NCBI GenBank assembly: GCA_902570125.1
Contig: CACFXK010000002.1
Location: forward strand, 18,380-82,379
Origin: an uncultured Pelagibacteraceae bacterium
GTDB lineage: Bacteria; Pseudomonadota; Alphaproteobacteria; Pelagibacterales; Pelagibacteraceae
Length of the DNA stretch: 64,000 nucleotides
Direction: 5' to 3'
In this document: in pieces, positions 1-64,000 of the stretch
How the letters are laid out: the number at the start of each line of letters is the position of its first letter
Numbering within the stretch: position 1 is the stretch's first letter
Made by a program: the position numbers and the translations under genes
The notes under the pieces: model-generated
Databases searched by the model: none
Seen by the model: only the letters and a program-made list of their open reading frames with translations
Told to the model about the DNA's origin: nothing

Positions 1-741
1 ATCTAAGACTGGACTAGGAGTTTCTTCTATTAGCTTTTGATGTCTTCGCTGAACAGAACAATCTCTTTCATGTAAATGAACAGTTCTATTTTTGCCAGAT
101 AAAACTTGTACTTCAATATGTCTTGGATTTTGAAAAAATTTTTCAATATAAACCTCATCATTTCCAAAAAATTTTTTAGCCTCTTGCTTTGCTGTTAAAA
201 ATAAAGTTTCAAAATCTTCTAACCTAGTAACGATTTTCATTCCTTTTCCACCACCACCACCAGATGCTTTAATTAAAACTGGAAAACCTATCTTTTGACA
301 TATTTTTTTTGCTTCATTAAAATCTTTAATACCACCTTCTGAACCTTCTATTACTGGAAGCCCGTATTCTTTAGCTACTTTTTTAGCTTCAATTTTGTCT
401 CCCATCATTTTTATTAACTTAGATGAAGGACCTATAAATTTTATATCATTTTCTTCTAATATTTTTGCAAACTCAAAATTTTCTGATAAAAAACCATAAC
501 CAGGATGTACAGCCTCAGCTCCTGTAAGTTCAATTGCTGACATAATAGCAGGAATATTTAAATAACTAAAGGTTGGTTGATGAGGACCTACGCAAATACT
601 TTCGTCAGCTAATCTAACATGCATACTCTCCCTATCAACATCTGAATGAATAGCTACAGTTGAAATACCCCATTCTTTACATGCTCTTATTATACGGACT
701 GCTATTTCACCTCTGTTAGCTATAAGTATTTTTTTAAACAT
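1..741 (-). CDS. accC: Acetyl-CoA carboxylase biotin carboxylase subunit (5' part; runs off window edge)
   Basis: Minus-strand ATG at 741 reads MFKKILIANRGEIAVRIIRACKEWGI..., with HPGYGFLSEN and KASGGGGGKGM; follows accB. Not in the ORF track because it is truncated. Confidence 0.97.
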   Translation of the reverse strand, partial: MFKKILIANRGEIAVRIIRACKEWGISTVAIHSDVDRESMHVRLADESICVGPHQPTFSYLNIPAIMSAIELTGAEAVHPGYGFLSENFEFAKILEENDIKFIGPSSKLIKMMGDKIEAKKVAKEYGLPVIEGSEGGIKDFNEAKKICQKIGFPVLIKASGGGGGKGMKIVTRLEDFETLFLTAKQEAKKFFGNDEVYIEKFFQNPRHIEVQVLSGKNRTVHLHERDCSVQRRHQKLIEETPSPVLD

Positions 742-745
742 TAAC

Positions 746-1168
746 TTAATCTATGGTCGCAATAGTCTGGCCAAACTCAACTGGTTGGCCGTCTTCAACA
801 TTAATTTCTTTTACAACTCCATCAAGTGGGCTTGGAACATGATTCATAGTTTTCATTGCTTCAACAATCATAACGGTATCACCTTTTTTAATTTTTTGAC
901 CTACCTCTATAAATTTTTTTCCTCCTGGTTCTGGAGCTAGGTAAGCAGTGCCTATTATAGGTGAAGTAATTTTTTTAGAGTTATCAATTGAAACTTCTTC
1001 TTTAATAATCTTTCTTTCAATATTAGGTGTTATGGTTTGTATATTTTTTGTTACTCTAGATTTTGAAACTTTTACTTTAATATCTTTTTCAGTATACTCA
1101 ATTTCTGTAAGATTAAATTCATCTAGATAGTCATTTAACTCTTTTATAATATTTTTATTAATTTTCAT
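746..1168 (-). CDS. accB: Biotin carboxyl carrier protein
   Basis: EAMKTMN biotinylation motif, VEDGQPVEFGQ; aroQ-accB-accC order. Confidence 0.97.
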   Translation of the reverse strand: MKINKNIIKELNDYLDEFNLTEIEYTEKDIKVKVSKSRVTKNIQTITPNIERKIIKEEVSIDNSKKITSPIIGTAYLAPEPGGKKFIEVGQKIKKGDTVMIVEAMKTMNHVPSPLDGVVKEINVEDGQPVEFGQTIATID

Positions 1169-1601
1169 TTTTTAAGATTTCTTGCATAGAATTTATGGCT
1201 AAAATATAGCCATTTATTCCCAATCCACATATTACACCTGTAACGACTGCACTAATAAGAGACTTATGCCTAAAATCCTCTCTTTTATAAATATTAGATA
1301 TATGAACTTCGATAATAGGTTTTTTGAAAATACTCAAAGCATCTCTTATAGCAACTGATGTATGGCTATATCCTGCTGCATTTATTATTATCCCATCATG
1401 AGTTTTTCGAGCATCTTGAATAATATTTACTATATCTCCCTCAATATTTGATTGTTTGATATCTATATCAATTTTTAAATCTTTTGCTCTATTTAAACAA
1501 ATTTCTTCTAAATATTTGTAGTCCTTGCTACCATATTGAGTTTGTTCTCTTTCACCTAATAGATTAAGGTTAGGACCATTAATTATTATTAATTTACTCA
1601 T
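1158..1601 (-). CDS. aroQ: Type II 3-dehydroquinate dehydratase
   Basis: INGPNLNLLGERE, IINAAGYSHTSVAIRDA, EVHISNIYKRE. Confidence 0.97.
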   Translation of the reverse strand: MSKLIIINGPNLNLLGEREQTQYGSKDYKYLEEICLNRAKDLKIDIDIKQSNIEGDIVNIIQDARKTHDGIIINAAGYSHTSVAIRDALSIFKKPIIEVHISNIYKREDFRHKSLISAVVTGVICGLGINGYILAINSMQEILKNEN

Positions 1602-1617
1602 TAAAACTTTATATTAT

Positions 1618-1836
1618 ATGAATAAAAAAAATAAAATAAAAATAGTAGTCAATGGTAAACTTTTGACTGTAAATATAAAATTTTCTTTAAAAAATCTTAT
1701 CGAAAAGTTAAAAACACCAATTAACAAAGTAGCAATAGAATTAAATGAAGAAATAGTTGATAAAAAAAAATTAAATAAAATTTATTTAAAAAATAAGGAC
1801 AAAATAGAAATTGTACATTTTATAGGTGGCGGGTAA
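1618..1836 (+). CDS. thiS: Thiamine biosynthesis sulfur carrier protein
   Basis: 72 aa ubiquitin-like protein ending IEIVHFIGGG; coupled to thiG by TAATG. Confidence 0.95.
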   Translation: MNKKNKIKIVVNGKLLTVNIKFSLKNLIEKLKTPINKVAIELNEEIVDKKKLNKIYLKNKDKIEIVHFIGGG

Positions 1837-2609
1837 TGAAATCAGATATTTTAAAAATTGCAAATAAGAAATTCAAGTCTAGACTTATAGTCGGCACTGG
1901 AAAATATAAAAATATGAAAGAGTGCGCTAAAGCAATTAAAATTTCAGGTGCCGAAATTGTAACAGTTGCTGTTAGAAGAGTTAACATATCAGATAAATCT
2001 AAACCAATATTAATGGATTATATAGATCCAAAAAAAATAATGTACTTGCCTAATACTGCTGGATGTTTTACTTCAAAAGATGCTTTAAGAACATTGAGAT
2101 TAGCAAGAGAAATAGGTGGATGGAAAATAGTAAAATTAGAAGTTTTAGGTGACAAAAAAAATTTATTTCCAGATATGATAGAAACTCTTAAATCAACTGA
2201 AATTTTAACTAAAGAAGGCTTTAAAGTAATGGTATATTGCAACGATGACCCGCTTATGTGTATGAGACTAGAAAATTCAGGTGCTTCTGCAATTATGCCA
2301 CTAGCTGCTCCAATTGGATCTGGTCTAGGAATTCAAAATAAAACTAATATAAAAATTTTAAGGCATCAAACAAAGGTGCCTTTGATAATTGATGCAGGAA
2401 TAGGGCAGGCATCGGATGCAGTTCAAGCGATGGAAATGGGGTGTGATGCAGTTTTAATTAACACAGCCATAGCCAAAGCGAAAAACCCATTTCAAATGGC
2501 AGAGTCTATGAAATATGCAATTATATCAGGAAGAAAATCATATCTTTCAGGCAGGATAAAGCCAAATTTACAGGGGGCGCCTTCTACTTCTAAAAAAGGA
2601 CTAATCTAA
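1836..2609 (+). CDS. thiG: Thiazole synthase
   Basis: SRLIVGTGKY, LPNTAGC, KLEV, MPLAAPIGSGLG, DAGIG. Confidence 0.97.
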   Translation: MKSDILKIANKKFKSRLIVGTGKYKNMKECAKAIKISGAEIVTVAVRRVNISDKSKPILMDYIDPKKIMYLPNTAGCFTSKDALRTLRLAREIGGWKIVKLEVLGDKKNLFPDMIETLKSTEILTKEGFKVMVYCNDDPLMCMRLENSGASAIMPLAAPIGSGLGIQNKTNIKILRHQTKVPLIIDAGIGQASDAVQAMEMGCDAVLINTAIAKAKNPFQMAESMKYAIISGRKSYLSGRIKPNLQGAPSTSKKGLI

Positions 2610-4370
2610 TTTCTTTTTTTTAAAAAATTTTTTTTTTATTTTTTTTCGTTTAAAATTCGATTTTTTCTCTTTTGGTGATTTTGAATTTTTTTCAATTTTT
2701 TCCTCAACATATTTAAGTAAATTTTCAAATTTTTCTACTTTTTCGATAACTTTTCCCGTTTTAGATTTAAACTCAATAGTATATTCTTGAAGGCTAAGAT
2801 TTTGATCAATTTCAAAATTTATTTTAATTTTATTTTTTTTCTTAAAATAGTTTAAATCTTCCTTGAATTGATCTTCAATAAATTTTTGTATTTTTTCGTT
2901 AATTTTTGCATTCACTATTTTTGAGTTTGTATCTAAAGTTTTTATTTCGATAAGTTTTATTATTTTTAATGCCAGTGTTTCATTTGTTAGCTTAATTGAC
3001 CATTTTATATTACTTTCCCTAAGTCTTTGCCTTGACATTTCTAATAATCCAAAATTACTAATTCTTCCTATCTGAATTCTAGCCCTATCATTTCTGCATC
3101 TCTCTTTTAATCTTCTCTCTACTTGTTTACGATTATTAAAACTAAGCATATCTATAAAGTCAATTATTATTAGACCTGATAAGTCTCTGATTTTAATTTG
3201 TCTTGCTATTTCTTCAGCTGCCTCGAGATTTGTATCAAGAGCTGTACTTTCTACATTTTTTTGTTTTATAGATTTACCCGAGTTAATATCTATAGAAACT
3301 AATGCTTCAGTTGGATTTATTACAAGATATCCTCCTGAACTAAGCTTAACCTCACTCTTAAAAATTTCAAAAAGTTTTTTTTCTATATTTTCTTTAAAAA
3401 AAAGAGGAATTTTTTCTCTAAATTTTTTTATTTTTTTTAATTGTTTTGGCATCATTAGCTTCATATAGTTTTTTGCTTTTTGATAACCTTCACTTCCTTC
3501 TATGATAATATTTTGAGTTTCGTCATCATACATATCTCTTATACATCTTTTTATAATATCACTTTCCTGATGTATGATTGCGGGAGCTATTGAATTTAAT
3601 GCACTATCTTTAATAGAATTCCATGTAGATATTAAACTACTTAAATCACCCTCTATTTCATTTTTAGTTTTGTTTGAACCTGCAGTTCTGACAATGATCC
3701 CCATTTCTTTTGGTATTTCAATTTCGTTTAAAATTTTTCTTATTTTTTTTCTATCTCCAGGGTTAAATATTTTTCTTGATATTCCTCCACCTTTGGCTGT
3801 ATTTGGCATTAATACTATATATTTTCCTGCAATACTTATAAATGTACTTAGGGCTGCACCTTTAAAACCTCTCTCATCTTTTAAAACTTGAACTAAAATT
3901 ACTTGATTTGGTTTTATTACTTCTTGTATTTTATATCTTTTAGATGGAAATTTTTTTTCATCTATTTTTTTTAAATTGTTGTCATCATCTAATTTTTCTA
4001 CTGGATCATTTAATTTAATTTCTTTATTTCCTTCTAAGATTTGATTTTCATTATTTTCACTTTCTTTAGAAAGTTCCTCTCTAACTTTTTCTTCTTCTTC
4101 TTTTATTTTTTCTAGGTCACTATGTGGAAGTTGATAATAATCAGACTGGATATCGTTAAAAGATAAAAACCCATGTCTCTCTCTCCCAAAATCAACAAAT
4201 GCTGCTTGGAGCGAGGGTTCTATTCTGCTTACTTTTCCTAAATAAATATTATTTTTAATTAATGTGTTGTTAATACTTTCATATTCATAGTCTTCAATAT
4301 GATTATCTTTTTTAAGAACAACCCTAGTTTCATTTGGATGCGATGCATCAATATATAAGTTTTTTGACAT
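2601..4370 (-). CDS. rne: Ribonuclease E/G family endoribonuclease (short form)
   Basis: NIYLGKVSRIEPSLQAAFVDFGRERHGFL, TEALVSIDINSG, RDLSGLIIIDFIDM, GLLEMSRQR. Confidence 0.95.
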   Translation of the reverse strand: MSKNLYIDASHPNETRVVLKKDNHIEDYEYESINNTLIKNNIYLGKVSRIEPSLQAAFVDFGRERHGFLSFNDIQSDYYQLPHSDLEKIKEEEEKVREELSKESENNENQILEGNKEIKLNDPVEKLDDDNNLKKIDEKKFPSKRYKIQEVIKPNQVILVQVLKDERGFKGAALSTFISIAGKYIVLMPNTAKGGGISRKIFNPGDRKKIRKILNEIEIPKEMGIIVRTAGSNKTKNEIEGDLSSLISTWNSIKDSALNSIAPAIIHQESDIIKRCIRDMYDDETQNIIIEGSEGYQKAKNYMKLMMPKQLKKIKKFREKIPLFFKENIEKKLFEIFKSEVKLSSGGYLVINPTEALVSIDINSGKSIKQKNVESTALDTNLEAAEEIARQIKIRDLSGLIIIDFIDMLSFNNRKQVERRLKERCRNDRARIQIGRISNFGLLEMSRQRLRESNIKWSIKLTNETLALKIIKLIEIKTLDTNSKIVNAKINEKIQKFIEDQFKEDLNYFKKKNKIKINFEIDQNLSLQEYTIEFKSKTGKVIEKVEKFENLLKYVEEKIEKNSKSPKEKKSNFKRKKIKKKFFKKKKLD

Positions 4371-4452
4371 AAAATTTGATTATTTTTCATTGGTTTAATT
4401 TTTAAATTCGGTGCCTTAACTTTAACAAATTCAAACAATAATTTAAACTAAA

Positions 4453-6792
4453 ATGAATAAATTCATAAAAAATCTTATATTAGTTCTCACTTTTTTTTTA
4501 TTGGTAAGTTTTATAACAATTTTTGCAATTCTCTGGTCGTACTCAAATAAATTACCAGATTACAAATTTTTGAAAAGTTATAAACCACCTGTATCAAGTA
4601 AAGTTTACTCAGGTAACGGAGTACTAATTAGTGATTTTTCAACCGAAAAAAGAATATTTGTTCCATATAATGCAATACCAAAAAAGATAATTTATTCATT
4701 TCTATCCTCAGAGGATAAAAATTTTTTTAAACATCCTGGAGTTGATGCTAAAGGGGTTTTAAGAGCAATTAAAAATAACATTTTTAATATAATTAATTCT
4801 AATAGGCTTGAAGGAGCTTCAACAATAACACAACAAGTAGCCAAAAACTTTCTTTTGTCCAATGAAGTAAGTTTAGACAGAAAAATAAAAGAGGCCATAT
4901 TGGCATTTAGAATTGAAAGAGCTTTGTCTAAAGAAAGAATATTAGAACTTTATCTTAACCAAATTTATTTAGGCGAGGGATCTTATGGTATAGCATCTGC
5001 AAGTTTGAGATATTTTGATAAGCCAATTGTTGATTTGAATTATTCTGAATCTGCTTTACTAGCCGCTTTACCTAAAGCCCCAAGTAAATACAATCCATAT
5101 AAAAATAAAGAATTAGCAACCTATAGAAGAAATTTGGTTATAAAAAACCTTTATGATAATTCATATATTTCTAAAAATAAATATGAGGAATTAATTAATT
5201 CACAAATCACTTTAAAAAAGAGAAAAAGAATTTACTTAGAAGATGCAAGATATTTTGTAGAAGATATTAGAAAAAAAGTAATTAAAGATTATGGATATGA
5301 TAAAGTCCACAAACAGGGCTTTAACATCAAAACACCAATTAATCTAGAGCTTCAAAACTTTGCTTCAGCTTCACTAAGAAAGGGATTATTAGAATATGAT
5401 AAAAGAAAAGGTTGGCGTGGACCATTAGATAATCGAAAAATTAAGGACTGGAATAAAAATTTAGATAATTTTATTTTAGAAAAAACTATTGACTGGCAAA
5501 TAGCTATTGTAAAAAGAATTGACAAGTTTGAAACTGTTATACAGACGGCAAATAATGAAAATGGAATTATAAGTTATGAAGATATTAATTGGACAAGAAA
5601 AAATTTTAAAGAAATTTTTAAAATAAATGATCTAATTTATGTAAAAAAAATTTCAGATGGGATTTATAGTTTAAGACAATTACCAAACGTTAATGGAGGA
5701 TTGGTTGCAATGGATCCTTACAGTGGGAGAGTTTTAGCTATGGCAGGAGGCTTTAGTTTTAAAAAAAGTGAATTTAATAGAGTTTCACAAGCAAAGAGGC
5801 AGCCTGGGTCTGCATTTAAACCATTTATTTACGCGTTGGCATTAGAAAATGATTATACACCTTCCTCATTAATTCTTGATGCTCCAATAGTATTAGACCA
5901 AGGAGAAGATCTCAAAATGTGGAAACCAGAAAATTATGGTAAAAAATTTTATGGTTTATCAACATTAAGAACTGGAGTAGAAAAATCTAGAAATCTAATG
6001 ACTGTTAGAATTTCACAAGATTTAGGAATAGATAAAATTATTAACTTTTCCAAAAAACTTAATATTTATGAAAACCCAGATGAATTAATGTCAGTATCTT
6101 TAGGATCAGCTGAAACTACACTATTAAATATTACTAGTGCTTATTGCTCATTTGTAAATGGAGGAAAATTAGTTACTCCAATTATAATCGATAGAATCCA
6201 AGATAGCCAAGGTAATACAATTTTTAACAATGAAAAAAGGTTTTGTGTTAATTGTGATGAAATATCATTTTATGGTAATAATGTACCGGTAGTAAAAAGT
6301 AATTTTAAACAAATATTTTCACCGCAAACTGCATATCAAATTACCTCTATTTTAGAAGGTGTAATTCAAAGAGGCACTGGAAAGAAACTGAGAGAATTAA
6401 ATTTACAATTGGCTGGAAAAACAGGTACAACTAATAATAATACTGACACATGGTTTATCGGATATACTTCAAACCTGGTTGTTGGAGTTTATGTAGGGCA
6501 TGATAATCCTAAAAAATTAGGAAAATATGAAACAGGGTCTAAAACTGCTTTACCAATCTTCAAAGATTTTATTAAAAGGTCAGTTAATAATTTTGAAGCG
6601 AGACCATTTAAAATTGCAGAAGGTATCAAAATGATGGTTATTGATGCAGATACAGGAAAAAAAGCAGATTTTGGATCAAAAAAAACTATCATTGAATCCT
6701 ATAAAAAAGAAAAAATTGAAAAATACGAATTTAGTAGTAAAGATAAGTATAATTTTAATAAATTAACAAATAATATTTTAAAATTTTATTAA
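4453..6792 (+). CDS. mrcA: Penicillin-binding protein 1A (class A PBP)
   Basis: N-terminal TM; EDKNFFKHPGVD, GASTITQQVAKN; transpeptidase SAFK, SRN, KTG. Confidence 0.95.
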   Translation: MNKFIKNLILVLTFFLLVSFITIFAILWSYSNKLPDYKFLKSYKPPVSSKVYSGNGVLISDFSTEKRIFVPYNAIPKKIIYSFLSSEDKNFFKHPGVDAKGVLRAIKNNIFNIINSNRLEGASTITQQVAKNFLLSNEVSLDRKIKEAILAFRIERALSKERILELYLNQIYLGEGSYGIASASLRYFDKPIVDLNYSESALLAALPKAPSKYNPYKNKELATYRRNLVIKNLYDNSYISKNKYEELINSQITLKKRKRIYLEDARYFVEDIRKKVIKDYGYDKVHKQGFNIKTPINLELQNFASASLRKGLLEYDKRKGWRGPLDNRKIKDWNKNLDNFILEKTIDWQIAIVKRIDKFETVIQTANNENGIISYEDINWTRKNFKEIFKINDLIYVKKISDGIYSLRQLPNVNGGLVAMDPYSGRVLAMAGGFSFKKSEFNRVSQAKRQPGSAFKPFIYALALENDYTPSSLILDAPIVLDQGEDLKMWKPENYGKKFYGLSTLRTGVEKSRNLMTVRISQDLGIDKIINFSKKLNIYENPDELMSVSLGSAETTLLNITSAYCSFVNGGKLVTPIIIDRIQDSQGNTIFNNEKRFCVNCDEISFYGNNVPVVKSNFKQIFSPQTAYQITSILEGVIQRGTGKKLRELNLQLAGKTGTTNNNTDTWFIGYTSNLVVGVYVGHDNPKKLGKYETGSKTALPIFKDFIKRSVNNFEARPFKIAEGIKMMVIDADTGKKADFGSKKTIIESYKKEKIEKYEFSSKDKYNFNKLTNNILKFY

Positions 6793-7890
6793 TGGAACAA
6801 GAAGTCGAAAAATTTAGATCTGAAGTTGTTAAAATTAATCAAAGAATTAAGGAGTTTCTTTGAAAAACAAAATATCCAATCGAAAAGAAATAAACTTAAT
6901 ACTCTAATTGAAGACCCAAAATTTTGGGAAAATAAAAAACAAGCTGAAAAAATATTAAAAGAAAAAAAAAGCTACGATAATTTGTTAGAATCTCATAGTC
7001 GGTCAGAACAAGAGATTAATGAATTATATGATATTTTTCAATTAGCATATGAAGAAAATGATAAACAACTTTTAAAGGAAACTTTAGATAAGTTTATTAA
7101 TTTAAAAAAAAATTTTAAAAAATTAGAAATCAAATGCTTTCTTTCAAATGAAAACGATACTTTAGATTGTTATTTAGAATTTCACGCAGGTGCAGGGGGA
7201 ACAGAAAGTCAAGATTGGGCTCAGATGCTTAGACGAATGTATATGAAGTGGGCTTCTGATCGAGGTCACAAAGTAGAATTAATTAGTGAACATAAAGGTG
7301 ATGAAGCAGGAATAAAATCTTCTGTTATTAAAATTTCTGGGGAATATACGTATGGTTTTTTAAAATCAGAGTCAGGAATACATCGTTTGGTGAGAATTTC
7401 ACCTTTTGATTCAGGTGCAAGAAGACATACAAGTTTCGCAAGTGTATGGGTGTATCCAGTAATAAGTGAGGATATAGATATAGAAATATTAGAAAAAGAC
7501 CTTAGAATTGATACTTATAGGTCAAGTGGAGCAGGTGGACAACATGTTAACACAACCGATAGCGCTGTAAGGGTTACACATATACCCAGTAAAATTGTTG
7601 TCCAATGTCAAAATGAGAGATCTCAACACAAGAATAAAGAAACTTGTATGAACATGCTTAAAGCAAGACTTTATGAGCATGAACTTCAAAAAAGAAAAAA
7701 AGAAAGTGATAATATTGAAAGTTTAAAGTCGGATATAGGCTGGGGACATCAAATAAGGTCGTACGTTTTACACCCTTATCGAATGGTAAAAGATAATAGA
7801 ACTAATTATGAAAATTCTAATCCAGACAAAGTATTAGATGGTGAAATTGATGAATTTTTGGAGAACTCTTTATATAAAATAAATGCCTAA
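6792..7890 (+). CDS. prfB: Peptide chain release factor 2, translated via a +1 programmed frameshift (about 365 aa)
   Basis: GGQ and SPF motifs. True start is ATG 6792 (overlaps mrcA stop); frame 0 reads MEQEVEKFRSEVVKINQRIKEFL then CTT TGA at 6858-6863, and the rest is in the +1 frame. Confidence 0.95.
6849..6864 (+). other. RF2 programmed +1 ribosomal frameshift site
   Basis: AAGGAG-TTT-CTT-TGA-A: internal SD 3 nt upstream of the CTT TGA slippery site, the same geometry as E. coli prfB. Confidence 0.93.
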
Positions 7891-10858
7891 AAAAATATTA
7901 TTTATTATTGCATCAATATTCATTATTCTGATTATATGTTTAAGCTATTTAAGTTTTTATGGAATAAAAACATCTAGTTTTAATAATTTCATTAATAATA
8001 AAATTAAAGAGTATAACTCAAATTTAACACTACAACTTGATAAGGTTTATATAAAATTTAATCTTAGAGAGCTTGCCATTAATTTAAACGCTAAGAAAGT
8101 AAGTTTGATTGCAGACTCAAATTCAATTCAAATTTCTAATATTGATGTGAATTTAAATTTTATTAAATTTTTAAAAAATGAAAATTCTATCAAAAATATA
8201 AAAATAAAATCTTCAAATAATTTAATAAATGATATTACTTCTTTTTTAAATGTAATTGATTATAATTTACCAAGATATGTATTTTATAGTCAGATTAAAA
8301 AAGGTTTATTAAATTTTGAACTAGACATTAAATTTAATGATTTTAGCCAGGATATTAATTCTTATCTCATTTCAGGTTCTGTAAATAATGCTAAATTGAA
8401 TGTACCAGGATATGAAAGTCTCGATGAAATTAATTTTAGTTTCCAGGCACAAGACAAAGCAGCAAAAATTTCAAATTTGAATTTTATTTATCAAGATATA
8501 AATTTTGTATCAAATAGTTTAAAGCTAAAAGAAGAAAAAACAGGTTTATATAAAATAAAAGGGGATATTGAGAATACTAAAGCATTAATAAACCCAGATT
8601 TTATATTTAAATTTATAAATTTAAAACAAGATTTTTTATCTAACAAAGATATTTTGGTTACAAGTAAAAATTTTTTCTCATTTAATTTTAATGAAAAAAA
8701 GAAAATTAAAAATATTAAAATTGACTCGGTTTTAAATTTTGATGAAATTTTCTTCAATAATAAATACCAAGATATAATTTTTTTAAAAGAAGGCAAAATT
8801 TACTCAAAATACGAAAATGAAGAATTTACAGCAGATTTGGTATCAAAATTTGCTTTTTCAGAGGAATTGAAATTTAATAATGACTTTAAAAATAATAATT
8901 TAAAACTATCATTAAAGAGTAACAATAATCAAAAATTACAAATTAAAGGAAATATAAGTAACGGAAAAACACTCATAGATCCTAAAATTTTTTTTGATTT
9001 TATAGATTTGGATACCAAATTCTTATCAAATAAAAAAATTAATATTCAGACAGAAAACAAATTTAAATTTGATGTTAATAATAGCAAAATAGAAAATTAT
9101 CTTCTGAATTCCGATATAAATGTAGATAAGTTAGAAGTAAATAAACAAATCCAGGATATTATTTATTTAAAAAACATAGAAACTAAATTAATTTTTGGAG
9201 AAAAATTATTAAATATAGATTTAAAAAGTAATTATTTATTTTTTGATAAAAATTTAAATAACGAGTCAGATAAAAATATTATAAATTTCAAATTAGACAA
9301 AAATGGTAGTAAAATTTCAGATGTAGAAATATTTGTACAGTCAGATAATAATTACATCAATATCAATCAATTCAAAAAATATGTTAATTTAAAAAATCAA
9401 TACAGTTTTATTGAGAATCAAATAATAAAATTAAATTCAAATTTTACAATAAATGCGAAGCTAAATGATAAGTTTAATATTAAAAAACTTGATATAAAAT
9501 CAATATCTAATTTAGATAATTTAAATATTAATTACAAATCAGATCTTATTAAAAAATATATAGATTATGACAATAAATTAGTTATCAATAATCCACAAAT
9601 TATATTTGAATACTCTAATGATATAATAAAATTAACATTAGATGGAAAATATTTATTAAAAGATAAAGCGGATAATATTTTAATTAAATTAACAAGTAAT
9701 GAAAATAATTTTGAACTTTATTCTTTATTAGATTTAGATAATACACATTTAAATCTTAATGAAATACAATATTTTAAGGATAAAAATGTACCTTCTAAAT
9801 TAGAAATTATAATTAATAATTCTAAAAATGGTTTAAACCTAAATAAAATTAATTTTATAGAAAATAAAAATCATATTTTATTAAAAAATCTCACTTTTTC
9901 TGATGATTTCAAAATACAGAGTATCGATGAAATTGATATAAATTTTTTAAATAGTAAAAAGGTTAAAAACAATTTTAAAATTAAAAGAAATTTAGATAAA
10001 TATAATTTAACAGGAAAACAAATTGATGGAGAAAAATTAGTTGAAAAATTAATGAAGAGAAGCAACAAAAATAATTTTTCAAGTTTATTTGACAATATTA
10101 ATACTTCAATAATAGTAAACTTAGACGAAATATATTTAGAAAAAGATGAATATCTAAAAAAAATTATAGGTAAATTAGATATTAAAAATAATAAGTTATT
10201 TTTAGGTAAAATTGATGCTATTTTAGAAAATAAAAATAAACTTTCTTATTCATATAGAACAACATTAAAAAAAGAAAAAATCACGAATATTTTAGTTGAA
10301 AAACCTAGGCCGTTTATAAATAACTATAAATTTATAAAAGGATTTGAAGGTGGTGAATTAAAATTAAACTCAATTAAAATTGATGATACTTCAAGATCAA
10401 ATCTCAGAATTACTAATTTTAAAGTCAAGGAAGTTCCGATTCTAGCTAAAATACTTACACTTGCTTCATTACAAGGTATTGCAGATCTTCTAACTGGTGA
10501 AGGAATAAGATTTGATGATTTTGAAATAGACTTTAAAACAAAAAAAAATCTAACAGAAATTGTAGAGATGTATGCGCTTGGACCAGCTATTTCAATAATG
10601 ATGGAAGGGTTTATTGAAAAAGACAAGTTAACAAGCCTAAAAGGAACCTTGGTTCCCGCAACAACTATTAACAAAACCATAGCCAAAATTCCATTACTTG
10701 GCGATATATTGGTAGGCAATAAAACGGGGGAAGGTATTTTTGGTGTCAGTTTTAAGATTAAGGGACCTCCAAATGATTTAAAAAGTAGCGTTAATCCAAT
10801 AAAAACTCTTACTCCAAGATTTATAACTAGAACTATAGAAAATATTAAGGGAAATTAA
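7883..10858 (+). CDS. AsmA-like / YhdP-type envelope protein with about 129-aa internal repeats
   Basis: N-terminal TM anchor, beta-strand-rich body, C-terminal AsmA_2-like segment (LKGTLVPATTINKTIAKIPLLGDILVG..GEGIFGVSFKIKGP...SVNPIKTLTPRFIT); lies beside tyrS. Confidence 0.75.
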   Translation: MPKKILFIIASIFIILIICLSYLSFYGIKTSSFNNFINNKIKEYNSNLTLQLDKVYIKFNLRELAINLNAKKVSLIADSNSIQISNIDVNLNFIKFLKNENSIKNIKIKSSNNLINDITSFLNVIDYNLPRYVFYSQIKKGLLNFELDIKFNDFSQDINSYLISGSVNNAKLNVPGYESLDEINFSFQAQDKAAKISNLNFIYQDINFVSNSLKLKEEKTGLYKIKGDIENTKALINPDFIFKFINLKQDFLSNKDILVTSKNFFSFNFNEKKKIKNIKIDSVLNFDEIFFNNKYQDIIFLKEGKIYSKYENEEFTADLVSKFAFSEELKFNNDFKNNNLKLSLKSNNNQKLQIKGNISNGKTLIDPKIFFDFIDLDTKFLSNKKINIQTENKFKFDVNNSKIENYLLNSDINVDKLEVNKQIQDIIYLKNIETKLIFGEKLLNIDLKSNYLFFDKNLNNESDKNIINFKLDKNGSKISDVEIFVQSDNNYININQFKKYVNLKNQYSFIENQIIKLNSNFTINAKLNDKFNIKKLDIKSISNLDNLNINYKSDLIKKYIDYDNKLVINNPQIIFEYSNDIIKLTLDGKYLLKDKADNILIKLTSNENNFELYSLLDLDNTHLNLNEIQYFKDKNVPSKLEIIINNSKNGLNLNKINFIENKNHILLKNLTFSDDFKIQSIDEIDINFLNSKKVKNNFKIKRNLDKYNLTGKQIDGEKLVEKLMKRSNKNNFSSLFDNINTSIIVNLDEIYLEKDEYLKKIIGKLDIKNNKLFLGKIDAILENKNKLSYSYRTTLKKEKITNILVEKPRPFINNYKFIKGFEGGELKLNSIKIDDTSRSNLRITNFKVKEVPILAKILTLASLQGIADLLTGEGIRFDDFEIDFKTKKNLTEIVEMYALGPAISIMMEGFIEKDKLTSLKGTLVPATTINKTIAKIPLLGDILVGNKTGEGIFGVSFKIKGPPNDLKSSVNPIKTLTPRFITRTIENIKGN
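8552..9700 (+). repeat. Degenerate intragenic tandem repeat, about 127-129 aa x 3
   Basis: KIKGDIENTKALINP..FLSNK..QDIIFLK at 8552 matches QIKGNISNGKTLIDP..FLSNK..QDIIYLK at 8939 (387 nt apart); a weaker third copy starts near 9320; end coordinate approximate. Confidence 0.75.
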
Positions 10859-12078
10859 TTTGTAATTTTATAATGTTTCTTTTTTCCAATAGATAATTTT
10901 ATAAAGCCTTTGTCTGAGAACAAACTTGGATTAATGATATATTTTTCATCATGTATATTTTTATTATCTATTTTTATAGCGTTTGAATTTATTAATCTTC
11001 TAATTTCAGATTTAGATATATCTTTATTAACATAGAAAATTAGTTCAACTATATTTTTTGATAAAATATTACTATTTAATTTTATTCCTGGAAGATTTTC
11101 ACCTGTAGAATTTTCACTAAAGGTATTTTTTGCGAGTTTCTCAGATTTTTCAGACTCTTTTTTTCCATGCAACATTTCGGTTGCATTATTTGCTAATAAA
11201 ATTTTTAATTCGTTAATGTTTTTTTCTTTTAGAGCGTCTATTTCTCTCAATGGCAAGTCAGTAAACATTTTAATAAACTTAAGTACATCACGATCATCTG
11301 TATTTCTCCAAAATTGCCAATAATCGTATGGTGAAAGCATCTTTTTATCTAGCCAAACTGCTCCTTTTTCTGTTTTACCCATTTTAGATCCTGATGCTAA
11401 AGTTATAAGTGGAGTAGTTAAGCCATATACCTGTCTTCCAGATTCTCTTTTTATAAGCTCAACTCCATTTACTATATTTCCCCATTGATCTGATCCACCA
11501 ATTTGTAAATTACAATCATTCGATTTGTTTAATTCATAAAAATCATAAGCTTGTAAAATCATGTAATTGAACTCCATATAGCTTAAAGATTGTTCTCTAT
11601 CTAACCTTAACTTTACACTATCAAATGTTAACATTTTATTTATCGTAAAATGCTTTCCAATTTCTCTCAAAAAATTTATATAATTTAATTTGCTAAGCCA
11701 TTTATAATTATTAACAAAAACTGGTTTCAATTTAGGATTACTGGTTTTAAGAAATACTTTAAAAACATTTTTTATATTATTAATATTATTTTCTATCTGT
11801 TTCTCAGAAAGAATCTTTCTGGTTTCTTCTTTCCCAGATGGATCTCCTATTCTAGTTGTACCACCACCCAAAAGAACAATTGGTCTATGTCCATGCTTTT
11901 GTAAAAGTCTAAGACACATGATTTGTAACAAACTTCCAACATGTAGACTAGGCGCCGTACTATCAAAACCAATATATGCATTAGTACTTTCTTTAGTTAA
12001 TAAATCTGACAACTCTAATTCATTGGTACATTGGTAATAGTATCCTCTATCTTTAAATTCTTTCAAAAAATTATTCAT
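10855..12078 (-). CDS. tyrS: Tyrosine--tRNA ligase
   Basis: YIGFDSTAPSLHVGS, QIGGSDQWGNI, KMGKT, C-terminal S4 domain. Confidence 0.98.
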   Translation of the reverse strand: MNNFLKEFKDRGYYYQCTNELELSDLLTKESTNAYIGFDSTAPSLHVGSLLQIMCLRLLQKHGHRPIVLLGGGTTRIGDPSGKEETRKILSEKQIENNINNIKNVFKVFLKTSNPKLKPVFVNNYKWLSKLNYINFLREIGKHFTINKMLTFDSVKLRLDREQSLSYMEFNYMILQAYDFYELNKSNDCNLQIGGSDQWGNIVNGVELIKRESGRQVYGLTTPLITLASGSKMGKTEKGAVWLDKKMLSPYDYWQFWRNTDDRDVLKFIKMFTDLPLREIDALKEKNINELKILLANNATEMLHGKKESEKSEKLAKNTFSENSTGENLPGIKLNSNILSKNIVELIFYVNKDISKSEIRRLINSNAIKIDNKNIHDEKYIINPSLFSDKGFIKLSIGKKKHYKITN

Positions 12079-12125
12079 ATGTCTATAATCTTACAATATA
12101 CATATTTTAATAAAAAAAAATAAGA

Positions 12126-13220
12126 ATGGAAAAAAATTTATCTGCACTTGGCTTTATGAGTGGAACATCTTGTGATGGTGTAGACACCTCTGTTATAAAC
12201 TCTAATGGTAAAGACACCATAAATGTTAAATATAATAGATTCGATCCTTATCCTCTTAGTCTCACAAAAAAAATTCACCGAGTAAAAGAGAGAATTTATA
12301 AAATGCAAGATCTTTTAAAATACTCAAAAGAAATCAAAGAAATAGAGAAAGAAATTACGGATTTTCATGCTGATATAGCATGCAAAATATCTAAAAAGAT
12401 TGATTATGACCTAATAGGGTTTCATGGCCATACTATTTACCATAACATGGATGAAAGGATCTCCAAACAAATTGGACTTGGCGACAATTTATCAAAAATA
12501 ATTAAAAAAACTGTAGTTTATAATTTTAGACAAAACGATATCCATAATGGGGGAGAAGGTGCTCCTTTATCACCAATTTACCATCTTGCTCTTATAAGAT
12601 CGTTAAAAAAAAAAAATAAAGTAACAATTCCAATTTCAATATTAAATATTGGTGGAATTGCAAATATTACTGAAATTGATGAGGAATTTAATATATCTAG
12701 TCGAGATATAGGCCCTGGAAATTGCTTAATAGACAAGTGGATAAGAAAAAACTCAGACAAATTTTATGATGATGAGGGTAGTTTTGCTAAAAAAGGAAAA
12801 GTAGATAAATTTATTTTTGATCAATATTTAGAAAATTATTACTATAGCAAAATTAACTCTAAAAGATCTTTGGATACTAATGACTTTGATATTTCCTTTG
12901 CGAAAGGACTTTCTATTGAAAATGGAGCAGCTACAATTACAAGTATAACTTCCGAATTAATATCAAAAAAATTAGGAACTAATAAAATTTATTTATGTGG
13001 AGGAGGTAGAAAAAATAGATTTTTAATAAATTCTTTAAAAGATAAAATTAAAAATCAACTATTTTTGATTGATGATTTAAATATCGATGGTGACTTTATA
13101 GAGTCACAGGCTTTTGCATTTCTTGCAATTAGATCTTATTTAGGTCTACCAATCTCTTTTCCCTCTACAACAAACTGTAAAGAACCCTCACTTGGTGGCA
13201 TTATCACAAAAAGTTTTTAA
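12126..13220 (+). CDS. anmK: Anhydro-N-acetylmuramic acid kinase
   Basis: GFMSGTSCDGVD, GFHGHT, GGEGAPL, LNIGGIANIT, DIGPGNCLID. Confidence 0.93.
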   Translation: MEKNLSALGFMSGTSCDGVDTSVINSNGKDTINVKYNRFDPYPLSLTKKIHRVKERIYKMQDLLKYSKEIKEIEKEITDFHADIACKISKKIDYDLIGFHGHTIYHNMDERISKQIGLGDNLSKIIKKTVVYNFRQNDIHNGGEGAPLSPIYHLALIRSLKKKNKVTIPISILNIGGIANITEIDEEFNISSRDIGPGNCLIDKWIRKNSDKFYDDEGSFAKKGKVDKFIFDQYLENYYYSKINSKRSLDTNDFDISFAKGLSIENGAATITSITSELISKKLGTNKIYLCGGGRKNRFLINSLKDKIKNQLFLIDDLNIDGDFIESQAFAFLAIRSYLGLPISFPSTTNCKEPSLGGIITKSF

Positions 13221-13886
13221 TTAATAAAGAGCAGTTTCTTTTTTAATATATTTATTTAAAGATTTTACTAAAGCCAAATCATTTTTTGAAAAAAAATGAT
13301 TTGCATCTGGAATAGACTCAAATTCTACTTTAATTCCTTTTTGGTCACTTAATCTTTTATTTAGCTCGTGAATATGTTCTACTGGTACTAACTCATCTTT
13401 TTTTCCGTATATCATTGTGCCAGATGTAGGGCATGGTGATAAAAAAGAAAAGTCATAAACATTTGGTTGTGGTGAAACAACTACAAACCTATTTATTTCT
13501 GGTCTTCTCATTAATAATTGCATTGCAATCAAAGAACCAAAAGAGAATCCAGAAATCCAACATTGAGAATTATCAAAGTTTTCTCTCTCCAACCAATCTA
13601 ATGCTGCAGCAGCATCTGCTAATTCTCCCTGTCCATTATCAAATTCCCCATCACTTTTGCCTACCCCTCTGAAATTTACTCTACAAACTGAAAAGTCGTT
13701 ATCAACAAATGTTTGAAATATATCTACAACAACTTTATTGTTCATAGTTCCACCATACTGTGGATGAGGATGCAAAACTAAAGCAATTGGAGAAGTATTT
13801 TTTTTACTTTTATAATATTTGGCCTCTAATCTACCTGAGGGACCTGGTATAAAAATTTCAACAATTTTTTTGTCAGATGATGTCAT
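13221..13886 (-). CDS. Alpha/beta hydrolase (conserved upstream of iscR/suf in Alphaproteobacteria)
   Basis: HPHPQYGGTMNN, GFSFG nucleophile elbow, ANHFF. Confidence 0.88.
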   Translation of the reverse strand: MTSSDKKIVEIFIPGPSGRLEAKYYKSKKNTSPIALVLHPHPQYGGTMNNKVVVDIFQTFVDNDFSVCRVNFRGVGKSDGEFDNGQGELADAAAALDWLERENFDNSQCWISGFSFGSLIAMQLLMRRPEINRFVVVSPQPNVYDFSFLSPCPTSGTMIYGKKDELVPVEHIHELNKRLSDQKGIKVEFESIPDANHFFSKNDLALVKSLNKYIKKETALY

Positions 13887-13963
13887 TGATTATTAATCTC
13901 AAAAAAAAACAAGGTTTTTCTATCAAAAACGAGTGACAAAATGCAAGTTTTTTAATCTTAATT

Positions 13964-13988
13964 AATCTTGACTAAAATAGTCGGGTAT
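13964..13988 (+). promoter_or_regulatory. IscR type-1 binding site overlapping a putative sigma70 promoter
   Basis: AATCTTGACTAAAATAGTCGGGTAT fits the IscR type-1 consensus ATASYYGACTRWWWYAGTCRRSTAT at 23 of 25 positions; contains TTGACT (-35-like) with TATAAG 16 nt downstream. Confidence 0.8.
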
Positions 13989-14015
13989 ATATAAGTCGCG
14001 TAGTTTGCGGAAAAT

Positions 14016-14438
14016 ATGAAATTATCTAGTAAAGGCAGATACGCTGTTATGGCTTTAGCTGATCTGGCAAAATTTAATCTAAATGAGCCAGTATCACTAA
14101 GAGACATATCATTAAGGCAAGGTATATCCTTAGTTTACTTGGAACAATTATTTTCAAAATTAAAAAAAAACAAAATTGTTACAAGCGTTAGAGGAAATAA
14201 AGGAGGTTATATTTTATCAAAAGAAGCCTCAGAAATAAAAATTTCAGATGTACTTATTGCGGTTGATGAAAAAGTTAAAACTATTGGTTGTGAAAAGAAT
14301 TCCGAAAGTGGCTGCAATGGAAAGTCATCAAAGTGTATTACTCATGATTTATGGGATGAGCTAGAGGATTATATAAATAATTTTTTCCAGCAAAAAACAT
14401 TAAACGATTTAATAAATAATAAAACTTTAAATGGATAA
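14016..14438 (+). CDS. iscR: Rrf2 family Fe-S cluster regulator IscR
   Basis: [30 protein letters not shown]; three Cys plus His (C..C..CITHDLW) retained. Confidence 0.9.
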
Positions 14439-15873
14439 CAGACAAAAAGAAATTGATAATTTAAAAGATTATAAGTACGGTTTTACAACTGATATTGAAA
14501 ATACAAGAGCTCCTAAAGGTTTAAATGAGGATGTAATAAAATTTATCTCTAATATTAAAAAAGAACCTCAGTGGATGCTTGATTTTAGATTAAAAGCATA
14601 TGAGAGATTTAAGCAACTAAAAGAACCAAATTGGCAAAAACCAAAGTATCCAAAAATAGATTACCAAGATTTATATTATTATTCAGCTCCTAAAAGCATG
14701 AAAGATAAACCAAAAAATTTAGATGAATTAGATCCTAAACTTTTGGAAACGTATAAAAAATTAGGTATCCCACTTCAAGAGCAAAAAAGACTTAATGGTA
14801 TAGCAGTTGATGCTGTATTTGATTCTGTTTCAGTAGCCACTACATTTAGAGAAGAGCTTACAAAACAGGGAATTATATTTTGTCCAATTTCAGAAGCTAT
14901 ACAAAATTATCCTGAATTAGTTAAAAAATATTTAGGTTCAGTTATTCCAGTCACTGACCATTTTTTTGCAACTCTAAACTCTGCAGTTTTTACTGATGGA
15001 TCATTTGCCTACATACCTGAAGGTGTACGCTGTCCAATGGAGCTTTCAACATATTTTAGAATAAATGCATCTAATACTGGTCAGTTTGAAAGAACATTAA
15101 TCGTTGCCGACAAGGGAAGTTACGTAAGTTATTTAGAAGGTTGTACCGCACCTATGCGAGATGAAAATCAGTTACATGCTGCAAATGTTGAATTAGTTGC
15201 ATTAGATGATGCAGAGATAAAATATTCTACAGTTCAGAATTGGTACCCTGGTGATAAAGATGGAAAAGGCGGAATTTATAATTTTGTTACAAAGCGTGGA
15301 TTGTGCAAAGGAAAGAACTCAAAAATCTCTTGGACGCAAGTCGAGACCGGTTCTGCAATCACTTGGAAATATCCAAGCTGTATTTTAAAAGGTGATAATT
15401 CTGTTGGTGAATTTTACTCTATTGCTATTACTAATAATCATCAAAAAGCAGATACTGGAACTAAAATGTTGCACTTAGGTAAAAACACTAAAAGTAAAAT
15501 AATATCAAAAGGTATTAGCGCTGGCTTTTCAGATATGACTTACAGAGGTTTAGTTGATATTTCTTCAAAAGCTTCAAATTCCAATAATTATACTCAATGT
15601 GACTCTTTATTAATGGGTAATAAATGCGGGGCACATACAGTCCCTTATATTAAAAATAAAAATTCAGAATCAAATATAGCTCATGAAGCAACAACATCAA
15701 AAATTAGTGAGGAGCAATTACATTATTGTCAACAGAGAGGCTTGAGCGCCGAAGAAGCAGTAGGATTAATTGTTAATGGATTTTGTAAAGAGGTATTACA
15801 ACAATTACCAATGGAATTTGCTGTTGAGGCTCAAAAGCTAGTTGGTATCAGCTTAGAAGGAAGTGTAGGCTAA
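14431..15873 (+). CDS. sufB: Fe-S cluster assembly protein SufB
   Basis: [48 protein letters not shown]. Confidence 0.98.
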
Positions 15874-16607
15874 TGTTAAAAATAAATAAATTAAATGCAA
15901 AAATTGATAGCAAAGAAATTTTAAAGGAATTTTCTCTGAATATAAATCCTGGAGAGGTTCATGCTATTATGGGACCAAATGGATCTGGTAAAAGCACGCT
16001 ATCAAATATTTTATCTGGTAAAAAAGGATATGAAGTTTCAGGAGAAGTACTTTTTGAGGAAAAAGATTTGTTTGAGCTTGAAACAGAAGAAAGAGCCCAC
16101 AGAGGTATTTTTCTTGCCTTTCAATATCCATTAGAAATCCCAGGTGTTAATACAAACATATTCCTAAAGACTTCATTAAATGCAGTTAGAAAAGCAAGGG
16201 GTGAGAAAGAGCTTGATGCTATAGAATTTTTAAAACTAGTAAAGGAAAAATCTAAAGAACTTAAATTTGATGAAGAAAAATTAAATAGACAACTAAATGT
16301 TGGTTTTTCAGGCGGAGAAAAAAAGAAAAATGAAATTTTGCAAATGTCGCTATTGGCTCCAAAATTATCAATTTTAGATGAAACCGATTCAGGCCTAGAT
16401 ATTGATGCATTAAGAATTGTAGCTGATGGAGTCAATTCTTTAAGGGATAATAAAAATTCTTTCTTAATTATTACACATTATCAAAGATTACTTGATTACA
16501 TTAAACCTGATTTTGTTCACGTTTTAATGGACGGAAAAATTATAAAATCTGGCGGAGCAGAGTTAGCATTGGAACTAGAAAAAAAGGGGTATGAAAATTT
16601 TCATTAG
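15873..16607 (+). CDS. sufC: Fe-S cluster assembly ATPase SufC
   Basis: [40 protein letters not shown]. Confidence 0.98.
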
Positions 16608-17855
16608 ATGAGAGAGCAACTACAAAAAGATTTTGATAATACTATTAAAAATTTAACTTTATCTCAAAAAGACATTGAAATAAAAAAATTTTATTTAGAT
16701 AACTTTATTAATAAAGGTTTTCCAAATAGAAAAGAGGAAGACTGGAAATTTTCTGATCTTAACCAAATAATAAAAAAAAATATTGGAGAGCTAAGTTTTT
16801 ATAGTGATTATACATCTACAAATAAAGTTGATACTTCCGCATTCGTAGACGGGCTAGAGCATAACAAAATAGTATTTATTAATGGAAGAATAGAAAAAAT
16901 TGATTTTGATTATGAAAAAAAAGACAAAATAGAAATAATTGATCAGTCGGAAAATATTAATAAATTCAATAATAATTGCTCTTTGTCTGACTTAAATAGT
17001 GCCTTTACCAACAAGTCTTTTAAAATAGTGGTTAAAAAAGGTTATCAATTAACAAAACCACTGATTATTTATCATACTACAAACTCTAAAATTTGGTCTA
17101 AAAATATTAATTTAAGACTAAATTTTGAATTATATGAAAATAGCTCATTAAGATTAATTGATCTATTTAGGGATACTTCGGAAAAAAATTTTCTAAATAT
17201 ATTTTACAACTTTGATTTAAAAGAAAATTCTATTTTAAAAAATTACAAAGTAGATAAATTTGAAAATAGAAATATTAAGTATTCCTTCAATAACATTGAG
17301 CAAGATAAAAATAGTATTTCAGAAACATTCATTTTATCTTCAGGATCAAATTTTTGTAAGAATGAAATTAATTGTAACTTAAAAGGAGAATACTCATCAG
17401 CTTTTGTAAATGGTATTTTTTCTATAAATAGTAATAAACATCATGAAATCAGAACAATCATAAATCACTTAACTGAAAATACAAAAAGCTATCAACTTAT
17501 AAAAAGTGTTTTAGAAGATAGTTCTAGAGCAGTATATCAAGGAAAAATATTTGTTAACTCTAAAGCACAAAAAACAGATGGTTATCAACTGAGTAAAGCA
17601 ATTTTGTTAAATAAAGATTCTGAGTTTAATGCTAAACCAGAGTTAGAAATTTATGCAGATGACGTTAAATGTTCACATGGTTCTGCATCAGGTAGTCTTA
17701 ATGAGGACTCGATATTTTATTTAATGTCTAGAGGATTAAATTATCAACAGTCAAGAGAACTTTTGATAAATGGTTTTCTGCTAGATGTTGTTGAAAAAAT
17801 TACTGACCCTGAAGTAAAAAATTTAATTAAAAATATGATTGGAATTAAGGAATGA
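16608..17855 (+). CDS. sufD: Fe-S cluster assembly protein SufD
   Basis: EDWKFSDL, KPELEIYADDVKCSHG, FYLMSRG. Confidence 0.95.
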   Translation: MREQLQKDFDNTIKNLTLSQKDIEIKKFYLDNFINKGFPNRKEEDWKFSDLNQIIKKNIGELSFYSDYTSTNKVDTSAFVDGLEHNKIVFINGRIEKIDFDYEKKDKIEIIDQSENINKFNNNCSLSDLNSAFTNKSFKIVVKKGYQLTKPLIIYHTTNSKIWSKNINLRLNFELYENSSLRLIDLFRDTSEKNFLNIFYNFDLKENSILKNYKVDKFENRNIKYSFNNIEQDKNSISETFILSSGSNFCKNEINCNLKGEYSSAFVNGIFSINSNKHHEIRTIINHLTENTKSYQLIKSVLEDSSRAVYQGKIFVNSKAQKTDGYQLSKAILLNKDSEFNAKPELEIYADDVKCSHGSASGSLNEDSIFYLMSRGLNYQQSRELLINGFLLDVVEKITDPEVKNLIKNMIGIKE

Positions 17856-19072
17856 AAATAGAGAACATAAAAACTGAGTTTCCTATATTTGATGAAAAAA
17901 TACAAAATAATGATTTAGTCTATTTAGATAGCGCTAACTCATCACAAAAACCAAAAGTTGTAGCTGATAAAATAAATGAATTTTATACTAAACAATTTTC
18001 AAATGTTGGAAGAAGTGTTCATTATTTAGCAGTTGCTGCAACAAACTTATATGAAAATACAAGATCGTCTGTTCAAAAATATATTAATGCTAAAGATAAA
18101 AATGAAATAGTTTTCACTAAAGGAGCAACTGAAGCTTTAAATTTAGTAGCTAATACTCTAGGGCAAAAATATCTAAATGAGGGTGATGAAATTTTAATTA
18201 CAGAGCTAGAACATCATTCAAATTATGTGCCTTGGCATTTCTTGAGAAAATCAAAGAATATAAAAATTAATTTTGCAGAGGTAAATGATGATGGAGACAT
18301 TTCTCTGGAGGAGATTGAAAAAAAAATAACATCTAAAACTAAAGTAATAGCAATTACTCATTTATCTAACGTGACGGGAGCAATATTACCTGTTAAAGAA
18401 ATAACAGATTTAGCTCATTCAAAAGGAATAATAGTTGTTATTGATGGCTGTCAGGGAGCTCCTCATCTTAAATTGGATATGCAAGACTTAGATTGCGATT
18501 TTTATGCAATATCATGCCATAAAATGTATGGGCCTACTGGACTTGGTGTTTTGTATGGTAAAAAGAAGTGGTTAGAAGAACTGCCACCCTATCAAGGTGG
18601 AGGTGGAATGATTAGGGAAGTCAAAAAAGATAAAATATCTTACGGTGATTTACCAAATAAATATGAGGCTGGTACCATGGCTACAGCTCAAGTTATTGCA
18701 TTTGATCAGTCAATAAAGTTTATGGAGAGTATCGGTATAGAGAATATAATGAAACATGAAGCTGATTTAGTTGAGTATGGTCAAGAGCTTTTACAAAAAA
18801 ATAATTCTGTTAAGTTAATTGGTAGTCCAAAAAACAAAGGGGGAGTTTTATCCTTCACGTTGGAGGGTGTTCATCCACATGATATTGCAACAATACTTGA
18901 TGAAGACGGAGTTGCAATAAGAGCAGGTCATCATTGCTGTCAAATATTACATGATAAATTAAATATACCTGCTAGTGCAAGAGCGTCAGTCGGAATTTAT
19001 AATACTAAAAATGACTTAGATAAGTTAAATGACTCTATTAATAACTGTAAAAAAATATTTAATTTAAAATGA
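17852..19072 (+). CDS. sufS: Cysteine desulfurase SufS
   Basis: YLDSANSSQKP, EHHSN, SCHKMYGPTG (PLP Lys), RAGHHC. Confidence 0.96.
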   Translation: MKIENIKTEFPIFDEKIQNNDLVYLDSANSSQKPKVVADKINEFYTKQFSNVGRSVHYLAVAATNLYENTRSSVQKYINAKDKNEIVFTKGATEALNLVANTLGQKYLNEGDEILITELEHHSNYVPWHFLRKSKNIKINFAEVNDDGDISLEEIEKKITSKTKVIAITHLSNVTGAILPVKEITDLAHSKGIIVVIDGCQGAPHLKLDMQDLDCDFYAISCHKMYGPTGLGVLYGKKKWLEELPPYQGGGGMIREVKKDKISYGDLPNKYEAGTMATAQVIAFDQSIKFMESIGIENIMKHEADLVEYGQELLQKNNSVKLIGSPKNKGGVLSFTLEGVHPHDIATILDEDGVAIRAGHHCCQILHDKLNIPASARASVGIYNTKNDLDKLNDSINNCKKIFNLK

Positions 19073-19533
19073 ACTTAAAAGAACTTTATCAAGAAATTAT
19101 TTTAGAACATGGAAAAAATCCAAGGAATCTTGGAAAAGTACATGAGTTTAATAAAGATGCAAAAGGTCATAACCCTTTATGTGGAGACAATGTTCATGTT
19201 TATCTTAAATTAAATGGACAAAAAATAGTTGAAGATATTTCATTTGAGGGAAGTGGATGTGCTATTTCAATCGCATCAGCTTCAATCATGACAGATTTAA
19301 TTAAAGGCAAAAATGAACACGAGGCTAAAGAGATAGTAGAAGACTTTTTAGGAATGATAAAAGAAAATCCAGACTTAAAATCAGAATACTTAAAAGAAGA
19401 CGAAAAAACTAAATTAATGTGTTTATCTGGTGTTAAACAATATCCAATGAGAGTTAAGTGCGCAACATTATCGTGGCACACTCTTACATCAGCAATGGAT
19501 AACTCAAAGGAAATCACTAAAACCGAATCGTAA
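19069..19533 (+). CDS. sufU: SUF-system NifU-family sulfur-transfer protein SufU
   Basis: LYQEIILEH, NPLCGD, GSGCAISIASAS, RVKCATL. Confidence 0.9.
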   Translation: MNLKELYQEIILEHGKNPRNLGKVHEFNKDAKGHNPLCGDNVHVYLKLNGQKIVEDISFEGSGCAISIASASIMTDLIKGKNEHEAKEIVEDFLGMIKENPDLKSEYLKEDEKTKLMCLSGVKQYPMRVKCATLSWHTLTSAMDNSKEITKTES

Positions 19534-19537
19534 TTTT

Positions 19538-19834
19538 ATGGAATTAAAAGAAAAAGTAATTGAAGAAATAAAAAAAATTTATGATCCTGAAATACCAGTA
19601 AATATTTACGAACTTGGATTAATATATGATATTGCGGTAGACAAAAAAAATATTAGTGTAAAAATGACACTTACCACTCCAAATTGTCCAGTAGCTGAAA
19701 GTTTGCCTAAAGAAGTTAAAGATAGTATTATGCAATTAGAAGAAGTTGACAAAGTAGATTTAGATTTAGTTTGGGAACCACCATGGGATAAATCTATGAT
19801 GTCAGAAGCAGCAAAATTAGAGTTAAACTTATGA
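19538..19834 (+). CDS. sufT: DUF59 / SufT-like Fe-S assembly protein
   Basis: YDPEIPVNIYELGLIY, MTLTTPNCP, VWEPPW. Confidence 0.88.
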   Translation: MELKEKVIEEIKKIYDPEIPVNIYELGLIYDIAVDKKNISVKMTLTTPNCPVAESLPKEVKDSIMQLEEVDKVDLDLVWEPPWDKSMMSEAAKLELNL

Positions 19835-20166
19835 CAAAACAAGTTATATCATTAAGCGATCAAGCAGCAAACAGGATAAAAGAAATTATGTCTTCAGCTG
19901 AAAATGGATCTATTGGTGTTAGAGTTGGAGTAAAATCAGGTGGATGTGCAGGTATGTCTTATATTATGGAATACACAAAAGAAATTAATCCTAATGACGA
20001 GATTATTGAAGATAAGGGAGTAAAAGTATTCATTGATCCAGCAGCAGTAATGTATCTTTTTGGAACTGAAATGGATTATAAAAAAGAGCAATTTTCTTCT
20101 CAATTTGTATTTAATAACCCTAATGAAACTGAGAGATGTGGCTGCGGAGAATCTTTTAAAGTTTAA
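19831..20166 (+). CDS. sufA: A-type Fe-S carrier (SufA/IscA, HesB family)
   Basis: GGCAGMSY and CGCGESF motifs. Confidence 0.92.
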   Translation: MTKQVISLSDQAANRIKEIMSSAENGSIGVRVGVKSGGCAGMSYIMEYTKEINPNDEIIEDKGVKVFIDPAAVMYLFGTEMDYKKEQFSSQFVFNNPNETERCGCGESFKV

Positions 20167-20304
20167 CTATTGGTAATAGGAAATAAACCAATATTGACCT
20201 CTTTTATTCATAGAATAAGTTTTATTTTTTCTTCTCTTAGACCTCTTGGTTTCTAGTTTTTTGTAACCAATAATATTTTTTAATGTTGATATGATCTTTA
20301 TCAT
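20167..20304 (-). CDS. Putative 45-aa basic small protein
   Basis: ATG 20304 to TAG 20167 reads MIKIISTLKNIIGYKKLETKRSKRRKNKTYSMNKRGQYWFISYYQ; its stop abuts the sufA stop exactly. Confidence 0.5.
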   Translation of the reverse strand: MIKIISTLKNIIGYKKLETKRSKRRKNKTYSMNKRGQYWFISYYQ

Positions 20305-20343
20305 ATCTTTTCATAACAAAAATAAATGAAATTAGAATTCTAA

Positions 20344-20380
20344 TATGGGAATACCTGCTATTACTGCAGGTAATCCCATA
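20344..20380 (-). terminator. Stem-loop downstream of glnA (terminator or mRNA stabiliser)
   Basis: TATGGGA-A-TACCTGC-tattact-GCAGGTA-A-TCCCATA, 12 nt past the glnA stop; U-tract is weak. Confidence 0.7.
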
Positions 20381-20392
20381 AAATTAAGCTGT

Positions 20393-21799
20393 TTAACAGC
20401 TATAATACATGTCGAATTCAATAGGGTGCGGCGTATGTTCAAAATTATGAATTTCCTCATATTTAAGTTCAATATACGCATCTATTTGATCATCAGTAAA
20501 TACATTGCCTTTAGTTAAGAAGCTTCTATCTTTATCCAAAGCTTCCATTGCTTCTCTTAAAGATCCGCAAACAGTTGGTACCTTCTTAACTTGCTTTTCT
20601 GATAAAGCATAAAGGTCTTTGTCGAACGATTTACCTGGATCAATTTTATTTTTTATTCCATCAATACCAGCCATAAGCATAGAAGCAAATGTTAAGTATG
20701 GATTTCCAGATGCATCTGGGAATCTGATTTCGCATCTTGCGCCTTTTTTACTTAATGTGATTGGAATTCTGCATGAAGCCGATCTATTTCTTGCAGAGTA
20801 TGCAAGTAAAACAGGAGCCTCAAATCCAGGTATTAATCTTTTGTAACTATTTGTAGTCGCATTAGCAAATGCATTAATTGCTTTTGCATGTTTTAATACT
20901 CCACCAATATAATAGAGAGCTGTTTGAGACAATCCTGCATATTTGTTTCCAGAAAAAACCGGAGTTTTGCCTTTCCATATTGATTGGTGAGTATGCATTC
21001 CTGAACCATTATCTCCTTTAACTGGCTTAGGCATAAAAGTTGCAGTTTTACCAAAAGAGTGAGAAACCATTTGAACTACATATTTGTATAGTTGGACGTT
21101 GTCTGCTTGATTAACTAAAGTTCCAAATAACATTCCAAGTTCATGTTGACTTGGAGCAACTTCATGGTGGTGTTTTTCTACTGTAATTCCAACATCTCTT
21201 AGTCCTTTAAGATATTCACCTCTCATATCTTGAGCACTATCTACTGGTGGCACAGGAAAATATCCTCCTTTTACTCCAGGTCTATGACCCATGTTTCCAT
21301 TATCATAAGATTTTCCAGAGTTATATGGACCTTCTGAACTATCAATTGAAAAACTTGTTTCATTCATATCATTTTTAATTCTGACGTCGTCAAAAACAAA
21401 AAATTCAGGCTCTGGTCCAAAGTATGCTGTATCACCAATTCCTGTTTTCTTTAAATATGCTTCAGCTTTTTTTGCAATTCCTCTTGGATCTCTTTCATAG
21501 GGATCTCTCTTAACTGCATCTAAAATATCACAAAATAAAATTAAAGTATTATGAGATGTATAAGGATCTATTACTTTTCTACTTAAATCAGGCTTTAATA
21601 TCATGTCAGATTCATTAATTGCTTTCCATCCTGCAATTGACGATCCATCAAAAAATACACCGTCATTTAACATTCCTTCATCTACAATAGTTGTATCCAT
21701 TGTTAAATGTTGAAGTTTTCCCCTTGGGTCCGTAAATCTAAGATCTACAAACTCAATATTCTTAGACTTCATTAATTTTAGTACGTCCTTAGCGCTCAT
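20393..21799 (-). CDS. glnA: Glutamine synthetase type I
   Basis: FDGSSIAGW, HHHEVA, FMPKPVKGDNGSGMH, NSYKRLIPGFEAP, EIRFPD; TAGGAG RBS. Confidence 0.98.
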   Translation of the reverse strand: MSAKDVLKLMKSKNIEFVDLRFTDPRGKLQHLTMDTTIVDEGMLNDGVFFDGSSIAGWKAINESDMILKPDLSRKVIDPYTSHNTLILFCDILDAVKRDPYERDPRGIAKKAEAYLKKTGIGDTAYFGPEPEFFVFDDVRIKNDMNETSFSIDSSEGPYNSGKSYDNGNMGHRPGVKGGYFPVPPVDSAQDMRGEYLKGLRDVGITVEKHHHEVAPSQHELGMLFGTLVNQADNVQLYKYVVQMVSHSFGKTATFMPKPVKGDNGSGMHTHQSIWKGKTPVFSGNKYAGLSQTALYYIGGVLKHAKAINAFANATTNSYKRLIPGFEAPVLLAYSARNRSASCRIPITLSKKGARCEIRFPDASGNPYLTFASMLMAGIDGIKNKIDPGKSFDKDLYALSEKQVKKVPTVCGSLREAMEALDKDRSFLTKGNVFTDDQIDAYIELKYEEIHNFEHTPHPIEFDMYYSC

Positions 21800-21940
21800 A
21801 TTATCTCCTATAATTTTTTAATTTTCTTATCAGTTAAGAAAAGATAAATAATGCCTATTAAATAGATATCACTTATGCTTTTTTTACATGTATATTAACC
21901 TTAAAAAATTAGAATTTTCAATCAATCCTAAGTTGCAATA

Positions 21941-22420
21941 ATGAGTTTATTAAATAAAGAACCAGTTAAAAGAGCTGAAAAAGCATTAAAAGAATTCGAT
22001 GAAACTTTATCAGTCACAGAATTAGAAAATACAGCAAGAACTGCTCTTGACGCAGCAAAATCTTTAAATTGTGAGGTAGGGGCAATTGTAAAAAGTTTAC
22101 TTTTTAAAAATGGTGATAATTATTTTTTATGTTTGGTCTCTGGTGACAAAAGATGTTCATTAAACAAATTAAAAAATTTTTTTAATAGTAAAGATTTAAG
22201 GATGGCATCACCTAATGATGTGAAAGAACAAACTGGATATACAATAGGAGGAGTTTCACCTGTAGGTCATAAAAATACTTTAGAGATTTTAGTTGATAGA
22301 TCTTTAAATAGGTTTAAGGATTTATATGCAGCAGCAGGACATCCAAACTGTATTTTTAAAATTAATTTTGATGATCTTATTAAAATAACAAATGGATCAA
22401 TAGAAGACTTAATTGAATGA
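21941..22420 (+). CDS. YbaK/EbsC aminoacyl-tRNA editing domain protein
   Basis: IVKSLLF, TGYTIGGVSPVG, YAAAG. Confidence 0.9.
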   Translation: MSLLNKEPVKRAEKALKEFDETLSVTELENTARTALDAAKSLNCEVGAIVKSLLFKNGDNYFLCLVSGDKRCSLNKLKNFFNSKDLRMASPNDVKEQTGYTIGGVSPVGHKNTLEILVDRSLNRFKDLYAAAGHPNCIFKINFDDLIKITNGSIEDLIE

Positions 22421-23310
22421 AATCTCCAAACGCTACTGATTATTTTATTCTTACTTTTTTAGCCTTACTTTGGGCTTCAGCTTTTTTTAATATTAAAATT
22501 GCAACATATTCTTATGGACCAATAACTATAGCTTTTTTAAGAATTTTTTTTGGCATGATACCATTATTATTAATTTGTTATTTTAAAAAAATAAAAATTG
22601 AAGCGTTTTCTAAAGATTGGAAATGGTTTGCAGCAATTGGTATCATTAATTTAGTTATACCTTTTTTCCTAATAGCATACGGGGTTCAGAAAGTTCAAAG
22701 TAACTTAGCAGCAATTTTAATGTCAACTACACCTATAAGTGCAACAATACTCGCACATTTCTTTGCAGAAGGAGAGAAAATAAATATAATAAAAATATTT
22801 GGAATAGTATTAGGTTTTTCAGGAATTGTTTATTTATTCTCAGAAAATTTACTTATAAATAGTGAAAATTTATTTTCTGCTCTAATGATTCTTTTGGGAT
22901 CCACTTTTTATGTTATTGGAGGAATTTTAACATTAAAAATTAGTAATAAGAAAAATGAAAATGTAACTGCATCAATTCTTATTTGGGGTGCTTTAATCGT
23001 TTGTCCAATATCACTAATAATTGAGCAACCTTGGAATTTAAATCCATCATTTGGGTCTACATTATCTCTAATTTATCTTGGTATTTTTCCAACGGGGATA
23101 GCATGGTTATTAAGATTTATGATTTTAAAGAAAAATGGCTTAGTTTTTCAAAGTCAGGTCGCTTATCTAATACCGATTTTTGGTGTTATTTTAGGATTTA
23201 TTTTCCTAAACGAGTTAGTAACACCTAAAATTTTAATAGCTTTATGTGCTGTTGTCTTAGGAATTTATTTTGTAAAAAAAGCAGGAGATAAAAAAATACA
23301 AAGTATATAA
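22417..23310 (+). CDS. DMT/EamA family transporter
   Basis: About 10 hydrophobic segments, two EamA repeats (LALLWASAF...; YLIPIFGVILGFIFLNE). Confidence 0.88.
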   Translation: MKSPNATDYFILTFLALLWASAFFNIKIATYSYGPITIAFLRIFFGMIPLLLICYFKKIKIEAFSKDWKWFAAIGIINLVIPFFLIAYGVQKVQSNLAAILMSTTPISATILAHFFAEGEKINIIKIFGIVLGFSGIVYLFSENLLINSENLFSALMILLGSTFYVIGGILTLKISNKKNENVTASILIWGALIVCPISLIIEQPWNLNPSFGSTLSLIYLGIFPTGIAWLLRFMILKKNGLVFQSQVAYLIPIFGVILGFIFLNELVTPKILIALCAVVLGIYFVKKAGDKKIQSI

Positions 23311-23317
23311 AAAATTT

Positions 23318-24334
23318 CTAATTTTTTTTTAATTTTTCAAATTTTTTTGACTTAACTGATTTTTGTGCAGCTTCTGCTAACATTATAGACTTTCTTCCAT
23401 CTTCAAAAACAGCTCTAGGTTTTATATTTTTTTTGCAAAAGTTTGCAAGGTCAGATAGTTGCAATCTAAAAGCTTCTGCATATCTCTCTATAAAAAAATG
23501 AAGGAGCGGGGATTTATTATTTGTTGAATTTTTTAAAAAGAGATTAGTTTCAGTATCTCTTTTATTATCAGATATCATCATTCCTTTTGTTCCAAAAAGT
23601 TCAACTCTTTGGTCATAACCAAAACTACAATGTCTTGAATTAGTTATAATGCATTGCACTCCTTTTTTCGACTTAAGCACTGTTGTTGCAAGCTCATAGT
23701 CTTTTAATTTATTAAATCTTTGGTCTGATATGTTACTTCCAGTAGCAAATACTGATATAAATTCATCTGAACCTAAGTAATACCTTGCTAAATCAAAATC
23801 ATGTATCATCATATCTTTAAAAATACCTCCAGAACCTTTTAAATAAGATAATGAAGGAGGAGCAGGGTCCCGACTAGTTATAATAATTTTTTCAAGTCTG
23901 CCTATTTTATTTTTTAATAAATTCTTTTTAAGTAAATTATGTCCAGGATCATATCTTCTATTAAAGCCTATTTGAACTTTAGGATTAAGTTTTTTAATTT
24001 TTGTTAATGATGAATTAATTTTTTTTAAATTTAAATCTAGTGGTTTTTCGCAAAAGATTACTTTTTTGTATTTTGCGCCCTTTTCAATAAATTTTAAATG
24101 TGTAGAAGTAGACGAGGCTATAAAAATACATCTAATTTCATTATCTTTAAAAGCTATATCTGGATTGTTTATAGAAATAGAATTAAATTTTTTTGAAACT
24201 TTGTTTGATAGATTCTTATTTAAATCAAAAACATATTTCAATTCAAATTCACTATTTTTTCTTAAATTGTTAGCATGCATCTGGCCAATTCTACCAAGGC
24301 CTAATAGAGCAGTTTTTATTTGATTTTTACCCAT
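23318..24334 (-). CDS. iolG: myo-inositol 2-dehydrogenase
   Basis: GLGRIG, CEKPL, IGFNRRYD, SRDPAPP, SGGIFKDMMIHDFD, NSRHCSFGYDQRVE. Confidence 0.88.
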   Translation of the reverse strand: MGKNQIKTALLGLGRIGQMHANNLRKNSEFELKYVFDLNKNLSNKVSKKFNSISINNPDIAFKDNEIRCIFIASSTSTHLKFIEKGAKYKKVIFCEKPLDLNLKKINSSLTKIKKLNPKVQIGFNRRYDPGHNLLKKNLLKNKIGRLEKIIITSRDPAPPSLSYLKGSGGIFKDMMIHDFDLARYYLGSDEFISVFATGSNISDQRFNKLKDYELATTVLKSKKGVQCIITNSRHCSFGYDQRVELFGTKGMMISDNKRDTETNLFLKNSTNNKSPLLHFFIERYAEAFRLQLSDLANFCKKNIKPRAVFEDGRKSIMLAEAAQKSVKSKKFEKLKKN

Positions 24335-25461
24335 CTTTTTTTTCTATTTGAAACTTTGCATGCATCGATAAATTTTGCAGTTTCCAGTCCTTCGTCCTCA
24401 TTAGGGTAAAAATACCTTTTTTTTACATTATTTTTCAAAGAAGCTGCAAATTCACGATAAATATTTGCAAATGCATCTAAATAACCTTCAGGATGTCCAA
24501 ATTTTAATCTAGAAAATTTTTTAGACAATTCGGCATTAAAAAAACCTCTTTCAATAAATTTAACAGCACCATTAGATGGATTAAGTTTTAAATAGTTTGG
24601 ATCGTTTTGAACCCATTCCAAACTTCCTTTCGTTCCAAATATTCTTATTCGTAATCCGTAAACACCGCCTCTAGCCATCACACTTGTCCAAAACATTCCT
24701 TTAGCTCCATTATTAAAATTAATCATTACTTGAGCATTGTTGTCCATTTTAACTTTATTTGAAACTTGTTTAATATCTGCAAAAATAGTTTTACCTTTTA
24801 AACCTGATATATAAGTTGCCATATGATATGCATGGGACCCAATTTCATTCAGGACCGCTGAAGCTCCAACGATATTTTTGTCTATTTTCCATTTAAACTT
24901 TTTCTTTGCATTTTTTTGAGTGATATTTTCTCCATCTGACCAATCCTGAACATATTCAACATTTATATATTCAACTTTTCCAATTTTACCTTTTTCAACC
25001 AATACTTTTGCTTCTCTAACCATAGGATAAGCAGAATAATTATGTGTCAAAGCATACTTAATTTTTTTATTTGATTTTATTTTTTTAAATAATTTCTTAG
25101 CTTGGGCAAGATTTCCAGCAAATGGTTTATCAGAAATCACATTAATATTTTTATCAATAAATTTTTCAGCAATAATTTGGTGACTTGAAGGAGGTGTCAT
25201 TATAGCCACAACATTAATACCATCTTTTCTTTCCGCTTCTCTTTCAGCCATTTCTCTAAAATTTGAATAGCATCTCTCTTTTAAAATACCTAGGCTTTGA
25301 CCAAAGCTTTTAGATAGTTTTGAATTTCTTGAAAAAACACCAGCAACTATCTCATATTGATTATCAAATCTTGATGAAATTCTATGAACATTACCAATCC
25401 AGGATTTTGGGCCACCTCCAACTACACCAAGCTGGATTTTTTTTCCTTTAATTAATCTCAT
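24316..25461 (-). CDS. Gfo/Idh/MocA oxidoreductase (inositol/polyol-associated subfamily)
   Basis: GVVGGG..SWIG.VH, DKP, EYVQDW, EIGSHAYH, GHPEGYLDAFANIY; start moved to ATG 25461 to remove overlap with iolE. Confidence 0.85.
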   Translation of the reverse strand: MRLIKGKKIQLGVVGGGPKSWIGNVHRISSRFDNQYEIVAGVFSRNSKLSKSFGQSLGILKERCYSNFREMAEREAERKDGINVVAIMTPPSSHQIIAEKFIDKNINVISDKPFAGNLAQAKKLFKKIKSNKKIKYALTHNYSAYPMVREAKVLVEKGKIGKVEYINVEYVQDWSDGENITQKNAKKKFKWKIDKNIVGASAVLNEIGSHAYHMATYISGLKGKTIFADIKQVSNKVKMDNNAQVMINFNNGAKGMFWTSVMARGGVYGLRIRIFGTKGSLEWVQNDPNYLKLNPSNGAVKFIERGFFNAELSKKFSRLKFGHPEGYLDAFANIYREFAASLKNNVKKRYFYPNEDEGLETAKFIDACKVSNRKKRWVKIK

Positions 25462-25492
25462 GATTAAATATATCTTAACAAATAAAAAATTT

Positions 25493-26395
25493 ATGTCAGT
25501 AAAATTAGGTATAGCACCAATTGCTTGGAGTAATGATGACATGCCTGAATTAGGTGGAGATACTCCTTTAGAGCAATGTTTGTCAGAAGCAAGTAAGGCT
25601 GGATATGTTGGTATTGAATCAGGTGGTAAATTCCCAAAAACATCAAACGAATTATTACCAAAGTTAGATAAGTATAACTTAAAATTATGTTCTGGTTGGT
25701 ATAGCGGAAATCTTAGAAAAAATTCTGTTGAACAAGAAAAAAATTTAATTCAAGACCAACTGAAATTATTTAAAGATTGTGAGGCTCCGTGTATCGTTTT
25801 TGCTGAAGTTTTTGGTTCAATACAGGGTGATCCAACAAAAAAACTTTCCAATAGGCCAAAGATGACGGACCAAGAATGGAAAGATTATTGTACAAAAATT
25901 TCTGAACTTGCAAAGTATCTTGAAGATGAAGGTATGCCTTTAGCTTATCACCATCATATGGGTACAGTAATAGAAACAGAAGAAGAAACTATTAGATTAC
26001 TAGAAAACACAGATGATAGTGTAAAATTAACTTTAGATACTGGTCATATGTTATTTGCTAAGGGAAACTCAATTAATATAATTAATAAATTTAAAGAAAG
26101 AGTAATCCACATACACTGCAAAGATATTAGAGAAGAAGTATTAAAAAAAGCCCTTTCTGAAGATTTGAGTTTTAGGGACGCTTTTTTAGAAGGTGCTTTT
26201 ACGGTACCTGGTGATGGGTGTATCGACTACAAACCTCTGTTTGATATTCTAAAAAAAAATAATTATCAAGGTTGGCTTGTCGTAGAGGCTGAACAAGATC
26301 CTAAAAAAGCTAATCCACTTGAGTACGCTATCAAGGGTTACAAATATATTACTGATACTTTAAAGAAATCAAATTTAGAGATTAATAATCTATAA
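25493..26395 (+). CDS. iolE: 2-keto-myo-inositol (myo-inosose-2) dehydratase
   Basis: LGIAPIAWSNDDMPELGG, YHHHMGT, DTGH, HIHCKD, FTVPGDG, VVEAEQDP; start at ATG 25493. Confidence 0.95.
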   Translation: MSVKLGIAPIAWSNDDMPELGGDTPLEQCLSEASKAGYVGIESGGKFPKTSNELLPKLDKYNLKLCSGWYSGNLRKNSVEQEKNLIQDQLKLFKDCEAPCIVFAEVFGSIQGDPTKKLSNRPKMTDQEWKDYCTKISELAKYLEDEGMPLAYHHHMGTVIETEEETIRLLENTDDSVKLTLDTGHMLFAKGNSINIINKFKERVIHIHCKDIREEVLKKALSEDLSFRDAFLEGAFTVPGDGCIDYKPLFDILKKNNYQGWLVVEAEQDPKKANPLEYAIKGYKYITDTLKKSNLEINNL

Positions 26396-27346
26396 TTTTA
26401 CTTTTTTACTGTCTTCAAGTTTACCATCGAAAAAATCAAAAATATTTTGAATAGTTTCTTTTGCCATTCTAGTCATGCATTCCTCAGTGAATGCTGCAGC
26501 ATGAGGACTAAGGAAAACTTTGTCATTTTTTAATAAAGGATTATCAGCCTCTGGAGGCTCTACCTCAAATACATCAATTCCTGCTCCAAAAATCAAATTT
26601 TCATTCAATGCCCTATCTAAATCTTTTTCATTTATAATACCGCCTCTTGCAGCATTTATGATGATGCAGTTTTTTTTCATCGTTTTTAGAAGTTCGTAAT
26701 TTATAATATTTTTAGTTTGATCAGTTAAAGGTATATGGAGTGAGACAGCATCCATGTCTTTAATAGCTTCTGATAAATCTTCAACTTTTTTACCACCCAT
26801 TTTGCTTATTGTTTCTGAGTCTACAAATGGATCGTAAACAAAAACGTTCATTTCAAATCCTAAACATCTTTTAATCAACGCTTTTCCTATTCTTCCAAAT
26901 CCAGCAATAAGAATGTTTTTATCCCAAATCTCTATAGTTTTTGGTAATTTATTTCGTTCAGTAAATTTTCCATTTTTGACTGAATGGTCATACATACTCT
27001 TTCTTTTTGAGATACTTAAAAGCATGAAAAGAACATGTTCTGCAACTGCCACAGCATTTGCTGTTGCGGTTATTGCTACGTCGATGTTTCCTTTTTTACA
27101 GCTATTTAAATCAATATTATCGTAACCAACTCCATGTCTTGAAATTATTTTAAGGTTTTTTGCATTTTCAATTGCCTCAGCAGGTAATATCGAGGTTCTT
27201 AAAGAAACTGCATCTGCATCTACAATTTTTTGTTTCACATTTTCAACACTTAAATCTTCAACAACCTCGTAACTATAGTCGCTATTACTTTTTAATAATT
27301 CCATACCTTTTTCATGAATAGGTTGGACAATGAGAATTTTTTTCAT
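26390..27346 (-). CDS. D-isomer-specific 2-hydroxyacid dehydrogenase (SerA-like, no ACT domain)
   Basis: SRHGVGYDNID, GFGRIG, INAARGG, DVFEVEP, SPHAA. Confidence 0.88.
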   Translation of the reverse strand: MKKILIVQPIHEKGMELLKSNSDYSYEVVEDLSVENVKQKIVDADAVSLRTSILPAEAIENAKNLKIISRHGVGYDNIDLNSCKKGNIDVAITATANAVAVAEHVLFMLLSISKRKSMYDHSVKNGKFTERNKLPKTIEIWDKNILIAGFGRIGKALIKRCLGFEMNVFVYDPFVDSETISKMGGKKVEDLSEAIKDMDAVSLHIPLTDQTKNIINYELLKTMKKNCIIINAARGGIINEKDLDRALNENLIFGAGIDVFEVEPPEADNPLLKNDKVFLSPHAAAFTEECMTRMAKETIQNIFDFFDGKLEDSKKVKL

Positions 27347-27360
27347 AATTTTAAAAAAAA

Positions 27361-28350
27361 TTATATTAGTCTTGCAAGATCTCTTTTACTATTTCTAAAT
27401 GTTGGAAGTGGATATTTAAATGCATACTTTCTTGGAATACATTTATTCTTTGCCTTTTCCCACAAAGCAATCCATTGCTTGTAGTTGTGGATGGTAATAT
27501 TTTTTTTATTTTTACTTCTTACATAAAAATTGGGCAAAGGTTTCCTACCAGATGGGGTTCCAGCTCTATTGTATCTTAAATCAGCGCTAATTCTAAAATC
27601 ATTGGATATATTAGGCAATGAACAGTGAATGGAGTGTTTGTGTAAAATAATAATATCGCCAACATTAGCCTCCAGAAAAACTGGCTTGTAATTATTAAGT
27701 AGTTTACTATCTTTTATTTCTACCTGACCTCTATATCCTGATATATGATTTAATAGTCCCAATTTATTAATTTCTTTTACTGTAATCATGCATCCATTTT
27801 TTTTAGTAGTTTTAGTAAATGGAATCCAAACAGTTACCATATCAGTTAATCTTTGTCCCAAAGATGATAATACTGCTGCATCCTGATGCCATGGAGTTCT
27901 ACCTGAGAGACCATCGTGAACAGAATGTTTAGGTAATTTATTTTCGGGTTGTTTAATTCTTGTATTTTGAACTGGATTTGAGAGAATTTCTGGCCCTAAT
28001 AATTTTTCAACCACATCCAAGATTTTTTTGTGATTAATTAAATTCCATAAAGATTGAGATGCAAAATAATCACTATCTTTTTTCACGTGATCTCTTGGAA
28101 GTCTAGTATTAAAATATTGATCAAGATCGTAAATTTTTAGTTTTGAAATGTATGTGTATTTTTTTTTAAAGCTATATTTAAAAATTTTTTCTTTCAAATG
28201 CTCAGGAGCAAATTTATGAACTAAATTATCCATTACATATTCCATGTCATTTAAAATTGGTTTTAAATCTTTATTGAAATTAAGAACATTTCTTACTCTT
28301 AGGAAGCCATCTCTATCTAAAATACTCTTTAATTTAGTCTTAATTTGCAT
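27361..28350 (-). CDS. PhyH-family Fe(II)/2-oxoglutarate dioxygenase
   Basis: TPWHQD (HxD), VTVWIPF...NGCM, IHCSLPN (distal His), RISADLRY. Confidence 0.85.
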   Translation of the reverse strand: MQIKTKLKSILDRDGFLRVRNVLNFNKDLKPILNDMEYVMDNLVHKFAPEHLKEKIFKYSFKKKYTYISKLKIYDLDQYFNTRLPRDHVKKDSDYFASQSLWNLINHKKILDVVEKLLGPEILSNPVQNTRIKQPENKLPKHSVHDGLSGRTPWHQDAAVLSSLGQRLTDMVTVWIPFTKTTKKNGCMITVKEINKLGLLNHISGYRGQVEIKDSKLLNNYKPVFLEANVGDIIILHKHSIHCSLPNISNDFRISADLRYNRAGTPSGRKPLPNFYVRSKNKKNITIHNYKQWIALWEKAKNKCIPRKYAFKYPLPTFRNSKRDLARLI

Positions 28351-28355
28351 AATTA

Positions 28356-29216
28356 TTAATATTTTAGCAAATAATTCGAATCATGAAAAGATGTAAGCAT
28401 TCTTTTTTTCGTCGCAACAATATGTGGATGATATTCAAGATTTTTATATTTCCATATCACTGGCTTGTTAAGAGCATAACTTCCATAAATAAAAAATCTT
28501 TTTGGACAGTTTTTTTCCTTAAATCTATTTACTCCGTGATAAGAATTTGGAGTAGATTTAAAGAAAATTACACTTCCCTGTTTTGGTGTGAATTCCTTTA
28601 ATTTATCAAGTTCATTAGTCTTAGGAAACCTTCTAAAGCTTTTTCTAGGGTTTTTGTTTACTTTTTTCCTATATAAAGTAAGTGATCCTCCATTTTTTTT
28701 TGGTATGTCGGTTAAATAGATCAAAAAATTATATAGCCTGTTCACATCATCTCTATGTGGTCTCAATCTATATCCTCCTTTAGATACTGAGAAATCAATA
28801 TCTAAATTTAAATTTGGGTTTTTATAATCTTTACCTAGTAGTTTTTTTAGCTCTTGGGAATTTACTTTTCTTTTAAGTGTATATTTTTTTTTATTAAATT
28901 TTTTTGGTTTAAACAAACTTTCCCAAGTATTTGCCTTAAATTCTTTTTTAAATTTTTTATCAATTTTTTTATAAAAGGATTGTGTATTGAAAGTAGCAAA
29001 AAGTTTTTTTGAGATTTTAGAACTTGAGATATATTTGTTGAAATTTTTTGATCCTTTATTAATCCTACTTCTGCCACCCATAATCATATCATCAAAACTT
29101 TTTGAATTAGTTATTTCTTTAATTAAAGAATAACACACTTTTTTACTGATTATTTGTTCTCCAACAATGACTTGGAAGTTTGATTTAATTTTCTTTAGTT
29201 TACTAATTTTCAGCAT
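28356..29216 (-). CDS. 2OG-Fe(II) oxygenase superfamily protein
   Basis: LRPHRD (HxD), NFLIYL..GGSL, NSYHGV (distal His), downstream Arg (KRFFIY). Confidence 0.8.
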   Translation of the reverse strand: MLKISKLKKIKSNFQVIVGEQIISKKVCYSLIKEITNSKSFDDMIMGGRSRINKGSKNFNKYISSSKISKKLFATFNTQSFYKKIDKKFKKEFKANTWESLFKPKKFNKKKYTLKRKVNSQELKKLLGKDYKNPNLNLDIDFSVSKGGYRLRPHRDDVNRLYNFLIYLTDIPKKNGGSLTLYRKKVNKNPRKSFRRFPKTNELDKLKEFTPKQGSVIFFKSTPNSYHGVNRFKEKNCPKRFFIYGSYALNKPVIWKYKNLEYHPHIVATKKRMLTSFHDSNYLLKY

Positions 29217-30161
29217 TTAGCTGTACATGCCCTCTTTTACTTTAATCATTTTGTACATAAGGTCATTTAATGGTGTGGCTATTCCATGTTTTTTTCCTAT
29301 TTTAGACACGGCGCCACTTATGAAATCAATTTCAGTTTTTCTTTTATAAAGCACATCAAAAGCCATTGAAGACTTATTTGTTTGTTTTGAGTCAACAATT
29401 TTATTAAACATAAATAAACACTCATCTTCAGAAACATTAACGCCATCTGCTAAAGCAACGTCTCTTGTTTCTAAAATTATCTTTTTTCCTAAACTTCTAG
29501 AAACGTCGTTGGCATTATTATTTATGTAAAGATCAGTATGATGTAGATCAAAAATAGCTGAAAGTGGGCCTATTGCGGTTAAAGCAAAAAGTTTCATCCA
29601 TTTTCTTTTTTTTACATCCTCAGCAGCAATCATTTCCAAATTATGAGCAGTAAAGGTGTCTGCAATTTCGGTTATTCTATTAGTTATCCCACCATCATAT
29701 TCTCCAATCCAAGAGGGTAGAGAAGCATGATTCATAATATGACCAGGACCTAAGATATTTGATGCTTGAGTTGTTGTTCCTCCGATTACTTTTTCATCGC
29801 CAACAATACTTTTAATTATAGCTTCATGTCCAATTCCATTTTGAAAAGACATAAAAACTGTTTTATCGTTAATAATATTTTTAATACTTTTTAAAGCAGG
29901 CTCTAGAGCTGTTGCTTTACACATCACTATCACAGCATCAACTTTTCCAATTGTAGATGGATCTGATGTTGCTGGTACTTTGATAAATCTATCACCACCA
30001 TGACCATCCATCTTTAGACCATTTTTATTTATTTCATCAACATGCTCTTTCCAAACGTCAATGAGCGTTACATTTAGACCTTTTTCTGCTAGTAGGCCTC
30101 CAAATAGACAACCCATTGCCCCTGCACCAAGAACCGCAACTTTTAAATCTTTATTATTCAT
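29217..30161 (-). CDS. Ketopantoate reductase (PanE/ApbA)-family 2-oxoacid reductase
   Basis: LGAGAMG, FQNGIG, WMKL (catalytic Lys), KSSM, TEIDFISG; substrate-site Asn residues altered. Confidence 0.85.
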   Translation of the reverse strand: MNNKDLKVAVLGAGAMGCLFGGLLAEKGLNVTLIDVWKEHVDEINKNGLKMDGHGGDRFIKVPATSDPSTIGKVDAVIVMCKATALEPALKSIKNIINDKTVFMSFQNGIGHEAIIKSIVGDEKVIGGTTTQASNILGPGHIMNHASLPSWIGEYDGGITNRITEIADTFTAHNLEMIAAEDVKKRKWMKLFALTAIGPLSAIFDLHHTDLYINNNANDVSRSLGKKIILETRDVALADGVNVSEDECLFMFNKIVDSKQTNKSSMAFDVLYKRKTEIDFISGAVSKIGKKHGIATPLNDLMYKMIKVKEGMYS

Positions 30162-30224
30162 TTTTAAAATCGAAATATATTTATGTAAAAAAATTATGCA
30201 ATATATTATGTAACTAATTTATAT

Positions 30225-31193
30225 ATGGAATTAAAAATAGAAAAAGGAATTTTCAAAAAATTTAAGTTAGAAGAAATATCAAACGCATTAGAAAAAGGTC
30301 TGTCAAAGAATTATGACAGTGTAAAAACAGAAGTAATTGATTGTCCAAATTTAAGAAACTGGGATTGTCCGTCTGAAGGCATGAGTGGTAACCAAAGGAT
30401 AATCGATGTTGGAGGAGAGCCTTACATGCATGATCCTAAATATCTTGGAACAGAATTTGATTATTTTGAAATCTCTAAAATGATTGGGTCAGAAAGATCG
30501 TACGCACTTGGCGCTGGATCTGGAGCAATGTCTTGCCTGGATGGACACTGTGGAGAATTGATTATAAATGAAAACTTTATTACAAAAGAAAATAAATCTT
30601 TAATTGCTAGGGTAGGAAAAGATAAAGAATGTATAGTAGAGGACTATACTGCAAGCAAACATGGCGGCCTGGGTAATGTTTATTATTCAGATGGTGTTAA
30701 AGGAAAAGTTATATATTTAAAGATAAAAAAAAGAATTGGAAAACAAGGTTCATTACCTCAATCAATAAGAGCAGTACTTTCAGAAAATCTTAAAATTGGG
30801 AATAAAAATCATATTGCTCTCGCTGGTGTATTTAGAGTTTTGAATGGAAAAATAAGATCACATGTACAACCAGATTATAAGGATATAAAACATGAATATT
30901 ATGATCCACAATTGATGAAATGCACAAAAGATTTTCTACAATTTTATGAGCCTGTTGGACCAAAATTACAATGCTATACTGTTTTATGGACTGGTGATCC
31001 AACGGGAGGAGAATTAAATTTAAGAGAGTCCGGTGAGCATACTCACTTTCACTCATATGAGCATAAGAATGATGCTGGACATTATCATTTTGATGTTTCA
31101 CCAGATGAAATTGAATATGAAGGGTACTTTAATATTGCACAAGAAGTATATAGAGTGAATAATATCTATAAAGAATTAAAAAATATAAAATGA
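30225..31193 (+). CDS. DUF1907 / C11orf54 (PTD012)-family Zn protein, putative beta-keto sugar acid decarboxylase
   Basis: Collinear with human C11orf54 as remembered: LEEI..ALEKGL..NY..V...VIDCPNL, RIIDVGGEPY, HVQP, EHTHFHS...GHYHFD..PD.IEYEGYF. Confidence 0.88.
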   Translation: MELKIEKGIFKKFKLEEISNALEKGLSKNYDSVKTEVIDCPNLRNWDCPSEGMSGNQRIIDVGGEPYMHDPKYLGTEFDYFEISKMIGSERSYALGAGSGAMSCLDGHCGELIINENFITKENKSLIARVGKDKECIVEDYTASKHGGLGNVYYSDGVKGKVIYLKIKKRIGKQGSLPQSIRAVLSENLKIGNKNHIALAGVFRVLNGKIRSHVQPDYKDIKHEYYDPQLMKCTKDFLQFYEPVGPKLQCYTVLWTGDPTGGELNLRESGEHTHFHSYEHKNDAGHYHFDVSPDEIEYEGYFNIAQEVYRVNNIYKELKNIK

Positions 31194-32005
31194 AAAAGAT
31201 TTATACTTGGGCCGCTCAACCTGCTAGCAGAACTCTTACAGTTGATGATCTTAAAAAAGCAAAAGGAAAAAAAAAATTTACTCAAGTCACAGCCAATACA
31301 ATAGATGAAGCTGATGCCGCAGAGAAGGCTGGGTTTGACATGATAATCTGCAATGCTTTTAATGTGAAACAGGTGAGAGAGGGATCAAAAAATCTATTTT
31401 TAACTGCTGCGCTAGTATTAAATAAGTTTGTCACTTCGGAAGATATCATGAGAGGAGCGTTTGAAGCCCTAGAAAATGGAGCTGATGCTGTAATGACACC
31501 TAGAAGTATGAAGATCATAGAAATGCTGGCTAATGAAGATGTTCCAGTTATGGGACATCTTGGTTTAGTTCCAAGAAAATCAACGTGGATTGGTGGTTTA
31601 AGAGCAGTAGGAAAAAATAGTGAAGAGGCACATGAACTTTTTTTAAAATTTAAAAGATTAGAAGATGCAGGAGCTTTTTCTGCTGAATGTGAGGTTATCC
31701 CAGAAAATGTAATGGGAGAAATCTCTAAAAGAACGAATATAGTTACAGTATCTTTAGGTTCAGGAAAGAAAGCTGATGTAATGTACCTGTTCATGGAAGA
31801 CATATGTGGAGATACTTTAAATCCTCCAAGACATTCAAAAGCTTATGGAAATTTATTAAAATTAAAAAATGAAATAAAAGTTGAGAGAGTTCGAGCTCTT
31901 AAGGCATTCAAAAAAGATTCAATGGCAGGAAAATTTCCAGGAAAAAAACAATCTTCAAATTTAAATAAAAAAGAATTCGAGTCTTTTCTTGATAAGCTTG
32001 ATTAA
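31190..32005 (+). CDS. PanB (ketopantoate hydroxymethyltransferase)-like protein, degenerate
   Basis: VPVMGHLGLVP, LEDAGAF, ECEVIP, SLGSG...D retained; GDS, DLPF and KIEGG motifs missing. Confidence 0.8.
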   Translation: MKKIYTWAAQPASRTLTVDDLKKAKGKKKFTQVTANTIDEADAAEKAGFDMIICNAFNVKQVREGSKNLFLTAALVLNKFVTSEDIMRGAFEALENGADAVMTPRSMKIIEMLANEDVPVMGHLGLVPRKSTWIGGLRAVGKNSEEAHELFLKFKRLEDAGAFSAECEVIPENVMGEISKRTNIVTVSLGSGKKADVMYLFMEDICGDTLNPPRHSKAYGNLLKLKNEIKVERVRALKAFKKDSMAGKFPGKKQSSNLNKKEFESFLDKLD

Positions 32006-32793
32006 TAAGTTTCAGATTCTTTTTTGCTTATTGAGCCTTTCATTTTTTCAACAATTGCTTTAGCACCTGCGCTCATAGCTCTTTGATCTGCACCAATAGT
32101 TACAAAGTTAAAACCTTTGTCGATCATTTTTTGTGCGTACTCTGGAGTTCCATTATGAATTCCTGCAAATATATTATTTTTTTTGGCATGCTCTAATATT
32201 CTTAATATTTCTGAATAAGCTTTTGTATCTTCTGCTCTGTCAAACCCAGGCTTTTCTCCTATTGCTAAACTTAAGTCAGCTGGACCAATATATATTCCAT
32301 CTACGCCATCTGTTGACATAATCTCATCTAATTTATCTAATGACTCTTTTGTTTCAATCATAGCTAATTTTAAAATTTCATCATTTGCATGGTCAGCATA
32401 ATCAGCTCCACCATAAATCAATCCTCTAACAGGACCAAAACTTCTATATCCTCTTGGAGGATACATACAAGCTTGAACAAATCTTTCCGCCTCTTCTTTG
32501 TTACTTACCATTGGACATATAATTCCATAACAACCAGCGTCTAAAATTTTCATTATTTGGCCTGGTTCATTCCAATTTACTCTAGCAAGAGGAGTTACAT
32601 CAGTTGATGAAATTGTTTGAAGCATTGGAAGTGCATTTGTGTAATCAACAAGTCCATGTTGCATATCTACAGTTAGAGAGTCCCAACCTTGATGCGCCAT
32701 AACTTCTGCTGATACAGTGCTTGGTATTTGTAACCAACCATTTACAACAGGCTTACCATCAGCCATCATTTGTTTGACTTTATTTTTTCTCAT
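32002..32793 (-). CDS. HpcH/HpaI-family class II pyruvate aldolase (GarL/RhmA-like)
   Basis: VDMQHG, PLARV, ILDAG, CPMV, YPPRGYRSFG, MIET, YIGPADL. Confidence 0.9.
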   Translation of the reverse strand: MRKNKVKQMMADGKPVVNGWLQIPSTVSAEVMAHQGWDSLTVDMQHGLVDYTNALPMLQTISSTDVTPLARVNWNEPGQIMKILDAGCYGIICPMVSNKEEAERFVQACMYPPRGYRSFGPVRGLIYGGADYADHANDEILKLAMIETKESLDKLDEIMSTDGVDGIYIGPADLSLAIGEKPGFDRAEDTKAYSEILRILEHAKKNNIFAGIHNGTPEYAQKMIDKGFNFVTIGADQRAMSAGAKAIVEKMKGSISKKESETY

Positions 32794-34235
32794 TAATAAT
32801 TGAGACCGAAGTGAGTATACTTAACGTTCAAATAATCTTTGATAGCCATTGAACCACCTTCTCTTCCATAACCTGTTTGTTTTATTCCTCCAAAAGGTAC
32901 TTCAGCAAATGCAATTGTTGGATGGTTCACTGCGCATGTTCCAGTTTCCATTTTTTCTGAGACTTTGTGTGCTTTTTCTAAAGAATTAGTGTAAATATAG
33001 CTTGCTAAACCAAGGTCATTATCATTTGCTCTTTCCACAACTTCATCTGTGTCTTTAAAAGTAAGCAATGGAACTAAAGGTCCGAATGGCTCTTCTTTAG
33101 CAATTGTAAAATTATCTTTAACATTGTCAAAAACAGTTGGTTCATAGAAATATCCTTTATTAAAACCAGCTGGTCTCTTTCCCCCACATAAAACTGTTGC
33201 TCCCTCACTTTTAGTTTTTTCTACTAATGCCTCTATTTCATTTAATCTTTTTTCTGTAGTTAAAGGTCCTAGAATTGTATCTTCATCCATTCCGTTACCA
33301 ACTTTCAGTTTAGTAACCTTTTCAACTAATTTTTTAGCAAATTCATCTTTTTTACTTTCATGAATATAAAATCTTGCTGGTGATATACAAACTTGACCAT
33401 TATTCCTAAATTTAGCAGTAATTGCCATGTCGGTTACCTTGTTAATATCTACGTCGTCAAAAACAATGAAAGGTGAATGGCCACTTAATTCCATTGTAAC
33501 TCTTTGGACTTTTTCAGCAGCTTGTTTTAAAATTAGTTTTCCAACTCTTGTTGAACCAGTTATAGAAACCTTTTTTACTATGTCAGATGATATTAATTGA
33601 GATGAGATTTTAGCTGGATCACCAGATAATAAATTTACTACTCCTGGAGGAACGCCCGCATCATTTATAATATTCATAAGTTCCATTACACTACCTGGAG
33701 TAATTACATCAGGCTTACAAATTACTGAGCATCCTGCAGCTAAAGCAGTGGAAATTTTTCTTGAGGATAAAACTATTGGAAAGTTCCATGGTATTAATCC
33801 AGCAACAACTCCAACAGGTTCATATTTTACATACATTCTTGTATGTTCAAATCTACTTTCAACTATCTGACCATAAATTCTTTTTGTTTCTTCAGAGTTC
33901 CACTCAAAAATATCTGCAGCTCCTCCAACTTCCCCTTTTGCTTCTGATAGTGGCTTTCCAACTTCTAATGTTAACCACTTAGCCAAATCATCAGTTCTCT
34001 CTCTCATAAGGTCGGCAATTTTTCTTATAATTTTTGATCTTTGCCAAGGTGGAGTATTTCTCCAAACTTCTAGACCTTTTTCTGCAGACTTAAGTGCTTT
34101 ATTTACATCTTTTTCACCTGCTTTAGATGCTTTACCTAAAACTTCTTCTGTTGCAGGATTTAAAACATCATAAGTTTCATTATTTTGTGATGCTTGCCAT
34201 TTGCCATCAATGAATTGTCCAAATTTGCTATACAT
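32793..34235 (-). CDS. NAD-dependent aldehyde dehydrogenase (SSADH / alpha-ketoglutarate semialdehyde dehydrogenase type)
   Basis: PWNFP, TGSTRVG, TMELSGH, KFRNNGQVCISP, EEPFGP, PFGGIKQTGYGREGG. Confidence 0.9.
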   Translation of the reverse strand: MYSKFGQFIDGKWQASQNNETYDVLNPATEEVLGKASKAGEKDVNKALKSAEKGLEVWRNTPPWQRSKIIRKIADLMRERTDDLAKWLTLEVGKPLSEAKGEVGGAADIFEWNSEETKRIYGQIVESRFEHTRMYVKYEPVGVVAGLIPWNFPIVLSSRKISTALAAGCSVICKPDVITPGSVMELMNIINDAGVPPGVVNLLSGDPAKISSQLISSDIVKKVSITGSTRVGKLILKQAAEKVQRVTMELSGHSPFIVFDDVDINKVTDMAITAKFRNNGQVCISPARFYIHESKKDEFAKKLVEKVTKLKVGNGMDEDTILGPLTTEKRLNEIEALVEKTKSEGATVLCGGKRPAGFNKGYFYEPTVFDNVKDNFTIAKEEPFGPLVPLLTFKDTDEVVERANDNDLGLASYIYTNSLEKAHKVSEKMETGTCAVNHPTIAFAEVPFGGIKQTGYGREGGSMAIKDYLNVKYTHFGLNY

Positions 34236-34290
34236 AATTTTTATTTTGTGGTTTATTAGTTGAATATTTGAAGAGAATATAACTAGAAAA

Positions 34291-36135
34291 ATGAGAAAAA
34301 TAAAGCTTACTTGCGCGCATGCATTGGTTAAACATTTAATAGCTCAGAAAGTCTATATTGATGGTCAAGTTAAGCCTTTGTTTCCTGGTGTATTCGGTAT
34401 TTTTGGACATGGAAATGTAGCCTGTCTAGGACAAGCATTAGAAGAAAATAAAGAGCAACTTCCAACTTTCAGAGGTCATCACGAACAAAATATGGCTTTA
34501 ACAGGTGTTGCTTATGCAAGAGCTAAAAGAAGAAAGCAAATTTTTATTGCAACAAGTTCGGTTGGACCAGGATCTACAAATCTAGTTACAGCATCAGCTG
34601 TAGCAATGAGTAATAGATTGCCAATTTTATTTTTACCTGGAGACACTTACGCAAATAGAATGCCTGATCCTGTATTACAACAAGTGGAACATTTTTCAAA
34701 TCCTGGAATGACTGCTAACGACTCATTTAAACCAGTTACAAAATATTTTGATAGAATTACAAGACCAGAACAAATATTACAGTCACTTCCTCAAGCAATT
34801 CAAATCATGTTAGATCCAGCAGAGTGTGGACCTGCATGTTTATCTTTGTGCCAAGATGTACAAGGTGAAACTTTTGAGTATCCAGAAGAATTTTTTAAAG
34901 AAAGAATTCATTATATAAGAAGACCTAGACCTGACGATTTTCAAATCAAACAAGCAGTAGAAAAAATTAAAAATTCGAAAAAACCTATTATAATTTCTGG
35001 AGGGGGAGTATTTTATTCTGATGCTATGGATGAGTTAGCCAATTTTGCAATTAAACATAATATACCAGTAACTCAAACGGTTATGGGATATTCAACAATG
35101 AAAAAAGATCATTCTCATTTTGTAGGACCAATAGGTGGCTTAGGTGGTAAGGCAGCAAATAACTTAGCAAAAGAAACTGATTTAGCAATCTGCGTAGGAA
35201 CTAAGCTTGCAGATTTTACAACTGGCTCGTGGGCTAATTTTGAAAATCCTAAATTTAAATTAGTTTCAATTAATATAGCAAGACATGATGCTAATAAACA
35301 TTTAGGAGAAGCAGTTATAGGTGATGCAAAAGTTTCCTTAACAGAATTATCTAATGCTGTTGGAGATTGGAAATCATCTGATAGCTGGTATAAAAAATCA
35401 CAAGATGAGTTAAAATCTTGGAATGAATATGTAGATAAAGAAAGTGGCCCAACAAATCAAGAATTGCCAAGTTACGCTCACGCTGTTGGAGCAATTTATA
35501 GGAATTCAGATCCAACTGATATAGCAGTTACAGCAGCCGGAGGTTTGGTCGGAGAAGTTGTTCAAGTGTGGCGTCCAAAAGAGTTAAATACTCATGAAAC
35601 AGAGTGGGGATTTAGTTGCATGAGTTATGAAATTTCTGGTGCTCTTGGTATAAAAATGGCCAATCCTGATAAAGACGTAATTGCTTTTGTTGGCGATGGA
35701 TCATACCTACTTAACAATTCAGATATATATTCTTCAGTAATTACTAATAATAAATTAATAATCATTGTGTGTGATAATGGAGGTCATGCTGTTATAAATA
35801 GACTTCAATTGTTCAAGGGTGGAAAAGAATTTAATTGTTTGTTTAACTCTTCAAATATTCAAAACTCCATAGATGTAAATTTCGCTCAACATGCAGCAAG
35901 TATGGGAGCAAAATCAGAACATGTTTCTAGTATTTCAGAATTAGAAGAAGCATTTAAAAGAGCAAAACAATCAGATGTAACTTATGTTATATCAATTAAA
36001 ACACATAGTTACGAATGGCTTGAAGGATCAGCTTATTGGGAAAGCCCTACACTTGAGATACCAACAACAAAAGAGAACGAGGAAGCATTAAAACTTCACA
36101 AAGAAGGAAAATCAAAACAGAGACAAGGTGTTTAA
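34291..36135 (+). CDS. iolD: 3D-(3,5/4)-trihydroxycyclohexane-1,2-dione acylhydrolase (ThDP-dependent)
   Basis: FGIFGHGNV, TSSVGPGSTN, PDPVLQQVE, NDSFKPV..YFDRITRPEQ, EWGFSCMSYEI, GDGSY...DNGG..VINRLQ. Confidence 0.9.
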   Translation: MRKIKLTCAHALVKHLIAQKVYIDGQVKPLFPGVFGIFGHGNVACLGQALEENKEQLPTFRGHHEQNMALTGVAYARAKRRKQIFIATSSVGPGSTNLVTASAVAMSNRLPILFLPGDTYANRMPDPVLQQVEHFSNPGMTANDSFKPVTKYFDRITRPEQILQSLPQAIQIMLDPAECGPACLSLCQDVQGETFEYPEEFFKERIHYIRRPRPDDFQIKQAVEKIKNSKKPIIISGGGVFYSDAMDELANFAIKHNIPVTQTVMGYSTMKKDHSHFVGPIGGLGGKAANNLAKETDLAICVGTKLADFTTGSWANFENPKFKLVSINIARHDANKHLGEAVIGDAKVSLTELSNAVGDWKSSDSWYKKSQDELKSWNEYVDKESGPTNQELPSYAHAVGAIYRNSDPTDIAVTAAGGLVGEVVQVWRPKELNTHETEWGFSCMSYEISGALGIKMANPDKDVIAFVGDGSYLLNNSDIYSSVITNNKLIIIVCDNGGHAVINRLQLFKGGKEFNCLFNSSNIQNSIDVNFAQHAASMGAKSEHVSSISELEEAFKRAKQSDVTYVISIKTHSYEWLEGSAYWESPTLEIPTTKENEEALKLHKEGKSKQRQGV

Positions 36136-36144
36136 AAACTTTAT

Positions 36145-37302
36145 ATGAATAAAGTTTTTAAAATTGGCTTAATAGGCTGCGGACATATTGCTGAAACATA
36201 TTTTAGAGCTGAAAAATATTTTAATAATATAAAAATTATTAAGTGTGCTGATATTAATATGCAAGCTGCAAAACGTTGTGCATTGAATTATGGGATAAAA
36301 TTTTTAACTGTAAACGAACTTCTTAAAGACAAAGAAATTGAAATTATTTTAAACCTTACAATTCCAAAAGCACATTATCTAATTTCTAAAAAAGCTTTAG
36401 CAAATGGAAAACATGTATACTCTGAAAAGCCTTTAGCAATAAATTTAAAAGATGGAAAAGATTTAATAAAACTTTCAAAGAAAAATAAACTTTATTTAGG
36501 TAATGCTCCTGACACTTTTTTGGGTGGTGGAATACAAAAATCAAAAGAACTCGTTGAAAAAAATTCTATCGGAAAAATAAAATTAGGTAATGCAGTTTTT
36601 GCTTTTCCTGGAATTGAGTCTTATCACCCTAACCCTGAACCTTGGTTTGCAAAAAAAGAAGGAGGTCCTGTTATTGATATGGGACCTTATTATATTACTG
36701 CTTTAGTAAATCTTTTAGGACCTGCAAGAAAAGTAATTAGCACCATCATTCAAGGTCAAAAATATAGGACTATAGGAATAGGACCAAAAAAAGGAAAAAA
36801 ATTTAAGGTAGAATGTCCAACTACATATTTATCCACAATCACTTTTAAAAATAACTCTGTTATAAGATTAACATTATCATTTGATGTAATAGCTCATCAA
36901 AGAAATCATATTGAATTATATGGAGAAAAGGGGTCAATGATTGTTCCAGATCCAAATATGTTTGGCGGATCAGTGTTAATCTGTAATAAATTAGGTGATA
37001 ACTGGAGAGAATTTAAGACCACAAAAATGTCTTTAGGACGTATTAACATTAGAACACAAAGTTCTAGAGCTAACGAAGCGCCAACCAATGCAAACTATCG
37101 AGGAGCTGGATTGTCTGAGATGGCATATTCAATTGAGAACAAAAGAAAACATTTATGTAGTGGTGAAATATCTTTACATGTATTAGAAATTATAACTTCA
37201 ATTATGAAAGCAGCTAAATCTGGAAAATCTGTATCAGTAAATACAAACTGCGCAAAACCAAAAAAGTTTTTAGAAATAGATGCAAAGAAATTACTTAAAT
37301 AA
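36145..37302 (+). CDS. Gfo/Idh/MocA oxidoreductase
   Basis: IGCGHI, NLTIPKAH, YSEKPLA, GNAPDTFLGGG, GGPVIDMGPYY. Confidence 0.88.
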   Translation: MNKVFKIGLIGCGHIAETYFRAEKYFNNIKIIKCADINMQAAKRCALNYGIKFLTVNELLKDKEIEIILNLTIPKAHYLISKKALANGKHVYSEKPLAINLKDGKDLIKLSKKNKLYLGNAPDTFLGGGIQKSKELVEKNSIGKIKLGNAVFAFPGIESYHPNPEPWFAKKEGGPVIDMGPYYITALVNLLGPARKVISTIIQGQKYRTIGIGPKKGKKFKVECPTTYLSTITFKNNSVIRLTLSFDVIAHQRNHIELYGEKGSMIVPDPNMFGGSVLICNKLGDNWREFKTTKMSLGRINIRTQSSRANEAPTNANYRGAGLSEMAYSIENKRKHLCSGEISLHVLEIITSIMKAAKSGKSVSVNTNCAKPKKFLEIDAKKLLK

Positions 37303-37309
37303 ATAGAAA

Positions 37310-38332
37310 GTGAAAAAACATATAGTTATTTCTGATCCATTTCCAAGAAAATTAAACTTAATTTTTTCGAAAAAAAAACTTAAGGAATTAAAATCAAAAT
37401 ATAAATTATTAAAAGCTCCTAAATTAAATAAAAAAAATTTTTATGAAAAAAATATTCATAAAGCTACGTTTATATTGGGTCAACCAGATCTAAATAAAAA
37501 TCTTTTATCAAAAGCTACTAAGTTGAAATGTATTATAAATGTTGAAAGCAATTTTATGGATAATATTGATTATGATTATTGCTTTAAAAAAAAAATTGAT
37601 ATTATTGCTACATCACCAGTTTTTTCAAAGCCTGTTGCTGAAATAGCACTAGGTATGACTTTATCTATATTAAGAAATATACATAATGCTCATTATGATT
37701 TTATAAAAGGTAAAGAAAAATATGGTTTAATGAGTAATTTAAATGCTTCACTTTTGACAAATAAAAACATCGGTCTAGTTGGCTTTGGAGATTTAGCTAA
37801 GGCGCTTTACCCATTGTTGTTACCCTTTACAAAAAACATAAATGTTTATGATCCTTGGGTGCCAAGCAAAATTATTAAGAAGGCTGGCTTTAAATCTATA
37901 AATTTAAATAAAATGTTTAGAAATTGTGAGATTATTTATGTATTGGCTACAATCACAACTAAAAACAAAAATTTAATAAACAAAAAATTATTGAATAAAA
38001 TGAAGCCAAAATCAGTTTTTATTTTAATGAGTAGAGCAGCGATTGTTAACTTTGAAGATCTTAAAAAAAGAATTAAAAAAGGGGATATATATGTTGCAAC
38101 AGACGTATTCCCTGAAGAGCCGGTAAAAAAAAATGATCCAATTAGAAAACTTAAAAATGTATTATTTTCAGCTCATAGAGCTGGAGCTTTAGAACAGGCT
38201 TTTTTTGATATGGGTGAAATTGTTCTGAAAGATATGAGCCTAATTTTGAAAAAAATACCTCCAAAATTCTGCAAAAGGGCTGAAAGAAAAACTGTAAAGC
38301 TATTAGCCTCAAAACCTGTTGCAATTAACTGA
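37310..38332 (+). CDS. D-isomer-specific 2-hydroxyacid dehydrogenase
   Basis: GTG start; GFGDLA, SRAAIV, DVFPEEP, SAHRAG. Confidence 0.85.
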   Translation: MKKHIVISDPFPRKLNLIFSKKKLKELKSKYKLLKAPKLNKKNFYEKNIHKATFILGQPDLNKNLLSKATKLKCIINVESNFMDNIDYDYCFKKKIDIIATSPVFSKPVAEIALGMTLSILRNIHNAHYDFIKGKEKYGLMSNLNASLLTNKNIGLVGFGDLAKALYPLLLPFTKNINVYDPWVPSKIIKKAGFKSINLNKMFRNCEIIYVLATITTKNKNLINKKLLNKMKPKSVFILMSRAAIVNFEDLKKRIKKGDIYVATDVFPEEPVKKNDPIRKLKNVLFSAHRAGALEQAFFDMGEIVLKDMSLILKKIPPKFCKRAERKTVKLLASKPVAIN

Positions 38333-38354
38333 TTTTTTTATATTTTCTTCACTT

Positions 38355-39104
38355 ATGTCATCAATTAATCAACTACTTCTAGAAGCAAAAAGTGTAACAA
38401 AATACTTTGGAACCATAACAGCTCTTGAGAATGTTAATTTAAAGATACATGCAGGAGAATGTCTTGGCGTTGTGGGTGATAATGGAGCTGGAAAATCAAC
38501 TTTAATGAAAGTTTTATCAGGGCTTTACAAACCAAGTGCAGGCTCATTATTCTTTGATGGCAAAGAGGAAATTTTAGAAAGCCCTAAAGATTCTCAAAAT
38601 TTAGGTTTAGAAATGGTATATCAAGATTTGGCATTAGCTGGAAATCTCCCAATAGGCGAAAATATTTTTTTAGGACGTGAGCCAACCAAAAATATTGGAC
38701 TACTTAAATTTCTTGATTATAAAAAAATTAAAGAACTTACAGATGCACATCTTGGTAAACTAAAAATTAATGTAAAAAGTGCTGATCAAAAAGTAGAGGA
38801 ACTTTCAGGTGGTCAAAGACAAGCAGTCGCAATTGCTAGATCAACAGCATTTAATGCTAAAGTTGTAATAATGGATGAACCAACTGCTGCACTTGCAATA
38901 AAAGAAGTTGGAAAAGTTCTAGACCTGATAAATAGTTTAAAGAAAACAGGCGTTGGAGTAATTGTCATCAGTCATAGAATGGATGATATTTTTGCTGTAT
39001 GTGATCGTGTAATGGCATTATTTCAAGGAACAAATTTTGCGGAATCTGAATTATCTAAGACTTCAAGGGACGAAGTTATTGGATGGATAATGGGTAAAAA
39101 ATAA
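38355..39104 (+). CDS. Monosaccharide/polyol ABC transporter ATP-binding protein (single domain)
   Basis: GDNGAGKST, VYQDLAL, LSGGQRQAVAIAR, MDEPTAAL, ISH; ATG 38355 preferred to TTG 38319. Confidence 0.92.
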   Translation: MSSINQLLLEAKSVTKYFGTITALENVNLKIHAGECLGVVGDNGAGKSTLMKVLSGLYKPSAGSLFFDGKEEILESPKDSQNLGLEMVYQDLALAGNLPIGENIFLGREPTKNIGLLKFLDYKKIKELTDAHLGKLKINVKSADQKVEELSGGQRQAVAIARSTAFNAKVVIMDEPTAALAIKEVGKVLDLINSLKKTGVGVIVISHRMDDIFAVCDRVMALFQGTNFAESELSKTSRDEVIGWIMGKK

Positions 39105-39106
39105 TT

Positions 39107-40120
39107 ATGGAAAATAAAGATCAAGAAAAAGAATCATTATATTTAAAAATAATGCCATACCTTGAAAAGTATGGAATACTTTTATTGTTAGTCATAATGA
39201 TTGTAGTGATGCATTTTCTTCAACCAGATGTTTTTTTATCATGGAGAAATGTTACAAATGTATTTAAACAAATTTCTTGGCAATCGATGTTAGCGTTAGG
39301 AGTATTCATGGTTATTGTTACTGCTGGTATTGATCTTTCTGTTGGATCCATCATGATGTTATCATTAATGATCCTGGCAATAGTTGCTAAAGCTGGAGCC
39401 CCTTGGTATATAGTAGTTATTACACCTTTGATTGCAGGTTTTCTTTGTGGTTTATTTAATGGATTAGGAATAACATTGTTGAGGATGCCCCATCCATTTA
39501 TAATGACTTTGGGTACTCTTTATATATTCAGGGGAACGGGAAATTTAATTTCAGGTGGAACACCAATAAGTGGTTTCACAGATGAGGTGAGGTATCTTGG
39601 ACATGGACGAATTGATTTAACTTGGCTTGGCCTTGAAAAATCTCAATACCTTCCAGTGAGCTTAGTTTTAATCGCAATCGTATACATAATTTTCTGGATA
39701 TTTATGAATAAAACACGGACTGGAAAATGGATATACGCAATAGGAGGCAACCCTAATGCAGCAAGAGCTTCAGGTATAAACGTAAATAAAATATTAGTGA
39801 TCGTTTACTCTTTGTGCGGATTTTTATCAGGTATTGGAGCATTAATTTTAGCAGGAAGAACAGACTCAGGATACCCAAATGCTGGTCTTCAATCAGAATT
39901 AGATGCTATTGCAGCCTGCATTATTGGAGGAGCAAGTTTTTTTGGCGGAAGAGGTACAGTGCTTGGAGTATTTGCTGGAGTCATGATTATGGGTATTTTA
40001 CGAAATGGCCTTAATCTCATGGATGTTAGCTCATTTTGGCAACAAGTCTTAATAGGGTCTATAATAGTTTTGGCCGTATATATTGATGTATTAAGAAGAG
40101 ATCTTGGAACAAGAAAATAA
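39107..40120 (+). CDS. Monosaccharide ABC transporter permease (RbsC-like)
   Basis: TAGIDLSVG, PFIMTLGT, YAIGGNPNAARASGI, ELDAIAACIIGG. Confidence 0.92.
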   Translation: MENKDQEKESLYLKIMPYLEKYGILLLLVIMIVVMHFLQPDVFLSWRNVTNVFKQISWQSMLALGVFMVIVTAGIDLSVGSIMMLSLMILAIVAKAGAPWYIVVITPLIAGFLCGLFNGLGITLLRMPHPFIMTLGTLYIFRGTGNLISGGTPISGFTDEVRYLGHGRIDLTWLGLEKSQYLPVSLVLIAIVYIIFWIFMNKTRTGKWIYAIGGNPNAARASGINVNKILVIVYSLCGFLSGIGALILAGRTDSGYPNAGLQSELDAIAACIIGGASFFGGRGTVLGVFAGVMIMGILRNGLNLMDVSSFWQQVLIGSIIVLAVYIDVLRRDLGTRK

Positions 40121-40226
40121 TACACTTTTTGGTTGAACTTCAAAAACATTGTCTTTTATAAACAGTTGAATTTTTTTTAAAAATTTAATTAAATTAATTT
40201 TTAATAATTATTAAAGGGGTAAAAAT

Positions 40227-41159
40227 ATGAGAGAACTAAACAAAAAAATTGTTGTTTTTCTATCAGCAATTTTTTTATTGATAAGCATGGGATCAGTTTC
40301 TTTTGCTGATGGACATGGAAAAAAAATCTTATTCAGTATTAAAGGACCTGGATCAGGAAACCCATTCTGGGCTTCTGTAACTAAAGGTGCTGAAGAAGAA
40401 GCTAAAAAATTAGGTGTTAAACTAATTCTAATTGCACCTCCACAAGAAGGTGATGTACAGGCTCAGATTAACCAAGTAGAAGACCAACTTGCAAAAGGTG
40501 TTGATGCACTAGCTCTAGCACCAGGAGATCCAAATGCTTTTGCACCAATTGTAGATGATGCGATTAAAAGTGGAGTTCCAGTTGTGTTTGTTGATACTAA
40601 AGGAATTAACGAGGGTGTAACTTTTATTGGAACAAACAATATGAATGGTGCAGAGTTAGCTGCTAAATTCATATGTGATAAAACTCCAAAAGGTTCAGAC
40701 GTTGCAATTCTTACAGGAATTGAGTCACAATCAACTGCATTGTTAAGGAGAGACGGCGCAATCAAAGGATTTAAAAATTGTGGTTTAAATCTTGTTGCAA
40801 CACAAACTGCAGAGTGGGATACAGCAAAAGGAAGATCTGTAACAGAGTCAATCATTCTAAAAAATCCAAACATTAAAGCAATATTTGCTTCTAATGACAA
40901 TATGGGTTTAGGTGCAATGCAAGCTTTAAAAGATGCTGACATGAATGATGTTGTCGTTGTAGGTTTTGATGCTACACCTGATGCAGCTACAAGTATCTTA
41001 AAAGGTGAAATGACTGCAACTATCGCTCAGTTCTCATACAACATGGGAGCGTATGGAGTTAAGTATGCACTTGAGTTAGCTAATGGAGGAAGTATTGATC
41101 CTAATATTGATACTGGTACACAATTAGTAACAAAAGAAAACGCTAACGATTTTAAATAA
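40227..41159 (+). CDS. Sugar ABC transporter substrate-binding protein (RbsB-like, type I)
   Basis: Signal peptide (SFA-DGH), NPFW, FIGTNN, ASNDNMGLGA, VGFDA; GGGG SD. Confidence 0.92.
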   Translation: MRELNKKIVVFLSAIFLLISMGSVSFADGHGKKILFSIKGPGSGNPFWASVTKGAEEEAKKLGVKLILIAPPQEGDVQAQINQVEDQLAKGVDALALAPGDPNAFAPIVDDAIKSGVPVVFVDTKGINEGVTFIGTNNMNGAELAAKFICDKTPKGSDVAILTGIESQSTALLRRDGAIKGFKNCGLNLVATQTAEWDTAKGRSVTESIILKNPNIKAIFASNDNMGLGAMQALKDADMNDVVVVGFDATPDAATSILKGEMTATIAQFSYNMGAYGVKYALELANGGSIDPNIDTGTQLVTKENANDFK

Positions 41160-41182
41160 TCTTTAGTTTTACATAGTGATTT

Positions 41183-41215
41183 AAAGGGTGGAATTTTATT
41201 CCACCCTTTTTTTTT
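41183..41215 (+). terminator. Rho-independent terminator after SBP gene
   Basis: AAAGGGTGGAAT-ttt-ATTCCACCCTTT followed by a T run. Confidence 0.88.
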
Positions 41216-41233
41216 ATGTAATATAATCTTTAA

Positions 41234-41695
41234 ATGTTAATTAATATTAATCCTGTACTGAGCCCTGAATTACTATTTCATTTAAGGTCAATGGGACATG
41301 GTGAAAAGCTAATTTTAGCTGATGCAAACTTTCCCTCAAACACTACTAACGAAAAAGTTATTCGCCTTGATGGAGTAAATATTAAAGATGCAGCAACGGC
41401 TATATTATCTGTATTTCCATTAGACAGTTTTGTTGCATCTAAAGGTGGATCACCAGCGATTAGGATGGAAGTAGATGATAAACCTGATGAATTAACTGAA
41501 ACTCATAAAGAATTTATTGAAGCAGTTAAGACAGTTTCAGGTGAAAATTGGAAAGTTGGTTCAATATCAAGAAAAGATTTTTATGAGGAAGCAAAAAAAG
41601 CTTATTGTATAGTAACCACCACAGATGCTAGGCCATTTGGATGTTTTGTGCTTACCAAGGGTGTAATTTTACCAGACGGAAAAGTTTGGACATAA
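41234..41695 (+). CDS. RbsD/FucU family sugar mutarotase/pyranase
   Basis: LSPELL..L.SMGHGE.LILADANFP, R..FYE.AKKAY, LTKGVI. Confidence 0.88.
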   Translation: MLININPVLSPELLFHLRSMGHGEKLILADANFPSNTTNEKVIRLDGVNIKDAATAILSVFPLDSFVASKGGSPAIRMEVDDKPDELTETHKEFIEAVKTVSGENWKVGSISRKDFYEEAKKAYCIVTTTDARPFGCFVLTKGVILPDGKVWT

Positions 41696-41698
41696 TAA

Positions 41699-42613
41699 AT
41701 GAAATCTATTTGTGTTTTTGGTGTCTTTGTTGCAGATCTTTGTTTTGTAGCTAATGCGATTCCTGAAAAAGGACAAACTATTTTAGGCAATAAACATATT
41801 GTTGGCCCAGGTGGAAAAGGATCAAACCAAGCAATTGCTGCAGCTAGACTTGGAGGCCAAGTTAATTTTATAACAAAGATTGGGAATGACCAAAATGCTA
41901 AAATGGCATTAAATCTTTATAAGGAAGTAGGAATTAATAGAGACTCAATAATTCAAGATGAAAATCAGTTAACAGGTGTGGCAGGTATAATGATAAACGA
42001 AAAAACTGGGGACAACGCCATAAACATTGTACCAGGCGCAGCTGGTTCTTTGACCAATAAAGATATTGATAAAAATTTAAGTTTTATAAATAATTCAGAA
42101 ATTTTTTTAACTCAGCTAGAAACACCTTATGAAGTAACTAGTTATGCGCTTAACAAAGCAAAAGAATCAGGTTCAACAACTATTTTCAATCCAGCGCCTG
42201 CATCAAATATAAATGAGAGTGATTATAAACGTATGGATTATTTTACACCTAATGAAACAGAAGCAAGTTTTTATTTAAAAAAAAATGTTGAAACCAAAAT
42301 AGAAATTGAAGAAGCTGCAAAATCTTTTCTTAATAAAGGAGTTAAAAATATTGTTATAACTTTAGGCTCAAAAGGAGTTTACTTTGCAAACTCTTCTGAA
42401 AGCTATTTTATTGATGCCTTTAATTTAAAAGATAAAGTTGTAGATACAACTGGAGCAGGTGATGCATTCAATGGAGCCTTTGCGTATGCTTTGTCTAAAA
42501 ATCATGAGGATAAAGATGCTTTAAAATTTGCAAATAAGGTTGCTGGTATTTCAACTACAAGAGTCGGAGCAGCTAATGCAATGCCCAATCTAGATGAAGT
42601 AGAACTCTATTAG
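41699..42613 (+). CDS. rbsK: Ribokinase-like PfkB sugar kinase
   Basis: GGKGSNQAIAAARLG, TQLET, FNPAP, PNETEA, DTTGAGDAFNG. Confidence 0.8.
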   Translation: MKSICVFGVFVADLCFVANAIPEKGQTILGNKHIVGPGGKGSNQAIAAARLGGQVNFITKIGNDQNAKMALNLYKEVGINRDSIIQDENQLTGVAGIMINEKTGDNAINIVPGAAGSLTNKDIDKNLSFINNSEIFLTQLETPYEVTSYALNKAKESGSTTIFNPAPASNINESDYKRMDYFTPNETEASFYLKKNVETKIEIEEAAKSFLNKGVKNIVITLGSKGVYFANSSESYFIDAFNLKDKVVDTTGAGDAFNGAFAYALSKNHEDKDALKFANKVAGISTTRVGAANAMPNLDEVELY

Positions 42614-43789
42614 CTATTCTATAATTTTGAAATCAGACTTAAATTTATCAGTAATTGTTAAACCTAAACCTGGTTTGTTATCATCTAAATCTATATATCC
42701 ATTTTCTGGGGCAGGATCACCTTCAAATATATAATAAAATAATTCATTGCCAATTTCTACGTCATGGACAGGAAAAAATTCAGATATTGGACAATTAAAA
42801 TTTGACATTGTTAAATGATAATTATGCATTTGACCAGCATGAGGAATAACTGGTACTTGATAAGCTTCTGCCAAAGCATTTATTTTATTTGCAATTGTAA
42901 ATCCACCAACTCTATTATTATCATATTGAATATAACTGACTGCTTTAATGTCCAACAATTGTTTAAACCCAAATAAGTTGAATTCATGTTCTCCACCAGA
43001 AATCGGAATTGCATTCATATTATTTAATTCAGCATATCCATGAATATCGTCTGCTATAACTGGCTCCTCCAACCATCTAGGGTTAAATTTTACCAATTTT
43101 GGTATCATCCTTTTTGCATAATCCAGGTTCCAACCCATATAACATTCCATCATTAAGTCAGTATCATAACCAATAACTTCTCTAACTGCTTCAGCTAATT
43201 CAATATTTTTTTTCATGCCTTCAGGTCCATCTTTTGGCCCCCACCCAAATCTCATTTTAAACATTTTAAAACCTTGCTTAACATAGCTTTCAGCTTCTTT
43301 TTGTAAGTCCTTGATTGGTTGGCTGTAAAGTTTAGATGCGTAAACAGGAATTTTTTCTTTTGTTCTCCCACCTAATAATTTAAATACAGGTTTATTTGTA
43401 ATCTTTCCTATTATATCCCAGAGTGCAATATCAATTGCAGAAATAGCTACCATACCCAAACCTCTTCTTCCCCACGCATGCGTTCTTCTGTACATTTTTT
43501 CCCAGATATAAGAATAATCAAAAGGATCTTCACCTAGAACTAACGGCGTTAAATAAGTATCGATTGTTTTTTTAACCAACTGAGGTGCGAGTGCCGCGTT
43601 TCCAATTCCAATTATTCCATCATCAGTTTCAACTTCACATATTAACCATTCATGAAACCTAAAAGAGCCCATAGCATCTGATTTTTCAAACAAAAGGTCC
43701 GATGCATTTGTGCAAAAATTGTTTTGTGGAGGAACTGTTTTACCATTCCATTGATATACCTTGGTACGAATACTTTTTATTTTAGACAT
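42614..43789 (-). CDS. lyxD: L-lyxonate dehydratase-like enolase-superfamily (mandelate racemase subgroup) enzyme
   Basis: [64 protein letters not shown]; very close to P. aeruginosa LyxD as remembered (usually auto-annotated as L-rhamnonate dehydratase). Confidence 0.78.
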
Positions 43790-44785
43790 TTAATTGTTTT
43801 TATTTTCTGCCATTGTTAATGCAATTTTAAATGAATTCAAAGTAGGTTCTAAATTTGCCACATTTTTACCTGCAATATCAAACGCTGTACCGTGAGCAGG
43901 AGTTGTAATAGGTAAAGGTAAACCTCCTTGAACGGTTACTCCTCGATCAAATCCAAATGCTTTTAAACCTGATTGTAAAGCATCATGATACATACCAACA
44001 ATACAATCATGATTTCCATCTTTATAAGCAGTAATAAAAGAAGTATCACACGGTAAAGGTCCATCAGCATTAATACCTAGTTTTTTTGCCTCTTCTATTG
44101 CGGGTATAATTTCTTCTTTTTCCTCAGTTCCAAATTCAGCATGAGGATTCAGTGCTTGAACTGCTACTCTTGGACTTTTAATACCATTTAATTTCATAGC
44201 TTCATTTATAAGTTTAATTGGCTTAATAATGTTTTCCTTTTTTACATGTTCTGGAACTTCCTTTATTGGAATGTGTGATGATACCCTTGCTGTCCAAAAA
44301 TTATCAATAACATTAAATTCACAAAAAAAATTTTTAACCTCTAACTTTTCAGCCATTAAATGTAATTCATCAGAATATTTATTTCCTCCAAGTTTAAGGC
44401 TTGTTTTATTAAAAGGTCCAAAGTTTATTGCATGAATTTTATTTTCTTTAGCAAGATCTAAAGCTAAATTTAGCGAAGCTAAGACGCTTTCTCCCGCCTC
44501 TTTAGAGCACTCAGATAATTTATAATTATAATTTTTACCATTAGAGATATCTAGAAAAAATTTATCACCCTTCGCAAAATCAATATTATCGAAATCTTCA
44601 ACATAATTTAGATTATGTGATTTGCCTGAAATTTTATTTCCACTTTCAAATATATTTTTTTCACCTATGACAATTAAATTAGCCTTGTTAGTGATTTCCT
44701 CTGACAATAGTTTTGAGACCAATTCGGGGCCTATACCAGAAGGGTCCCCTAAAAGAACTCCTATGTTAATTTTATTTTGAGCCAT
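43790..44785 (-). CDS. PdxA-family protein, probable 2-carboxy-L-lyxonate decarboxylase (ClxD-like)
   Basis: GDPSGIGPE, SSHIP, LNPHA, MYHD, HGTAFDIAG; three metal His kept, several PdxA substrate residues replaced; abuts lyxD. Confidence 0.7.
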   Translation of the reverse strand: MAQNKINIGVLLGDPSGIGPELVSKLLSEEITNKANLIVIGEKNIFESGNKISGKSHNLNYVEDFDNIDFAKGDKFFLDISNGKNYNYKLSECSKEAGESVLASLNLALDLAKENKIHAINFGPFNKTSLKLGGNKYSDELHLMAEKLEVKNFFCEFNVIDNFWTARVSSHIPIKEVPEHVKKENIIKPIKLINEAMKLNGIKSPRVAVQALNPHAEFGTEEKEEIIPAIEEAKKLGINADGPLPCDTSFITAYKDGNHDCIVGMYHDALQSGLKAFGFDRGVTVQGGLPLPITTPAHGTAFDIAGKNVANLEPTLNSFKIALTMAENKNN

Positions 44786-44856
44786 TTTTTACTTTACGCT
44801 ATGTATCAGATTATGTTTATATATTTAAATATAAATTAACTAAAAAGAGGGAAATA

Positions 44857-45831
44857 ATGAAAAAAAGTTTTAAATTATTTTTAGCTGCCGCATTTTTGGT
44901 AACTGAATTTTTTGTTGTTGCACTTCCACTTATGATTACTTCTGCAAAAGCAGATGGTCACCCAATTCAAGCTATTACACACGCTGGTTTTGGTGGTGGT
45001 ACAGACGTAACTACTAGAATGATGTTGTTAAGAACTAGAAGGTATCTAAAACAAGATATGCAATTAGTTAACAAGAAAGGTGGTGGTGGAGCTGCATCTA
45101 TGGATTACATGATGACTTTACCAGCAGATGGTCAACATACTTTAACTTGGACTACAGGACATGCTGTTTCTATGGCATTAGGAAAAACAAAAGTTAAATT
45201 AAGTGATATGCAACCACTTGCTAGAGGAACTGATGATCCTCAATTATTTGTCGTAAATTGTAAAAATGATATTAAAGATGCTAAAAAATTTATTAGCGCT
45301 CAAAAATCAAAATCATTAAAATATGGTACTACTCACGTTGGTGGTATTGATGATGTAAGTGCTATCGCTTTTACAAAAAAAGGAAAATTAACAGACCCAA
45401 CAATTGTTCCTTATAAAGGTGTTGGTCCTATTAAAACTAATCTTATCAAAGGAGATATTGATGTAGGTGTTTTAAACTTGGGAGAAGCTGTAACAGAAAT
45501 TGAAGATGGTACATTGTGTGTTTCAGTTGTACTTGCTAGTAACAGAATGGAAAAATTAAGTAATGTTCCAACTGCTACCGAATTAGGAATTCCAGTTGTG
45601 CTTTCAACAGTTAGAGGTTTTGTAACAAGAAAAGGCGTTCCAGGCGATAGAAAAAAACAACTTGAAGATGCAATGATTAAAGCAATGGAACATAAATATT
45701 TCCAAAGTTTTTTAACTGATATCGGTCTTGATTCAACTAGTGTTGTTGGAGCTGATGAGTGGGGCAAGCAAATGGAAGTCATGCTTGCAGAGATGACTGC
45801 TCAACTTAAAGCTTTGGGTTACATTAATTAG
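44857..45831 (+). CDS. tctC: Tripartite tricarboxylate transporter substrate-binding protein (TctC/Bug)
   Basis: Signal peptide (AKA-DGH), GGGTD, VNKKGGGG, ADG.TL, VPYKG, VPTATELG, RG. Confidence 0.9.
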   Translation: MKKSFKLFLAAAFLVTEFFVVALPLMITSAKADGHPIQAITHAGFGGGTDVTTRMMLLRTRRYLKQDMQLVNKKGGGGAASMDYMMTLPADGQHTLTWTTGHAVSMALGKTKVKLSDMQPLARGTDDPQLFVVNCKNDIKDAKKFISAQKSKSLKYGTTHVGGIDDVSAIAFTKKGKLTDPTIVPYKGVGPIKTNLIKGDIDVGVLNLGEAVTEIEDGTLCVSVVLASNRMEKLSNVPTATELGIPVVLSTVRGFVTRKGVPGDRKKQLEDAMIKAMEHKYFQSFLTDIGLDSTSVVGADEWGKQMEVMLAEMTAQLKALGYIN

Positions 45832-45851
45832 TCATAAGAAAGTACATTTTT

Positions 45852-46358
45852 ATGAATAATGTACGAAATAAAAAAAGGGCAAACAAAAGTTTGCCCTTTT
45901 TTTTTAAAGATGAATTTAAAGTTTTTTTTGTAATAATATTTGTTTCGACAATATTATTAGTAACTACTTTTACATTTGATAAGGTTCCTCCAATTTTAAA
46001 TAGAGGCATACAACCTGCTACTTTCCCAAAAGGATTGTTAGTATTGATAATGTTTTTAACTGCAGTTATTTATTATCTTTCATTCAAAAATCCTTGGAAA
46101 AAAGAAAAAAAACTTCCAAAACCATTTTTTTTAACAATCTTAAGTTTTATTTTATTTATTATAATTTCTAAAACACTAGACTTTTTCTTAGCTATATCAG
46201 TACTCTCAATATTTGTTTCATACAATTGGGGTGAAAAGAGAATTTTTTATTTATTATTAGTTGGAATTTTGTTTCCATTAGTAGTTTTTATATTTTTTGA
46301 AATGATATTGGGACTTAGATTTCCTCCAGGAATAATTACAAACCTTTATTATTACTAG
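45852..46358 (+). CDS. tctB: TTT small membrane subunit TctB (start uncertain: ATG 45852 or TTG 45891)
   Basis: PATFP, about 4 TM segments, F...LGLRFPPG; lies between tctC and tctA. Confidence 0.85.
   Translation: MNNVRNKKRANKSLPFFFKDEFKVFFVIIFVSTILLVTTFTFDKVPPILNRGIQPATFPKGLLVLIMFLTAVIYYLSFKNPWKKEKKLPKPFFLTILSFILFIIISKTLDFFLAISVLSIFVSYNWGEKRIFYLLLVGILFPLVVFIFFEMILGLRFPPGIITNLYYY
45871..45905 (+). terminator. Terminator/attenuator hairpin after tctC, overlapping the tctB 5' end
   Basis: AAAAAAGGGCAAAC-aaaa-GTTTGCCCTTTTTTTTT. Confidence 0.82.
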
Positions 46359-46359
46359 T

Positions 46360-47832
46360 ATGGACAATCTTTTATTAATGATGGCACCTTTGTTTAGTTC
46401 TAAGTTGTTAATTGTTTTAATTTTTGGGACTTTATTTGGACTGATCTTAGGCGTTCTACCAGGATTAGGCCCTACAACTGGTGGTGCATTAATTTTGCCA
46501 TTTACCATGACTTTAGACCCTCTTTCAGCAATAGTTCTCTTAACATCAATTTACTGTGCTGGAACATACGGCGGTGCAATCACTGCAGTTTTAATAAATA
46601 CCCCTGGAACTCCAGCAGCAGCAGCCACTTGTCTAGATGGTTATCCCCTAGCTCAAAAGGGGGAAGCAGGAAGAGCCTTGGGTATGGCAACAGTTTCAAG
46701 CACAGTGGGTGGAATTTTTAGCGTAATAGTTTTGGTATTTTTTGCACCTGTTTTAGCTCAACTTGCCTATGAATTTGGTCAACCAGAATATTTTGCGTTA
46801 GCTATTTTTGGTTTAACAATGCTAGCATCAATTGGTGAAGGAAGTCCGATCAAAAATTTAATCGCTGGTGCATTTGGAATTTTAATTTCTACTATTGGAA
46901 AAGATTTTATGACTTCAATTGATAGATTTACTTATGGTATAAATGAGCTTTCTGTAGGAATAGGATTTATACCAGTTGTAGTAGGTTTATTTGCAATAAG
47001 CGAAATGTTAACTCAGTCTACACTTCTTGATCAAGTTTTTAAAAGAGTTGCACTAAAAGCGGTAAAACTTCCATCCTTAGATGATTATAAAAAAACCTGG
47101 AAAACTATTTTTAGATCTAGTGGTATTGGTTCGTTTATTGGAGTTTTACCAGCTGAGGGTGGGACTGTAGCATCCTTAATTGGTTATTCAGAAGCAAAAA
47201 GATTTTCTAAAGAGCCAGAAGAATTTGGAAAAGGGTCGATAGAAGGTATTGCCGGAGCTGAGGCAGCAAATAATGCTGCTACAGGTGGTGCAATGGTTCC
47301 AACGTTAGCATTAGGAATACCTGGAAGTGCTACAACAGCAGTCATATTAACTGGGCTTATAATTCATGGTGTAAGACCAGGTCCAGATCTATTTAGAGAG
47401 CAACCAGACTTTTTGTATGGAATTTTTGGGGCAATGTTAATTGCTAATGTTTTATTTTTTATATTTGGATTTTTTGGTGCAAAATTATTTGCAAGAATAA
47501 CTTTAGTTCCAAACAAAATTTTATGGCCAATGATATTTGCTGTATCTGTGTGTGGAACATACTCTCTAAGTCAATCTATCATTGATGTTTGGATTATGTT
47601 ATTTTTTGGAGTACTAGGATTTTTCATGAGAAGATTTGGTTTTTCGGTTGTACCTGTAATTATAGGATTAATTTTAGGAGAATTAGTAGAAGGAACTCTA
47701 AGACAATCTTTAGTTATATTTGATGGAAACTGGCTTATGTTTTTAACAAGACCTATAGCTTTAACTTTTTTTATTTTATCTTTAATTGCATTAGCTTTTC
47801 CTTTATTAAGGTCAAAAAAACAAAAAAAATAA
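46360..47832 (+). CDS. tctA: TTT large membrane subunit TctA
   Basis: LGVLPGLG, YGGAITAVLINTPGTP, DGYPLAQKG, EAANNA, PTLALGIPGS. Confidence 0.95.
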   Translation: MDNLLLMMAPLFSSKLLIVLIFGTLFGLILGVLPGLGPTTGGALILPFTMTLDPLSAIVLLTSIYCAGTYGGAITAVLINTPGTPAAAATCLDGYPLAQKGEAGRALGMATVSSTVGGIFSVIVLVFFAPVLAQLAYEFGQPEYFALAIFGLTMLASIGEGSPIKNLIAGAFGILISTIGKDFMTSIDRFTYGINELSVGIGFIPVVVGLFAISEMLTQSTLLDQVFKRVALKAVKLPSLDDYKKTWKTIFRSSGIGSFIGVLPAEGGTVASLIGYSEAKRFSKEPEEFGKGSIEGIAGAEAANNAATGGAMVPTLALGIPGSATTAVILTGLIIHGVRPGPDLFREQPDFLYGIFGAMLIANVLFFIFGFFGAKLFARITLVPNKILWPMIFAVSVCGTYSLSQSIIDVWIMLFFGVLGFFMRRFGFSVVPVIIGLILGELVEGTLRQSLVIFDGNWLMFLTRPIALTFFILSLIALAFPLLRSKKQKK

Positions 47833-47833
47833 T

Positions 47834-48583
47834 ATGATCAATTTTGACTTAAAAAATAGAGTTGCAGTTGTTACAGGTGGAGCGCAAGGTTTTGGTTTAG
47901 CTATTACAGAGAGATTTATTGCTTCAGGAGCGAGCGTAGTAATTTGGGATATTGATGAAGAAGCGATTAAATCAGCTATTAACAAAATTAATTCTGATAA
48001 GGTCTCATATCAAACAGTTGATGTTGGAAATTATGAAAGTATCTTAAAAAATTTAGCTGATGTTGAAAAAACTCACAAAAAAATCGATATTTTTATTAAT
48101 AATGCGGGAGTTGCAGGAAAAAATACTACAGTAGTTGATTATCCAATTGATGAATGGAAAAAGGTAATAGATTTAAATTTAAATGCAGTATTTTATTGTT
48201 GTAAAGCAGTTACCCCCTACATGATAAAGAATAATTATGGAAGAATTGTAAATATTGCATCAATCGCAGGAAAAGAAGGCAATCCTAACGCTAGTGCTTA
48301 CAGCACCTCTAAAGCAGGAGTAATAGGTTTAACAAAGTCATTGGGAAAAGAATTAGCATTAAAAAATATTGCAGTTAATTGTGTTACTCCAGCAGCAGCA
48401 AAAACAAGAATATTTGATCAAATGACCGAAGAACATATAAATTATATGTTATCTAAAATTCCTAGAAATAAATTTGCAAAAGTTAATGAATTAGCATCCC
48501 TTGTGACTTGGTTATCAAGTGAAGAAAATTCTTTTTCAACAGCTGCTGTTTTTGATTTGAGTGGTGGAAGAGCAACTTATTGA
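47834..48583 (+). CDS. NAD-dependent SDR, resembling 2-keto-3-deoxy-L-rhamnonate 4-dehydrogenase (LRA5 type)
   Basis: TGGAQGFG, NNAG, ASIAGKEGNPNASAYSTSK, C-terminus FDLSGGRATY. Confidence 0.7.
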   Translation: MINFDLKNRVAVVTGGAQGFGLAITERFIASGASVVIWDIDEEAIKSAINKINSDKVSYQTVDVGNYESILKNLADVEKTHKKIDIFINNAGVAGKNTTVVDYPIDEWKKVIDLNLNAVFYCCKAVTPYMIKNNYGRIVNIASIAGKEGNPNASAYSTSKAGVIGLTKSLGKELALKNIAVNCVTPAAAKTRIFDQMTEEHINYMLSKIPRNKFAKVNELASLVTWLSSEENSFSTAAVFDLSGGRATY

Positions 48584-48586
48584 TTT

Positions 48587-49489
48587 ATGCAAATAGGTGT
48601 TGATGTTGGAGCTACAAAAATAGAAAGTGTAGTTTTAGATGAAAAAGGGAACGAAAGTCATCGTGAAAGGACTGATTGTCCAAAAGACTATTTTCAAATT
48701 ATAAAAACAATTAAAGAAATTAACAAAATGTTAGAAAAAGAATTTAAAAAAGAACTACCCATTGGTGTTTGTCATCCTGGCATTCATTCACCTCAAACTG
48801 GATTAGTTAAGAATGCTCCAAACTGTTATTGGTTAGAAAAAAAACCATTTCAAAATGATCTAAGAAAAGAATTAGGCAAAGAGGTATTTTGTGAAAATGA
48901 TGCCAATTGCTTTGCTTTGTCTGAAGCTTTAGATGGAGCAGGAAAACATTATAAAATTGTTTATGGAATTATTATTGGCTCTGGTGTAGGCGGTGGTTTA
49001 GTAATAGATAAAAAAATTGTTAGTGGACCAAATGGGGTAGCAGGTGAATGGGGACATAATCAAATTAACCATTTAATTTCCAAAAAAGAAAATTTCGAGT
49101 CTACCAATCTAAGAGAGGGTGAGATTGAGAGTTTTATGTCAGGCTTAAGTTTAGCAAAAAAATTTAATAAAAAATTCAAAAAGAATATAAAGACGAATGA
49201 AATTTTTGATTTATATAGAAAGCATGATTTAGATGCTGAAAATTTAATAGATAATTTTAAAGTAAATTTAGCAATGTCCTTATCAAATATAATTAACATT
49301 CTTGATCCCGATTGTTTCGTTTTTGGCGGGGGTGTTTCAAATGAAATTGATTTTTTAAGTGAAATTGAAACTATCGTTAGAAAATTTGTAACAGGCAGAG
49401 AGTATGATGGTGTTTTTCTTAAACCAAAGTACGGAGATGCTAGTGGCGTAAGAGGTGCTGCAAGATTAGGGAGAAAATCAATCTATTAA
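48587..49489 (+). CDS. ROK family sugar kinase (no HTH)
   Basis: GVDVGATK, ENDANCFALSE, IIGSGVGGG, GEWGH, GGGVS, GDASGVRGAA. Confidence 0.88.
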   Translation: MQIGVDVGATKIESVVLDEKGNESHRERTDCPKDYFQIIKTIKEINKMLEKEFKKELPIGVCHPGIHSPQTGLVKNAPNCYWLEKKPFQNDLRKELGKEVFCENDANCFALSEALDGAGKHYKIVYGIIIGSGVGGGLVIDKKIVSGPNGVAGEWGHNQINHLISKKENFESTNLREGEIESFMSGLSLAKKFNKKFKKNIKTNEIFDLYRKHDLDAENLIDNFKVNLAMSLSNIINILDPDCFVFGGGVSNEIDFLSEIETIVRKFVTGREYDGVFLKPKYGDASGVRGAARLGRKSIY

Positions 49490-49599
49490 TATTACAAATC
49501 AATTATTGGTTGTATTTTTTTTTCTTGTAGTCTTTTAATAAATCAATCTATAATTGTTTTTTTTAAGTTAACTTAATTTAACAAATAAGAGGGAAATAT

Positions 49600-50856
49600 A
49601 TGAAAAAAATGCTAATTGCTTTAATTGCGTTTGCATTCACTTCTACATCTTCTTTTGCAGGACCAAAAATTGAGGTTTTGCACTGGTGGACATCAGGTGG
49701 TGAAGCAGCTGCACTTAAAGTATTAAAAGATGATTTCGCTGCAAACGGTGGTGAATGGTTAGACATGCCTGTAACAGGTGGTGGTGGAGACGCTGCTAAC
49801 GTTGCACTTAAAGCAAGAATAGTTGCAGGAGATCCTCCTTCAGCTTCTCAAATTAAAGGTCCAACAATTCAAGAATATGATCAAGAAGGAGTAGTTGCTC
49901 CATACAACATTGATCCTATTGCTCAATCAGAGGGTTGGGATGGATTATTAGATCCTATGATTGCTGCAGTTCACAAATGTCAGAATAACAGTGGTCCATA
50001 TTGTGCGGCTCCAGTAAACATACATAGAATTGATTGGATGTGGGCTAACAAAGCAGTATTTGATTCTAATGGAATTTCAGTTCCTACATCTTGGGATGAA
50101 TTAAATGCAGCAGCAGAAAAACTTCAAGCTGCAGGTATCATTCCTTTTGCACATGGCGGTCAAGCTTGGCAAGACGCAACAGTCTTCGAAGCAGTAGCTA
50201 TGGGTATTGGTGGAAATAATTATTACAAAAACTGTTATGTAGATCTTAAAGAAACTTGTTTAAGAAGTGAGACAACTGTAAAAGTTTTTGATCAAATGAG
50301 AAAACTTCAAGGTTTCACTGATGAAGGTAGCCCAGGAAGAGATTGGAACGTTGCTACTGGAATGGTTATTGAAGGAAAAGCCGGTTTCCAAATTATGGGT
50401 GACTGGGCAAAAGGTGAATTTACTGCTGCTGGAAAAGTACCAGGTGTAGATTACTATTGTGCTGCAACTCCATCTAATAATGGATACTTGTACAATGTAG
50501 ATAGCTTTATATTCTACAAAACAAGTGACCCAGATAAACAAGAAGGTCAAAAATTATTAGCTAAATTAATGATGGGTAAAAACTTCCAAAAAGTTTTCAA
50601 CTTATACAAAGGATCAATTCCAGCACGTTTAGATGTACCAATGGATGAATTTGATAAATGTGCAAAAACATCAAACTCTGACATCAAAACCGCAGGAGCA
50701 AGTGGTGGATTAGTTCCAAGTTTTGCTCATGGAATGGCTCAAGGTAATACTATGAAAGCTGCTTTACAAGATGTGATTACAGAACACTTTAATTCTGACA
50801 TGTCTTCAGTTGATGCAGCAAATGCTTTGGCTGATTCAGTATTAGATAATATGTAA
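49600..50856 (+). CDS. Glucose-type (GtsA-like) ABC transporter substrate-binding protein
   Basis: Signal peptide; EVLHWWTSGGE, GGGG, PVNIHR, GGQAWQ, QIMGDWAKGEF, PSFAHGMA. Confidence 0.9.
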   Translation: MKKMLIALIAFAFTSTSSFAGPKIEVLHWWTSGGEAAALKVLKDDFAANGGEWLDMPVTGGGGDAANVALKARIVAGDPPSASQIKGPTIQEYDQEGVVAPYNIDPIAQSEGWDGLLDPMIAAVHKCQNNSGPYCAAPVNIHRIDWMWANKAVFDSNGISVPTSWDELNAAAEKLQAAGIIPFAHGGQAWQDATVFEAVAMGIGGNNYYKNCYVDLKETCLRSETTVKVFDQMRKLQGFTDEGSPGRDWNVATGMVIEGKAGFQIMGDWAKGEFTAAGKVPGVDYYCAATPSNNGYLYNVDSFIFYKTSDPDKQEGQKLLAKLMMGKNFQKVFNLYKGSIPARLDVPMDEFDKCAKTSNSDIKTAGASGGLVPSFAHGMAQGNTMKAALQDVITEHFNSDMSSVDAANALADSVLDNM

Positions 50857-50868
50857 AATACAAAAATT

Positions 50869-50902
50869 AAGGCCACCTAATTTTTAGGTGGCCTTTTTTT
50901 TT
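50869..50902 (+). terminator. Rho-independent terminator/attenuator after SBP gene
   Basis: AAGGCCACCTA-atttt-TAGGTGGCCTT followed by a T run. Confidence 0.88.
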
Positions 50903-50926
50903 AATCAAAATTAGAAAATATTTATA

Positions 50927-51802
50927 ATGCTGAAGTGGCTAGAAAAAAACCTACCTAAAATCGTAATGGCTCCAGCTGTTGGATTAATTGGTTGGTTTGT
51001 CTATGGTTTTGTACTTTGGACCTTATATATATCTTTTACAAATTCTAAAATCTTGCCCAAGTATGAACTATGGGGAGTAGGTCAATATGTTAAACTTTGG
51101 GGTTCTAGAAAATGGCTTATTGCAGTTGATAATCTTCTTATTTTCACGGCTTTATTCTTAATTTTTTGTGTTGTGATTGGAATTATTCTTGCAATATTTC
51201 TAGATCAAAAAATTAGGGCAGAAGGTGTCCTTAGAACTATTTACTTATATCCCATGGCTTTGTCTTTCATAGTCACTGGAACAGCATGGAAATGGATTTT
51301 AAACCCAACCCTTGGTATCCAAAAAATGTTTATCGATTGGGGATTTGAAAACTTTACATTCGATTGGTTGGTCAATCGAGAAATGGCCATCTACACCATT
51401 GTCATTGCAGGTGTTTGGCAATCTGCAGGATTTGTAATGGCATTATTTCTAGCTGGGTTGAGATCAGTTGAAGATGAAATCGTTAAAGCAGCCAAAATAG
51501 ATGGCGCAAATTTATTTACAGTTTATTGGAAAATTCTACTACCAATGATGAGACCAGTTTTTTTTACAAGTTTTGTAATTTTGGTTCATATATCAATTAA
51601 AAGTTATGATCTTATTGTTGCATTAACCCAGGGTGGCCCAGGCATATCTACAACTATGCCTGCATTATATATGACACAAACTGCATTTCACAAAAGTCAA
51701 GTTGGTTTGTCAGCAGCGAGTGCGATGATGATGTTTATGGCAGTAGCAGCCGTGATTATACCTTATTTATATTCTGAATTGAGGAGAGAAAATGCAAGAT
51801 AA
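50927..51802 (+). CDS. Carbohydrate ABC transporter permease (GtsB-like)
   Basis: YPMALSFIVTG, EAA-like loop IVKAAKIDGA. Confidence 0.92.
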   Translation: MLKWLEKNLPKIVMAPAVGLIGWFVYGFVLWTLYISFTNSKILPKYELWGVGQYVKLWGSRKWLIAVDNLLIFTALFLIFCVVIGIILAIFLDQKIRAEGVLRTIYLYPMALSFIVTGTAWKWILNPTLGIQKMFIDWGFENFTFDWLVNREMAIYTIVIAGVWQSAGFVMALFLAGLRSVEDEIVKAAKIDGANLFTVYWKILLPMMRPVFFTSFVILVHISIKSYDLIVALTQGGPGISTTMPALYMTQTAFHKSQVGLSAASAMMMFMAVAAVIIPYLYSELRRENAR

Positions 51803-52694
51803 AACACACTCTTCATATAAACAGCTTGAACAAAAATCTAAATATACAAATATGTTTTTGAGATGGTTTTTATATTTTGTTTTAGTAATTTTTGCTTTGT
51901 ATTTTATTTTTCCCTTGTATGTAATGGTTGTTACTTCATTAAAAACTATGGAAGAAATCCGTCAAGGAACACTTCTAACTTGGCCAAGTGGATTAAATTT
52001 TGACTCATGGTTAGTTGCATGGGGTGGAAGAGGATATGGTGCAGGTGATACTTTCTTAAAACCATATTTTTGGAATTCAATTAAAATGGTTGTTCCAGCA
52101 GTATTTTTTTCTACTTTTATTGGTGCGATGGCTGGATATGTTTTAACAAAATGGAGGTTTAAGGGAGATAAATGGGTTTTCCTTTTCTTATTATTTGGTT
52201 GTTTTATTCCTTATCAAGCTATCTTATTACCCATGGCTAGAACTCTTGGAGTTCTAGGAATATCAAATTCTGTAATTGGACTTGTTTTGGTTCATACAGT
52301 TTATGGAATTCCCTTTACAACTTTATTTTTTAGAAATTTTTATGTTTCTATTCCTTCTGAATTAGTAAAAGCTGCTAGAATAGATGGAGCAGGATTTTTT
52401 AAAATATTTTTTAAAATTTTACTTCCAGTATCAACTCCAATCATAGTAGTTACAATAATCTGGCAATTCACACAAATTTGGAACGACTTTTTGTTTGGCT
52501 CAACATTTTCATTTGGAGAGGCAGCTCCAATACAAGTTGCTTTAAACAATATGGTTTTATCAAGTACTAGTGTTAAAGAATACAATGTAGATATGGCGTC
52601 TGCTATTATTGCAGGAATTCCAACACTTATTGTATATGTTCTAGCAGGTAAATATTTTATTAGAGGATTAACTTCAGGAGCAGTAAAAGGATAG
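51792..52694 (+). CDS. Carbohydrate ABC transporter permease (GtsC-like)
   Basis: IPSELVKAARIDGA, WNDFLF, FIRGLTSGAVKG. Confidence 0.92.
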   Translation: MQDKTHSSYKQLEQKSKYTNMFLRWFLYFVLVIFALYFIFPLYVMVVTSLKTMEEIRQGTLLTWPSGLNFDSWLVAWGGRGYGAGDTFLKPYFWNSIKMVVPAVFFSTFIGAMAGYVLTKWRFKGDKWVFLFLLFGCFIPYQAILLPMARTLGVLGISNSVIGLVLVHTVYGIPFTTLFFRNFYVSIPSELVKAARIDGAGFFKIFFKILLPVSTPIIVVTIIWQFTQIWNDFLFGSTFSFGEAAPIQVALNNMVLSSTSVKEYNVDMASAIIAGIPTLIVYVLAGKYFIRGLTSGAVKG

Positions 52695-52696
52695 GG

Positions 52697-53791
52697 ATGA
52701 AAACATTAAAAATAGAGGAATTATCAAAAAACTTTGGATCAACTGAGGTTTTAAGGAAAATTAATTTAGAGATAGATGAAGGTAATTTCTTAGTTCTTTT
52801 AGGTCCTTCTGGATGTGGAAAATCAACCTTGTTGAACATTATTGCAGGATTAGAAACTATTAATGAAGGAAATGTTCACATAGATGATTACAATGTAAGT
52901 AAAGTAGAGCCAAAAGATCGAAATATCGCAATGGTATTCCAATCTTATGCTTTGTACCCATCTATGAATGTACGTGAAAATATGATCTTTGGTCTTAAAC
53001 AAGCTAAAGTTTCAAAGGAGAAAATCGAAGAGCAATTGGAAAAAGTATCAAAATTTTTACAAGTAGATGCTTTGTTAGAGAGAAAGCCATCACAATTATC
53101 TGGCGGACAAAGACAGCGTGTTGCAATAGGAAGAGCTTTAGTGAGAGAACCAAGAATATTTTTATTTGATGAACCTTTATCAAATTTAGATGCAAAGTTA
53201 AGAGTTGAGATGAGACGAGAAATTAAAAAACTTCATCAGCAACTTAAAACAACAGTAGTTTACGTAACGCACGATCAAACAGAGGCTATGAGTTTAGGTA
53301 CAAATATTGCAATTATGAATCATGGTGTTATTCAGCAAAATGATACACCTGAAAATATTTATAATAAACCTAGTAATACTTTTGTGGCAGACTTTATAGG
53401 CTCTCCATCAATGAATTTAATAAAAGGCAATCTAAAAGAGAGTTCAAATAAAGTTTCATTCGTTACCCATGGATCAAATATTGAAATTCCAATAAATGGA
53501 TATGATTTCAAAGAAAAGTCTAATTTAGATAATAAAGAGGTTTTTTTTGGAATAAGACCAGAACATATATTTTTTAAAAAATCTAATGAAGAGGATTTTG
53601 AGATTAATTTAAGAGCAGATTTAAGTGAATATATTGGACATGAACAGATAATGACCTTTAATTTTGAAAATCAAGAGGTGTTAGCGAAATTTCCATCAAC
53701 AGTAAAAATAGATCTATCAAAAAATACAAAATTATTCTTTGATTTAACTCAAATTTCATTGTTTGATGCTAAAACTGAGGAGAGAATTTAA
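52697..53791 (+). CDS. Carbohydrate ABC transporter ATP-binding protein (MalK/GtsD-like)
   Basis: GPSGCGKST, VFQSYALYP, LSGGQRQRVA, FDEPLSNLDAKLR. Confidence 0.95.
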   Translation: MKTLKIEELSKNFGSTEVLRKINLEIDEGNFLVLLGPSGCGKSTLLNIIAGLETINEGNVHIDDYNVSKVEPKDRNIAMVFQSYALYPSMNVRENMIFGLKQAKVSKEKIEEQLEKVSKFLQVDALLERKPSQLSGGQRQRVAIGRALVREPRIFLFDEPLSNLDAKLRVEMRREIKKLHQQLKTTVVYVTHDQTEAMSLGTNIAIMNHGVIQQNDTPENIYNKPSNTFVADFIGSPSMNLIKGNLKESSNKVSFVTHGSNIEIPINGYDFKEKSNLDNKEVFFGIRPEHIFFKKSNEEDFEINLRADLSEYIGHEQIMTFNFENQEVLAKFPSTVKIDLSKNTKLFFDLTQISLFDAKTEERI

Positions 53792-54553
53792 ATGAAAGTA
53801 AAATATTTTGACTTAAAAAATAAAAAAGTTTTTATTACTGGAGGTGGCTCAGGTATTGGAGCTTCAATTGTTGAACATTTTTGTGAACAGGAATGTGATG
53901 TTTATTTTGTTGATATCAATAAGAAAGACTCAAATAAATTAATTAAAGATCTTAAAAAAAAAGGTCTTAAAGTACCTCATTTTATTGAATGTAATCTTAT
54001 TAAAATTAAAAAATTACAAACTATCATTCAAAAAATAATTAAATCAAAAGGTCCTATCGATATTTTAATAAATAATGCAGCTAATGATGACAGGCACTCC
54101 ACAGATCAAGTAGATGAAAAATATTGGAACAACAGAATGGATGTGAATTTAAAACATTTTTTCTTTACAATTAAAGCAGTTTTAAAAGGAATGATTAAAA
54201 ATAAAGGTGGAGCTATCGTAAATTTAAGTTCAGTTTCATGGATGTTAGGAGAGGGTGATAAAGTTGCTTACGAGACAGCAAAGTCTGCTGTTATTGGTCT
54301 GACTAGATCATTTGCTAGAGAATTTGGTAAATATAATATTAGATGTAACTCAGTTACTCCTGGATCAATTGCTACTGAGAGACAAATAAAGCATTGGCTT
54401 ACTCCAAAGTATAAAAAATTTATTATTGATAAACAGTGCTTGAAGAGGCAGCTTAAACCTGATGATGTGGCAAGTTTAGTTGTTCATCTTTCATCTGATG
54501 TATCGTCAGGATGTACGAAACAGAACTTTATTATAGACGCTGGTATAACTTAA
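53792..54553 (+). CDS. SDR aldose 1-dehydrogenase (Caulobacter XylB D-xylose dehydrogenase-like)
   Basis: TGGGSGIG, NNAANDDRH, YW..RM.VNLKH, AYETAK, TERQ...W. Confidence 0.78.
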   Translation: MKVKYFDLKNKKVFITGGGSGIGASIVEHFCEQECDVYFVDINKKDSNKLIKDLKKKGLKVPHFIECNLIKIKKLQTIIQKIIKSKGPIDILINNAANDDRHSTDQVDEKYWNNRMDVNLKHFFFTIKAVLKGMIKNKGGAIVNLSSVSWMLGEGDKVAYETAKSAVIGLTRSFAREFGKYNIRCNSVTPGSIATERQIKHWLTPKYKKFIIDKQCLKRQLKPDDVASLVVHLSSDVSSGCTKQNFIIDAGIT

Positions 54554-54564
54554 AACTTATATAA

Positions 54565-55605
54565 GTGTCTAAGAAAATTAAAATATCTGTTGTTGGAATA
54601 GGTTTAATGGGACTGCAACATATTAAAGCTATTCAAAAATCAAAATTAGCATCTCTTCACTCAATTGTTGAAATAAAAAAAACTGGAATAGAATTATCTA
54701 AAAAATTCAATGTACCACTTTATAAAAATATCAAAATTTTATTAGCAAAAGATAAACCCGATGCAGTAATAATTGCAACACCCAATGCTCTTCATGAAAG
54801 TGATACTGTTCGATTTTTGAAATATAAAATTCCTGTATTATTAGAGAAGCCGATTTCAGATAATATTAAATCTGCAAAAAAAATTATTAATAGTGCACAC
54901 TCAAATAAAACTTCATTACTGATAGGATATCATAGACGCCATAATGCCATTGTTAATAATGTTAAAAAAATAATAGAAAATAAAAAACTTGGAAAAATTG
55001 TATCTGCAAATATTTTATGCTGGCTATATAAACATAAAAAATATTTTAATGAAAAATGGAGAGTAAGAAAAGGCGGTGGCCCATTAGGTATTAATTTAGT
55101 TCATGATATTGATATGATTTGTTATTTACTTGGTCCTGTTAAGTATGTTCAGGCATTTAAATCAAATAATATTAGGAAATATAAGGTTGAGGATACAGCT
55201 TCAATTAATTTATTTTTTAAATCTGGAACTTTATGTACTCTAAATGTATCTGATACTATAACTTCACCATGGAGCTATGAATTAACAGCTGGAGAAAATC
55301 CTGCTTATCCAATAACTGACCAATCTTCATATTTTATTGGAGGAACAAGAGGCTCTGTTCAATTTCCAAATTTAAAGTTATGGTACTATAAAAAAGAAAG
55401 AAGTTGGTGGAATAATATTTTTAATAGTAAAATTAAAGTTCAAAAAAGTAATGAAACTTTAATTAATCAGATCGATCACTTTTCTAGAGTAGTTTTAAAA
55501 AAAGAAAAACCAAAAGTGACTGGTAAGGATGGTTTAAATTCTTTAATAATTTTTGATGCAATAAACAAAAGCTCTAAATCAGGCAAAAAAATAAGAATTA
55601 GTTAA
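54565..55605 (+). CDS. Gfo/Idh/MocA oxidoreductase
   Basis: GTG start; GIGLMG, ATPN, LEKP, GYHRRH, GGGP..INLVHDID, PWSYELTAGENP. Confidence 0.88.
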   Translation: MSKKIKISVVGIGLMGLQHIKAIQKSKLASLHSIVEIKKTGIELSKKFNVPLYKNIKILLAKDKPDAVIIATPNALHESDTVRFLKYKIPVLLEKPISDNIKSAKKIINSAHSNKTSLLIGYHRRHNAIVNNVKKIIENKKLGKIVSANILCWLYKHKKYFNEKWRVRKGGGPLGINLVHDIDMICYLLGPVKYVQAFKSNNIRKYKVEDTASINLFFKSGTLCTLNVSDTITSPWSYELTAGENPAYPITDQSSYFIGGTRGSVQFPNLKLWYYKKERSWWNNIFNSKIKVQKSNETLINQIDHFSRVVLKKEKPKVTGKDGLNSLIIFDAINKSSKSGKKIRIS

Positions 55606-56482
55606 TTTTTTTAACCTTCTTTGTACCCTCAACTCTAATAAACAAAACTCCAAAAATGATAATTCCAATAAGACCAACTATTTTACTTATATCTGCTGGA
55701 ACCCCAAAAATTAAAAAATTAATTATTGTTGACCAAAGCAACTGAGAATACTGAAAATTAGTTACAAATGACAAATTAGATAATTGAATTGCATAAATAA
55801 TTATAAAATGACTTATAAAACCAAAAATTCCCATTGCAACTAAACCAATCCAATAAATATTATTTTCAATTGGTACCCAATTGAATGAAATATAAATTGT
55901 AAATATCAAAGCTCCAGTAACTGCCGTATAAAAAACTGCTGAGAAAGGTTCATTGTTTCCTGAAATAAGCTTTGTAAAAAATTGGTAAAGTGCCCAACAT
56001 AATGGTGGCACAATAGGAAAGATTAATTCTGGGGATAATACTTTCATACTGGGTCCTAGAGCATAAATAATTGATCCAAAACTTAGCAACATCAAAATTA
56101 TACCTTTAGGAGACAATATATCTTTTAAAAAATATGCTGATAAAAGTGAAACAATTAATGGAGCGCTAAAAAAAACTACGTATATGTCAACCAAGTCAAA
56201 TCTTTGTAATGAGTTAAACATAAAGAAAGTTGCAGTAACCATTAATAATGACCTAATAATTTGAATTTTAAAATTTCTAGTTAAGTTTAGTTTTGGTTTA
56301 AAGACTACAAAATAGACACAAAGAGCGACAAAGTGAAAAAAAAATCTTCCCCACACGGCTTGTGTAACTGGCATAACATTTCCTAAATATTTTGCAGTTG
56401 AGTCCATACAAACAAATAAAAAAAACCCTGAAGCTGATAGAAAAACAACCTTAATTAAAGAGGTTTTTTGATTTTTTGACAT
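55598..56482 (-). CDS. DMT/EamA family transporter
   Basis: About 10 TM segments; MDSTAKYL, IIRSLL, F.APL, FQYSQLLW. Confidence 0.85.
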   Translation of the reverse strand: MSKNQKTSLIKVVFLSASGFFLFVCMDSTAKYLGNVMPVTQAVWGRFFFHFVALCVYFVVFKPKLNLTRNFKIQIIRSLLMVTATFFMFNSLQRFDLVDIYVVFFSAPLIVSLLSAYFLKDILSPKGIILMLLSFGSIIYALGPSMKVLSPELIFPIVPPLCWALYQFFTKLISGNNEPFSAVFYTAVTGALIFTIYISFNWVPIENNIYWIGLVAMGIFGFISHFIIIYAIQLSNLSFVTNFQYSQLLWSTIINFLIFGVPADISKIVGLIGIIIFGVLFIRVEGTKKVKKIN

Positions 56483-56510
56483 GATAATTTATGAAAAATT
56501 TATCAAAAAG

Positions 56511-58016
56511 TTACATCACCACGCCTACTTGCCAAGGATTAAACTCCTCGTCACCGTAGCCGTTAATTTCACTTTTCGATTTATTTCCTGAAGCAGTTTT
56601 TACAACTAGATCAAATATTCTATTTCCAACTTTTTCAATGTCTTCTTTACCTTCTGCAATAGTCCCACAATTTATATCCATATCTTCTTCCATTTTTTCA
56701 TACATCGCAGTATTTGTAGATAATTTTAAACTTGGAACAGGTTTACATCCGAAACATGAACCTCTACCTGTTGTAAAACAAATTATATTTGCACCTGAAG
56801 CGACTTGACCTGTTACAGACACGGGGTCATACCCTGGTGAATCCATAAAGTTAAAACCTTTATTTTTTAATGGTTCTGCATATTCAAGCACATCCTCTAG
56901 AATTGATTTACCACCTTTAGCAACTGCACCCAGTGACTTTTCAAGTATGGTAGTTAAACCACCTCGTTTATTCCCAGGAGCAGGATTATTATCCATTGTG
57001 CTATTATTAATTGAAGTATAGTTTTTCCACCATTTTAATCTTTCAATTAATTTATCTGCTGTTTTTTGACTGTTTGCTCTGTTAATTAGAAGATGCTCAG
57101 CCCCATAAATTTCAGGAGTTTCAGATAATATTGAACTTCCACCTTTTTTAACTAACAAATCAGCTGCAACACCTAAAGCTGGATTTGCAGTAATACCAGA
57201 GTACCCATCTGATCCTCCACATTGAAGAGCTAAAGTTAAATGACTTACAGACTGAGGAGTTCTTTTAATTTTGTTAGCTTCAGGTAATAAATTTTTTATT
57301 TGCAATAGAACTTTTTCGACAATTTTTTTAGTTCCACCTTCGTCCTGAATTGTTAAAAAATGAATTCTATTATGTTTTTTTATAGACTCATCAAACAAAC
57401 TCACTTGCGCACACTCACAACCTAAGCCAATAACAAATACATGAGAAAAATTTGGATGGTTCTTAAAACCGTCAATTGTTCTTTGAAACATTTGCATTCC
57501 TTCGCTTACAGTATTCATTCCACATCCAGTAGAGTGAGTAATCGGAACTATGCCATCAATATTAGGATAATCATTTAGAATGTTAGAATATTTTATTTTT
57601 TCAACAATCATTTTAGTAACAGTTGCTGAACAGTTAACTGTACTAACGATACCTATATAATTTCTAGTAGCTACTTGACCGTTATCTCTTAATATTCCAT
57701 TGAAAAAGGTATCAACTTTTTCATCAACAATTGTTTTTTTATTTTTTACTTGAAATTCTCTATCAAATTCTTTGAATTCTAAATTATGAGAATGAACATG
57801 TTCACCAGCGGTAATATTTTTTGACGCAAATCCAATTATCTGATCATACTTAATTATAGGATCACCTTTGTTTATGGGTTTTAAACAAACTTTGTGTCCA
57901 AATGGTATAGGATCAATAGTACTTATCTCTTGACCATTAATTTTCGTTTTTTCTGGTATAATAAATTGACTTACGCCTACATTATCATTTTTATTGAGTA
58001 CAATTAGACTATTCAT
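56511..58016 (-). CDS. UxaA/GarD-family sugar-acid dehydratase (SAF + altronate/galactarate dehydratase domains)
   Basis: IPFGHK, HVHSHN, TRNY, TVNCS, H..GCG, GLGCE, QCGGSD..SGITANP, NPAPGNKRGGLTTI.EKSLG, FTTGRG. Confidence 0.9.
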   Translation of the reverse strand: MNSLIVLNKNDNVGVSQFIIPEKTKINGQEISTIDPIPFGHKVCLKPINKGDPIIKYDQIIGFASKNITAGEHVHSHNLEFKEFDREFQVKNKKTIVDEKVDTFFNGILRDNGQVATRNYIGIVSTVNCSATVTKMIVEKIKYSNILNDYPNIDGIVPITHSTGCGMNTVSEGMQMFQRTIDGFKNHPNFSHVFVIGLGCECAQVSLFDESIKKHNRIHFLTIQDEGGTKKIVEKVLLQIKNLLPEANKIKRTPQSVSHLTLALQCGGSDGYSGITANPALGVAADLLVKKGGSSILSETPEIYGAEHLLINRANSQKTADKLIERLKWWKNYTSINNSTMDNNPAPGNKRGGLTTILEKSLGAVAKGGKSILEDVLEYAEPLKNKGFNFMDSPGYDPVSVTGQVASGANIICFTTGRGSCFGCKPVPSLKLSTNTAMYEKMEEDMDINCGTIAEGKEDIEKVGNRIFDLVVKTASGNKSKSEINGYGDEEFNPWQVGVVM

Positions 58017-58063
58017 TTTTTAATTTAGGTTTTATATATCATTATAATATATTTTATTAATTT

Positions 58064-59839
58064 ATGAAAAAGAAGAATTTAAGAAGTAAACAATGGTTTG
58101 ACGACCCAAAAGATCCGGGTATGACAGCTATGTATTTAGAAAGATATCTAAATTATGGTCTTACAAGAAAAGAACTTCAATCAGGAAATCCAATAATTGG
58201 AATAGCCCAATCAGGGAGTGATTTATCTCCATGTAACAGACATTTTTTGGATTTAAGTAAAAGAATTAAAGATGGAATTAGAAGAGCAGGTGGTATTCCG
58301 ATGGAATTTCCTACTCACCCAATTCAAGAAACTGGAAAAAAGCCTACTGCAATGTTGGACAGAAACTTATCATATTTATCTTTGGTTGAGATACTTTATG
58401 GATACCCACTTGATGGAGTTATACTTACAACTGGATGTGATAAAACTACCCCAGCAGCGTTAATGGCAGCTGCAACAGTTAATATTCCTGCAATTGTTTT
58501 ATCTGGTGGTCCAATGCTTGATGGAAATTATAAAGGTAAGAAAGCTGGTGCAGGAACCATTATTTGGGAAGCAAGAAGATTACATGCTAAGGGAGAAATT
58601 AATTACGAAGAATTTATGGATATGGCAGCAGCATCTTCGCCAAGTCCTGGTCACTGTAATACAATGGGAACAGCTTCATCAATGAATTCTGTTGCTGAGG
58701 CATTGGGAATGTCTTTACCTGGATGTGCAGTAATACCAGCTCCTTATAGAGAAAGAGAGCAAATTTCTTTTGAGACTGGATCGAGAATTGTAAAAATGGT
58801 TCACGAAGATTTAACTCCTTCAAAAATTATGACAAAGAAAGCTTTTGAAAATGCAGTTATAGTTGCAAGTGCTATAGGAGCATCTAGCAATTGTACCACA
58901 CATTTAATTGCTATCGCAAAACATATGGGTATTAAATTTGATTTATCTAATTGGCAAAAACTTGGGCACAAAATACCTTTGTTAGCAAACTGCCAACCTG
59001 CAGGTGAACATTTAATGGAGGGTTTTTATCGAGCTGGAGGAATACCAGCAATCATGAAAGAATTAATGAAGAATAATAAAATTCATCAAAACTTAATTAC
59101 TGTAACTGGTAAAACAGTTGCGCAAAATTTAAGAAAAAAAATCGATGTGGATAGAGATGTGATTAAAACTTTTAAAGATAATTTGACTGATAAGGCAGGG
59201 TTTCTAGTTATGAAAGGAAATTTTTTTTCATCAGCAATTATGAAAACCTCAGTAATTAGTAAAGAGTTTAGAGAGAGATATTTATCAAATCCTAAGCACC
59301 CTAATGTTTTTAAAGGTAAAGCAGTAGTTTTTGAAGGCCCTGAGGATTATCACCACAGGATTAATAGCAAGAAACTAAAAATAGATGAAAATTCTATTTT
59401 AATAATAAGAGGCTGTGGCCCTGTTGGATACCCTGGTTCTGCTGAGGTGGTTAATATGCAACCACCTGATAGACTACTTAAAAAAGGCATTAATGCACTT
59501 CCAACTCTTGGAGATGGAAGACAGAGTGGTACCTCTGAAAGCCCATCTATTCTTCATGTATCACCAGAATCTGCTGTCGGCGGTGATTTAGCTATTGTTA
59601 AGACAGGAGATAAAATGACAATAGATCTAAATAAAAGAAGAGTTGATCTTCAAATATCAAAGTCTGAATTTATTAAAAGAAGAAAAAAGAAAAAGATAAA
59701 GAAACTTACAAATCAAACACCGTGGCAAGAAATATCTAGATCAAATGTTGGTCAACTTGAAGACGGTGCATGTATTATGTCAAGAGATCAGTACTTAGAT
59801 ATCACTAAAACAAAAGGAGTTCTAAGAAACTCTCATTAG
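58064..59839 (+). CDS. IlvD/Edd-family sugar-acid dehydratase (D-xylonate dehydratase XylD-like)
   Basis: RSKQWFDDP..MTAMYLERYLNYG, SPCN, GCDKT, GHCNTMGTAS, SAEVVNMQPP, GDGRQSGTS; resembles Caulobacter XylD as remembered. Confidence 0.85.
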   Translation: MKKKNLRSKQWFDDPKDPGMTAMYLERYLNYGLTRKELQSGNPIIGIAQSGSDLSPCNRHFLDLSKRIKDGIRRAGGIPMEFPTHPIQETGKKPTAMLDRNLSYLSLVEILYGYPLDGVILTTGCDKTTPAALMAAATVNIPAIVLSGGPMLDGNYKGKKAGAGTIIWEARRLHAKGEINYEEFMDMAAASSPSPGHCNTMGTASSMNSVAEALGMSLPGCAVIPAPYREREQISFETGSRIVKMVHEDLTPSKIMTKKAFENAVIVASAIGASSNCTTHLIAIAKHMGIKFDLSNWQKLGHKIPLLANCQPAGEHLMEGFYRAGGIPAIMKELMKNNKIHQNLITVTGKTVAQNLRKKIDVDRDVIKTFKDNLTDKAGFLVMKGNFFSSAIMKTSVISKEFRERYLSNPKHPNVFKGKAVVFEGPEDYHHRINSKKLKIDENSILIIRGCGPVGYPGSAEVVNMQPPDRLLKKGINALPTLGDGRQSGTSESPSILHVSPESAVGGDLAIVKTGDKMTIDLNKRRVDLQISKSEFIKRRKKKKIKKLTNQTPWQEISRSNVGQLEDGACIMSRDQYLDITKTKGVLRNSH

Positions 59840-60808
59840 ATGAAACCAAAAATTTTAGTTTCTCGAAAAATTTCTGATGGCGCAGAAGAAATATTAAAAA
59901 AAGAATTTGATGTAACTCTTAATTTAGAAGACAAACCTTACACATACGAGGAATTAATAAAACTTGCTAATGAGTATGATGGTTTAATCTCTACTAGTTT
60001 TGATAAATTAGATAAAAATTTTTTTGATAGTTTAAATGGAAAATTAAAAATTATTGGTCATGTTGGAGTTGGATATGACAATATTCATACACAATCAGCT
60101 AAAGAAAAAAATATCAAAGTTTCAAATACACCAAATGTATTAAATGATGCTGTAGCAGAAATAACAATTCTTTTAATTTTAGCATCATCCAGAAGAATTG
60201 GTGAGGCTTATAATTTAGTTAAGTCCAATACTTGGAAAGATCATAGACCAGATATAACTAAATTAATGGTTGGTAATGAAATTACAGGAAAAACTTTAGG
60301 CATCATAGGAATGGGAAGAATTGGTCAGATCGTAGCTGAAAGAGCAAGAGCTTTTAAAATGAAAGTAATTTATTTCAATAGAAATAAATTACCTAAAGAT
60401 TTTGAGAAAGATGCTACTTATTATTCAGATTTAAAATCTATGCTACCTAATTGTGATTATATAAGCTTACATACACCTGCTACTGCTGAAACCAAAAACA
60501 TAATTAATTCAGAAACTTTGAAATTATTTCCAAAACATTCAGTATTCATAAATACATCAAGAGGCTCAACCGTAGATGACGATGCACTAATAGAAGCTTT
60601 GAAAAACAAAAAAATATATGGTGCTGGACTTGACGTATTTAATAATGAACCAAATCCAGATAAAAGATATTTAGAATTAGATAATTGTTTTGTCTTACCT
60701 CATATTGGTAGTGCGACACATGAAACACGATTAGCTATGAGCATGCTAGCAGTTAATAATTTAAAGTGTTTTTTCTCAAATAAACCATTACTTTCAGAAG
60801 TGGTTTAA
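59840..60808 (+). CDS. Glyoxylate/hydroxypyruvate reductase-like 2-hydroxyacid dehydrogenase
   Basis: GVGYDNI, NTPNVL, GMGRIG, NTSRG, DVFNNEP, LPHIGSAT. Confidence 0.87.
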   Translation: MKPKILVSRKISDGAEEILKKEFDVTLNLEDKPYTYEELIKLANEYDGLISTSFDKLDKNFFDSLNGKLKIIGHVGVGYDNIHTQSAKEKNIKVSNTPNVLNDAVAEITILLILASSRRIGEAYNLVKSNTWKDHRPDITKLMVGNEITGKTLGIIGMGRIGQIVAERARAFKMKVIYFNRNKLPKDFEKDATYYSDLKSMLPNCDYISLHTPATAETKNIINSETLKLFPKHSVFINTSRGSTVDDDALIEALKNKKIYGAGLDVFNNEPNPDKRYLELDNCFVLPHIGSATHETRLAMSMLAVNNLKCFFSNKPLLSEVV

Positions 60809-60932
60809 TATTCGACTAAAAGTTGTACTATTAAAAATTATATATTTTACAAATATATAAATTCTCTCTTTTATTTGAAATCTTTTTCTCTTTGTGTTTA
60901 AATTTAACTAATAACACAACTGAGAGGAAATA

Positions 60933-61949
60933 ATGTTAAGATTAATAACAAAAATAACTGCTGCTATTGCTGTGGTCTCTATTGCTTTATTTGGTTCTGC
61001 AAATGCAAAAACTTTAAAAATAGAAACTCACTTTACAGCTAGCTCACCTAATGGTGAAGTTGCAGCTCAATTCGCTAAAAACGTTGAAAAGTTTTCTGGC
61101 GGAAGCTTAAAAGTTCAAATGTTCTACTCATCATCAGTTACAGGAAAGTCTGCTGAGGTATTTAACTCTGCACAAACTGGAATTATTGACTGTGATATGA
61201 CAGGTGCTGGATACCAAACTGGTAAAAATGCAGCTTTCCAATTCGCAGGCGATGTAATGGGTGGATATGACAACCCGTATCAACAATATGAATTCTTGAA
61301 TTTCCCAGGAGCTCAAGAAGCTGTTGATGCACTTTACAATAAATATGGAATGACTTTAATTGGTTGGTGGATACCAGGACATGAGTCTTTAATTTCTAGC
61401 AGACCAATTCCAGATGTTGCTTCACTAAAAGACTTTAAATTTAGATCACCTCCAGGAATGGAAAGTATGATCTTTACAGCATTAGGAGCTAAACCAATCG
61501 TTATGGACTTCGGTGAAGTTCCAACTGCTTTACAAACTGGTCTAATTGATGGTGCTGACTATTCTTCATTAGCAACAAACTATGCTGGTGGACACTATGA
61601 GCAAAACAAATATGCTACATATCCAGGTTTCCACTCTATGCCAGCTGACCACCTAGCTTGTAACACAAAAGTTTGGAATAAGTTAAAGCCTCATGAACAA
61701 GGTGCGATGTTAGCTGCAATAGAAATCTGTGGTAGAACTATCACTAGTTTGGTTGAGAGAAAAAATGCCGAAGCTGTAAAAGCTTTAAATGAGATGGGTG
61801 TTACTCTTCATGACTGGTCTAGAGAAGACAGACTTAAATTCAGAAATGCTGCATTAGGAGCTTGGGAAGAATGGAAGAAAAAATCTCCTGAAGCTGCCGC
61901 TCTTATTGAGATACACAAAGCTTACATGAAAGCTAACGGTATCCTATAA
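60933..61949 (+). CDS. dctP: TRAP transporter substrate-binding protein DctP
   Basis: Signal peptide; KFRSPPG (carboxylate-binding Arg), GEVPTALQTGLIDGAD; GAGAGG SD. Confidence 0.92.
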   Translation: MLRLITKITAAIAVVSIALFGSANAKTLKIETHFTASSPNGEVAAQFAKNVEKFSGGSLKVQMFYSSSVTGKSAEVFNSAQTGIIDCDMTGAGYQTGKNAAFQFAGDVMGGYDNPYQQYEFLNFPGAQEAVDALYNKYGMTLIGWWIPGHESLISSRPIPDVASLKDFKFRSPPGMESMIFTALGAKPIVMDFGEVPTALQTGLIDGADYSSLATNYAGGHYEQNKYATYPGFHSMPADHLACNTKVWNKLKPHEQGAMLAAIEICGRTITSLVERKNAEAVKALNEMGVTLHDWSREDRLKFRNAALGAWEEWKKKSPEAAALIEIHKAYMKANGIL

Positions 61950-61971
61950 TAAAAAGCACTTAACAAAATAT

Positions 61972-61995
61972 AGAAGGGCCTTAAATGGCCCTTCT
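61972..61995 (+). terminator. Stem-loop after dctP
   Basis: AGAAGGGCC-ttaaat-GGCCCTTCT; weak U-tract. Confidence 0.75.
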
Positions 61996-62013
61996 TATAA
62001 ATATTTTTTAATA

Positions 62014-62598
62014 ATGAGTGATAAAGAGTTACAAGACAAACAATTACAAGAGCAAAATGAAAAAGTTGCAAGTAAAGATGATTTTCCAATAAATTGGATT
62101 GATAGAATTTCATTATTTTTAAGCCACACAATTAAATATTTAATCCCTGTAATAGTAATCGTAATGATGTATGAAATTTTTATGAGGTACGTGCTATTTA
62201 AACCTACATTATGGGCCAATGAATTATGTTTATGGTTGGCAGGTGTTTGTTATTTAGTTGGTGGAATATATGCTACGAGACTTAGAAGTCATATCAGAAT
62301 TGTCTTATTATATGACTATGTAAGCAGGCCAACTCAGCGTATTTTTGATCTAATTAGTACTCTTATTATTGTTACTTTTGCAGCTGCTGTAATTTATGGA
62401 GGCATGGAAGATGCATATAGATCATTTATAAATTGGGAAAGATTTGCAACTTATTGGGATCCACCAATTCCTGCAACCATGAAGCCACTCACGCTTATTT
62501 GTATATTTCTTATAGCTCTACAATCAATAAATAATTTAATTATTGATTGGAAAAATCCTAAAGAAAAACAGTACCAACCTGCTAAAGATTTAAAATAA
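62014..62598 (+). CDS. dctQ: TRAP transporter small permease DctQ
   Basis: 4 TM segments, MRYVLFKPTLWANE, HIRI. Confidence 0.9.
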   Translation: MSDKELQDKQLQEQNEKVASKDDFPINWIDRISLFLSHTIKYLIPVIVIVMMYEIFMRYVLFKPTLWANELCLWLAGVCYLVGGIYATRLRSHIRIVLLYDYVSRPTQRIFDLISTLIIVTFAAAVIYGGMEDAYRSFINWERFATYWDPPIPATMKPLTLICIFLIALQSINNLIIDWKNPKEKQYQPAKDLK

Positions 62599-62599
62599 A

Positions 62600-63922
62600 A
62601 TGGAATTTGAGATAGGGACACTCTCGATAATACTAATAGTAGGACTATTAGCATTGATATCAATAGGTGTGCCTATGGGTTTTGCTTCAGGTTTTATGGG
62701 AGCAGTGCTTGTATTTTTATACATAGGTGAACATGCTTTAGGAATTTTGCTTTCAAGGTATTATTCTCTTGTTGTAACTTACTCATTCTTATCGGTACCA
62801 TTATTTATATTCATGGCCTCCTTACTCGAACGCTCGAATATTGCAAGAGACTTGTATGATGCCTTAAATGCTTGGTTAAGAAAAACTAGAGGCGGAGTAG
62901 GTGTAGTAACAGCAATCATGGCAACAATAATGGCAGCGATGAGTGGTATAATCGGAGGAGAGATAGTTTTATTGGGGCTGATTGCACTACCCCAGATGTT
63001 GAGATTGAAATATGATCAAGATATGTCGATTGGTATTATTTGTGCATCGGGTTCTTTAGGCACAATGATCCCACCATCTATTGTTTTAATTATTTATGGA
63101 CTAACAACAGAAACTTCAATTACCATGTTGTTTCAAGAAGCAATCGTTCCTGGTTTAATGATATCCGGTTTAATAATTACATACATTCTTATTAGAACAA
63201 GAATACAACCTCATCTTGCACCGTTAAGTGATGAACCAGCTTTAACTTTAAAAGAAAAGATGTCGTATCTCCCTGGTCTTTTACCACCTATTGGTATTGT
63301 TATAATTGTTTTGGGTTCAATTTATTCTGGAATGACTGGTATAACTGAAGCAGCTGGTATGGGTGTAGTTGCAACACTAATTATTATCGCCGCTAGAAAA
63401 GAGCTGACATGGTTTCTATTTAAAGATGCGCTTGTTCGAACTTTTAAAGCTTCAGGAACCATATTAACTATTACTTTTGGTGCTACGGTTTTAGCTGGAG
63501 CTTATTCTTTAGCGGGTGGACCAACCTATGTAGCAGAAACTATTTTAGCTTATGATTTAAAACCAATGTACTTAATCTTTATGATGCAAATAATGTTTTT
63601 AATAATGGGTGCATTCATGGATTGGGTTGGAATAGTTCTATTAGCAATGCCAGTTTTTTTACCAATAGTACTAGCTCTGGGTTTTGATCCTATTTGGTTT
63701 GGAATACTATTCTGTGTAAATATGCAAGTTTCATTTTTAAGCCCACCATTTGGTCCTGCAGCATTCTATTTAAAATCAGTTGCTCCACCACACATTTCAC
63801 TAACTGATATTTTCAGAGGTTTTGCACCATTTATAGTAATTCAATTGATTGTTTTGGCTTGTGTTATGTTCTTTCCAGAAGCAATGACGCAAAACTTCCA
63901 CGATTTTGTTCCTAGAAAATAA
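62600..63922 (+). CDS. dctM: TRAP transporter large permease DctM
   Basis: VPLFIFM, GSLGTMIPPSI, FLSPPFG. Confidence 0.93.
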   Translation: MEFEIGTLSIILIVGLLALISIGVPMGFASGFMGAVLVFLYIGEHALGILLSRYYSLVVTYSFLSVPLFIFMASLLERSNIARDLYDALNAWLRKTRGGVGVVTAIMATIMAAMSGIIGGEIVLLGLIALPQMLRLKYDQDMSIGIICASGSLGTMIPPSIVLIIYGLTTETSITMLFQEAIVPGLMISGLIITYILIRTRIQPHLAPLSDEPALTLKEKMSYLPGLLPPIGIVIIVLGSIYSGMTGITEAAGMGVVATLIIIAARKELTWFLFKDALVRTFKASGTILTITFGATVLAGAYSLAGGPTYVAETILAYDLKPMYLIFMMQIMFLIMGAFMDWVGIVLLAMPVFLPIVLALGFDPIWFGILFCVNMQVSFLSPPFGPAAFYLKSVAPPHISLTDIFRGFAPFIVIQLIVLACVMFFPEAMTQNFHDFVPRK

Positions 63923-64000
63923 TGCAAAATATAGGTTTTATTGGTACTGGCCTTATGGGCTTTCCAATGGCAAAAAATATATTAAAAGCAGGATACAAAG
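63922..64000 (+). CDS. Start of a beta-hydroxyacid dehydrogenase (3-hydroxyisobutyrate DH / tartronate semialdehyde reductase family), truncated by window edge
   Basis: MQNIGFIGTGLMGFPMAKNILKAGYK; ATG overlaps the dctM stop. Confidence 0.82.
   Translation, partial: MQNIGFIGTGLMGFPMAKNILKAGYK

Follow-up and report, generated by a model that had tools for sequence, protein, structure and literature searches.

The window, by which we mean the whole stretch of 64,000 nucleotides analysed, belongs to an uncultured SAR11 bacterium of the family Pelagibacteraceae. Gene calls were based on curated models from NCBIfam and Pfam, and the genes considered here are as follows:

23318..24334, minus strand: iolG-like inositol 2-dehydrogenase (TIGR04380, 344.5 bits, narrowly below the cut-off of 355)
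24316..25542, minus strand: Gfo/Idh/MocA oxidoreductase, hereafter Gfo408 (Pfam GFO_IDH_MocA domains)
25460..26395, plus strand: iolE, inosose dehydratase (TIGR04379, 413 bits, cut-off 290)
26390..27346, minus strand: D-2-hydroxyacid dehydrogenase of 318 aa, PGDH-type short form, hereafter HADH318
27361..29216, minus strand: PhyH-type and 2OG-Fe(II) oxygenases (PF05721, PF13640)
29217..30161, minus strand: PanE/ApbA-family reductase (TIGR00745 subfamily, 237 bits)
30225..31193, plus strand: DUF1907 protein (PF08925, 197 bits)
31190..32005, plus strand: PanB-like protein (PF02548, 123 bits, under the panB equivalog cut-off)
32002..32793, minus strand: HpcH/HpaI-family class II aldolase (PF03328), divergent from iolD
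32793..34235, minus strand: NAD(P)-dependent non-acylating aldehyde dehydrogenase (ALDH), SSADH/KGSADH-like, divergent from iolD
34291..36135, plus strand: iolD, ring-opening ThDP hydrolase (TIGR04377, 792 bits, cut-off 715)
36145..37302, plus strand: Gfo/Idh/MocA oxidoreductase, hereafter Gfo385 (Pfam)
37310..38332, plus strand: second, accessory D-2-hydroxyacid dehydrogenase, hereafter HADH340 (PF02826)
38319..41159, plus strand: CUT2-type ABC transporter with single-domain ATPase, permease and binding protein (NCBIfam)

The first-pass annotation had placed iolG, iolE, iolD and two additional Gfo/Idh/MocA genes in this interval, and the NCBIfam and Pfam matches bear it out. An iolG-like gene is common to all the SAR11 iol loci examined, and iolD was found in 136 of 273 genomes sampled from the genus. 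From this gene content, the SAR11 bacterium is predicted to be able to open the inositol ring via IolG, IolE and IolD. Gfo408 is a variable member, present in some SAR11 clusters only; its true start probably lies further downstream, because the 5' end of the ORF overlaps iolE by 83 nt and the family alignments begin at residue 36. Gfo385 lies directly 3' of iolD in 10 of 10 SAR11 loci (65-85% identity). In genome G608, HADH340 is found together with iolD and the corresponding ABC transporter, in the order iolD, HADH340, ATPase (80%), permease (75%) and SBP (65%). The transporter found next to iolG in minimal clusters was not detected in the genome containing the window, and the CUT2-type transporter is likely to be the cyclitol importer of this genome. 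HADH340 and this transporter are probably part of the iol system, with accessory and uptake functions, respectively.

The lower half of the textbook pathway was sought in the whole genome (1.27 Mb in 38 contigs, 86.5% complete). No IolB match was obtained with TIGR04378 or PF04962, no DUF2090 was found in profile searches and nothing exceeded the cut-off for IolC, which stands at 300 bits, whereas the top PfkB matches reached 93 and 90. Neither iolB nor iolC is therefore found elsewhere in the assembly, and their absence from the window, as previously reported, holds. The sole PfkB gene of the window, at 41699-42613, had been called ribokinase-like and is a ribokinase (TIGR02152, 312.9 bits, cut-off 299.65). 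The reported lack of IolA applies to the window but not to the genome, which encodes an MmsA/IolA homologue outside the window, at G000:C1:121235-122668 (TIGR01722, 699.6 bits, cut-off 448.5). Likewise, no KduI/IolB above the cut-off, no DUF2090 and no IolC were found in 31 iolD-bearing relatives, 20 of which are single-contig genomes with a completeness of 97-99%, and the control genomes were positive in these searches. Incompleteness is thus not the cause, and the absence of IolB, IolC and DUF2090 is confirmed not to be an assembly artefact.

The genes linked to iolD were compared in a set of 46 high-quality congeneric genomes, 26 with and 20 without iolD. Orthologues of HADH318 and of the HpcH aldolase were both present in 26/26 iolD-positive and 0/20 iolD-negative genomes. 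In the three SAR11 genera with loci examined, the conserved core consists of iolG, iolE, HADH318, HpcH, ALDH, iolD and Gfo385. An operon iolG-ALDH-HpcH-HADH(-Gfo), divergent from iolD-iolE, was recovered in G479, G771, G569 (which lacks IolB) and G482, with variants of the operon in G510 and G784; weak Gfo385 homologues close it in G479, G771 and G510. At least four alphaproteobacterial families other than that of SAR11 carry this iolG-ALDH-HpcH-HADH operon or its variants. In G453 and G519, an XylB-like SDR sugar 1-dehydrogenase stands beside HpcH, with no close ALDH orthologue there, an arrangement that fits with C1 oxidation as a step of the pathway. Among 52 iolD-bearing Alphaproteobacteria, 18 had no IolB match, and the aldolase subfamily was present in 10 of these 18. 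Several non-SAR11 genomes with the module retain iolB and iolC-DUF2090 elsewhere; the module may therefore be a parallel branch in these genomes, rather than a replacement. A non-phosphorylating lower route built from the neighbours of iolD, as suggested in the first-pass annotation, is most likely in view of the co-occurrence of HpcH and HADH318 and the operons of other families, but DUF1907, which had been included in it, is not a conserved part.

The HpcH aldolase falls under the equivalog cut-offs for HpaI and GarL. Its nearest solved structure is SwHKA (6R62, 206 bits; HpaI scores about 140 bits), a hydroxyketoacid aldolase from Sphingomonas wittichii that uses hydroxypyruvate as nucleophile (PMC10099721), as is proposed for the window aldolase. 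The active-site His, Ser, Glu and Asp (H44, S116, E145 and D171 in the naming of PMC10099721) and the conserved Arg are all present. The two enzymes differ at the aromatic residue F210, credited with the hydroxypyruvate preference of SwHKA (PMC10099721): its equivalent is His across the whole SAR11 aldolase clade and nearly all alphaproteobacterial relatives. As SwHKA has no assigned natural role, it sets no precedent for a pathway.

HADH318 has the GxGxxG motif and the Arg/Glu/His triad, its nearest solved structures are 1WWK and McyI, and it adjoins HpcH in the iol operons of other families. PGDH-type enzymes and McyI act in the oxidative direction. The ALDH retains the catalytic Glu (MELSGH) and Cys (GQVCIS), is closest to dehydrogenases of omega-carboxy aldehydes and is the most SSADH-like ALDH of its genome; it is also the best match in that genome for the ALDHs within the iol operons of other families (42-59% identity). 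It is, however, a core gene, with orthologues of 74-79% identity in 46/46 congeners, including the 20 without iolD, and it heads an SDR-ROK-sugar ABC array in two of five iolD-negative genomes examined. That it stands beside iolD in SAR11 may thus be due in part to the site of the island. The ALDH and HpcH reading frames overlap at the stop of the former and the start of the latter; in seawater metatranscriptomes, contigs of four studies span the whole interval and those of two runs bridge the ALDH/HpcH junction. These observations lend weak support to co-transcription.

Taken together, we consider it an evenly balanced proposition that the window holds a variant inositol catabolic cluster, with a textbook upper half yielding 5-deoxy-D-glucuronate as the expected product of IolG, IolE and IolD, joined to an ATP-free lower half. 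Enzyme families and gene linkage give an even chance that IolB, IolC and IolJ/DUF2090 are replaced by oxidative enzymes encoded next to iolD. The ALDH, translationally coupled to HpcH, is proposed as a 5-deoxyglucuronate dehydrogenase that would oxidise C1 to give 5-deoxy-D-glucarate; alternatively, a Gfo-type or SDR sugar dehydrogenase might do so via a lactone. The PGDH/McyI-like HADH318, as a putative 5-deoxyglucarate 2-dehydrogenase, would oxidise the new 2-hydroxy acid end to 2-oxo-3,4-dihydroxy-adipate, although it might act as a hydroxypyruvate reductase and leave formation of the 2-oxo group to a different enzyme. The HpcH-family metal aldolase would then cut C3-C4, releasing hydroxypyruvate and malonate semialdehyde, and the latter would be converted to acetyl-CoA by the MmsA/IolA homologue whose gene lies outside the window. 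Such a cleavage would parallel that by IolJ in the canonical pathway, the phosphate ester being exchanged for a carboxylate and DHAP for hydroxypyruvate. Each step (aldehyde to acid, 2-hydroxy to 2-oxo acid, aldol cleavage of a 4-hydroxy-2-oxo acid) would prepare the substrate of the next family, a logic that speaks for the model. Among the points against it, the iol-linked aldolases form no single resolved clade, and the fate of hydroxypyruvate is unexplained by the genes found. Searches of five SAR11 genomes detected glycerate kinase of neither class I nor class II, and no consistent class-V (AGXT/SgaA/SerC-type) aminotransferase was found. We found no paper describing the route, and none mentioning 5-deoxyglucarate.

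The genes for the PanE-like protein, the two Fe/2OG oxygenases, DUF1907 and the PanB-like protein form a block inserted between HpcH and HADH318. The PanE/ApbA-family gene heads an operon ending in HADH318, and the DUF1907 and PanB-like frames share 4 nt at the DUF1907 stop. DUF1907 is present in 22/26 iolD-positive and 0/20 iolD-negative congeners, and lies 0.5-1.4 kb from HpcH in genomes with both positions listed. The insertion was missing from minimal SAR11 clusters of the same genus and from the four loci inspected in two further SAR11 genera, and the non-SAR11 modules did not show it either. It is an accessory insertion, confined to some members of a single SAR11 genus, and lies outside the conserved lower route. 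The protein is a full-length homologue of 1XCR (E 3e-36), with conservation of the Zn histidines and the equivalent of H217; the human DUF1907 protein, C11orf54, is a beta-keto-L-gulonate decarboxylase (PMC12337341). A main route of C1 reduction, beta-carbon oxidation and decarboxylation by DUF1907, as in the animal glucuronate-xylulose pathway and as offered in the first-pass annotation, would draw on this metal site, on the restriction of DUF1907 within the genus to iolD-positive genomes, where it is nested in the island, and on the adjoining PanE-like dehydrogenase/reductase. It is nonetheless very unlikely. DUF1907 is missing in four of the 26 closed iolD-positive congeners and in the other loci named above, all of which are likewise devoid of IolB/IolC or have the ALDH-HpcH-HADH genes, so that a patchily present insertion cannot explain genomes without iolB and iolC in general; the expected product would be a 1-deoxy-pentulose, with no evident follow-up enzyme here, and the 2-deoxy substrate would lack the C2 oxygen contacted by the human enzyme (PMC12337341). 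In this genome, it may operate as an accessory branch.

Three further readings were weighed. The pathway may be truncated, the cell doing no more than oxidising and opening the ring, to gain reducing power or for detoxification, and excreting the resulting 5-deoxyglucuronate or 5-deoxyglucarate, with HpcH and HADH318 serving another sugar acid that merely shares the island. This is unlikely: the missing hydroxypyruvate sink, the independence of ALDH from iolD, the many HpcH-HADH pairs of other Alphaproteobacteria that are not beside iolD and the packing of unrelated modules into SAR11 islands would all accord with it, but HpcH and HADH318 strictly follow iolD in the congeners, unrelated families have operons in which these genes are flanked by iolG and the transporter, and a streamlined genome would be unlikely to maintain at least six genes if their product led nowhere. 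It is also rather improbable that a phosphorylative route has been assembled from non-homologous parts, in which Gfo385, with a hydroxyacid or Gfo enzyme, would isomerise 5-deoxyglucuronate to 2-deoxy-5-keto-gluconate by reduction and then oxidation, a ROK kinase (48587-49489) standing in for IolC, and class II FBA, a housekeeping enzyme, for IolJ. This scheme would give no function to HpcH and HADH318, the two genes strictly linked to iolD, the non-SAR11 modules showed no ROK, and we know of no ROK kinase acting on a keto-deoxy acid. The kinase is present in 26/26 iolD-positive genomes and minimal clusters hold it in an iolD-Gfo385-ROK or iolG-transporter-ROK array, with Gfo385 always after iolD; however, orthologues also occur in 6/20 iolD-negative genomes, within a sugar ABC array in both of those examined (G013 and G101). 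Finally, a canonical pathway with iolB and iolC merely overlooked because of gaps in the assembly or extreme divergence is barely credible. The genome is just 86.5% complete and some IolB homologues of other Alphaproteobacteria fall under the curated cut-off, but permissive KduI/IolB, DUF2090 and IolC searches of the 20 single-contig, cluster-bearing congeners were blank above the cut-off, with positive controls.

The oxidative route proposed here can be set against several known systems. The alternative inositol pathway of Thermotoga maritima (IolG, IolM, IolN and IolO) dispenses with IolE and IolD and ends in 5-keto-L-gluconate and tagaturonate. It resembles the proposed route in avoiding IolB/IolC/IolJ and in its oxidised, non-phosphorylated acid sugars, but no counterparts of the enzymes particular to it were seen here, save for a weak IolO-model match inside iolE. 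The animal glucuronate-xylulose pathway also disposes of inositol carbon, and the full-length DUF1907 homologue, with its metal site kept, lies inside an inositol catabolic island; however, neither MIOX nor L-gulonate 3-dehydrogenase has an identified homologue here, and the DUF1907 block is confined as described above. Non-phosphorylative routes with HpcH-family aldolases are known for GarL, in the use of glucarate and galactarate, and for HpaI with succinate-semialdehyde dehydrogenase, in homoprotocatechuate degradation. These share with the proposed route a class II pyruvate-type aldolase, an SSADH-like ALDH, C6/C7 dicarboxylic 2-oxo acids and the absence of ATP expenditure. In them, a dehydratase makes the 2-oxo-3-deoxy substrate and pyruvate is released, whereas the window has a conserved 2-hydroxyacid dehydrogenase in the absence of a conserved dehydratase, with hydroxypyruvate as the predicted C3 product. 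The canonical route is that of B. subtilis (IolG-IolE-IolD-IolB-IolC-IolJ-IolA), with iolCDEB and IolC-DUF2090 in the proteobacterial system (PMC9007349). The window shares with it an IolE and an IolD meeting curated equivalog models, an IolG narrowly under its own, the same expected intermediate and, as a likely common end, malonate semialdehyde and MmsA/IolA. In this genome and its closed relatives, which lack IolB, IolC and DUF2090, phosphorylated intermediates are not expected, and ALDH, the D-2-hydroxyacid dehydrogenase and the HpcH aldolase stand in the SAR11 cluster instead. If the proposed route is correct, SAR11 would possess an ATP-free branch of inositol breakdown, combining the upper half of the known pathway with a different lower half.

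The canonical upper pathway of inositol breakdown (IolG, IolE and IolD) was present in the window according to family models. Family scans recovered every gene named in the first-pass annotation (iolG, iolE, iolD, two Gfo/Idh/MocA genes, the aldehyde dehydrogenase, the HpcH aldolase, the hydroxyacid dehydrogenases and DUF1907) and likewise identified the sole PfkB gene of the window as a ribokinase. The genes concerned are listed below.

23318-24334, minus strand: iolG-like gene (TIGR04380, 344.5 bits, marginally under the cut-off of 355)
24316-25542, minus strand: Gfo408, Gfo/Idh/MocA gene
25460-26395, plus strand: iolE (TIGR04379, 413 bits; cut-off 290)
26390-27346, minus strand: HADH318, D-2-hydroxyacid dehydrogenase gene
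30225-31193, plus strand: DUF1907 gene
32002-32793, minus strand: HpcH aldolase gene
32793-34235, minus strand: aldehyde dehydrogenase (ALDH) gene
34291-36135, plus strand: iolD (TIGR04377, 792 bits; cut-off 715)
36145-37302, plus strand: Gfo385, Gfo/Idh/MocA gene
37310-38332, plus strand: HADH340, D-2-hydroxyacid dehydrogenase gene

The iolE gene stands alone, and the others form the operons Gfo408-iolG; PanE-like-2OG oxygenase-PhyH-HADH318; DUF1907-PanB-like (4-nt overlap); ALDH-HpcH (1-nt overlap), divergent from iolD; and iolD-Gfo385-HADH340-ABC transporter-FucU-ribokinase. The ALDH-iolD intergenic region (49-95 bp) contained no regulatory motif conserved across genera. The longest ORF for Gfo408 (24316-25542) shares 83 nt with the start of the divergent iolE; its family alignments set in only at residue 36, and the homologue in genome G163 has 377 aa, so the true start probably lies downstream.

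The first-pass annotation had the inositol route ending at IolD in the window, and whole-genome profile searches extended this finding, as neither IolB nor IolC/DUF2090 was found elsewhere in the source genome (1.27 Mb, 38 contigs, 86.5% complete, G+C content of about 30%). There was no match to TIGR04378 or PF04962 for IolB and none to DUF2090, and the best IolC matches (93 and 90 bits; cut-off 300) were the ribokinase and a generic PfkB kinase. The latter, on contig 8 and adjoining endonuclease III, was rejected as a candidate IolC. Because this assembly is incomplete, the search was repeated on 31 iolD-positive relatives (20 single-contig, 97-99% complete), with positive matches obtained in control genomes. 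These relatives had no KduI/IolB above the cut-off (sole match 11.8 bits, E 0.083), no DUF2090 and no IolC at E≤1e-30. The closed genomes rule out loss of these genes through an assembly artefact, and the absence of IolB, IolC and DUF2090 is thus a property of the lineage. The absence of IolA, also noted in the first pass, holds for the window only: an MmsA/IolA homologue lies elsewhere in the genome (contig C1, 121235-122668; TIGR01722, 699.6 bits; cut-off 448.5), and the textbook end of the pathway from malonate semialdehyde is therefore available. Within the order, iolD was found in 163 of 401 sampled genomes, a tally that takes in one unpublished genome (G111), on which no individual conclusion depends. 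It was detected in 136/273 genomes of the same genus and in 20/36, 5/7 and 1/1 genomes of three others, and in none of the 60 genomes sampled from a second family.

Regions of 36 kb around iolD were taken from ten SAR11 genomes of three genera. A core of iolG, iolE, HADH318, HpcH, ALDH, iolD and Gfo385 was common to all ten loci, and most of them also had a ROK kinase, as well as a CUT2 ABC transporter adjoining iolG. Co-occurrence was assessed in 46 high-quality congeners, 26 with and 20 without iolD. Orthologues of HpcH (≥77% identity) and HADH318 (≥68% identity) were present in 26/26 iolD-positive and 0/20 iolD-negative genomes, and these two genes are the only ones strictly linked to iol within SAR11. 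DUF1907 was found in 22/26 and 0/20 genomes, respectively. The case for the ROK kinase (26/26 and 6/20) as an iol-specific kinase was weakened by its orthologues in the six iolD-negative genomes, which lay in a sugar ABC array in both cases examined.

The ALDH (74-79% identity) was rejected as an iol-specific marker because it was present in all 46 congeners (26/26 and 20/20); it is a core gene that borders a variable region. With respect to the neighbour genes they share, the iolD-negative loci examined and the iolD-positive clusters have it in opposite orientations. In two (G013 and G101) of the five iolD-negative genomes examined (loci L070-L074), ALDH headed an array of ALDH, SDR, ROK and sugar ABC genes, of which the SDR-ROK-sugar ABC genes correspond to 47834-55605 of the window. 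This comparison implies that about 13.6 kb, from iolD to the TTT transporter genes, was inserted in the window and that ALDH was inverted. The protein has the catalytic Glu and Cys, its nearest relatives are dehydrogenases of omega-carboxy aldehydes, and it is the most SSADH-like ALDH of its genome; its scores against the GabD models TIGR01780 (505.9; cut-off 646.35) and PRK11241 (472.4; cut-off 828) were both under the thresholds.

The aldolase matched PF03328 with 108.5 bits but fell short of the equivalog models for HpaI (176.9; cut-off 368.8), GarL (148.9 and 153.3; cut-offs 406.75 and 393) and RhmA (114.2; cut-off 441). The closest solved structure was that of the Sphingomonas wittichii hydroxyketoacid aldolase SwHKA (PDB 6R62; 206 bits), HpaI scoring 140 bits. 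The motifs QH, R, RSFGP, IET and PADL aligned with H44, R, S116, E145 and D171 of SwHKA, and the metal ligands (Glu, Asp) and catalytic Arg and His of the HpcH/HpaI class II aldolase family are kept. SwHKA has been crystallised with hydroxypyruvate and employed for its hydroxypyruvate activity, and the aromatic F210, in place of a conserved Leu, has been credited with hydroxypyruvate binding (PMC10099721). This residue differs in the window aldolase (His213), and His was found in 29 of 30 related aldolases aligned, the remaining one having Gln. The HpcH tree, in which deep nodes were unresolved, placed the iol-linked members in about five groups, leading to rejection of a single isofunctional iol clade. 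The closest relatives of HADH318 were PGDH-type enzymes and McyI, and its sequence contains the Arg/Glu/His triad.

The module was also found outside SAR11. In a class-wide sample of 401 Alphaproteobacteria, the aldolase subfamily occurred in 77 genomes besides that of the window, and iolD in 52. Two members of one family (G479 and G771) had iolE-iolD divergent from iolG-ALDH-HpcH-HADH(-Gfo), an arrangement shared by representatives of a second family (G569, with no IolB match) and a third (G482), by G510 without the ALDH, and, in a looser version, by a member of a fourth family (G784). In G554, which has neither IolB nor DUF2090, ALDH-iolG-iolG was divergent from iolD-iolE and the aldolase lay elsewhere, and in G453 and G519, both without IolB, HpcH adjoined an XylB-like SDR sugar 1-dehydrogenase near iolD. 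No IolB match at all was obtained for 18 of the 52 iolD-positive genomes, and 10 of these 18 had the aldolase, as did 14 of the 34 with IolB; the module is thus common in either role, replacement or parallel branch. The iolB gene is kept elsewhere in G479, G784, G482, G510 and G771, iolC-DUF2090 was confirmed elsewhere in G479 and G784, and G482 and G510 have extra iolD copies. Flank annotation showed the non-SAR11 operons to end at unrelated genes: no glycerate kinase or MmsA was found there, only transporters, RpiR, SDR, AKR, Amidohydro_2 and unrelated genes. The G569 cluster includes an RpiR regulator, a transporter, an SDR, an AKR and a protein of the Amidohydro_2 family, which includes sugar lactonases. 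Eight of the 18 IolB-less iolD-positive genomes, five of them at least 90% complete, also lacked the HpcH-subfamily aldolase, and further ways to finish the inositol pathway may exist.

In 5-deoxy-D-glucuronate, the product of IolD, C1 is an aldehyde, C2-C4 bear hydroxyls, C5 is a methylene and C6 a carboxylate. The minimal conserved set comprises ALDH, a D-specific 2-hydroxyacid dehydrogenase and a class II aldolase, with IolE as the only conserved dehydratase. A class II aldolase needs a 4-hydroxy-2-oxo acid as its substrate, and the functional group needed by each enzyme family suggests the order ALDH, HADH318, HpcH. ALDH would convert 5-deoxyglucuronate to 5-deoxyglucarate, HADH318 would oxidise the D-configured 2-hydroxy acid end of the latter to a 2-oxo-3,4-dihydroxy acid (2-oxo-3,4-dihydroxyadipate), and HpcH would cleave this compound between C3 and C4 to hydroxypyruvate and malonate semialdehyde, in what would be the IolJ reaction with a carboxylate replacing the phosphate ester. 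We infer the whole of this mechanism from enzyme families and the conserved gene set, and we put it forward tentatively, as a possibility somewhat short of probable, that this carboxylate-for-phosphate route serves inositol degradation in SAR11 and in several further lineages of Alphaproteobacteria. A literature search returned no paper on 5-deoxyglucarate and nothing relevant on SAR11 inositol catabolism or an HpcH/hydroxypyruvate inositol route.

The assignment of ALDH in SAR11 is less secure than its position suggests. The oxidation at C1 could equally be due to Gfo385, or to an SDR acting via a lactone; a lactonase and a beta-hydroxyacid dehydrogenase lie within the iol cluster of one SAR11 genus, and the SDR adjoining HpcH in G453 and G519 is of a sugar 1-dehydrogenase type. 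The ALDHs embedded in non-SAR11 iol operons display 42-59% identity to the window ALDH, versus no more than 34% for the other ALDHs of its own genome. HADH318, for its part, could be a hydroxypyruvate reductase rather than a 2-dehydrogenase, but the minimal operons of G569 and G482 would then have no enzyme making the 2-oxo group. Under the carboxylate-for-phosphate route, no sink for the C3 product, hydroxypyruvate, was found among class I and II glycerate kinases and class-V aminotransferases: PF02595 and PF05161 gave no match in five SAR11 genomes, the PF00266 matches of the source genome were only SufS, sugar aminotransferases, HisC and cystathionine lyase, and an extra class-V member was present in only two of five closed genomes, and was thus not consistent. 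Reduction of hydroxypyruvate to glycerate has been predicted for some islands in a SAR11 pangenome study (PMC11796062).

The first-pass annotation had suggested that a non-phosphorylating lower route may be built from the interleaved genes, DUF1907 among them. ALDH, HpcH and HADH318 do belong to the conserved core of the ten SAR11 loci, whereas the DUF1907 block is an insertion between HpcH and HADH318 (PhyH, 2OG oxygenase, PanE-like, DUF1907 and PanB-like) present in the source genome, G267, G304 and G029, but not in the minimal clusters of G007, G031 and G065 or in four loci of two other genera. DUF1907 lay 0.5-1.4 kb from HpcH where both positions were listed. Within the genus, this block, which lies inside the iol island, occurs only alongside iolD; one insertion passed on together with the island may account for the association. 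The window protein (PF08925, 197 bits) keeps the EHTH and HYH zinc histidines and the equivalent of H217; R263 aligns with an indel, two residues from an Arg. The human DUF1907 protein is a beta-keto-L-gulonate decarboxylase (PMC12337341, PMC12435205), and the window protein is probably a beta-keto-acid decarboxylase. In the insertion variant, transcription of HADH318 behind the PanE-like, 2OG oxygenase and PhyH genes suggests co-regulation with them; the idea that the block adds a decarboxylative side branch, with modified cyclitols as its substrates, is speculation.

The iolG-adjacent transporter of the minimal clusters was not found in the source genome. In G608, the gene order is iolD, HADH340, ATPase (80% identity), permease and SBP, such that HADH340 and the transporter travel with iolD in a streamlined lineage. 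Taken together, these two observations make the ABC transporter at 38319-41159 the likely cyclitol importer of the source genome, despite the FucU-like gene and ribokinase downstream. The ATPases of both iol-linked CUT2-type transporters (38319-39104; locus L011, 10762-11553) are single-domain proteins of 261-264 aa whose alignment to the 501-aa RbsA model is confined to its first half; in a normal CUT2 ATPase, two nucleotide-binding domains are fused. In G430 and G608 (loci L067-L069; small genomes of 1.4 and 1.6 Mb), iolD displays 68-69% identity to that of SAR11, an HADH318-like gene is divergent, and the sole IolB-model matches are sub-threshold (152-168 bits; cut-off 205).

Other genes were noted in and around these clusters. 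In minimal SAR11 clusters of three genera, an ORF of 166-169 aa lies between HADH318 and iolE (L011, 6098-6598; L028, 6783-7292; G158; G065); it has an N-terminal hydrophobic segment, several Cys and no Pfam family, resembling a membrane-anchored protein, and has no homologue in the source genome. The beta-hydroxyacid dehydrogenase and SMP-30-type lactonase of G163 lie between iolG and the transporter (L028, 10377-12094); their homologues in the source genome (60% and 54% identity) are located at and just past the window end (C2, 82301-83161, starting at window position 63922, and 85939-86790). A GarD/UxaA-type dehydratase homologue (56511-58016; galactarate dehydratase model, 372 bits; cut-off 731) and an adjoining 294-aa ORF without an NCBIfam match (55598-56482) could be another sugar-acid module of the same island.

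In six seawater metatranscriptome runs, 35-49% of sampled words from a 9.7 kb core stretch were recovered. Contigs from four runs of four studies covered 29 or 30 of 30 bins of 23318-38332 per run at ≥90% identity, and contigs from two runs bridged the ALDH/HpcH junction. Such contigs neither prove transcription nor rank genes, and give weak support for expression of the interval.

Inositols serve commonly as osmolytes in algae and plants, no heterotroph of the surface ocean is more abundant than SAR11, and the cluster is carried by about half of the SAR11 species sampled. If correct, the proposed route would be a new catabolic pathway in which two or three enzyme functions are also new (5-deoxyglucuronate dehydrogenase, 5-deoxyglucarate 2-dehydrogenase and a hydroxypyruvate-releasing aldolase), and would provide the first natural function for SwHKA-type aldolases. 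SAR11 would convert an algal osmolyte to acetyl-CoA and a C3 hydroxy acid without ATP, and another phosphorylative sugar pathway would have an oxidative, kinase-free twin, suited to a cell with very little ATP and very few genes to spare. The route would also correct metabolic models of carbon turnover in the sea, and would explain the scoring of these bacteria as non-users in surveys demanding iolB/iolC (PMC9430895).

The upper half of the canonical iol pathway is the same in the window, whereas IolB, IolC and DUF2090 were not found in the source genome. The Thermotoga inositol route, one of the known variants, does not match this cluster. The known variation between IolJ and DUF2090 aldolases (PMC9007349) does not match it either. 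A large survey required three or more of iolB, iolC, iolD and iolE for an iol cluster (PMC9430895), and would thus have missed these genomes. The cluster of the window is a real, widespread and uncharacterised variant of the known inositol pathway, for which the chemistry proposed is specific and testable.

What the first reader, a model, noticed from the sequence alone, without database searches (positions are those of the whole stretch)
30225..31193. Full-length bacterial homologue of eukaryotic C11orf54 (DUF1907) inside a sugar-acid island
Seen: a 322-aa protein collinear end to end with human C11orf54 as remembered (LEE...KGL..N...V..V.DCP.L; RI..VGG.PY; EHTHF.S...GHYH.D..PD..EY.GYF), with the three Zn-binding His intact. 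Known (from memory): the family is mainly animal/fungal, and C11orf54 was recently assigned as the 3-dehydro-L-gulonate decarboxylase producing L-xylulose in the inositol/glucuronate (uronate) pathway. Inference: a copy between iolE and iolD, in an island that also carries an ascorbate-linked module, suggests a non-phosphorylating beta-keto sugar acid decarboxylation that bacteria normally do on the 6-phosphate with UlaD/SgbH. Candidate substrates are 3-dehydro-L-gulonate, 2,3-diketo-L-gulonate or a deoxy analogue derived from the IolD product. It may also be a case of inter-domain gene transfer or mark the bacterial origin of the family.
Basis: partly seen in the sequence, partly recalled or inferred. 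Interest (0 to 1): 0.85.

Follow-up and report, generated by a model that had tools for sequence, protein, structure and literature searches.

The report
SAR11 C11orf54-type decarboxylase with reductase partner
A marine SAR11 bacterium carries a genuine relative of the human enzyme that makes L-xylulose; it belongs to a bacterial branch of the family whose steady partner is a PanE-like reductase, and it sits in a five-gene optional cassette inserted into, but separable from, the inositol genes.

Summary
ORF 30225-31193 (+) is a full-length DUF1907/C11orf54 protein: Pfam E=4e-58, human 1XCR E=3e-36, AF2 pLDDT 96.9, TM 0.82-0.85 to 1XCR. It keeps the three zinc histidines (H272, H274, H286) and both residues essential in the human enzyme (H213, R267).

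The gene lies between iolE and iolD, but as part of a five-gene cassette: PhyH, 2OG oxygenase and PanE-like on one strand, DUF1907 and PanB-like on the other. IolD-positive SAR11 genomes without DUF1907 lack exactly this cassette. In another SAR11 genus the same five genes lie away from iolD, beside a Liv-type ABC transporter.

The recurrent partner is the ApbA/PanE-like reductase. It is adjacent in 4 of 6 non-SAR11 bacterial subclades sampled and fused to DUF1907 in at least 11 clusters, one with a spliceosomal-type intron. The SAR11 copy groups with other bacteria (92/93), so it is not a recent eukaryote-to-SAR11 transfer.

Most likely function: the reductase makes an alpha-hydroxy-beta-keto acid and DUF1907 decarboxylates it without phosphorylation. 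The substrate is unresolved.

First readers flagged the same protein in three other genomes of this scan.

The parts
30225..31193 (+). DUF1907 / C11orf54-family Zn-dependent decarboxylase, 322 aa. Zn ligands H272, H274, H286; catalytic H213 and R267.
   Evidence: Pfam PF08925 E=4.2e-58, full length. 1XCR E=3e-36. Residue conservation in 195 sequences. AF2 pLDDT 96.9, Foldseek 1XCR TM 0.82-0.85.
29217..30161 (-). ApbA/PanE-family NAD(P)-dependent oxidoreductase, 314 aa. It is the conserved partner of DUF1907 and a paralogue of the housekeeping pantothenate genes.
   Evidence: PF02558+PF08546, TIGR00745 237 bits. It is 39-43% identical (E 1e-76 to 1e-79) to the ApbA half of DUF1907-ApbA fusion proteins and 43-44% to ApbA genes next to DUF1907 in other bacteria. 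The best PDB PanE reaches only E=2.5e-35. Adjacent in all SAR11 genome loci displayed and in 40/55 metagenome loci. A canonical PanB and PanC lie elsewhere in the genome, as does a second ApbA-family gene (not shown to be the housekeeping PanE).
30162..30224 (.). 63-bp AT-rich divergent intergenic region between the PanE-like and DUF1907 starts; presumed shared control region.
   Evidence: Sequence read directly. No promoter scan was run.
31190..32005 (+). PanB-fold protein, 271 aa. Its start overlaps the DUF1907 stop by 4 bp (ATGA). It lacks two Mg ligands of PanB. It is a variable member of the cassette.
   Evidence: PF02548 123 bits, but TIGR00222 98 bits against a cut-off of 208. Aligned with E. 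coli PanB 1m3u, D84 becomes A and E114 becomes P, and the N-terminal 65 residues of PanB do not align. Overlap read. Missing in loci L052-L064, L071, L075 and L082; present in 25/40 metagenome loci.
28356..29216 (-). Fe(II)/2-oxoglutarate oxygenase (2OG-FeII_Oxy_3), cassette member; absent in some SAR11 loci.
   Evidence: Pfam E=2.5e-10. Synteny. Orthologue at 65% identity in the genus-g8 cassette.
27361..28350 (-). PhyH-family Fe(II)/2-oxoglutarate oxygenase, cassette member.
   Evidence: Pfam PF05721 E=3.6e-16. Orthologue at 59-60% identity in the genus-g8 cassette. PhyH-family genes near DUF1907 in other phyla are not orthologous to it.
26390..27346 (-). D-2-hydroxyacid dehydrogenase. It is the left flank and part of the core SAR11 iol island, not of the cassette.
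   Evidence: Pfam and NCBIfam. It directly abuts HpcH in IolD-positive, DUF1907-negative genomes L183-L186.
32002..34235 (-). HpcH/HpaI-type aldolase (32002-32793) and aldehyde dehydrogenase (32793-34235). They form the right flank and belong to the core iol island, not the cassette.
   Evidence: Pfam and NCBIfam. Retained next to IolD in cassette-free genomes.
34291..36135 (+). IolD (context).
   Evidence: TIGR04377 792 bits, cut-off 715.
25460..26395 (+). IolE (context).
   Evidence: PF01261; TIGR04379 413 bits, cut-off 290.

Best explanation
The ORF encodes a Zn-dependent decarboxylase of the C11orf54 (beta-keto-L-gulonate decarboxylase) family. It belongs to a distinct bacterial and marine-protist branch of that family. 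It works as the second half of a two-enzyme module.

Inferred mechanism: the divergently transcribed ApbA/PanE-family NAD(P)-oxidoreductase produces an alpha-hydroxy-beta-keto carboxylic acid. It could do so by reducing the 2-keto group of a 2,3-diketo acid or by oxidising a hydroxy acid. DUF1907 binds the carboxylate, the alpha-hydroxyl and the beta-carbonyl on zinc and removes C1 as CO2. The product is a ketol or ketose, and no phosphorylation is involved.

In this genome the pair sits in a five-gene accessory cassette: PhyH oxygenase, 2OG oxygenase and PanE-like on one strand, DUF1907 and PanB-like on the other. The cassette has been inserted between the 2-hydroxyacid dehydrogenase and the HpcH aldolase of the core SAR11 inositol island. 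It is a self-contained unit that is not required for the IolD route.

Shown: family membership, catalytic residues, fold, cassette boundaries, and the partnership with ApbA by adjacency, fusion and orthology of both halves. Inferred: the decarboxylase activity, the order of the two steps and the substrate. The candidates I rate highest are 3-dehydro-L-gulonate made from 2,3-diketo-L-gulonate, or a related C4-C6 keto-aldonate. In SAR11 the acid may first be hydroxylated by the two oxygenases.
For: Family, residues and fold: with the roles of the human residues from PMC12337341.

Partner, by adjacency:
- An ApbA gene is adjacent, often with overlapping stop and start, in P0123, P0131, P0305, P0378, P0402 and P0397. 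That is 4 of 6 non-SAR11 subclades sampled.
- It is adjacent in all SAR11 genome loci displayed and in 40/55 metagenome loci.

Partner, by fusion:
- P0125, P0135, P0142 and P0157 are DUF1907-ApbA-ApbA_C proteins.
- All 7 'longer' homologues found are the same fusion.

Partner, by orthology: the window PanE-like protein is 37-44% identical to the fused and the adjacent ApbA proteins. Against solved PanE structures it reaches E=2.5e-35 at best.

Tree: an ApbA-linked clade is separated from the metazoan/3HCDH-fusion type with 100/99 support.

Cassette as an indel: four IolD-positive, DUF1907-negative genomes have 2HADH directly next to HpcH-ALDH-IolD. In genus g8 the same five genes cluster on other contigs than IolD, with a Liv-type ABC transporter.

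Acid uptake systems accompany the pair: TRAP; Liv-type ABC.

Precedent: the rotifer 3HCDH(CRYL1)-DUF1907 fusion links a dehydrogenase to this decarboxylase.
Against: - No activity has been measured for any member of this clade.
- Eight positions are invariant in the ApbA-linked clade but differ in the metazoan-type group (E65, H69, G110, S176, Y225, D227, F237, W255), and the metazoan C-terminal Asp is absent. The substrate may therefore differ from 3-dehydro-L-gulonate.
- ApbA is not universal. The Caldilineaceae-type subclade has ADP_ribosyl_GH-DUF1907-MR_MLE. P0379 has an SDR instead. One SAR11-like group (L154) has no PanE-like gene within 8 kb; there DUF1907 is divergent from a 259-aa ORF with no Pfam hit (its counterpart in L187 is weakly HpaH-like) plus an SDR.
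- The roles of the two oxygenases and of the PanB-like protein, which lacks Mg ligands, are unexplained.
- All SAR11 synteny is among relatives and so is not independent evidence.
Confidence: 0.55

Rival explanations
1. It is a strict functional orthologue of animal C11orf54. The PanE-like enzyme would stand in for CRYL1 as L-gulonate 3-dehydrogenase. DUF1907 would make L-xylulose from 3-dehydro-L-gulonate, and the pentulose would then enter the pentose phosphate pathway. This would be a bacterial glucuronate-xylulose pathway.
For: All five catalytic and metal residues of the human enzyme are conserved. ApbA and 3HCDH share the Rossmann plus 6PGDH-like architecture; weak 3HCDH_N hits appear on ApbA proteins. 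TRAP transporters and RpiR regulators, typical of sugar-acid loci, accompany the pair. A true XylB lies in the same island in 3 of 5 closed DUF1907-positive genomes.
Against: The protein sits in a clade separate from the metazoan type (100/99) with eight clade-specific invariant residues. This genome, 86% complete, has only GlpK as FGGY kinase and no class II aldolase/epimerase. XylB is absent from 2 of 5 closed DUF1907-positive genomes, and where present it is 11 kb away beside a different sugar transporter. From general knowledge, characterised ApbA-family enzymes act at C2 rather than C3. The two oxygenases and the PanB-like protein have no role in that route.
Confidence: 0.15
2. The cassette is the missing lower part of the SAR11 inositol pathway. 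It would process the IolD product 5-deoxy-D-glucuronate, or a reduced or hydroxylated derivative, in place of IolB, IolC and IolJ.
For: IolD occurs in 182/401 Pelagibacterales genomes searched, but IolB (PF04962) in 1/401. No IolB, DUF2090 or IolC was found in this genome. The cassette lies between iolE and iolD. In an unrelated lineage DUF1907-ApbA lies next to iolG, E, D, C and B.
Against: In genus g1 at least 67 IolD-positive genomes lack DUF1907 (150 IolD-positive against 83 DUF1907-positive). The cassette-free islands are otherwise intact. In genus g8 the cassette and IolD are on different contigs. The lineage with adjacent iol genes already has a complete IolB/IolC pathway. From chemistry, the 2-deoxy analogue lacks the alpha-hydroxyl that H213 and the zinc are expected to bind.
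Confidence: 0.1
3. The cassette degrades a branched or aliphatic hydroxy/keto acid or an amino-acid-like compound (pantoate-, acetolactate- or hydroxy-amino-acid-like). The two oxygenases would hydroxylate it. The PanE-like enzyme would interconvert the 2-oxo and 2-hydroxy forms. DUF1907 would act like an acetolactate decarboxylase.
For: PanE-like and PanB-like paralogues, two Fe/2OG hydroxylases, and Liv-type (HAAT, Peripla_BP_6) ABC transporters accompany DUF1907 in three lineages. The fold is acetolactate-decarboxylase-like. An acyl-CoA synthetase, enoyl-CoA hydratase, a CitE-like/HpcH-family lyase, MR_MLE and an SDR accompany DUF1907 in two lineages.
Against: H213 and R267 are the residues that distinguish the gulonate-type enzyme from acetolactate decarboxylases, according to PMC12337341. 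The PanB-like protein lacks Mg ligands and is dispensable in many loci. TRAP, RpiR and GFO/MocA contexts in other lineages point to sugar acids.
Confidence: 0.12
4. It is an ester hydrolase, as the family was formerly annotated, or a non-catalytic protein.
For: Human PTD012 showed weak p-nitrophenyl acetate esterase activity, which led to the old family annotation (PMC12337341 and PMC12435205).
Against: That activity was weak, and the decarboxylase assignment has superseded it. The metal site and the substrate-binding His and Arg are under strict conservation. The partner is an oxidoreductase, by operon and by fusion.
Confidence: 0.03

Closest known systems
Human C11orf54 / PTD012 = beta-keto-L-gulonate (3-dehydro-L-gulonate) decarboxylase, EC 4.1.1.34, PDB 1XCR (PMC12337341)
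   Same: Same Pfam family over the full length, 33% structure-based identity, TM 0.82-0.85. Zn His triad and the essential His and Arg are conserved. Single-domain protein of about 320 aa. Functionally linked to a Rossmann/6PGDH-like dehydrogenase.
   Different: Separate clade (100/99). Two-residue 'SG' insert between the Arg and the HTH motif. Eight clade-specific invariant residues. No C-terminal Asp. The partner is an ApbA/PanE-family enzyme rather than CRYL1 (3HCDH). It is encoded in a bacterial accessory cassette with two Fe/2OG oxygenases. The substrate is unproven.
Rotifer 3HCDH(CRYL1)-DUF1907 fusion proteins (PMC12337341; P0149 here)
   Same: A dehydrogenase fused to the same decarboxylase domain, implying consecutive steps.
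   Different: Here the fused or adjacent dehydrogenase is ApbA/PanE-type and lies C-terminal to DUF1907. The fusions fall in a different clade of the DUF1907 tree.
[quoted passage not shown] 4BT2, 4BT3)
   Same: Same fold and three-His zinc site. Decarboxylates an alpha-hydroxy-beta-keto acid.
   Different: Only 10-17% identity and TM 0.4-0.58. No ALDC-family Pfam hit. According to PMC12337341, the ALDC Arg and Glu are replaced by His and Arg.
UlaD / SgbH 3-keto-L-gulonate-6-phosphate decarboxylases together with YiaK (2,3-diketo-L-gulonate reductase) and the YiaMNO TRAP transporter of E. coli (from general knowledge)
   Same: Possible functional analogy: a TRAP-imported keto-aldonate is reduced and then decarboxylated to a pentulose.
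   Different: Unrelated folds. That route requires phosphorylation before decarboxylation. No kinase is part of the module here. The Ldh_2 gene next to one DUF1907-ApbA pair is not YiaK-like.
Ketopantoate reductase PanE/ApbA and D-mandelate/2-hydroxyacid dehydrogenases of the same family (e.g. 3HWR, 3WFI)
   Same: The partner protein has both ApbA domains and the invariant Lys (K190), Asn (N108), and Glu and Ser positions.
   Different: It forms a specific subfamily that co-occurs with DUF1907. It is a paralogue of the genome's other ApbA-family gene.

Membership tests
DUF1907 / C11orf54 (PTD012) family, PF08925 | Full-length match to the family profile above the curated cut-off | tested here: met
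   197.4 bits against a cut-off of 25, positions 1-285 of 285; the same result in the whole-genome search.
DUF1907 / C11orf54 (PTD012) family, PF08925 | Three-histidine zinc site (human H266, H268, H278) | tested here: met
   H272, H274 and H286 align and are conserved in 188-189 of 195 sequences. Metal binding itself was not tested.
DUF1907 / C11orf54 (PTD012) family, PF08925 | Four-layer alpha-beta-beta-alpha fold of 1XCR | tested here: met
   AF2 pLDDT 96.9; Foldseek 1XCR E=1.3e-29, TM 0.82/0.85, rmsd 2.8.
[quoted passage not shown] | Essential substrate-binding residues H217 and R263 | tested here: met
   H213 (190/195) and R267 (186/195).
[quoted passage not shown] | Conserved C-terminal Asp (D315), which tunes catalytic efficiency in metazoan orthologues | tested here: not met
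   The protein ends ...KELKNIK. The C-terminus is variable in the bacterial clade.
[quoted passage not shown] | Orthology: same clade as the characterised metazoan enzymes | tested here: not met
   It falls in a clade separated at 100/99 from the group holding the 3HCDH-fusion type. Eight clade-specific invariant residues. No named metazoan sequence was in the tree, so the other group is identified only through the rotifer-type fusion and MMETSP rows.
[quoted passage not shown] | Decarboxylation of 3-dehydro-L-gulonate to L-xylulose | not testable with these tools
   Requires an enzyme assay.
[quoted passage not shown] | Pathway context: L-gulonate 3-dehydrogenase (CRYL1/3HCDH) upstream, and xylulose reductase and kinase downstream | tested here: inconclusive
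   The partner is ApbA-type, not 3HCDH. No xylulokinase was found in this 86%-complete genome. XylB is present in the island of 3/5 closed relatives.
Alpha-acetolactate decarboxylase family | Match to the ALDC sequence family with its catalytic Glu and Arg | tested here: not met
   DUF1907 is the only Pfam hit. Similarity to ALDC is structural only, at 10-17% identity. The residue swap is described in PMC12337341.
myo-Inositol catabolic (iol) pathway enzymes | Co-inheritance with IolD/IolE as part of the pathway | tested here: not met
   At least 67 IolD-positive genomes of genus g1 lack DUF1907. Cassette-free islands are otherwise intact. The genus-g8 cassette lies on other contigs than IolD.

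The most novel reading that the evidence does not exclude
The DUF1907 plus ApbA-type reductase pair, split in bacteria and fused in marine eukaryotes, is a previously unrecognised phosphorylation-independent route. It would convert an abundant dissolved keto-sugar acid, most attractively 2,3-diketo-L-gulonate (the seawater breakdown product of vitamin C), through 3-keto-L-gulonate into a neutral pentulose. About a quarter of SAR11 species would then have an optional way to harvest this carbon. The two oxygenases of the SAR11 cassette would widen the range of acids that can enter the route.
Probability: 0.2. Interest if true: 0.75.

Novelty: new variant of a known kind. Interest (0 to 1): 0.58.

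Why it matters
C11orf54 was assigned its reaction only in 2025. The bacterial members are mentioned in the literature held here only in passing ('also found in some bacteria', PMC12435205) and carry no functional annotation.

This work shows a coherent bacterial and protist branch of the family whose dehydrogenase partner differs from the animal one (ApbA/PanE-type instead of CRYL1). The pairing is supported by gene fusion.

It also shows that in SAR11, the most abundant marine heterotrophs, the gene is part of a mobile five-gene cassette present in roughly a quarter of the species searched.

This gives a concrete, cheap experiment, two soluble enzymes or one natural fusion, to find a new substrate for this decarboxylase family and a new piece of SAR11 carbon use. 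It also corrects the tempting reading that the gene fills the IolB/C/J gap of the SAR11 inositol pathway.

Tried and rejected
- **PhyH as a conserved partner.** PhyH-family genes lie near DUF1907 in SAR11, Caldilineaceae-type, P0379 and Spirochaetaceae-type loci. The proteins are not orthologous (pairwise BLASTP E 1e-2 to 1e-4), so I do not count this as evidence.
- **TRAP solute-binding protein as a clue to the ligand.** The best PDB matches reach only E about 1e-34 and spread over many specificities. Not informative.
- **The Ldh_2 gene next to ApbA-DUF1907 in L102 as a YiaK-like 2,3-diketogulonate reductase.** Its best PDB relatives are generic type-2 malate/lactate, ureidoglycolate and sulfolactate dehydrogenases. 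No support.
- **Cassette as alternative pantoate biosynthesis.** The genome has a canonical PanB, a PanC and a second ApbA-family gene elsewhere, and the PanB-like protein lacks Mg ligands. Rejected.
- **Scans for non-SAR11 loci.** The genome-contig scan with the single protein and the metagenome-contig scan with a diverse alignment both returned only SAR11-like loci, because the best 80 by similarity to the window protein are kept. Non-SAR11 contexts therefore rest on 12 individual look-ups.
- **The AT-rich fusion-bearing contig as a giant virus.** No relative was found in IMG/VR. Its origin stays open.
- **Complex prediction for DUF1907 with the PanE-like protein.** Nothing can be said about physical binding.
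- **Literature.** Searches for SAR11 with inositol and for DUF1907 found no paper on the bacterial proteins.
- **Rooting with acetolactate decarboxylase.** Not attempted, because 10-17% identity is too low for a reliable root.
Full report
**1. The observation**

The window is AT-rich (30% GC). It belongs to a 1.27-Mb, 86%-complete Pelagibacteraceae (SAR11) assembly.

An ORF of 322 codons runs from ATG 30225 to TGA 31193 on the + strand.
- It matches Pfam DUF1907 over the whole profile: E=4.2e-58, 197 bits against a cut-off of 25.
- It matches human C11orf54/PTD012 (PDB 1XCR) over residues 14-313, E=3.1e-36.
C11orf54 was shown in 2025 to be the 3-dehydro-L-gulonate (beta-keto-L-gulonate) decarboxylase that forms L-xylulose. 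Its zinc ligands are H266, H268 and H278. H217 and R263 are essential, and the C-terminal D315 tunes efficiency (PMC12337341).
- In a 195-sequence family alignment the window protein has all five residues: H213, R267, H272, H274 and H286, each conserved in 186-190 sequences. R267 was mis-paired in the pairwise alignment because about two thirds of the family carry a two-residue 'SG' insert before the HTH motif.
- The AlphaFold2 model built on 34 homologues is confident (pLDDT 96.9). Its best PDB match is 1XCR (E=1.3e-29, TM 0.82/0.85), followed only by acetolactate decarboxylases.

The one metazoan feature not kept is the C-terminal Asp.

**2. The surroundings in the window**

Gene order from Pfam and NCBIfam:
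- IolG-like (23318-24334, -)
- GFO/MocA (24316-25542, -)
- IolE (25460-26395, +)
- D-2-hydroxyacid dehydrogenase (26390-27346, -)
- PhyH oxygenase (27361-28350, -)
- 2OG-Fe(II) oxygenase (28356-29216, -)
- PanE/ApbA-like reductase (29217-30161, -)
- a 63-bp gap
- DUF1907 (30225-31193, +)
- PanB-like (31190-32005, +; ATGA overlap with DUF1907)
- HpcH/HpaI-type aldolase (32002-32793, -)
- aldehyde dehydrogenase (32793-34235, -)
- IolD (34291-36135, +)
- GFO/MocA, a second 2-hydroxyacid dehydrogenase, a ribose-type ABC transporter, RbsD and ribokinase
- an acid-sugar dehydratase (MR_MLE), a PdxA-like gene and TctCBA

'Between iolE and iolD, in a sugar and sugar-acid island' is therefore literally true. 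The immediate neighbours, however, are a PanE-like and a PanB-like gene.

**3. The cassette is a separable unit**

- Among Pelagibacterales species representatives at least 80% complete, DUF1907 is in 104/401. It occurs in three genera of one family (83/297, 16/43 and 4/7) and in 0/27 of the sister family.
- IolD is in 182/401. IolB is in 1/401.
- At least 67 IolD-positive genomes of the window's genus therefore lack DUF1907.
- I fetched four such genomes. Their island is IolG-like, (GFO), IolE, 2-hydroxyacid dehydrogenase, HpcH, ALDH, IolD, GFO and so on. That is the window's island minus exactly five genes: PhyH, 2OG oxygenase, PanE-like, DUF1907 and PanB-like.
- In a second genus (g8) the same five genes (59-76% identity) cluster together but on other contigs than IolD. 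There they are interleaved with a Liv-type ABC transporter (Peripla_BP_6 binding protein, two permeases, two ATPases) and an EamA exporter. DUF1907 is divergent from a weakly HpaH-like 259-aa gene, an SDR and an HDAC-like amidohydrolase.
- Within the cassette the PanB-like gene and the 2OG oxygenase are sometimes missing.
- The PanB-like protein has lost two Mg ligands of PanB: D84 becomes A and E114 becomes P against 1m3u.
- The genome keeps a canonical PanB and PanC and a second ApbA-family gene elsewhere.

I conclude that the five genes form an accessory cassette inserted into the iol island. They are not a step of the IolE-IolD route.

**4. The conserved partner**

A search of 1.84 billion cluster representatives found only 535 relatives. 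The closest non-SAR11 ones were informative.

*Fusions*
- P0125, P0135, P0142 and P0157 are DUF1907-ApbA-ApbA_C fusion proteins of about 640 aa.
- All seven 'longer' homologues in the 5.8-billion-protein collection have the same architecture.
- One fusion gene (L087-L089, 52% GC, Tara Oceans contigs) is interrupted by an 88-nt GT...AG intron inside the conserved WMK motif of the ApbA part, so its host is a eukaryote.
- Another fusion lies on a 25%-GC, gene-dense 71-kb contig of unknown origin.

*Adjacency in bacteria*

An ApbA gene directly precedes or follows DUF1907 in these contexts:
- P0123: Liv-type ABC, a FAA-hydrolase-like gene, ApbA, DUF1907, acyl-CoA synthetase, enoyl-CoA hydratase, MR_MLE, an HpcH-family lyase (weak C-C_Bond_Lyase hit) and an SDR.
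- P0131 and P0305: iol genes (IolE, IolD, IolC and IolB in both; the GFO/MocA IolG-type gene was seen only in P0305), RpiR, TRAP DctPQM, DUF1907, ApbA; in P0305 a phytase follows.
- P0402: two GFO/MocA genes, RpiR, a TonB-dependent receptor, TRAP, ApbA, DUF1907.
- P0378: Ldh_2, Liv-type ABC, ApbA, DUF1907.
- P0397, Spirochaetaceae-type: ApbA, DUF1907, then two PhyH genes.

It is absent in the Caldilineaceae-type subclade (ADP-ribosylglycohydrolase, DUF1907, MR_MLE) and in P0379 (permease, DUF1907, SDR). That makes 4 of 6 non-SAR11 subclades.

*Orthology of the partner*

The window's PanE-like protein is 43-44% identical to these adjacent ApbA proteins and 37-43% to the fused domains (E about 1e-76 to 1e-79). 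Its best match to a solved PanE is E=2.5e-35. Both halves of the fusion are therefore orthologous to the SAR11 gene pair.

*Within SAR11*

The PanE-like gene is the divergent neighbour in all genome loci displayed and in 40 of 55 metagenome loci with enough flank. The exceptions are a group of about 72% identity where it is displaced by 2-4 kb or absent within 8 kb.

**5. Phylogeny**

A careful maximum-likelihood tree of 57 rows gives these supports (ultrafast bootstrap / SH-aLRT):
- SAR11: 100/100
- the other bacteria: 97/97
- the two together: 92/93
- the ApbA fusions as their own clade: 100/98
- the group containing the rotifer-type 3HCDH fusion and other eukaryote-like rows, split off: 100/99 (quick tree of 99 rows)

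Eight positions are invariant in the ApbA-linked clade but differ in the other group: E65, H69, G110, S176, Y225, D227, F237 and W255.

The SAR11 gene is therefore of bacterial type. A recent eukaryote-to-SAR11 transfer is not supported. The pair as a whole has crossed between bacteria and marine eukaryotes at some point. I could not root the tree reliably, so the direction is open.

Named bacterial holders are Pelagibacteraceae, Caldilineaceae and Spirochaetaceae.

**6. Mechanism**

*Shown:* the catalytic apparatus of a beta-keto-acid decarboxylase is intact, and an ApbA-family oxidoreductase is its evolutionary partner.

*Inferred:* the oxidoreductase supplies the alpha-hydroxy-beta-keto acid that DUF1907 decarboxylates. 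This mirrors CRYL1 and C11orf54, which are consecutive in animals and fused in rotifers.

From general knowledge, characterised ApbA enzymes interconvert 2-oxo and D-2-hydroxy acids. The chemically simplest scheme is therefore reduction of the 2-keto group of a 2,3-diketo acid. For example, 2,3-diketo-L-gulonate would give 3-keto-L-gulonate. Alternatively, oxidation of a C4 dicarboxylic hydroxy acid such as tartrate would give oxaloglycolate. A CRYL1-like C3 oxidation of an aldonate cannot be excluded.

TRAP or Liv-type uptake systems in the same operons fit an imported carboxylate. No kinase belongs to the module, so the decarboxylation would be non-phosphorylative, unlike UlaD/SgbH.

*What argues against simply naming the substrate 3-dehydro-L-gulonate:*
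- the separate clade and the clade-specific residues;
- the missing C-terminal Asp;
- the unexplained oxygenases and PanB-like protein;
- the lack of an obvious fate for L-xylulose in this genome. GlpK is the only FGGY kinase, and there is no class II aldolase/epimerase, at 86% completeness;
- a true XylB lies in the same island in only 3 of 5 closed DUF1907-positive relatives, 11 kb away and next to another sugar transporter.

**7. Comparison with what is known, and novelty**

The protein is a member of the DUF1907/C11orf54 family. It cannot be filed as an orthologue of the metazoan enzyme, because the clade test and the C-terminal Asp test are not met.

It resembles acetolactate decarboxylase in fold only.

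Public databases already call the SAR11 proteins 'DUF1907 domain-containing protein'. [quoted passage not shown]

In the six papers in the library that mention DUF1907, I found no description of the following:
- the ApbA partnership and fusion;
- the bacterial clade;
- the SAR11 cassette and its independence from IolD.

I therefore rate it a new variant of a known kind, of moderate to good interest.

First readers of this scan flagged the same protein in three other genomes. Notes on this window about the PanB-like protein, the PanE-like protein and the missing IolB/C/J agree with what I tested.

**8. Limits**

- Non-SAR11 contexts rest on twelve look-ups.
- All SAR11 synteny is among kin.
- No activity is known for any member of this clade.

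Noticed in passing
window 23318-38332; Pelagibacterales survey: IolD is present in 182/401 Pelagibacterales genomes searched, but IolB (PF04962) in only 1/401. This genome has no IolB, DUF2090 or IolC. The core island shared by cassette-free genomes is IolG-like, IolE, 2-hydroxyacid dehydrogenase, HpcH/HpaI-type aldolase, SSADH-like ALDH, IolD, GFO. SAR11 therefore appears to use a non-canonical lower inositol route, possibly through an aldolase and an aldehyde dehydrogenase.
   Followed up: partly
L087:1510-3533 (also L088, L089): A DUF1907-ApbA fusion gene on 52%-GC Tara Oceans contigs is split by an 88-nt GT...AG intron inside the conserved WMK motif. This marks a marine eukaryote as host of the fusion.
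   Followed up: partly
L090:4431-6347 (71-kb contig) and L091: A 638-aa DUF1907-ApbA fusion lies on a 25%-GC, gene-dense contig beside a 1061-aa helicase, a sulfotransferase, DegT, an epimerase, a 2OG oxygenase and an ATP-grasp gene. The origin (AT-rich bacterium, giant virus or other) is unknown. No relative was found in IMG/VR.
   Followed up: partly
window 31190-32005: The PanB-fold protein is translationally coupled to DUF1907. Its Mg-ligand positions D84 and E114 of E. coli PanB are replaced by Ala and Pro, and its N-terminal 55 residues do not align with PanB. It is conserved at 73% identity between two SAR11 genera yet missing in many loci.
   Followed up: partly
L072:11007-11423 (HIMB1444-type clade): An extra 138-aa ORF with a weak SarA/Rot (MarR-like) hit lies between DUF1907 and the PanB-like gene in the SAR11 clade at about 79% identity. 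It may be a cassette-specific regulator.
   Followed up: no
L187:10946-13394; L154:6396-7918; P0123 contig: In genus g8 and in a SAR11-like group at about 72% identity, a 259-aa ORF plus an SDR lies divergent from DUF1907. The L187 copy is weakly HpaH-like (NCBIfam, 48.6 bits). A gene with a faint FAA_hydrolase hit precedes ApbA in the P0123 contig. An acyl-CoA synthetase, enoyl-CoA hydratase, MR_MLE and an HpcH-family (CitE-like) lyase set recurs with DUF1907 in L154 and P0123.
   Followed up: partly
L200:4990-6438 (G091) and the same place in G075 and G084: A true xylulokinase (about 500 bits, cut-off 380) with a second sugar ABC transporter lies in the same island in 3 of 5 closed DUF1907-positive genomes. 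It is absent from the window. The island looks like a hotspot of variable sugar-use genes.
   Followed up: partly
G000:C3:40278-41090 (outside the window): The PanC match (224 bits, above the cut-off) contains one in-frame TAG. This could be a sequencing error or a disrupted pantoate-beta-alanine ligase.
   Followed up: no
L093:11962-14073: In the lineage with iolGEDCB, RpiR, TRAP, DUF1907 and ApbA, a phytase and a metallophosphatase follow directly. This suggests a phytate-to-inositol context there.
   Followed up: no

Follow-up and report, generated by a model that had tools for sequence, protein, structure and literature searches.

The PanB-like gene on the forward strand at positions 31190–32005 of the analyzed DNA (the window, 64 kb in total) encodes a 271-residue protein (P0001) that, as judged from its fold, profile scores, AlphaFold2 (AF2) model, and alignment, belongs to a separate offshoot of the PanB family that is conserved and uncharacterized. 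We infer catalysis, the use of tetrahydrofolate (THF), and a one-carbon role for this protein; namely, it would be an active enzyme that has kept the one-carbon half-site of PanB and acts downstream of substrate-hydroxylating oxygenases, passing a formaldehyde-level unit to THF, a reading to which we assign a probability of roughly 45%.

The AF2 model of the protein (pLDDT 97.1) displayed a PanB-type (β/α)8 barrel. A Foldseek search with this model gave top matches that were all PanB structures (TM ~0.70; 1.9 Å over 225 columns for 1O68), and the PanB fold assigned in the preliminary description was thereby upheld. Furthermore, a full-length alignment was obtained between the family profile and PanB of E. 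coli (1M3U; E 8.5e-48). Features shared with PanB (EC 2.1.2.11; 1M3U, 1O66/1O68, 1OY0, 3VAV, 3EZ4) were the barrel with its C-terminal helical arm, the GH(L/V)G(L)xP motif (H136), the Glu residue of strand 6 (E181), and two Asp residues after strands 7 and 8. In contrast to PanB, however, the profile alignment placed N55/A56/F57 at the positions of G44/D45/S46, directly followed by a 21-residue deletion of the β2-α2 loop, A74 (FLTAA) at that of D84, M102 at that of K112, and a 3-residue gap/P104 (MTPRS) at that of E114. In the AF2 model, strand 51–55 passes straight into helix 56–65, and thus the β2-α2 loop is absent. A MAFFT alignment that put the gap over strand 2 was rejected, as both the profile alignment and the secondary structure of the model disagreed with that placement. 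The protein further departs from PanB in its extra N-terminal hairpin (residues 2–14), its PRH motif, and an additional helix at the C-terminus (residues 260–270). The preliminary description, comparing the sequences by eye, had reported the deletion of the D45/S46 segment and the loss of D84 and K112/E114 together with retention of the GHLGL.P motif and the E181 equivalent, all of which were confirmed here, the retained residues as H123 (GHLGLVP) and E168 (ECEVIP).

In alignments of 33 and 74 sequences of the clade, H123 and E168 were invariant, and E166, D196, D204, P213, R214, and H215 were each conserved in at least 90% of the members. The ligand losses were likewise kept throughout the clade, and therefore reflect neither chance nor sequencing error. 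These alignments showed no conserved acidic residue at any of the three Mg2+ ligand positions; the sole new conserved acid was E166, located on strand 6 at the opposite side of the barrel. D196 and D204 are the two Asp residues that the clade has in common with PanB, while E166 and R214-H215 (the PRH motif) are clade-specific gains. P0001 itself carries the hallmarks of the clade, i.e., the short β2-α2 loop, the non-acidic ligand positions, the PRH motif, and the extra C-terminal helix. In the 1M3U product complex, H136 and E181 of PanB are taken by us to face the hydroxymethyl carbon, S46 and K112 are presumably the binders of the 2-oxo-acid carboxylate, and E181 is, on the same assumption, the proposed general base for enolization. 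On this mapping, the D45/S46 loop, D84, K112, and E114, which make up the half of the active site devoted to Mg2+ and to the carboxylate of the 2-oxo acid, have been lost from the protein, whereas the equivalents of H136 and E181 are kept along with D196 and D204, and E166, R214-H215, and the C-terminal helix have been gained. A second tier of Foldseek matches (E ~1e-8, TM ~0.5) comprised the isocitrate lyase/PEP mutase superfamily (2-methylisocitrate lyase, phosphonopyruvate hydrolase), which has the same type of barrel; to our knowledge, all characterized members of that superfamily hold a divalent metal on acidic residues of strands 2–4, whereas the corresponding positions are non-acidic in the PanB-like protein.

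Profile scores and gene content were also at odds with a role in pantothenate synthesis. The protein passed the cut-off of Pfam PF02548, a loose one, with 123 bits covering only profile positions 67–258, while the curated NCBIfam equivalog cut-offs were missed by more than 100 bits (TIGR00222, 98.1 vs 207.55; NF001452, 108 vs 272). A canonical panB (G000:C11, 305 bits) and panC (contig C3), for which the preliminary description had suggested a genome search, were both found elsewhere in the same genome. Moreover, the PanB-like gene was present in genomes G110 and G079 (99% complete), from which canonical panB and panC were both absent, and it was never seen beside panC or panD among the loci examined. 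Canonical PanB strictly needs a divalent metal (PMC13488298). The suggestion of the preliminary description that the protein is not a conventional ketopantoate hydroxymethyltransferase is thus borne out, and we consider that it very probably lacks this function. A genuine ketopantoate hydroxymethyltransferase employing other metal ligands would accord with the Pfam match, with the RefSeq name, and with one 99% complete genome (G288) in which panC and the PanB-like gene were present and no canonical panB was detected. Such an enzyme is nevertheless extremely improbable, given the partial Pfam match and the equivalog scores, the loss of three acidic ligands, K112, and S46 with no replacement at those positions, the canonical panB and panC of the same genome, the occurrence of the gene in genomes devoid of panC, and its location in catabolic islands.

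Immediately upstream of the PanB-like gene lies the gene for a 322-residue DUF1907 protein (30225–31193, forward strand; PF08925, 197 bits) of the family of human C11orf54. The start codon of the PanB-like gene (ATG, 31190–31192) overlaps the DUF1907 stop codon (TGA, 31191–31193), confirming the 4-bp ATGA overlap (31190–31193, forward strand) pointed out previously. The start codon is correctly assigned, since the N-terminus MKKIYTWAA is common to the homologues. On the far side, the gene for a 2-keto-3-deoxy-acid aldolase of the HpcH/HpaI family (32002–32793, reverse strand) is convergent with the PanB-like gene, their ends overlapping by 4 bp, and is followed by genes for an aldehyde dehydrogenase (32793–34235, reverse strand), IolD (34291–36135, forward strand; equivalog-level match, 792 bits vs a cut-off of 715), and a Gfo/Idh/MocA-family oxidoreductase (36145–37302, forward strand). 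Divergent from the DUF1907 gene is an operon on the reverse strand encoding an ApbA/PanE-family reductase (29217–30161), an Fe(II)/2-oxoglutarate (2OG) oxygenase (2OG-FeII_Oxy_3, 28356–29216) also kept in L065–L068, a PhyH-family Fe(II)/2OG oxygenase (27361–28350), and, as the last gene, a D-2-hydroxyacid dehydrogenase family protein (26390–27346); beyond it lies the gene for the myo-inosose-2 dehydratase IolE (25460–26395, forward strand; equivalog-level match, 413 bits vs a cut-off of 290).

The preliminary description had named a partnership of the PanB-like protein with DUF1907 as one possibility, and the co-occurrence analysis did not sustain this view. With the source genome included in both counts, DUF1907 was found in only 2 of the 401 sampled genomes, versus 23 of 401 for the PanB-like gene. 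Of the 22 other genomes carrying the PanB-like family, 21 lacked DUF1907, and in the remaining one (G155) the two genes were non-adjacent. Among SAR11 contigs sharing an identical DUF1907 protein, some carried the PanB-like gene and some did not; three contigs (L067, L068, and L084) contained DUF1907 without it. The ATGA overlap recurred in L085–L088 and was absent from L066, in which a small winged-helix gene separates DUF1907 from the PanB-like gene. This 137-aa intervening product had been entertained as an interchangeable enzyme, a candidate that was dropped since it resembles a winged-helix regulator (weak similarity to SarA/Rot, E 0.0014). We read the overlap with DUF1907 as a recent, strain-level, local, and dispensable arrangement and not a functional pairing; the regular neighbours of the family are oxygenases.

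These data bear equally on the possibility, also raised in the preliminary description with respect to DUF1907, that the protein is a non-catalytic PanB-derived subunit serving as a structural partner of DUF1907 or of an oxygenase. The canonical catalytic metal site is indeed gone, the start/stop overlap recurs in several SAR11 contigs, and at other loci the gene is closely integrated into oxygenase operons. Nonetheless, the residues at active-site positions (H123, E166, E168, D196, D204, R214, and H215) are invariant or nearly so across members that are only 35% identical, many PanB-like loci are devoid of both DUF1907 and a di-iron oxygenase, the DUF1907 distribution described above does not fit a partnership, and a search for fusions found no longer fused form of the protein, the last being weak evidence; a purely structural role is accordingly held to be quite improbable. 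The 542-aa 'fusion' P0129 consisted of two identical tandem PanB-like copies on a 4-kb contig and is probably an assembly artefact, and the other putative fusions contained only partial, chimeric-looking PanB-like pieces.

The neighbour that did remain constant in the SAR11 contigs was the ApbA/PanE-family reductase, encoded beside DUF1907 in every contig examined. Human C11orf54 is a β-keto-L-gulonate decarboxylase that operates in the animal pentose pathway with the L-gulonate 3-dehydrogenase CRYL1 (PMC12337341). The full-length DUF1907 protein of the window and the constant ApbA-family dehydrogenase, which shows weak 3HCDH_N similarity, echo this pairing of a dehydrogenase with a β-keto-acid decarboxylase; however, the animal pathway has no PanB-like component, and the likeness concerns the neighbouring gene only.

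Across approximately 45 loci, the recurrent neighbours of the PanB-like genes were oxygenases, namely membrane di-iron systems of the MocD/MocE/MocF type, sterol-desaturase-type enzymes, and PhyH proteins, accompanied by sugar importers, LacI regulators, and inositol-type enzymes. When 30 loci were surveyed out to 2.6 kb, their 143 ORFs included 11 FA_desaturase, 7 Rieske, 5 AP_endonuc_2, 4 PhyH, 4 Gfo/Idh/MocA, 3 FA_hydroxylase, and 2 Ring_hydroxyl_A proteins, and nine further loci contributed 6 FA_desaturase, 6 Rieske, and 3 ferredoxin reductase genes; folate or C1 genes were not enriched among the neighbours at either set of loci. A di-iron oxygenase or Rieske gene was located within 5 kb of 27 of the 45 PanB-like genes, and approximately one-third of the loci had no recognized oxygenase nearby. 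The oxygenase system was the commonest neighbour, often within a four-gene operon containing no other catabolic enzyme, as in the annotated operons of S. meliloti and R. leguminosarum (desaturase, MocE ferredoxin, FAD reductase, PanB-like); those of Mesorhizobium and Bradyrhizobium comprise ribokinase, PanB-like, sterol desaturase, Rieske, and reductase genes. The preliminary description had made no remark on the oxygenase neighbours of the family.

The rhizobial operons call to mind the MocDEF system, which is reportedly a demethylase according to a genetic model. Most relatives of the PanB-like gene stand in operons encoding an FA-desaturase-family membrane oxygenase, a MocE-family Rieske ferredoxin, and an FAD reductase, and these operons adjoin LacI regulators and inositol-type enzymes. 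As quoted in a later paper, MocD/MocE/MocF is a ferredoxin-oxygenase system of rhizopine catabolism in Rhizobium/Sinorhizobium (Bahar et al. 1998, cited in PMC10107442), and the published moc gene model, to the extent that it is quoted there, differs in having no PanB-like gene. The window differs as well; it contains no membrane di-iron oxygenase of the MocD or sterol-desaturase type with a Rieske ferredoxin, and in its place the neighbouring operon encodes two soluble Fe(II)/2OG oxygenases, 2–4 kb from the PanB-like gene. In the source genome (86% complete), the only FA_desaturase gene lies approximately 117 kb away, and no FA_hydroxylase gene was found. SAR11 relatives retain the PhyH, 2OG oxygenase, and ApbA genes beside the PanB-like gene, and PhyH genes recur beside PanB-like genes at other loci.

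In the proposed mechanism, an oxygenase would first act on a sugar or cyclitol that has been imported, hydroxylating one of its methyl or branch carbons, and the PanB-like enzyme would then handle the resulting formaldehyde-level one-carbon unit together with THF. In most relatives the oxygenase would be the membrane di-iron system of the MocD/MocE/MocF or sterol-desaturase type, while for this SAR11 lineage both soluble Fe(II)/2OG oxygenases encoded in the divergent ApbA operon are candidates by virtue of gene proximity. Two routes are conceivable: formaldehyde that has been freed may be captured as 5,10-methylene-THF, or a C-hydroxymethyl branch may be removed by a PanB-like retro-aldol step from a substrate other than a 2-oxo acid. 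O-Demethylation requires no lyase, and formaldehyde and THF condense spontaneously, so that a capture enzyme is not strictly required. The notion of a repurposed C1-transfer enzyme or C-C lyase advanced in the preliminary description fits these findings and, as far as sequence can suggest, is the leading idea. The clade could even represent a new type of PanB-derived folate enzyme, either a formaldehyde-to-THF activator (a THF counterpart of Fae) or a THF-dependent de-hydroxymethylase, although so specific an assignment is tentative and rather unlikely. As the former, it may channel carbon from oxidative demethylation into the folate pool; as the latter, it may strip C-hydroxymethyl branches, made by the oxygenase from C-methyl groups, off keto-sugars or inososes other than 2-oxo acids.

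Retention of the E181 equivalent, also the proposed general base, fits chemistry on a sugar skeleton equally well. The protein might then act on a sugar or sugar-acid skeleton as an enolizing isomerase or epimerase, a dehydratase, or a folate-independent aldolase, with no one-carbon or folate role. Its partners would be a HIBADH-like dehydrogenase and a xylose-isomerase-like TIM-barrel enzyme, which often precede the PanB-like gene, and in SAR11 its step would come either before or after those of the ApbA-like dehydrogenase and the DUF1907 β-keto-acid decarboxylase. In accord with this, PanB itself enolizes 2-oxo acids, the operon order HIBADH-like, AP_endonuc_2, PanB-like was kept in L003, L005/L006, and the P0076 contig, the L005 dehydrogenase was nearest to L-threonate dehydrogenase (211 bits, under the cut-off), TRAP and sugar ABC importers and LacI regulators were frequent beside the PanB-like genes, and the lack of folate-gene enrichment points the same way. 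However, the residues lost (the Mg2+ ligands, K112, and S46) are exactly those holding the 2-oxo acid and its enolate, no conserved Lys is available for a Schiff base (K130 is variable, and K25 lies before strand 1, apparently at the bottom of the barrel), and the commonest neighbour, the oxygenase system, would be left unexplained. Skeleton chemistry of this kind is therefore regarded as possible, albeit on the doubtful side.

Of 400 alphaproteobacterial genomes sampled, 22 carried a member of the large PanB-like clade (23 of 401 with the source genome), and a phylum-level genome sample consisted mostly of the same class again and contributed little more. The SAR11 protein was approximately 60% identical to homologues from bacteria with 5–7 Mb genomes, which we counted as a sign of selection. 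In the tree, it fell within a supported 9-member clade (96/87) together with L003, L004, L005, L037, and L080; this clade also holds oxygenase-linked members, which occurred on all major branches. A literature search on 'PanB-like' proteins and bacterial DUF1907 returned nothing relevant.

Hundreds of RefSeq genes, 275 plasmid records alone carrying a clade member under the PanB label, are named 3-methyl-2-oxobutanoate hydroxymethyltransferase with a pantothenate GO term, and abundant SAR11 metagenome genes bear the same label. These PanB and pantothenate labels are almost certainly wrong for the clade, and such mislabelling can mislead predictions of vitamin-B5 auxotrophy in marine bacteria. 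The clade marks a fourth, conserved constituent of oxygenase operons of the MocDEF type and points to an unrecognized step by which modified sugars or inositols are degraded, and the presence/absence polymorphism of the gene in SAR11 provides a natural experiment. If the one-carbon link is true, it would explain how methyl carbon is harvested without free formaldehyde in streamlined SAR11 cells and in rhizobia. If the protein is indeed a folate enzyme, it would define an undescribed route, composed of an oxygenase and a PanB-like enzyme, by which rhizobia and SAR11 process sugars and cyclitols that are methylated or branched.

The PanB-like protein of the window (P0001, 271 residues) is encoded at 31190–32005 on the + strand, in sequence of ~30% G+C from a source genome (1.27 Mb, 86% complete) of the Pelagibacter type, as was also indicated by the names of close matches. 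Its Pfam assignment, PF02548, was limited to profile positions 67–258, and the NCBIfam models of ketopantoate hydroxymethyltransferase (PanB) scored it at 98 and 108 bits versus cut-offs of 207.55 and 272. The top Foldseek matches were all PanB structures (TM ~0.70), followed by a tier of other isocitrate-lyase/PEP-mutase superfamily members. Residues were mapped by end-to-end alignment of a 74-member family profile with E. coli PanB (1M3U; E 8.5e-48), in which G44-D45-S46 of PanB correspond to N55-A56-F57 and are followed by a 21-residue deletion, D84 and K112 correspond to A74 and M102, and E114 falls within a 3-residue gap; H136 and E181 are both kept, as H123 and E168. The AlphaFold2 model (pLDDT 97.1), which includes an additional hairpin at the N-terminus and an additional helix at the C-terminus, passes from strand 51–55 directly into helix 56–65, and since no gap separates them, the β2-α2 loop on which PanB bears D45/S46 is truly missing. 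The profile alignment, together with the modelled secondary structure for the D45/S46 segment, thus bore out the preliminary description, which had proposed the deletion of that segment, the loss of D84, K112 and E114, and the retention of the GHLGL.P motif and of the E181 equivalent.

A word-based search retrieved 1,320 relatives, many of them ~60% identical and from bacteria with 2–7 Mb genomes, and an exhaustive search found full-length members at identities as low as 35%. The three ligand positions are non-acidic in all members, including some more distant ones that retain a long β2-α2 loop. H123 and E168 are invariant, and conservation reaches 90% or more at E166, D196, D204, P213, R214 and H215, a sequence pattern suggesting a working active site and not decay. 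Plasmid records that carry a member number 275, most of them from rhizobia. We found no description of the clade in the literature. One protein (P0129, 542 aa, from a 4-kb metagenome contig) carries two PanB-like copies that are identical and in tandem; its seeming PanB-PanB fusion was set aside as most likely an artefact of assembly.

The start/stop overlap with the upstream DUF1907 gene (30225–31193, +) was confirmed as an ATGA, in which the PanB-like ATG shares bases with the DUF1907 TGA. A partnership with DUF1907, which had also been suggested, was not sustained: 22 of 400 alphaproteobacterial genomes sampled carry the clade, with a maximum of five copies in one genome (it was not found in the three other SAR11-family genomes of the sample), versus two of 401 for DUF1907. 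In the second DUF1907 genome (G155), DUF1907 adjoins an FA_hydroxylase-family gene with no PanB-like copy beside it; five PanB-like copies are dispersed in this genome. The slot after DUF1907 holds the PanB-like gene with the ATGA overlap in this window and in loci L085–L088, a 137-aa probable winged-helix protein alone in L067 and L068, both genes in L066, and neither in L084, whose DUF1907 protein is identical to that of L085–L088 (P0274). The PanB-like gene is clearly not needed for DUF1907 to function, and the overlap, though genuine and seen repeatedly, is a strain-level arrangement. This overlap and the presence/absence polymorphism of the PanB-like gene among near-identical SAR11 backgrounds are specific to the window. 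The putative winged-helix regulator gene is likewise present or absent by strain.

The stable SAR11 core comprises, on one strand, ApbA-like, 2OG oxygenase, PhyH and 2-hydroxyacid dehydrogenase genes, from which DUF1907 diverges, and, after DUF1907, HpcH aldolase, aldehyde dehydrogenase, IolD and a Gfo/Idh/MocA enzyme. IolE (25460–26395) and IolD (34291–36135) match their NCBIfam models at equivalog level; the Gfo/Idh/MocA gene (36145–37302) scored 59 bits, far under the IolG cut-off of 355, and no iolB, iolC, iolJ or iolA was seen among annotated neighbours at 20–44 kb of the window. The constant partner of DUF1907 is an ApbA/PanE-family dehydrogenase with weak 3HCDH_N similarity (29217–31193 for the pair in the window; L066–L068, L084–L089 and L003), divergent in SAR11 and co-directional in L003. 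This pairing mirrors the animal CRYL1-C11orf54 pair of a 3-hydroxyacid dehydrogenase and a beta-keto-acid decarboxylase; it may oxidatively decarboxylate a sugar acid, perhaps at a step that follows IolD.

Neighbours of the clade were surveyed in ~15 kb around 38 genomic matches, with ORFs called and scanned in two sets. The top families were FA_desaturase (11 in the first set and 6 in the second), Rieske (7 and 6), AP_endonuc_2 (5 and 4), Gfo/Idh/MocA (4 and 2), FA_hydroxylase (3 and 2), PhyH (4) and ferredoxin reductase (3, second set), along with LacI regulators and sugar ABC components. A di-iron oxygenase or Rieske gene lies within 5 kb of 27 of the 45 PanB-like genes, and PhyH is near several others. 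In annotated records of S. meliloti and R. leguminosarum, the operon runs LacI, fatty-acid desaturase family protein, MocE-family ferredoxin, FAD oxidoreductase and PanB-like protein; in Mesorhizobium and Bradyrhizobium, it runs ribokinase, PanB-like protein, sterol desaturase family protein, Rieske, sometimes a TIM barrel, and FAD oxidoreductase. The ribokinase operon hints at a pentose-like product; on Mesorhizobium plasmid L080 and Bradyrhizobium plasmid L083 it is preceded by an AraC regulator. The window itself has, at 38.3–42.6 kb, rbsD together with genes for a ribokinase-like protein and an ABC importer of the ribose type. A second recurrent operon combines a HIBADH-like dehydrogenase, AP_endonuc_2 and the PanB-like gene; 3 kb upstream of it on the P0076 contig lies the only folate-linked neighbour seen, encoding a DUF1989 + GCV_T protein of the TMAO-demethylase type with a THF-binding domain. 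Tandem PanB-like paralogues adjoin two PhyH-like genes in a 1.6-Mb genome of 31% G+C (G209 C1:538237–539909, L042). The sole fatty-acid-desaturase-family gene of the window's own genome (G000 C2:167051–167788) lies outside the window, ~117 kb downstream of the PanB-like gene.

In the maximum-likelihood tree, the window's protein falls in a supported clade (96/87) mixing DUF1907-linked, dehydrogenase/TIM-barrel-linked and oxygenase-linked members, and every major branch bears oxygenase-linked members; on this tree, the DUF1907 linkage requires two origins.

The residues lost are PanB's holders of Mg2+ and the 2-oxo acid, and those kept (H136, E181 and two Asp) reportedly adjoin the transferred hydroxymethyl group in the 1M3U product complex. 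In PanB's own reaction, a unit at the formaldehyde level is transferred between a carbanion and 5,10-methylene-THF. Hydroxylation of methyl or methylene carbons is typical of the neighbouring oxygenase families, and the oxygenase MocDEF reportedly demethylates 3-O-methyl-scyllo-inosamine. MocDEF is the oxygenase in the published model of rhizopine catabolism, as cited in PMC10107442; its place is taken in this window by soluble Fe(II)/2OG oxygenases. The most economical account of all these observations would be that the clade retains the one-carbon/THF half-reaction, with the carbon acceptor changed or dropped. The enzyme could capture formaldehyde freed after O- or N-methyl hydroxylation, or could cleave a C-hydroxymethyl branch adjoining a carbonyl; the latter would render it indispensable to the operon and would suit the ribokinase and inositol neighbours. 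The neighbour survey found no enrichment of folate genes near PanB-like genes, and a role independent of folate, with the sugar skeleton as its target, is a serious rival to the proposed half-reaction.

The canonical enzyme strictly requires a divalent metal (PMC13488298), and the PanB-like protein departs from PanB, its closest known family, in the features that define it: the ligands of the metal, the binders of the carboxylate, the curated cut-offs and the pathway context. A search of G000 located a canonical panB on another contig (P0123, 305 bits; GDSLG, DMPF and KLEGG motifs intact) as well as panC; with the ligand loss and sub-cut-off scores, these separate genes upheld the proposal that the protein is not a conventional PanB. 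Neither canonical panB nor panC was detected in two of five other genomes examined that carry PanB-like genes, the alphaproteobacterial G110 (a single contig) and G079, both 99% complete, and the protein therefore has some role other than in pantothenate synthesis. The inspected plasmid records label clade members PanB with a pantothenate GO term, and annotation pipelines would wrongly credit G110 and G079 with the pantothenate step.
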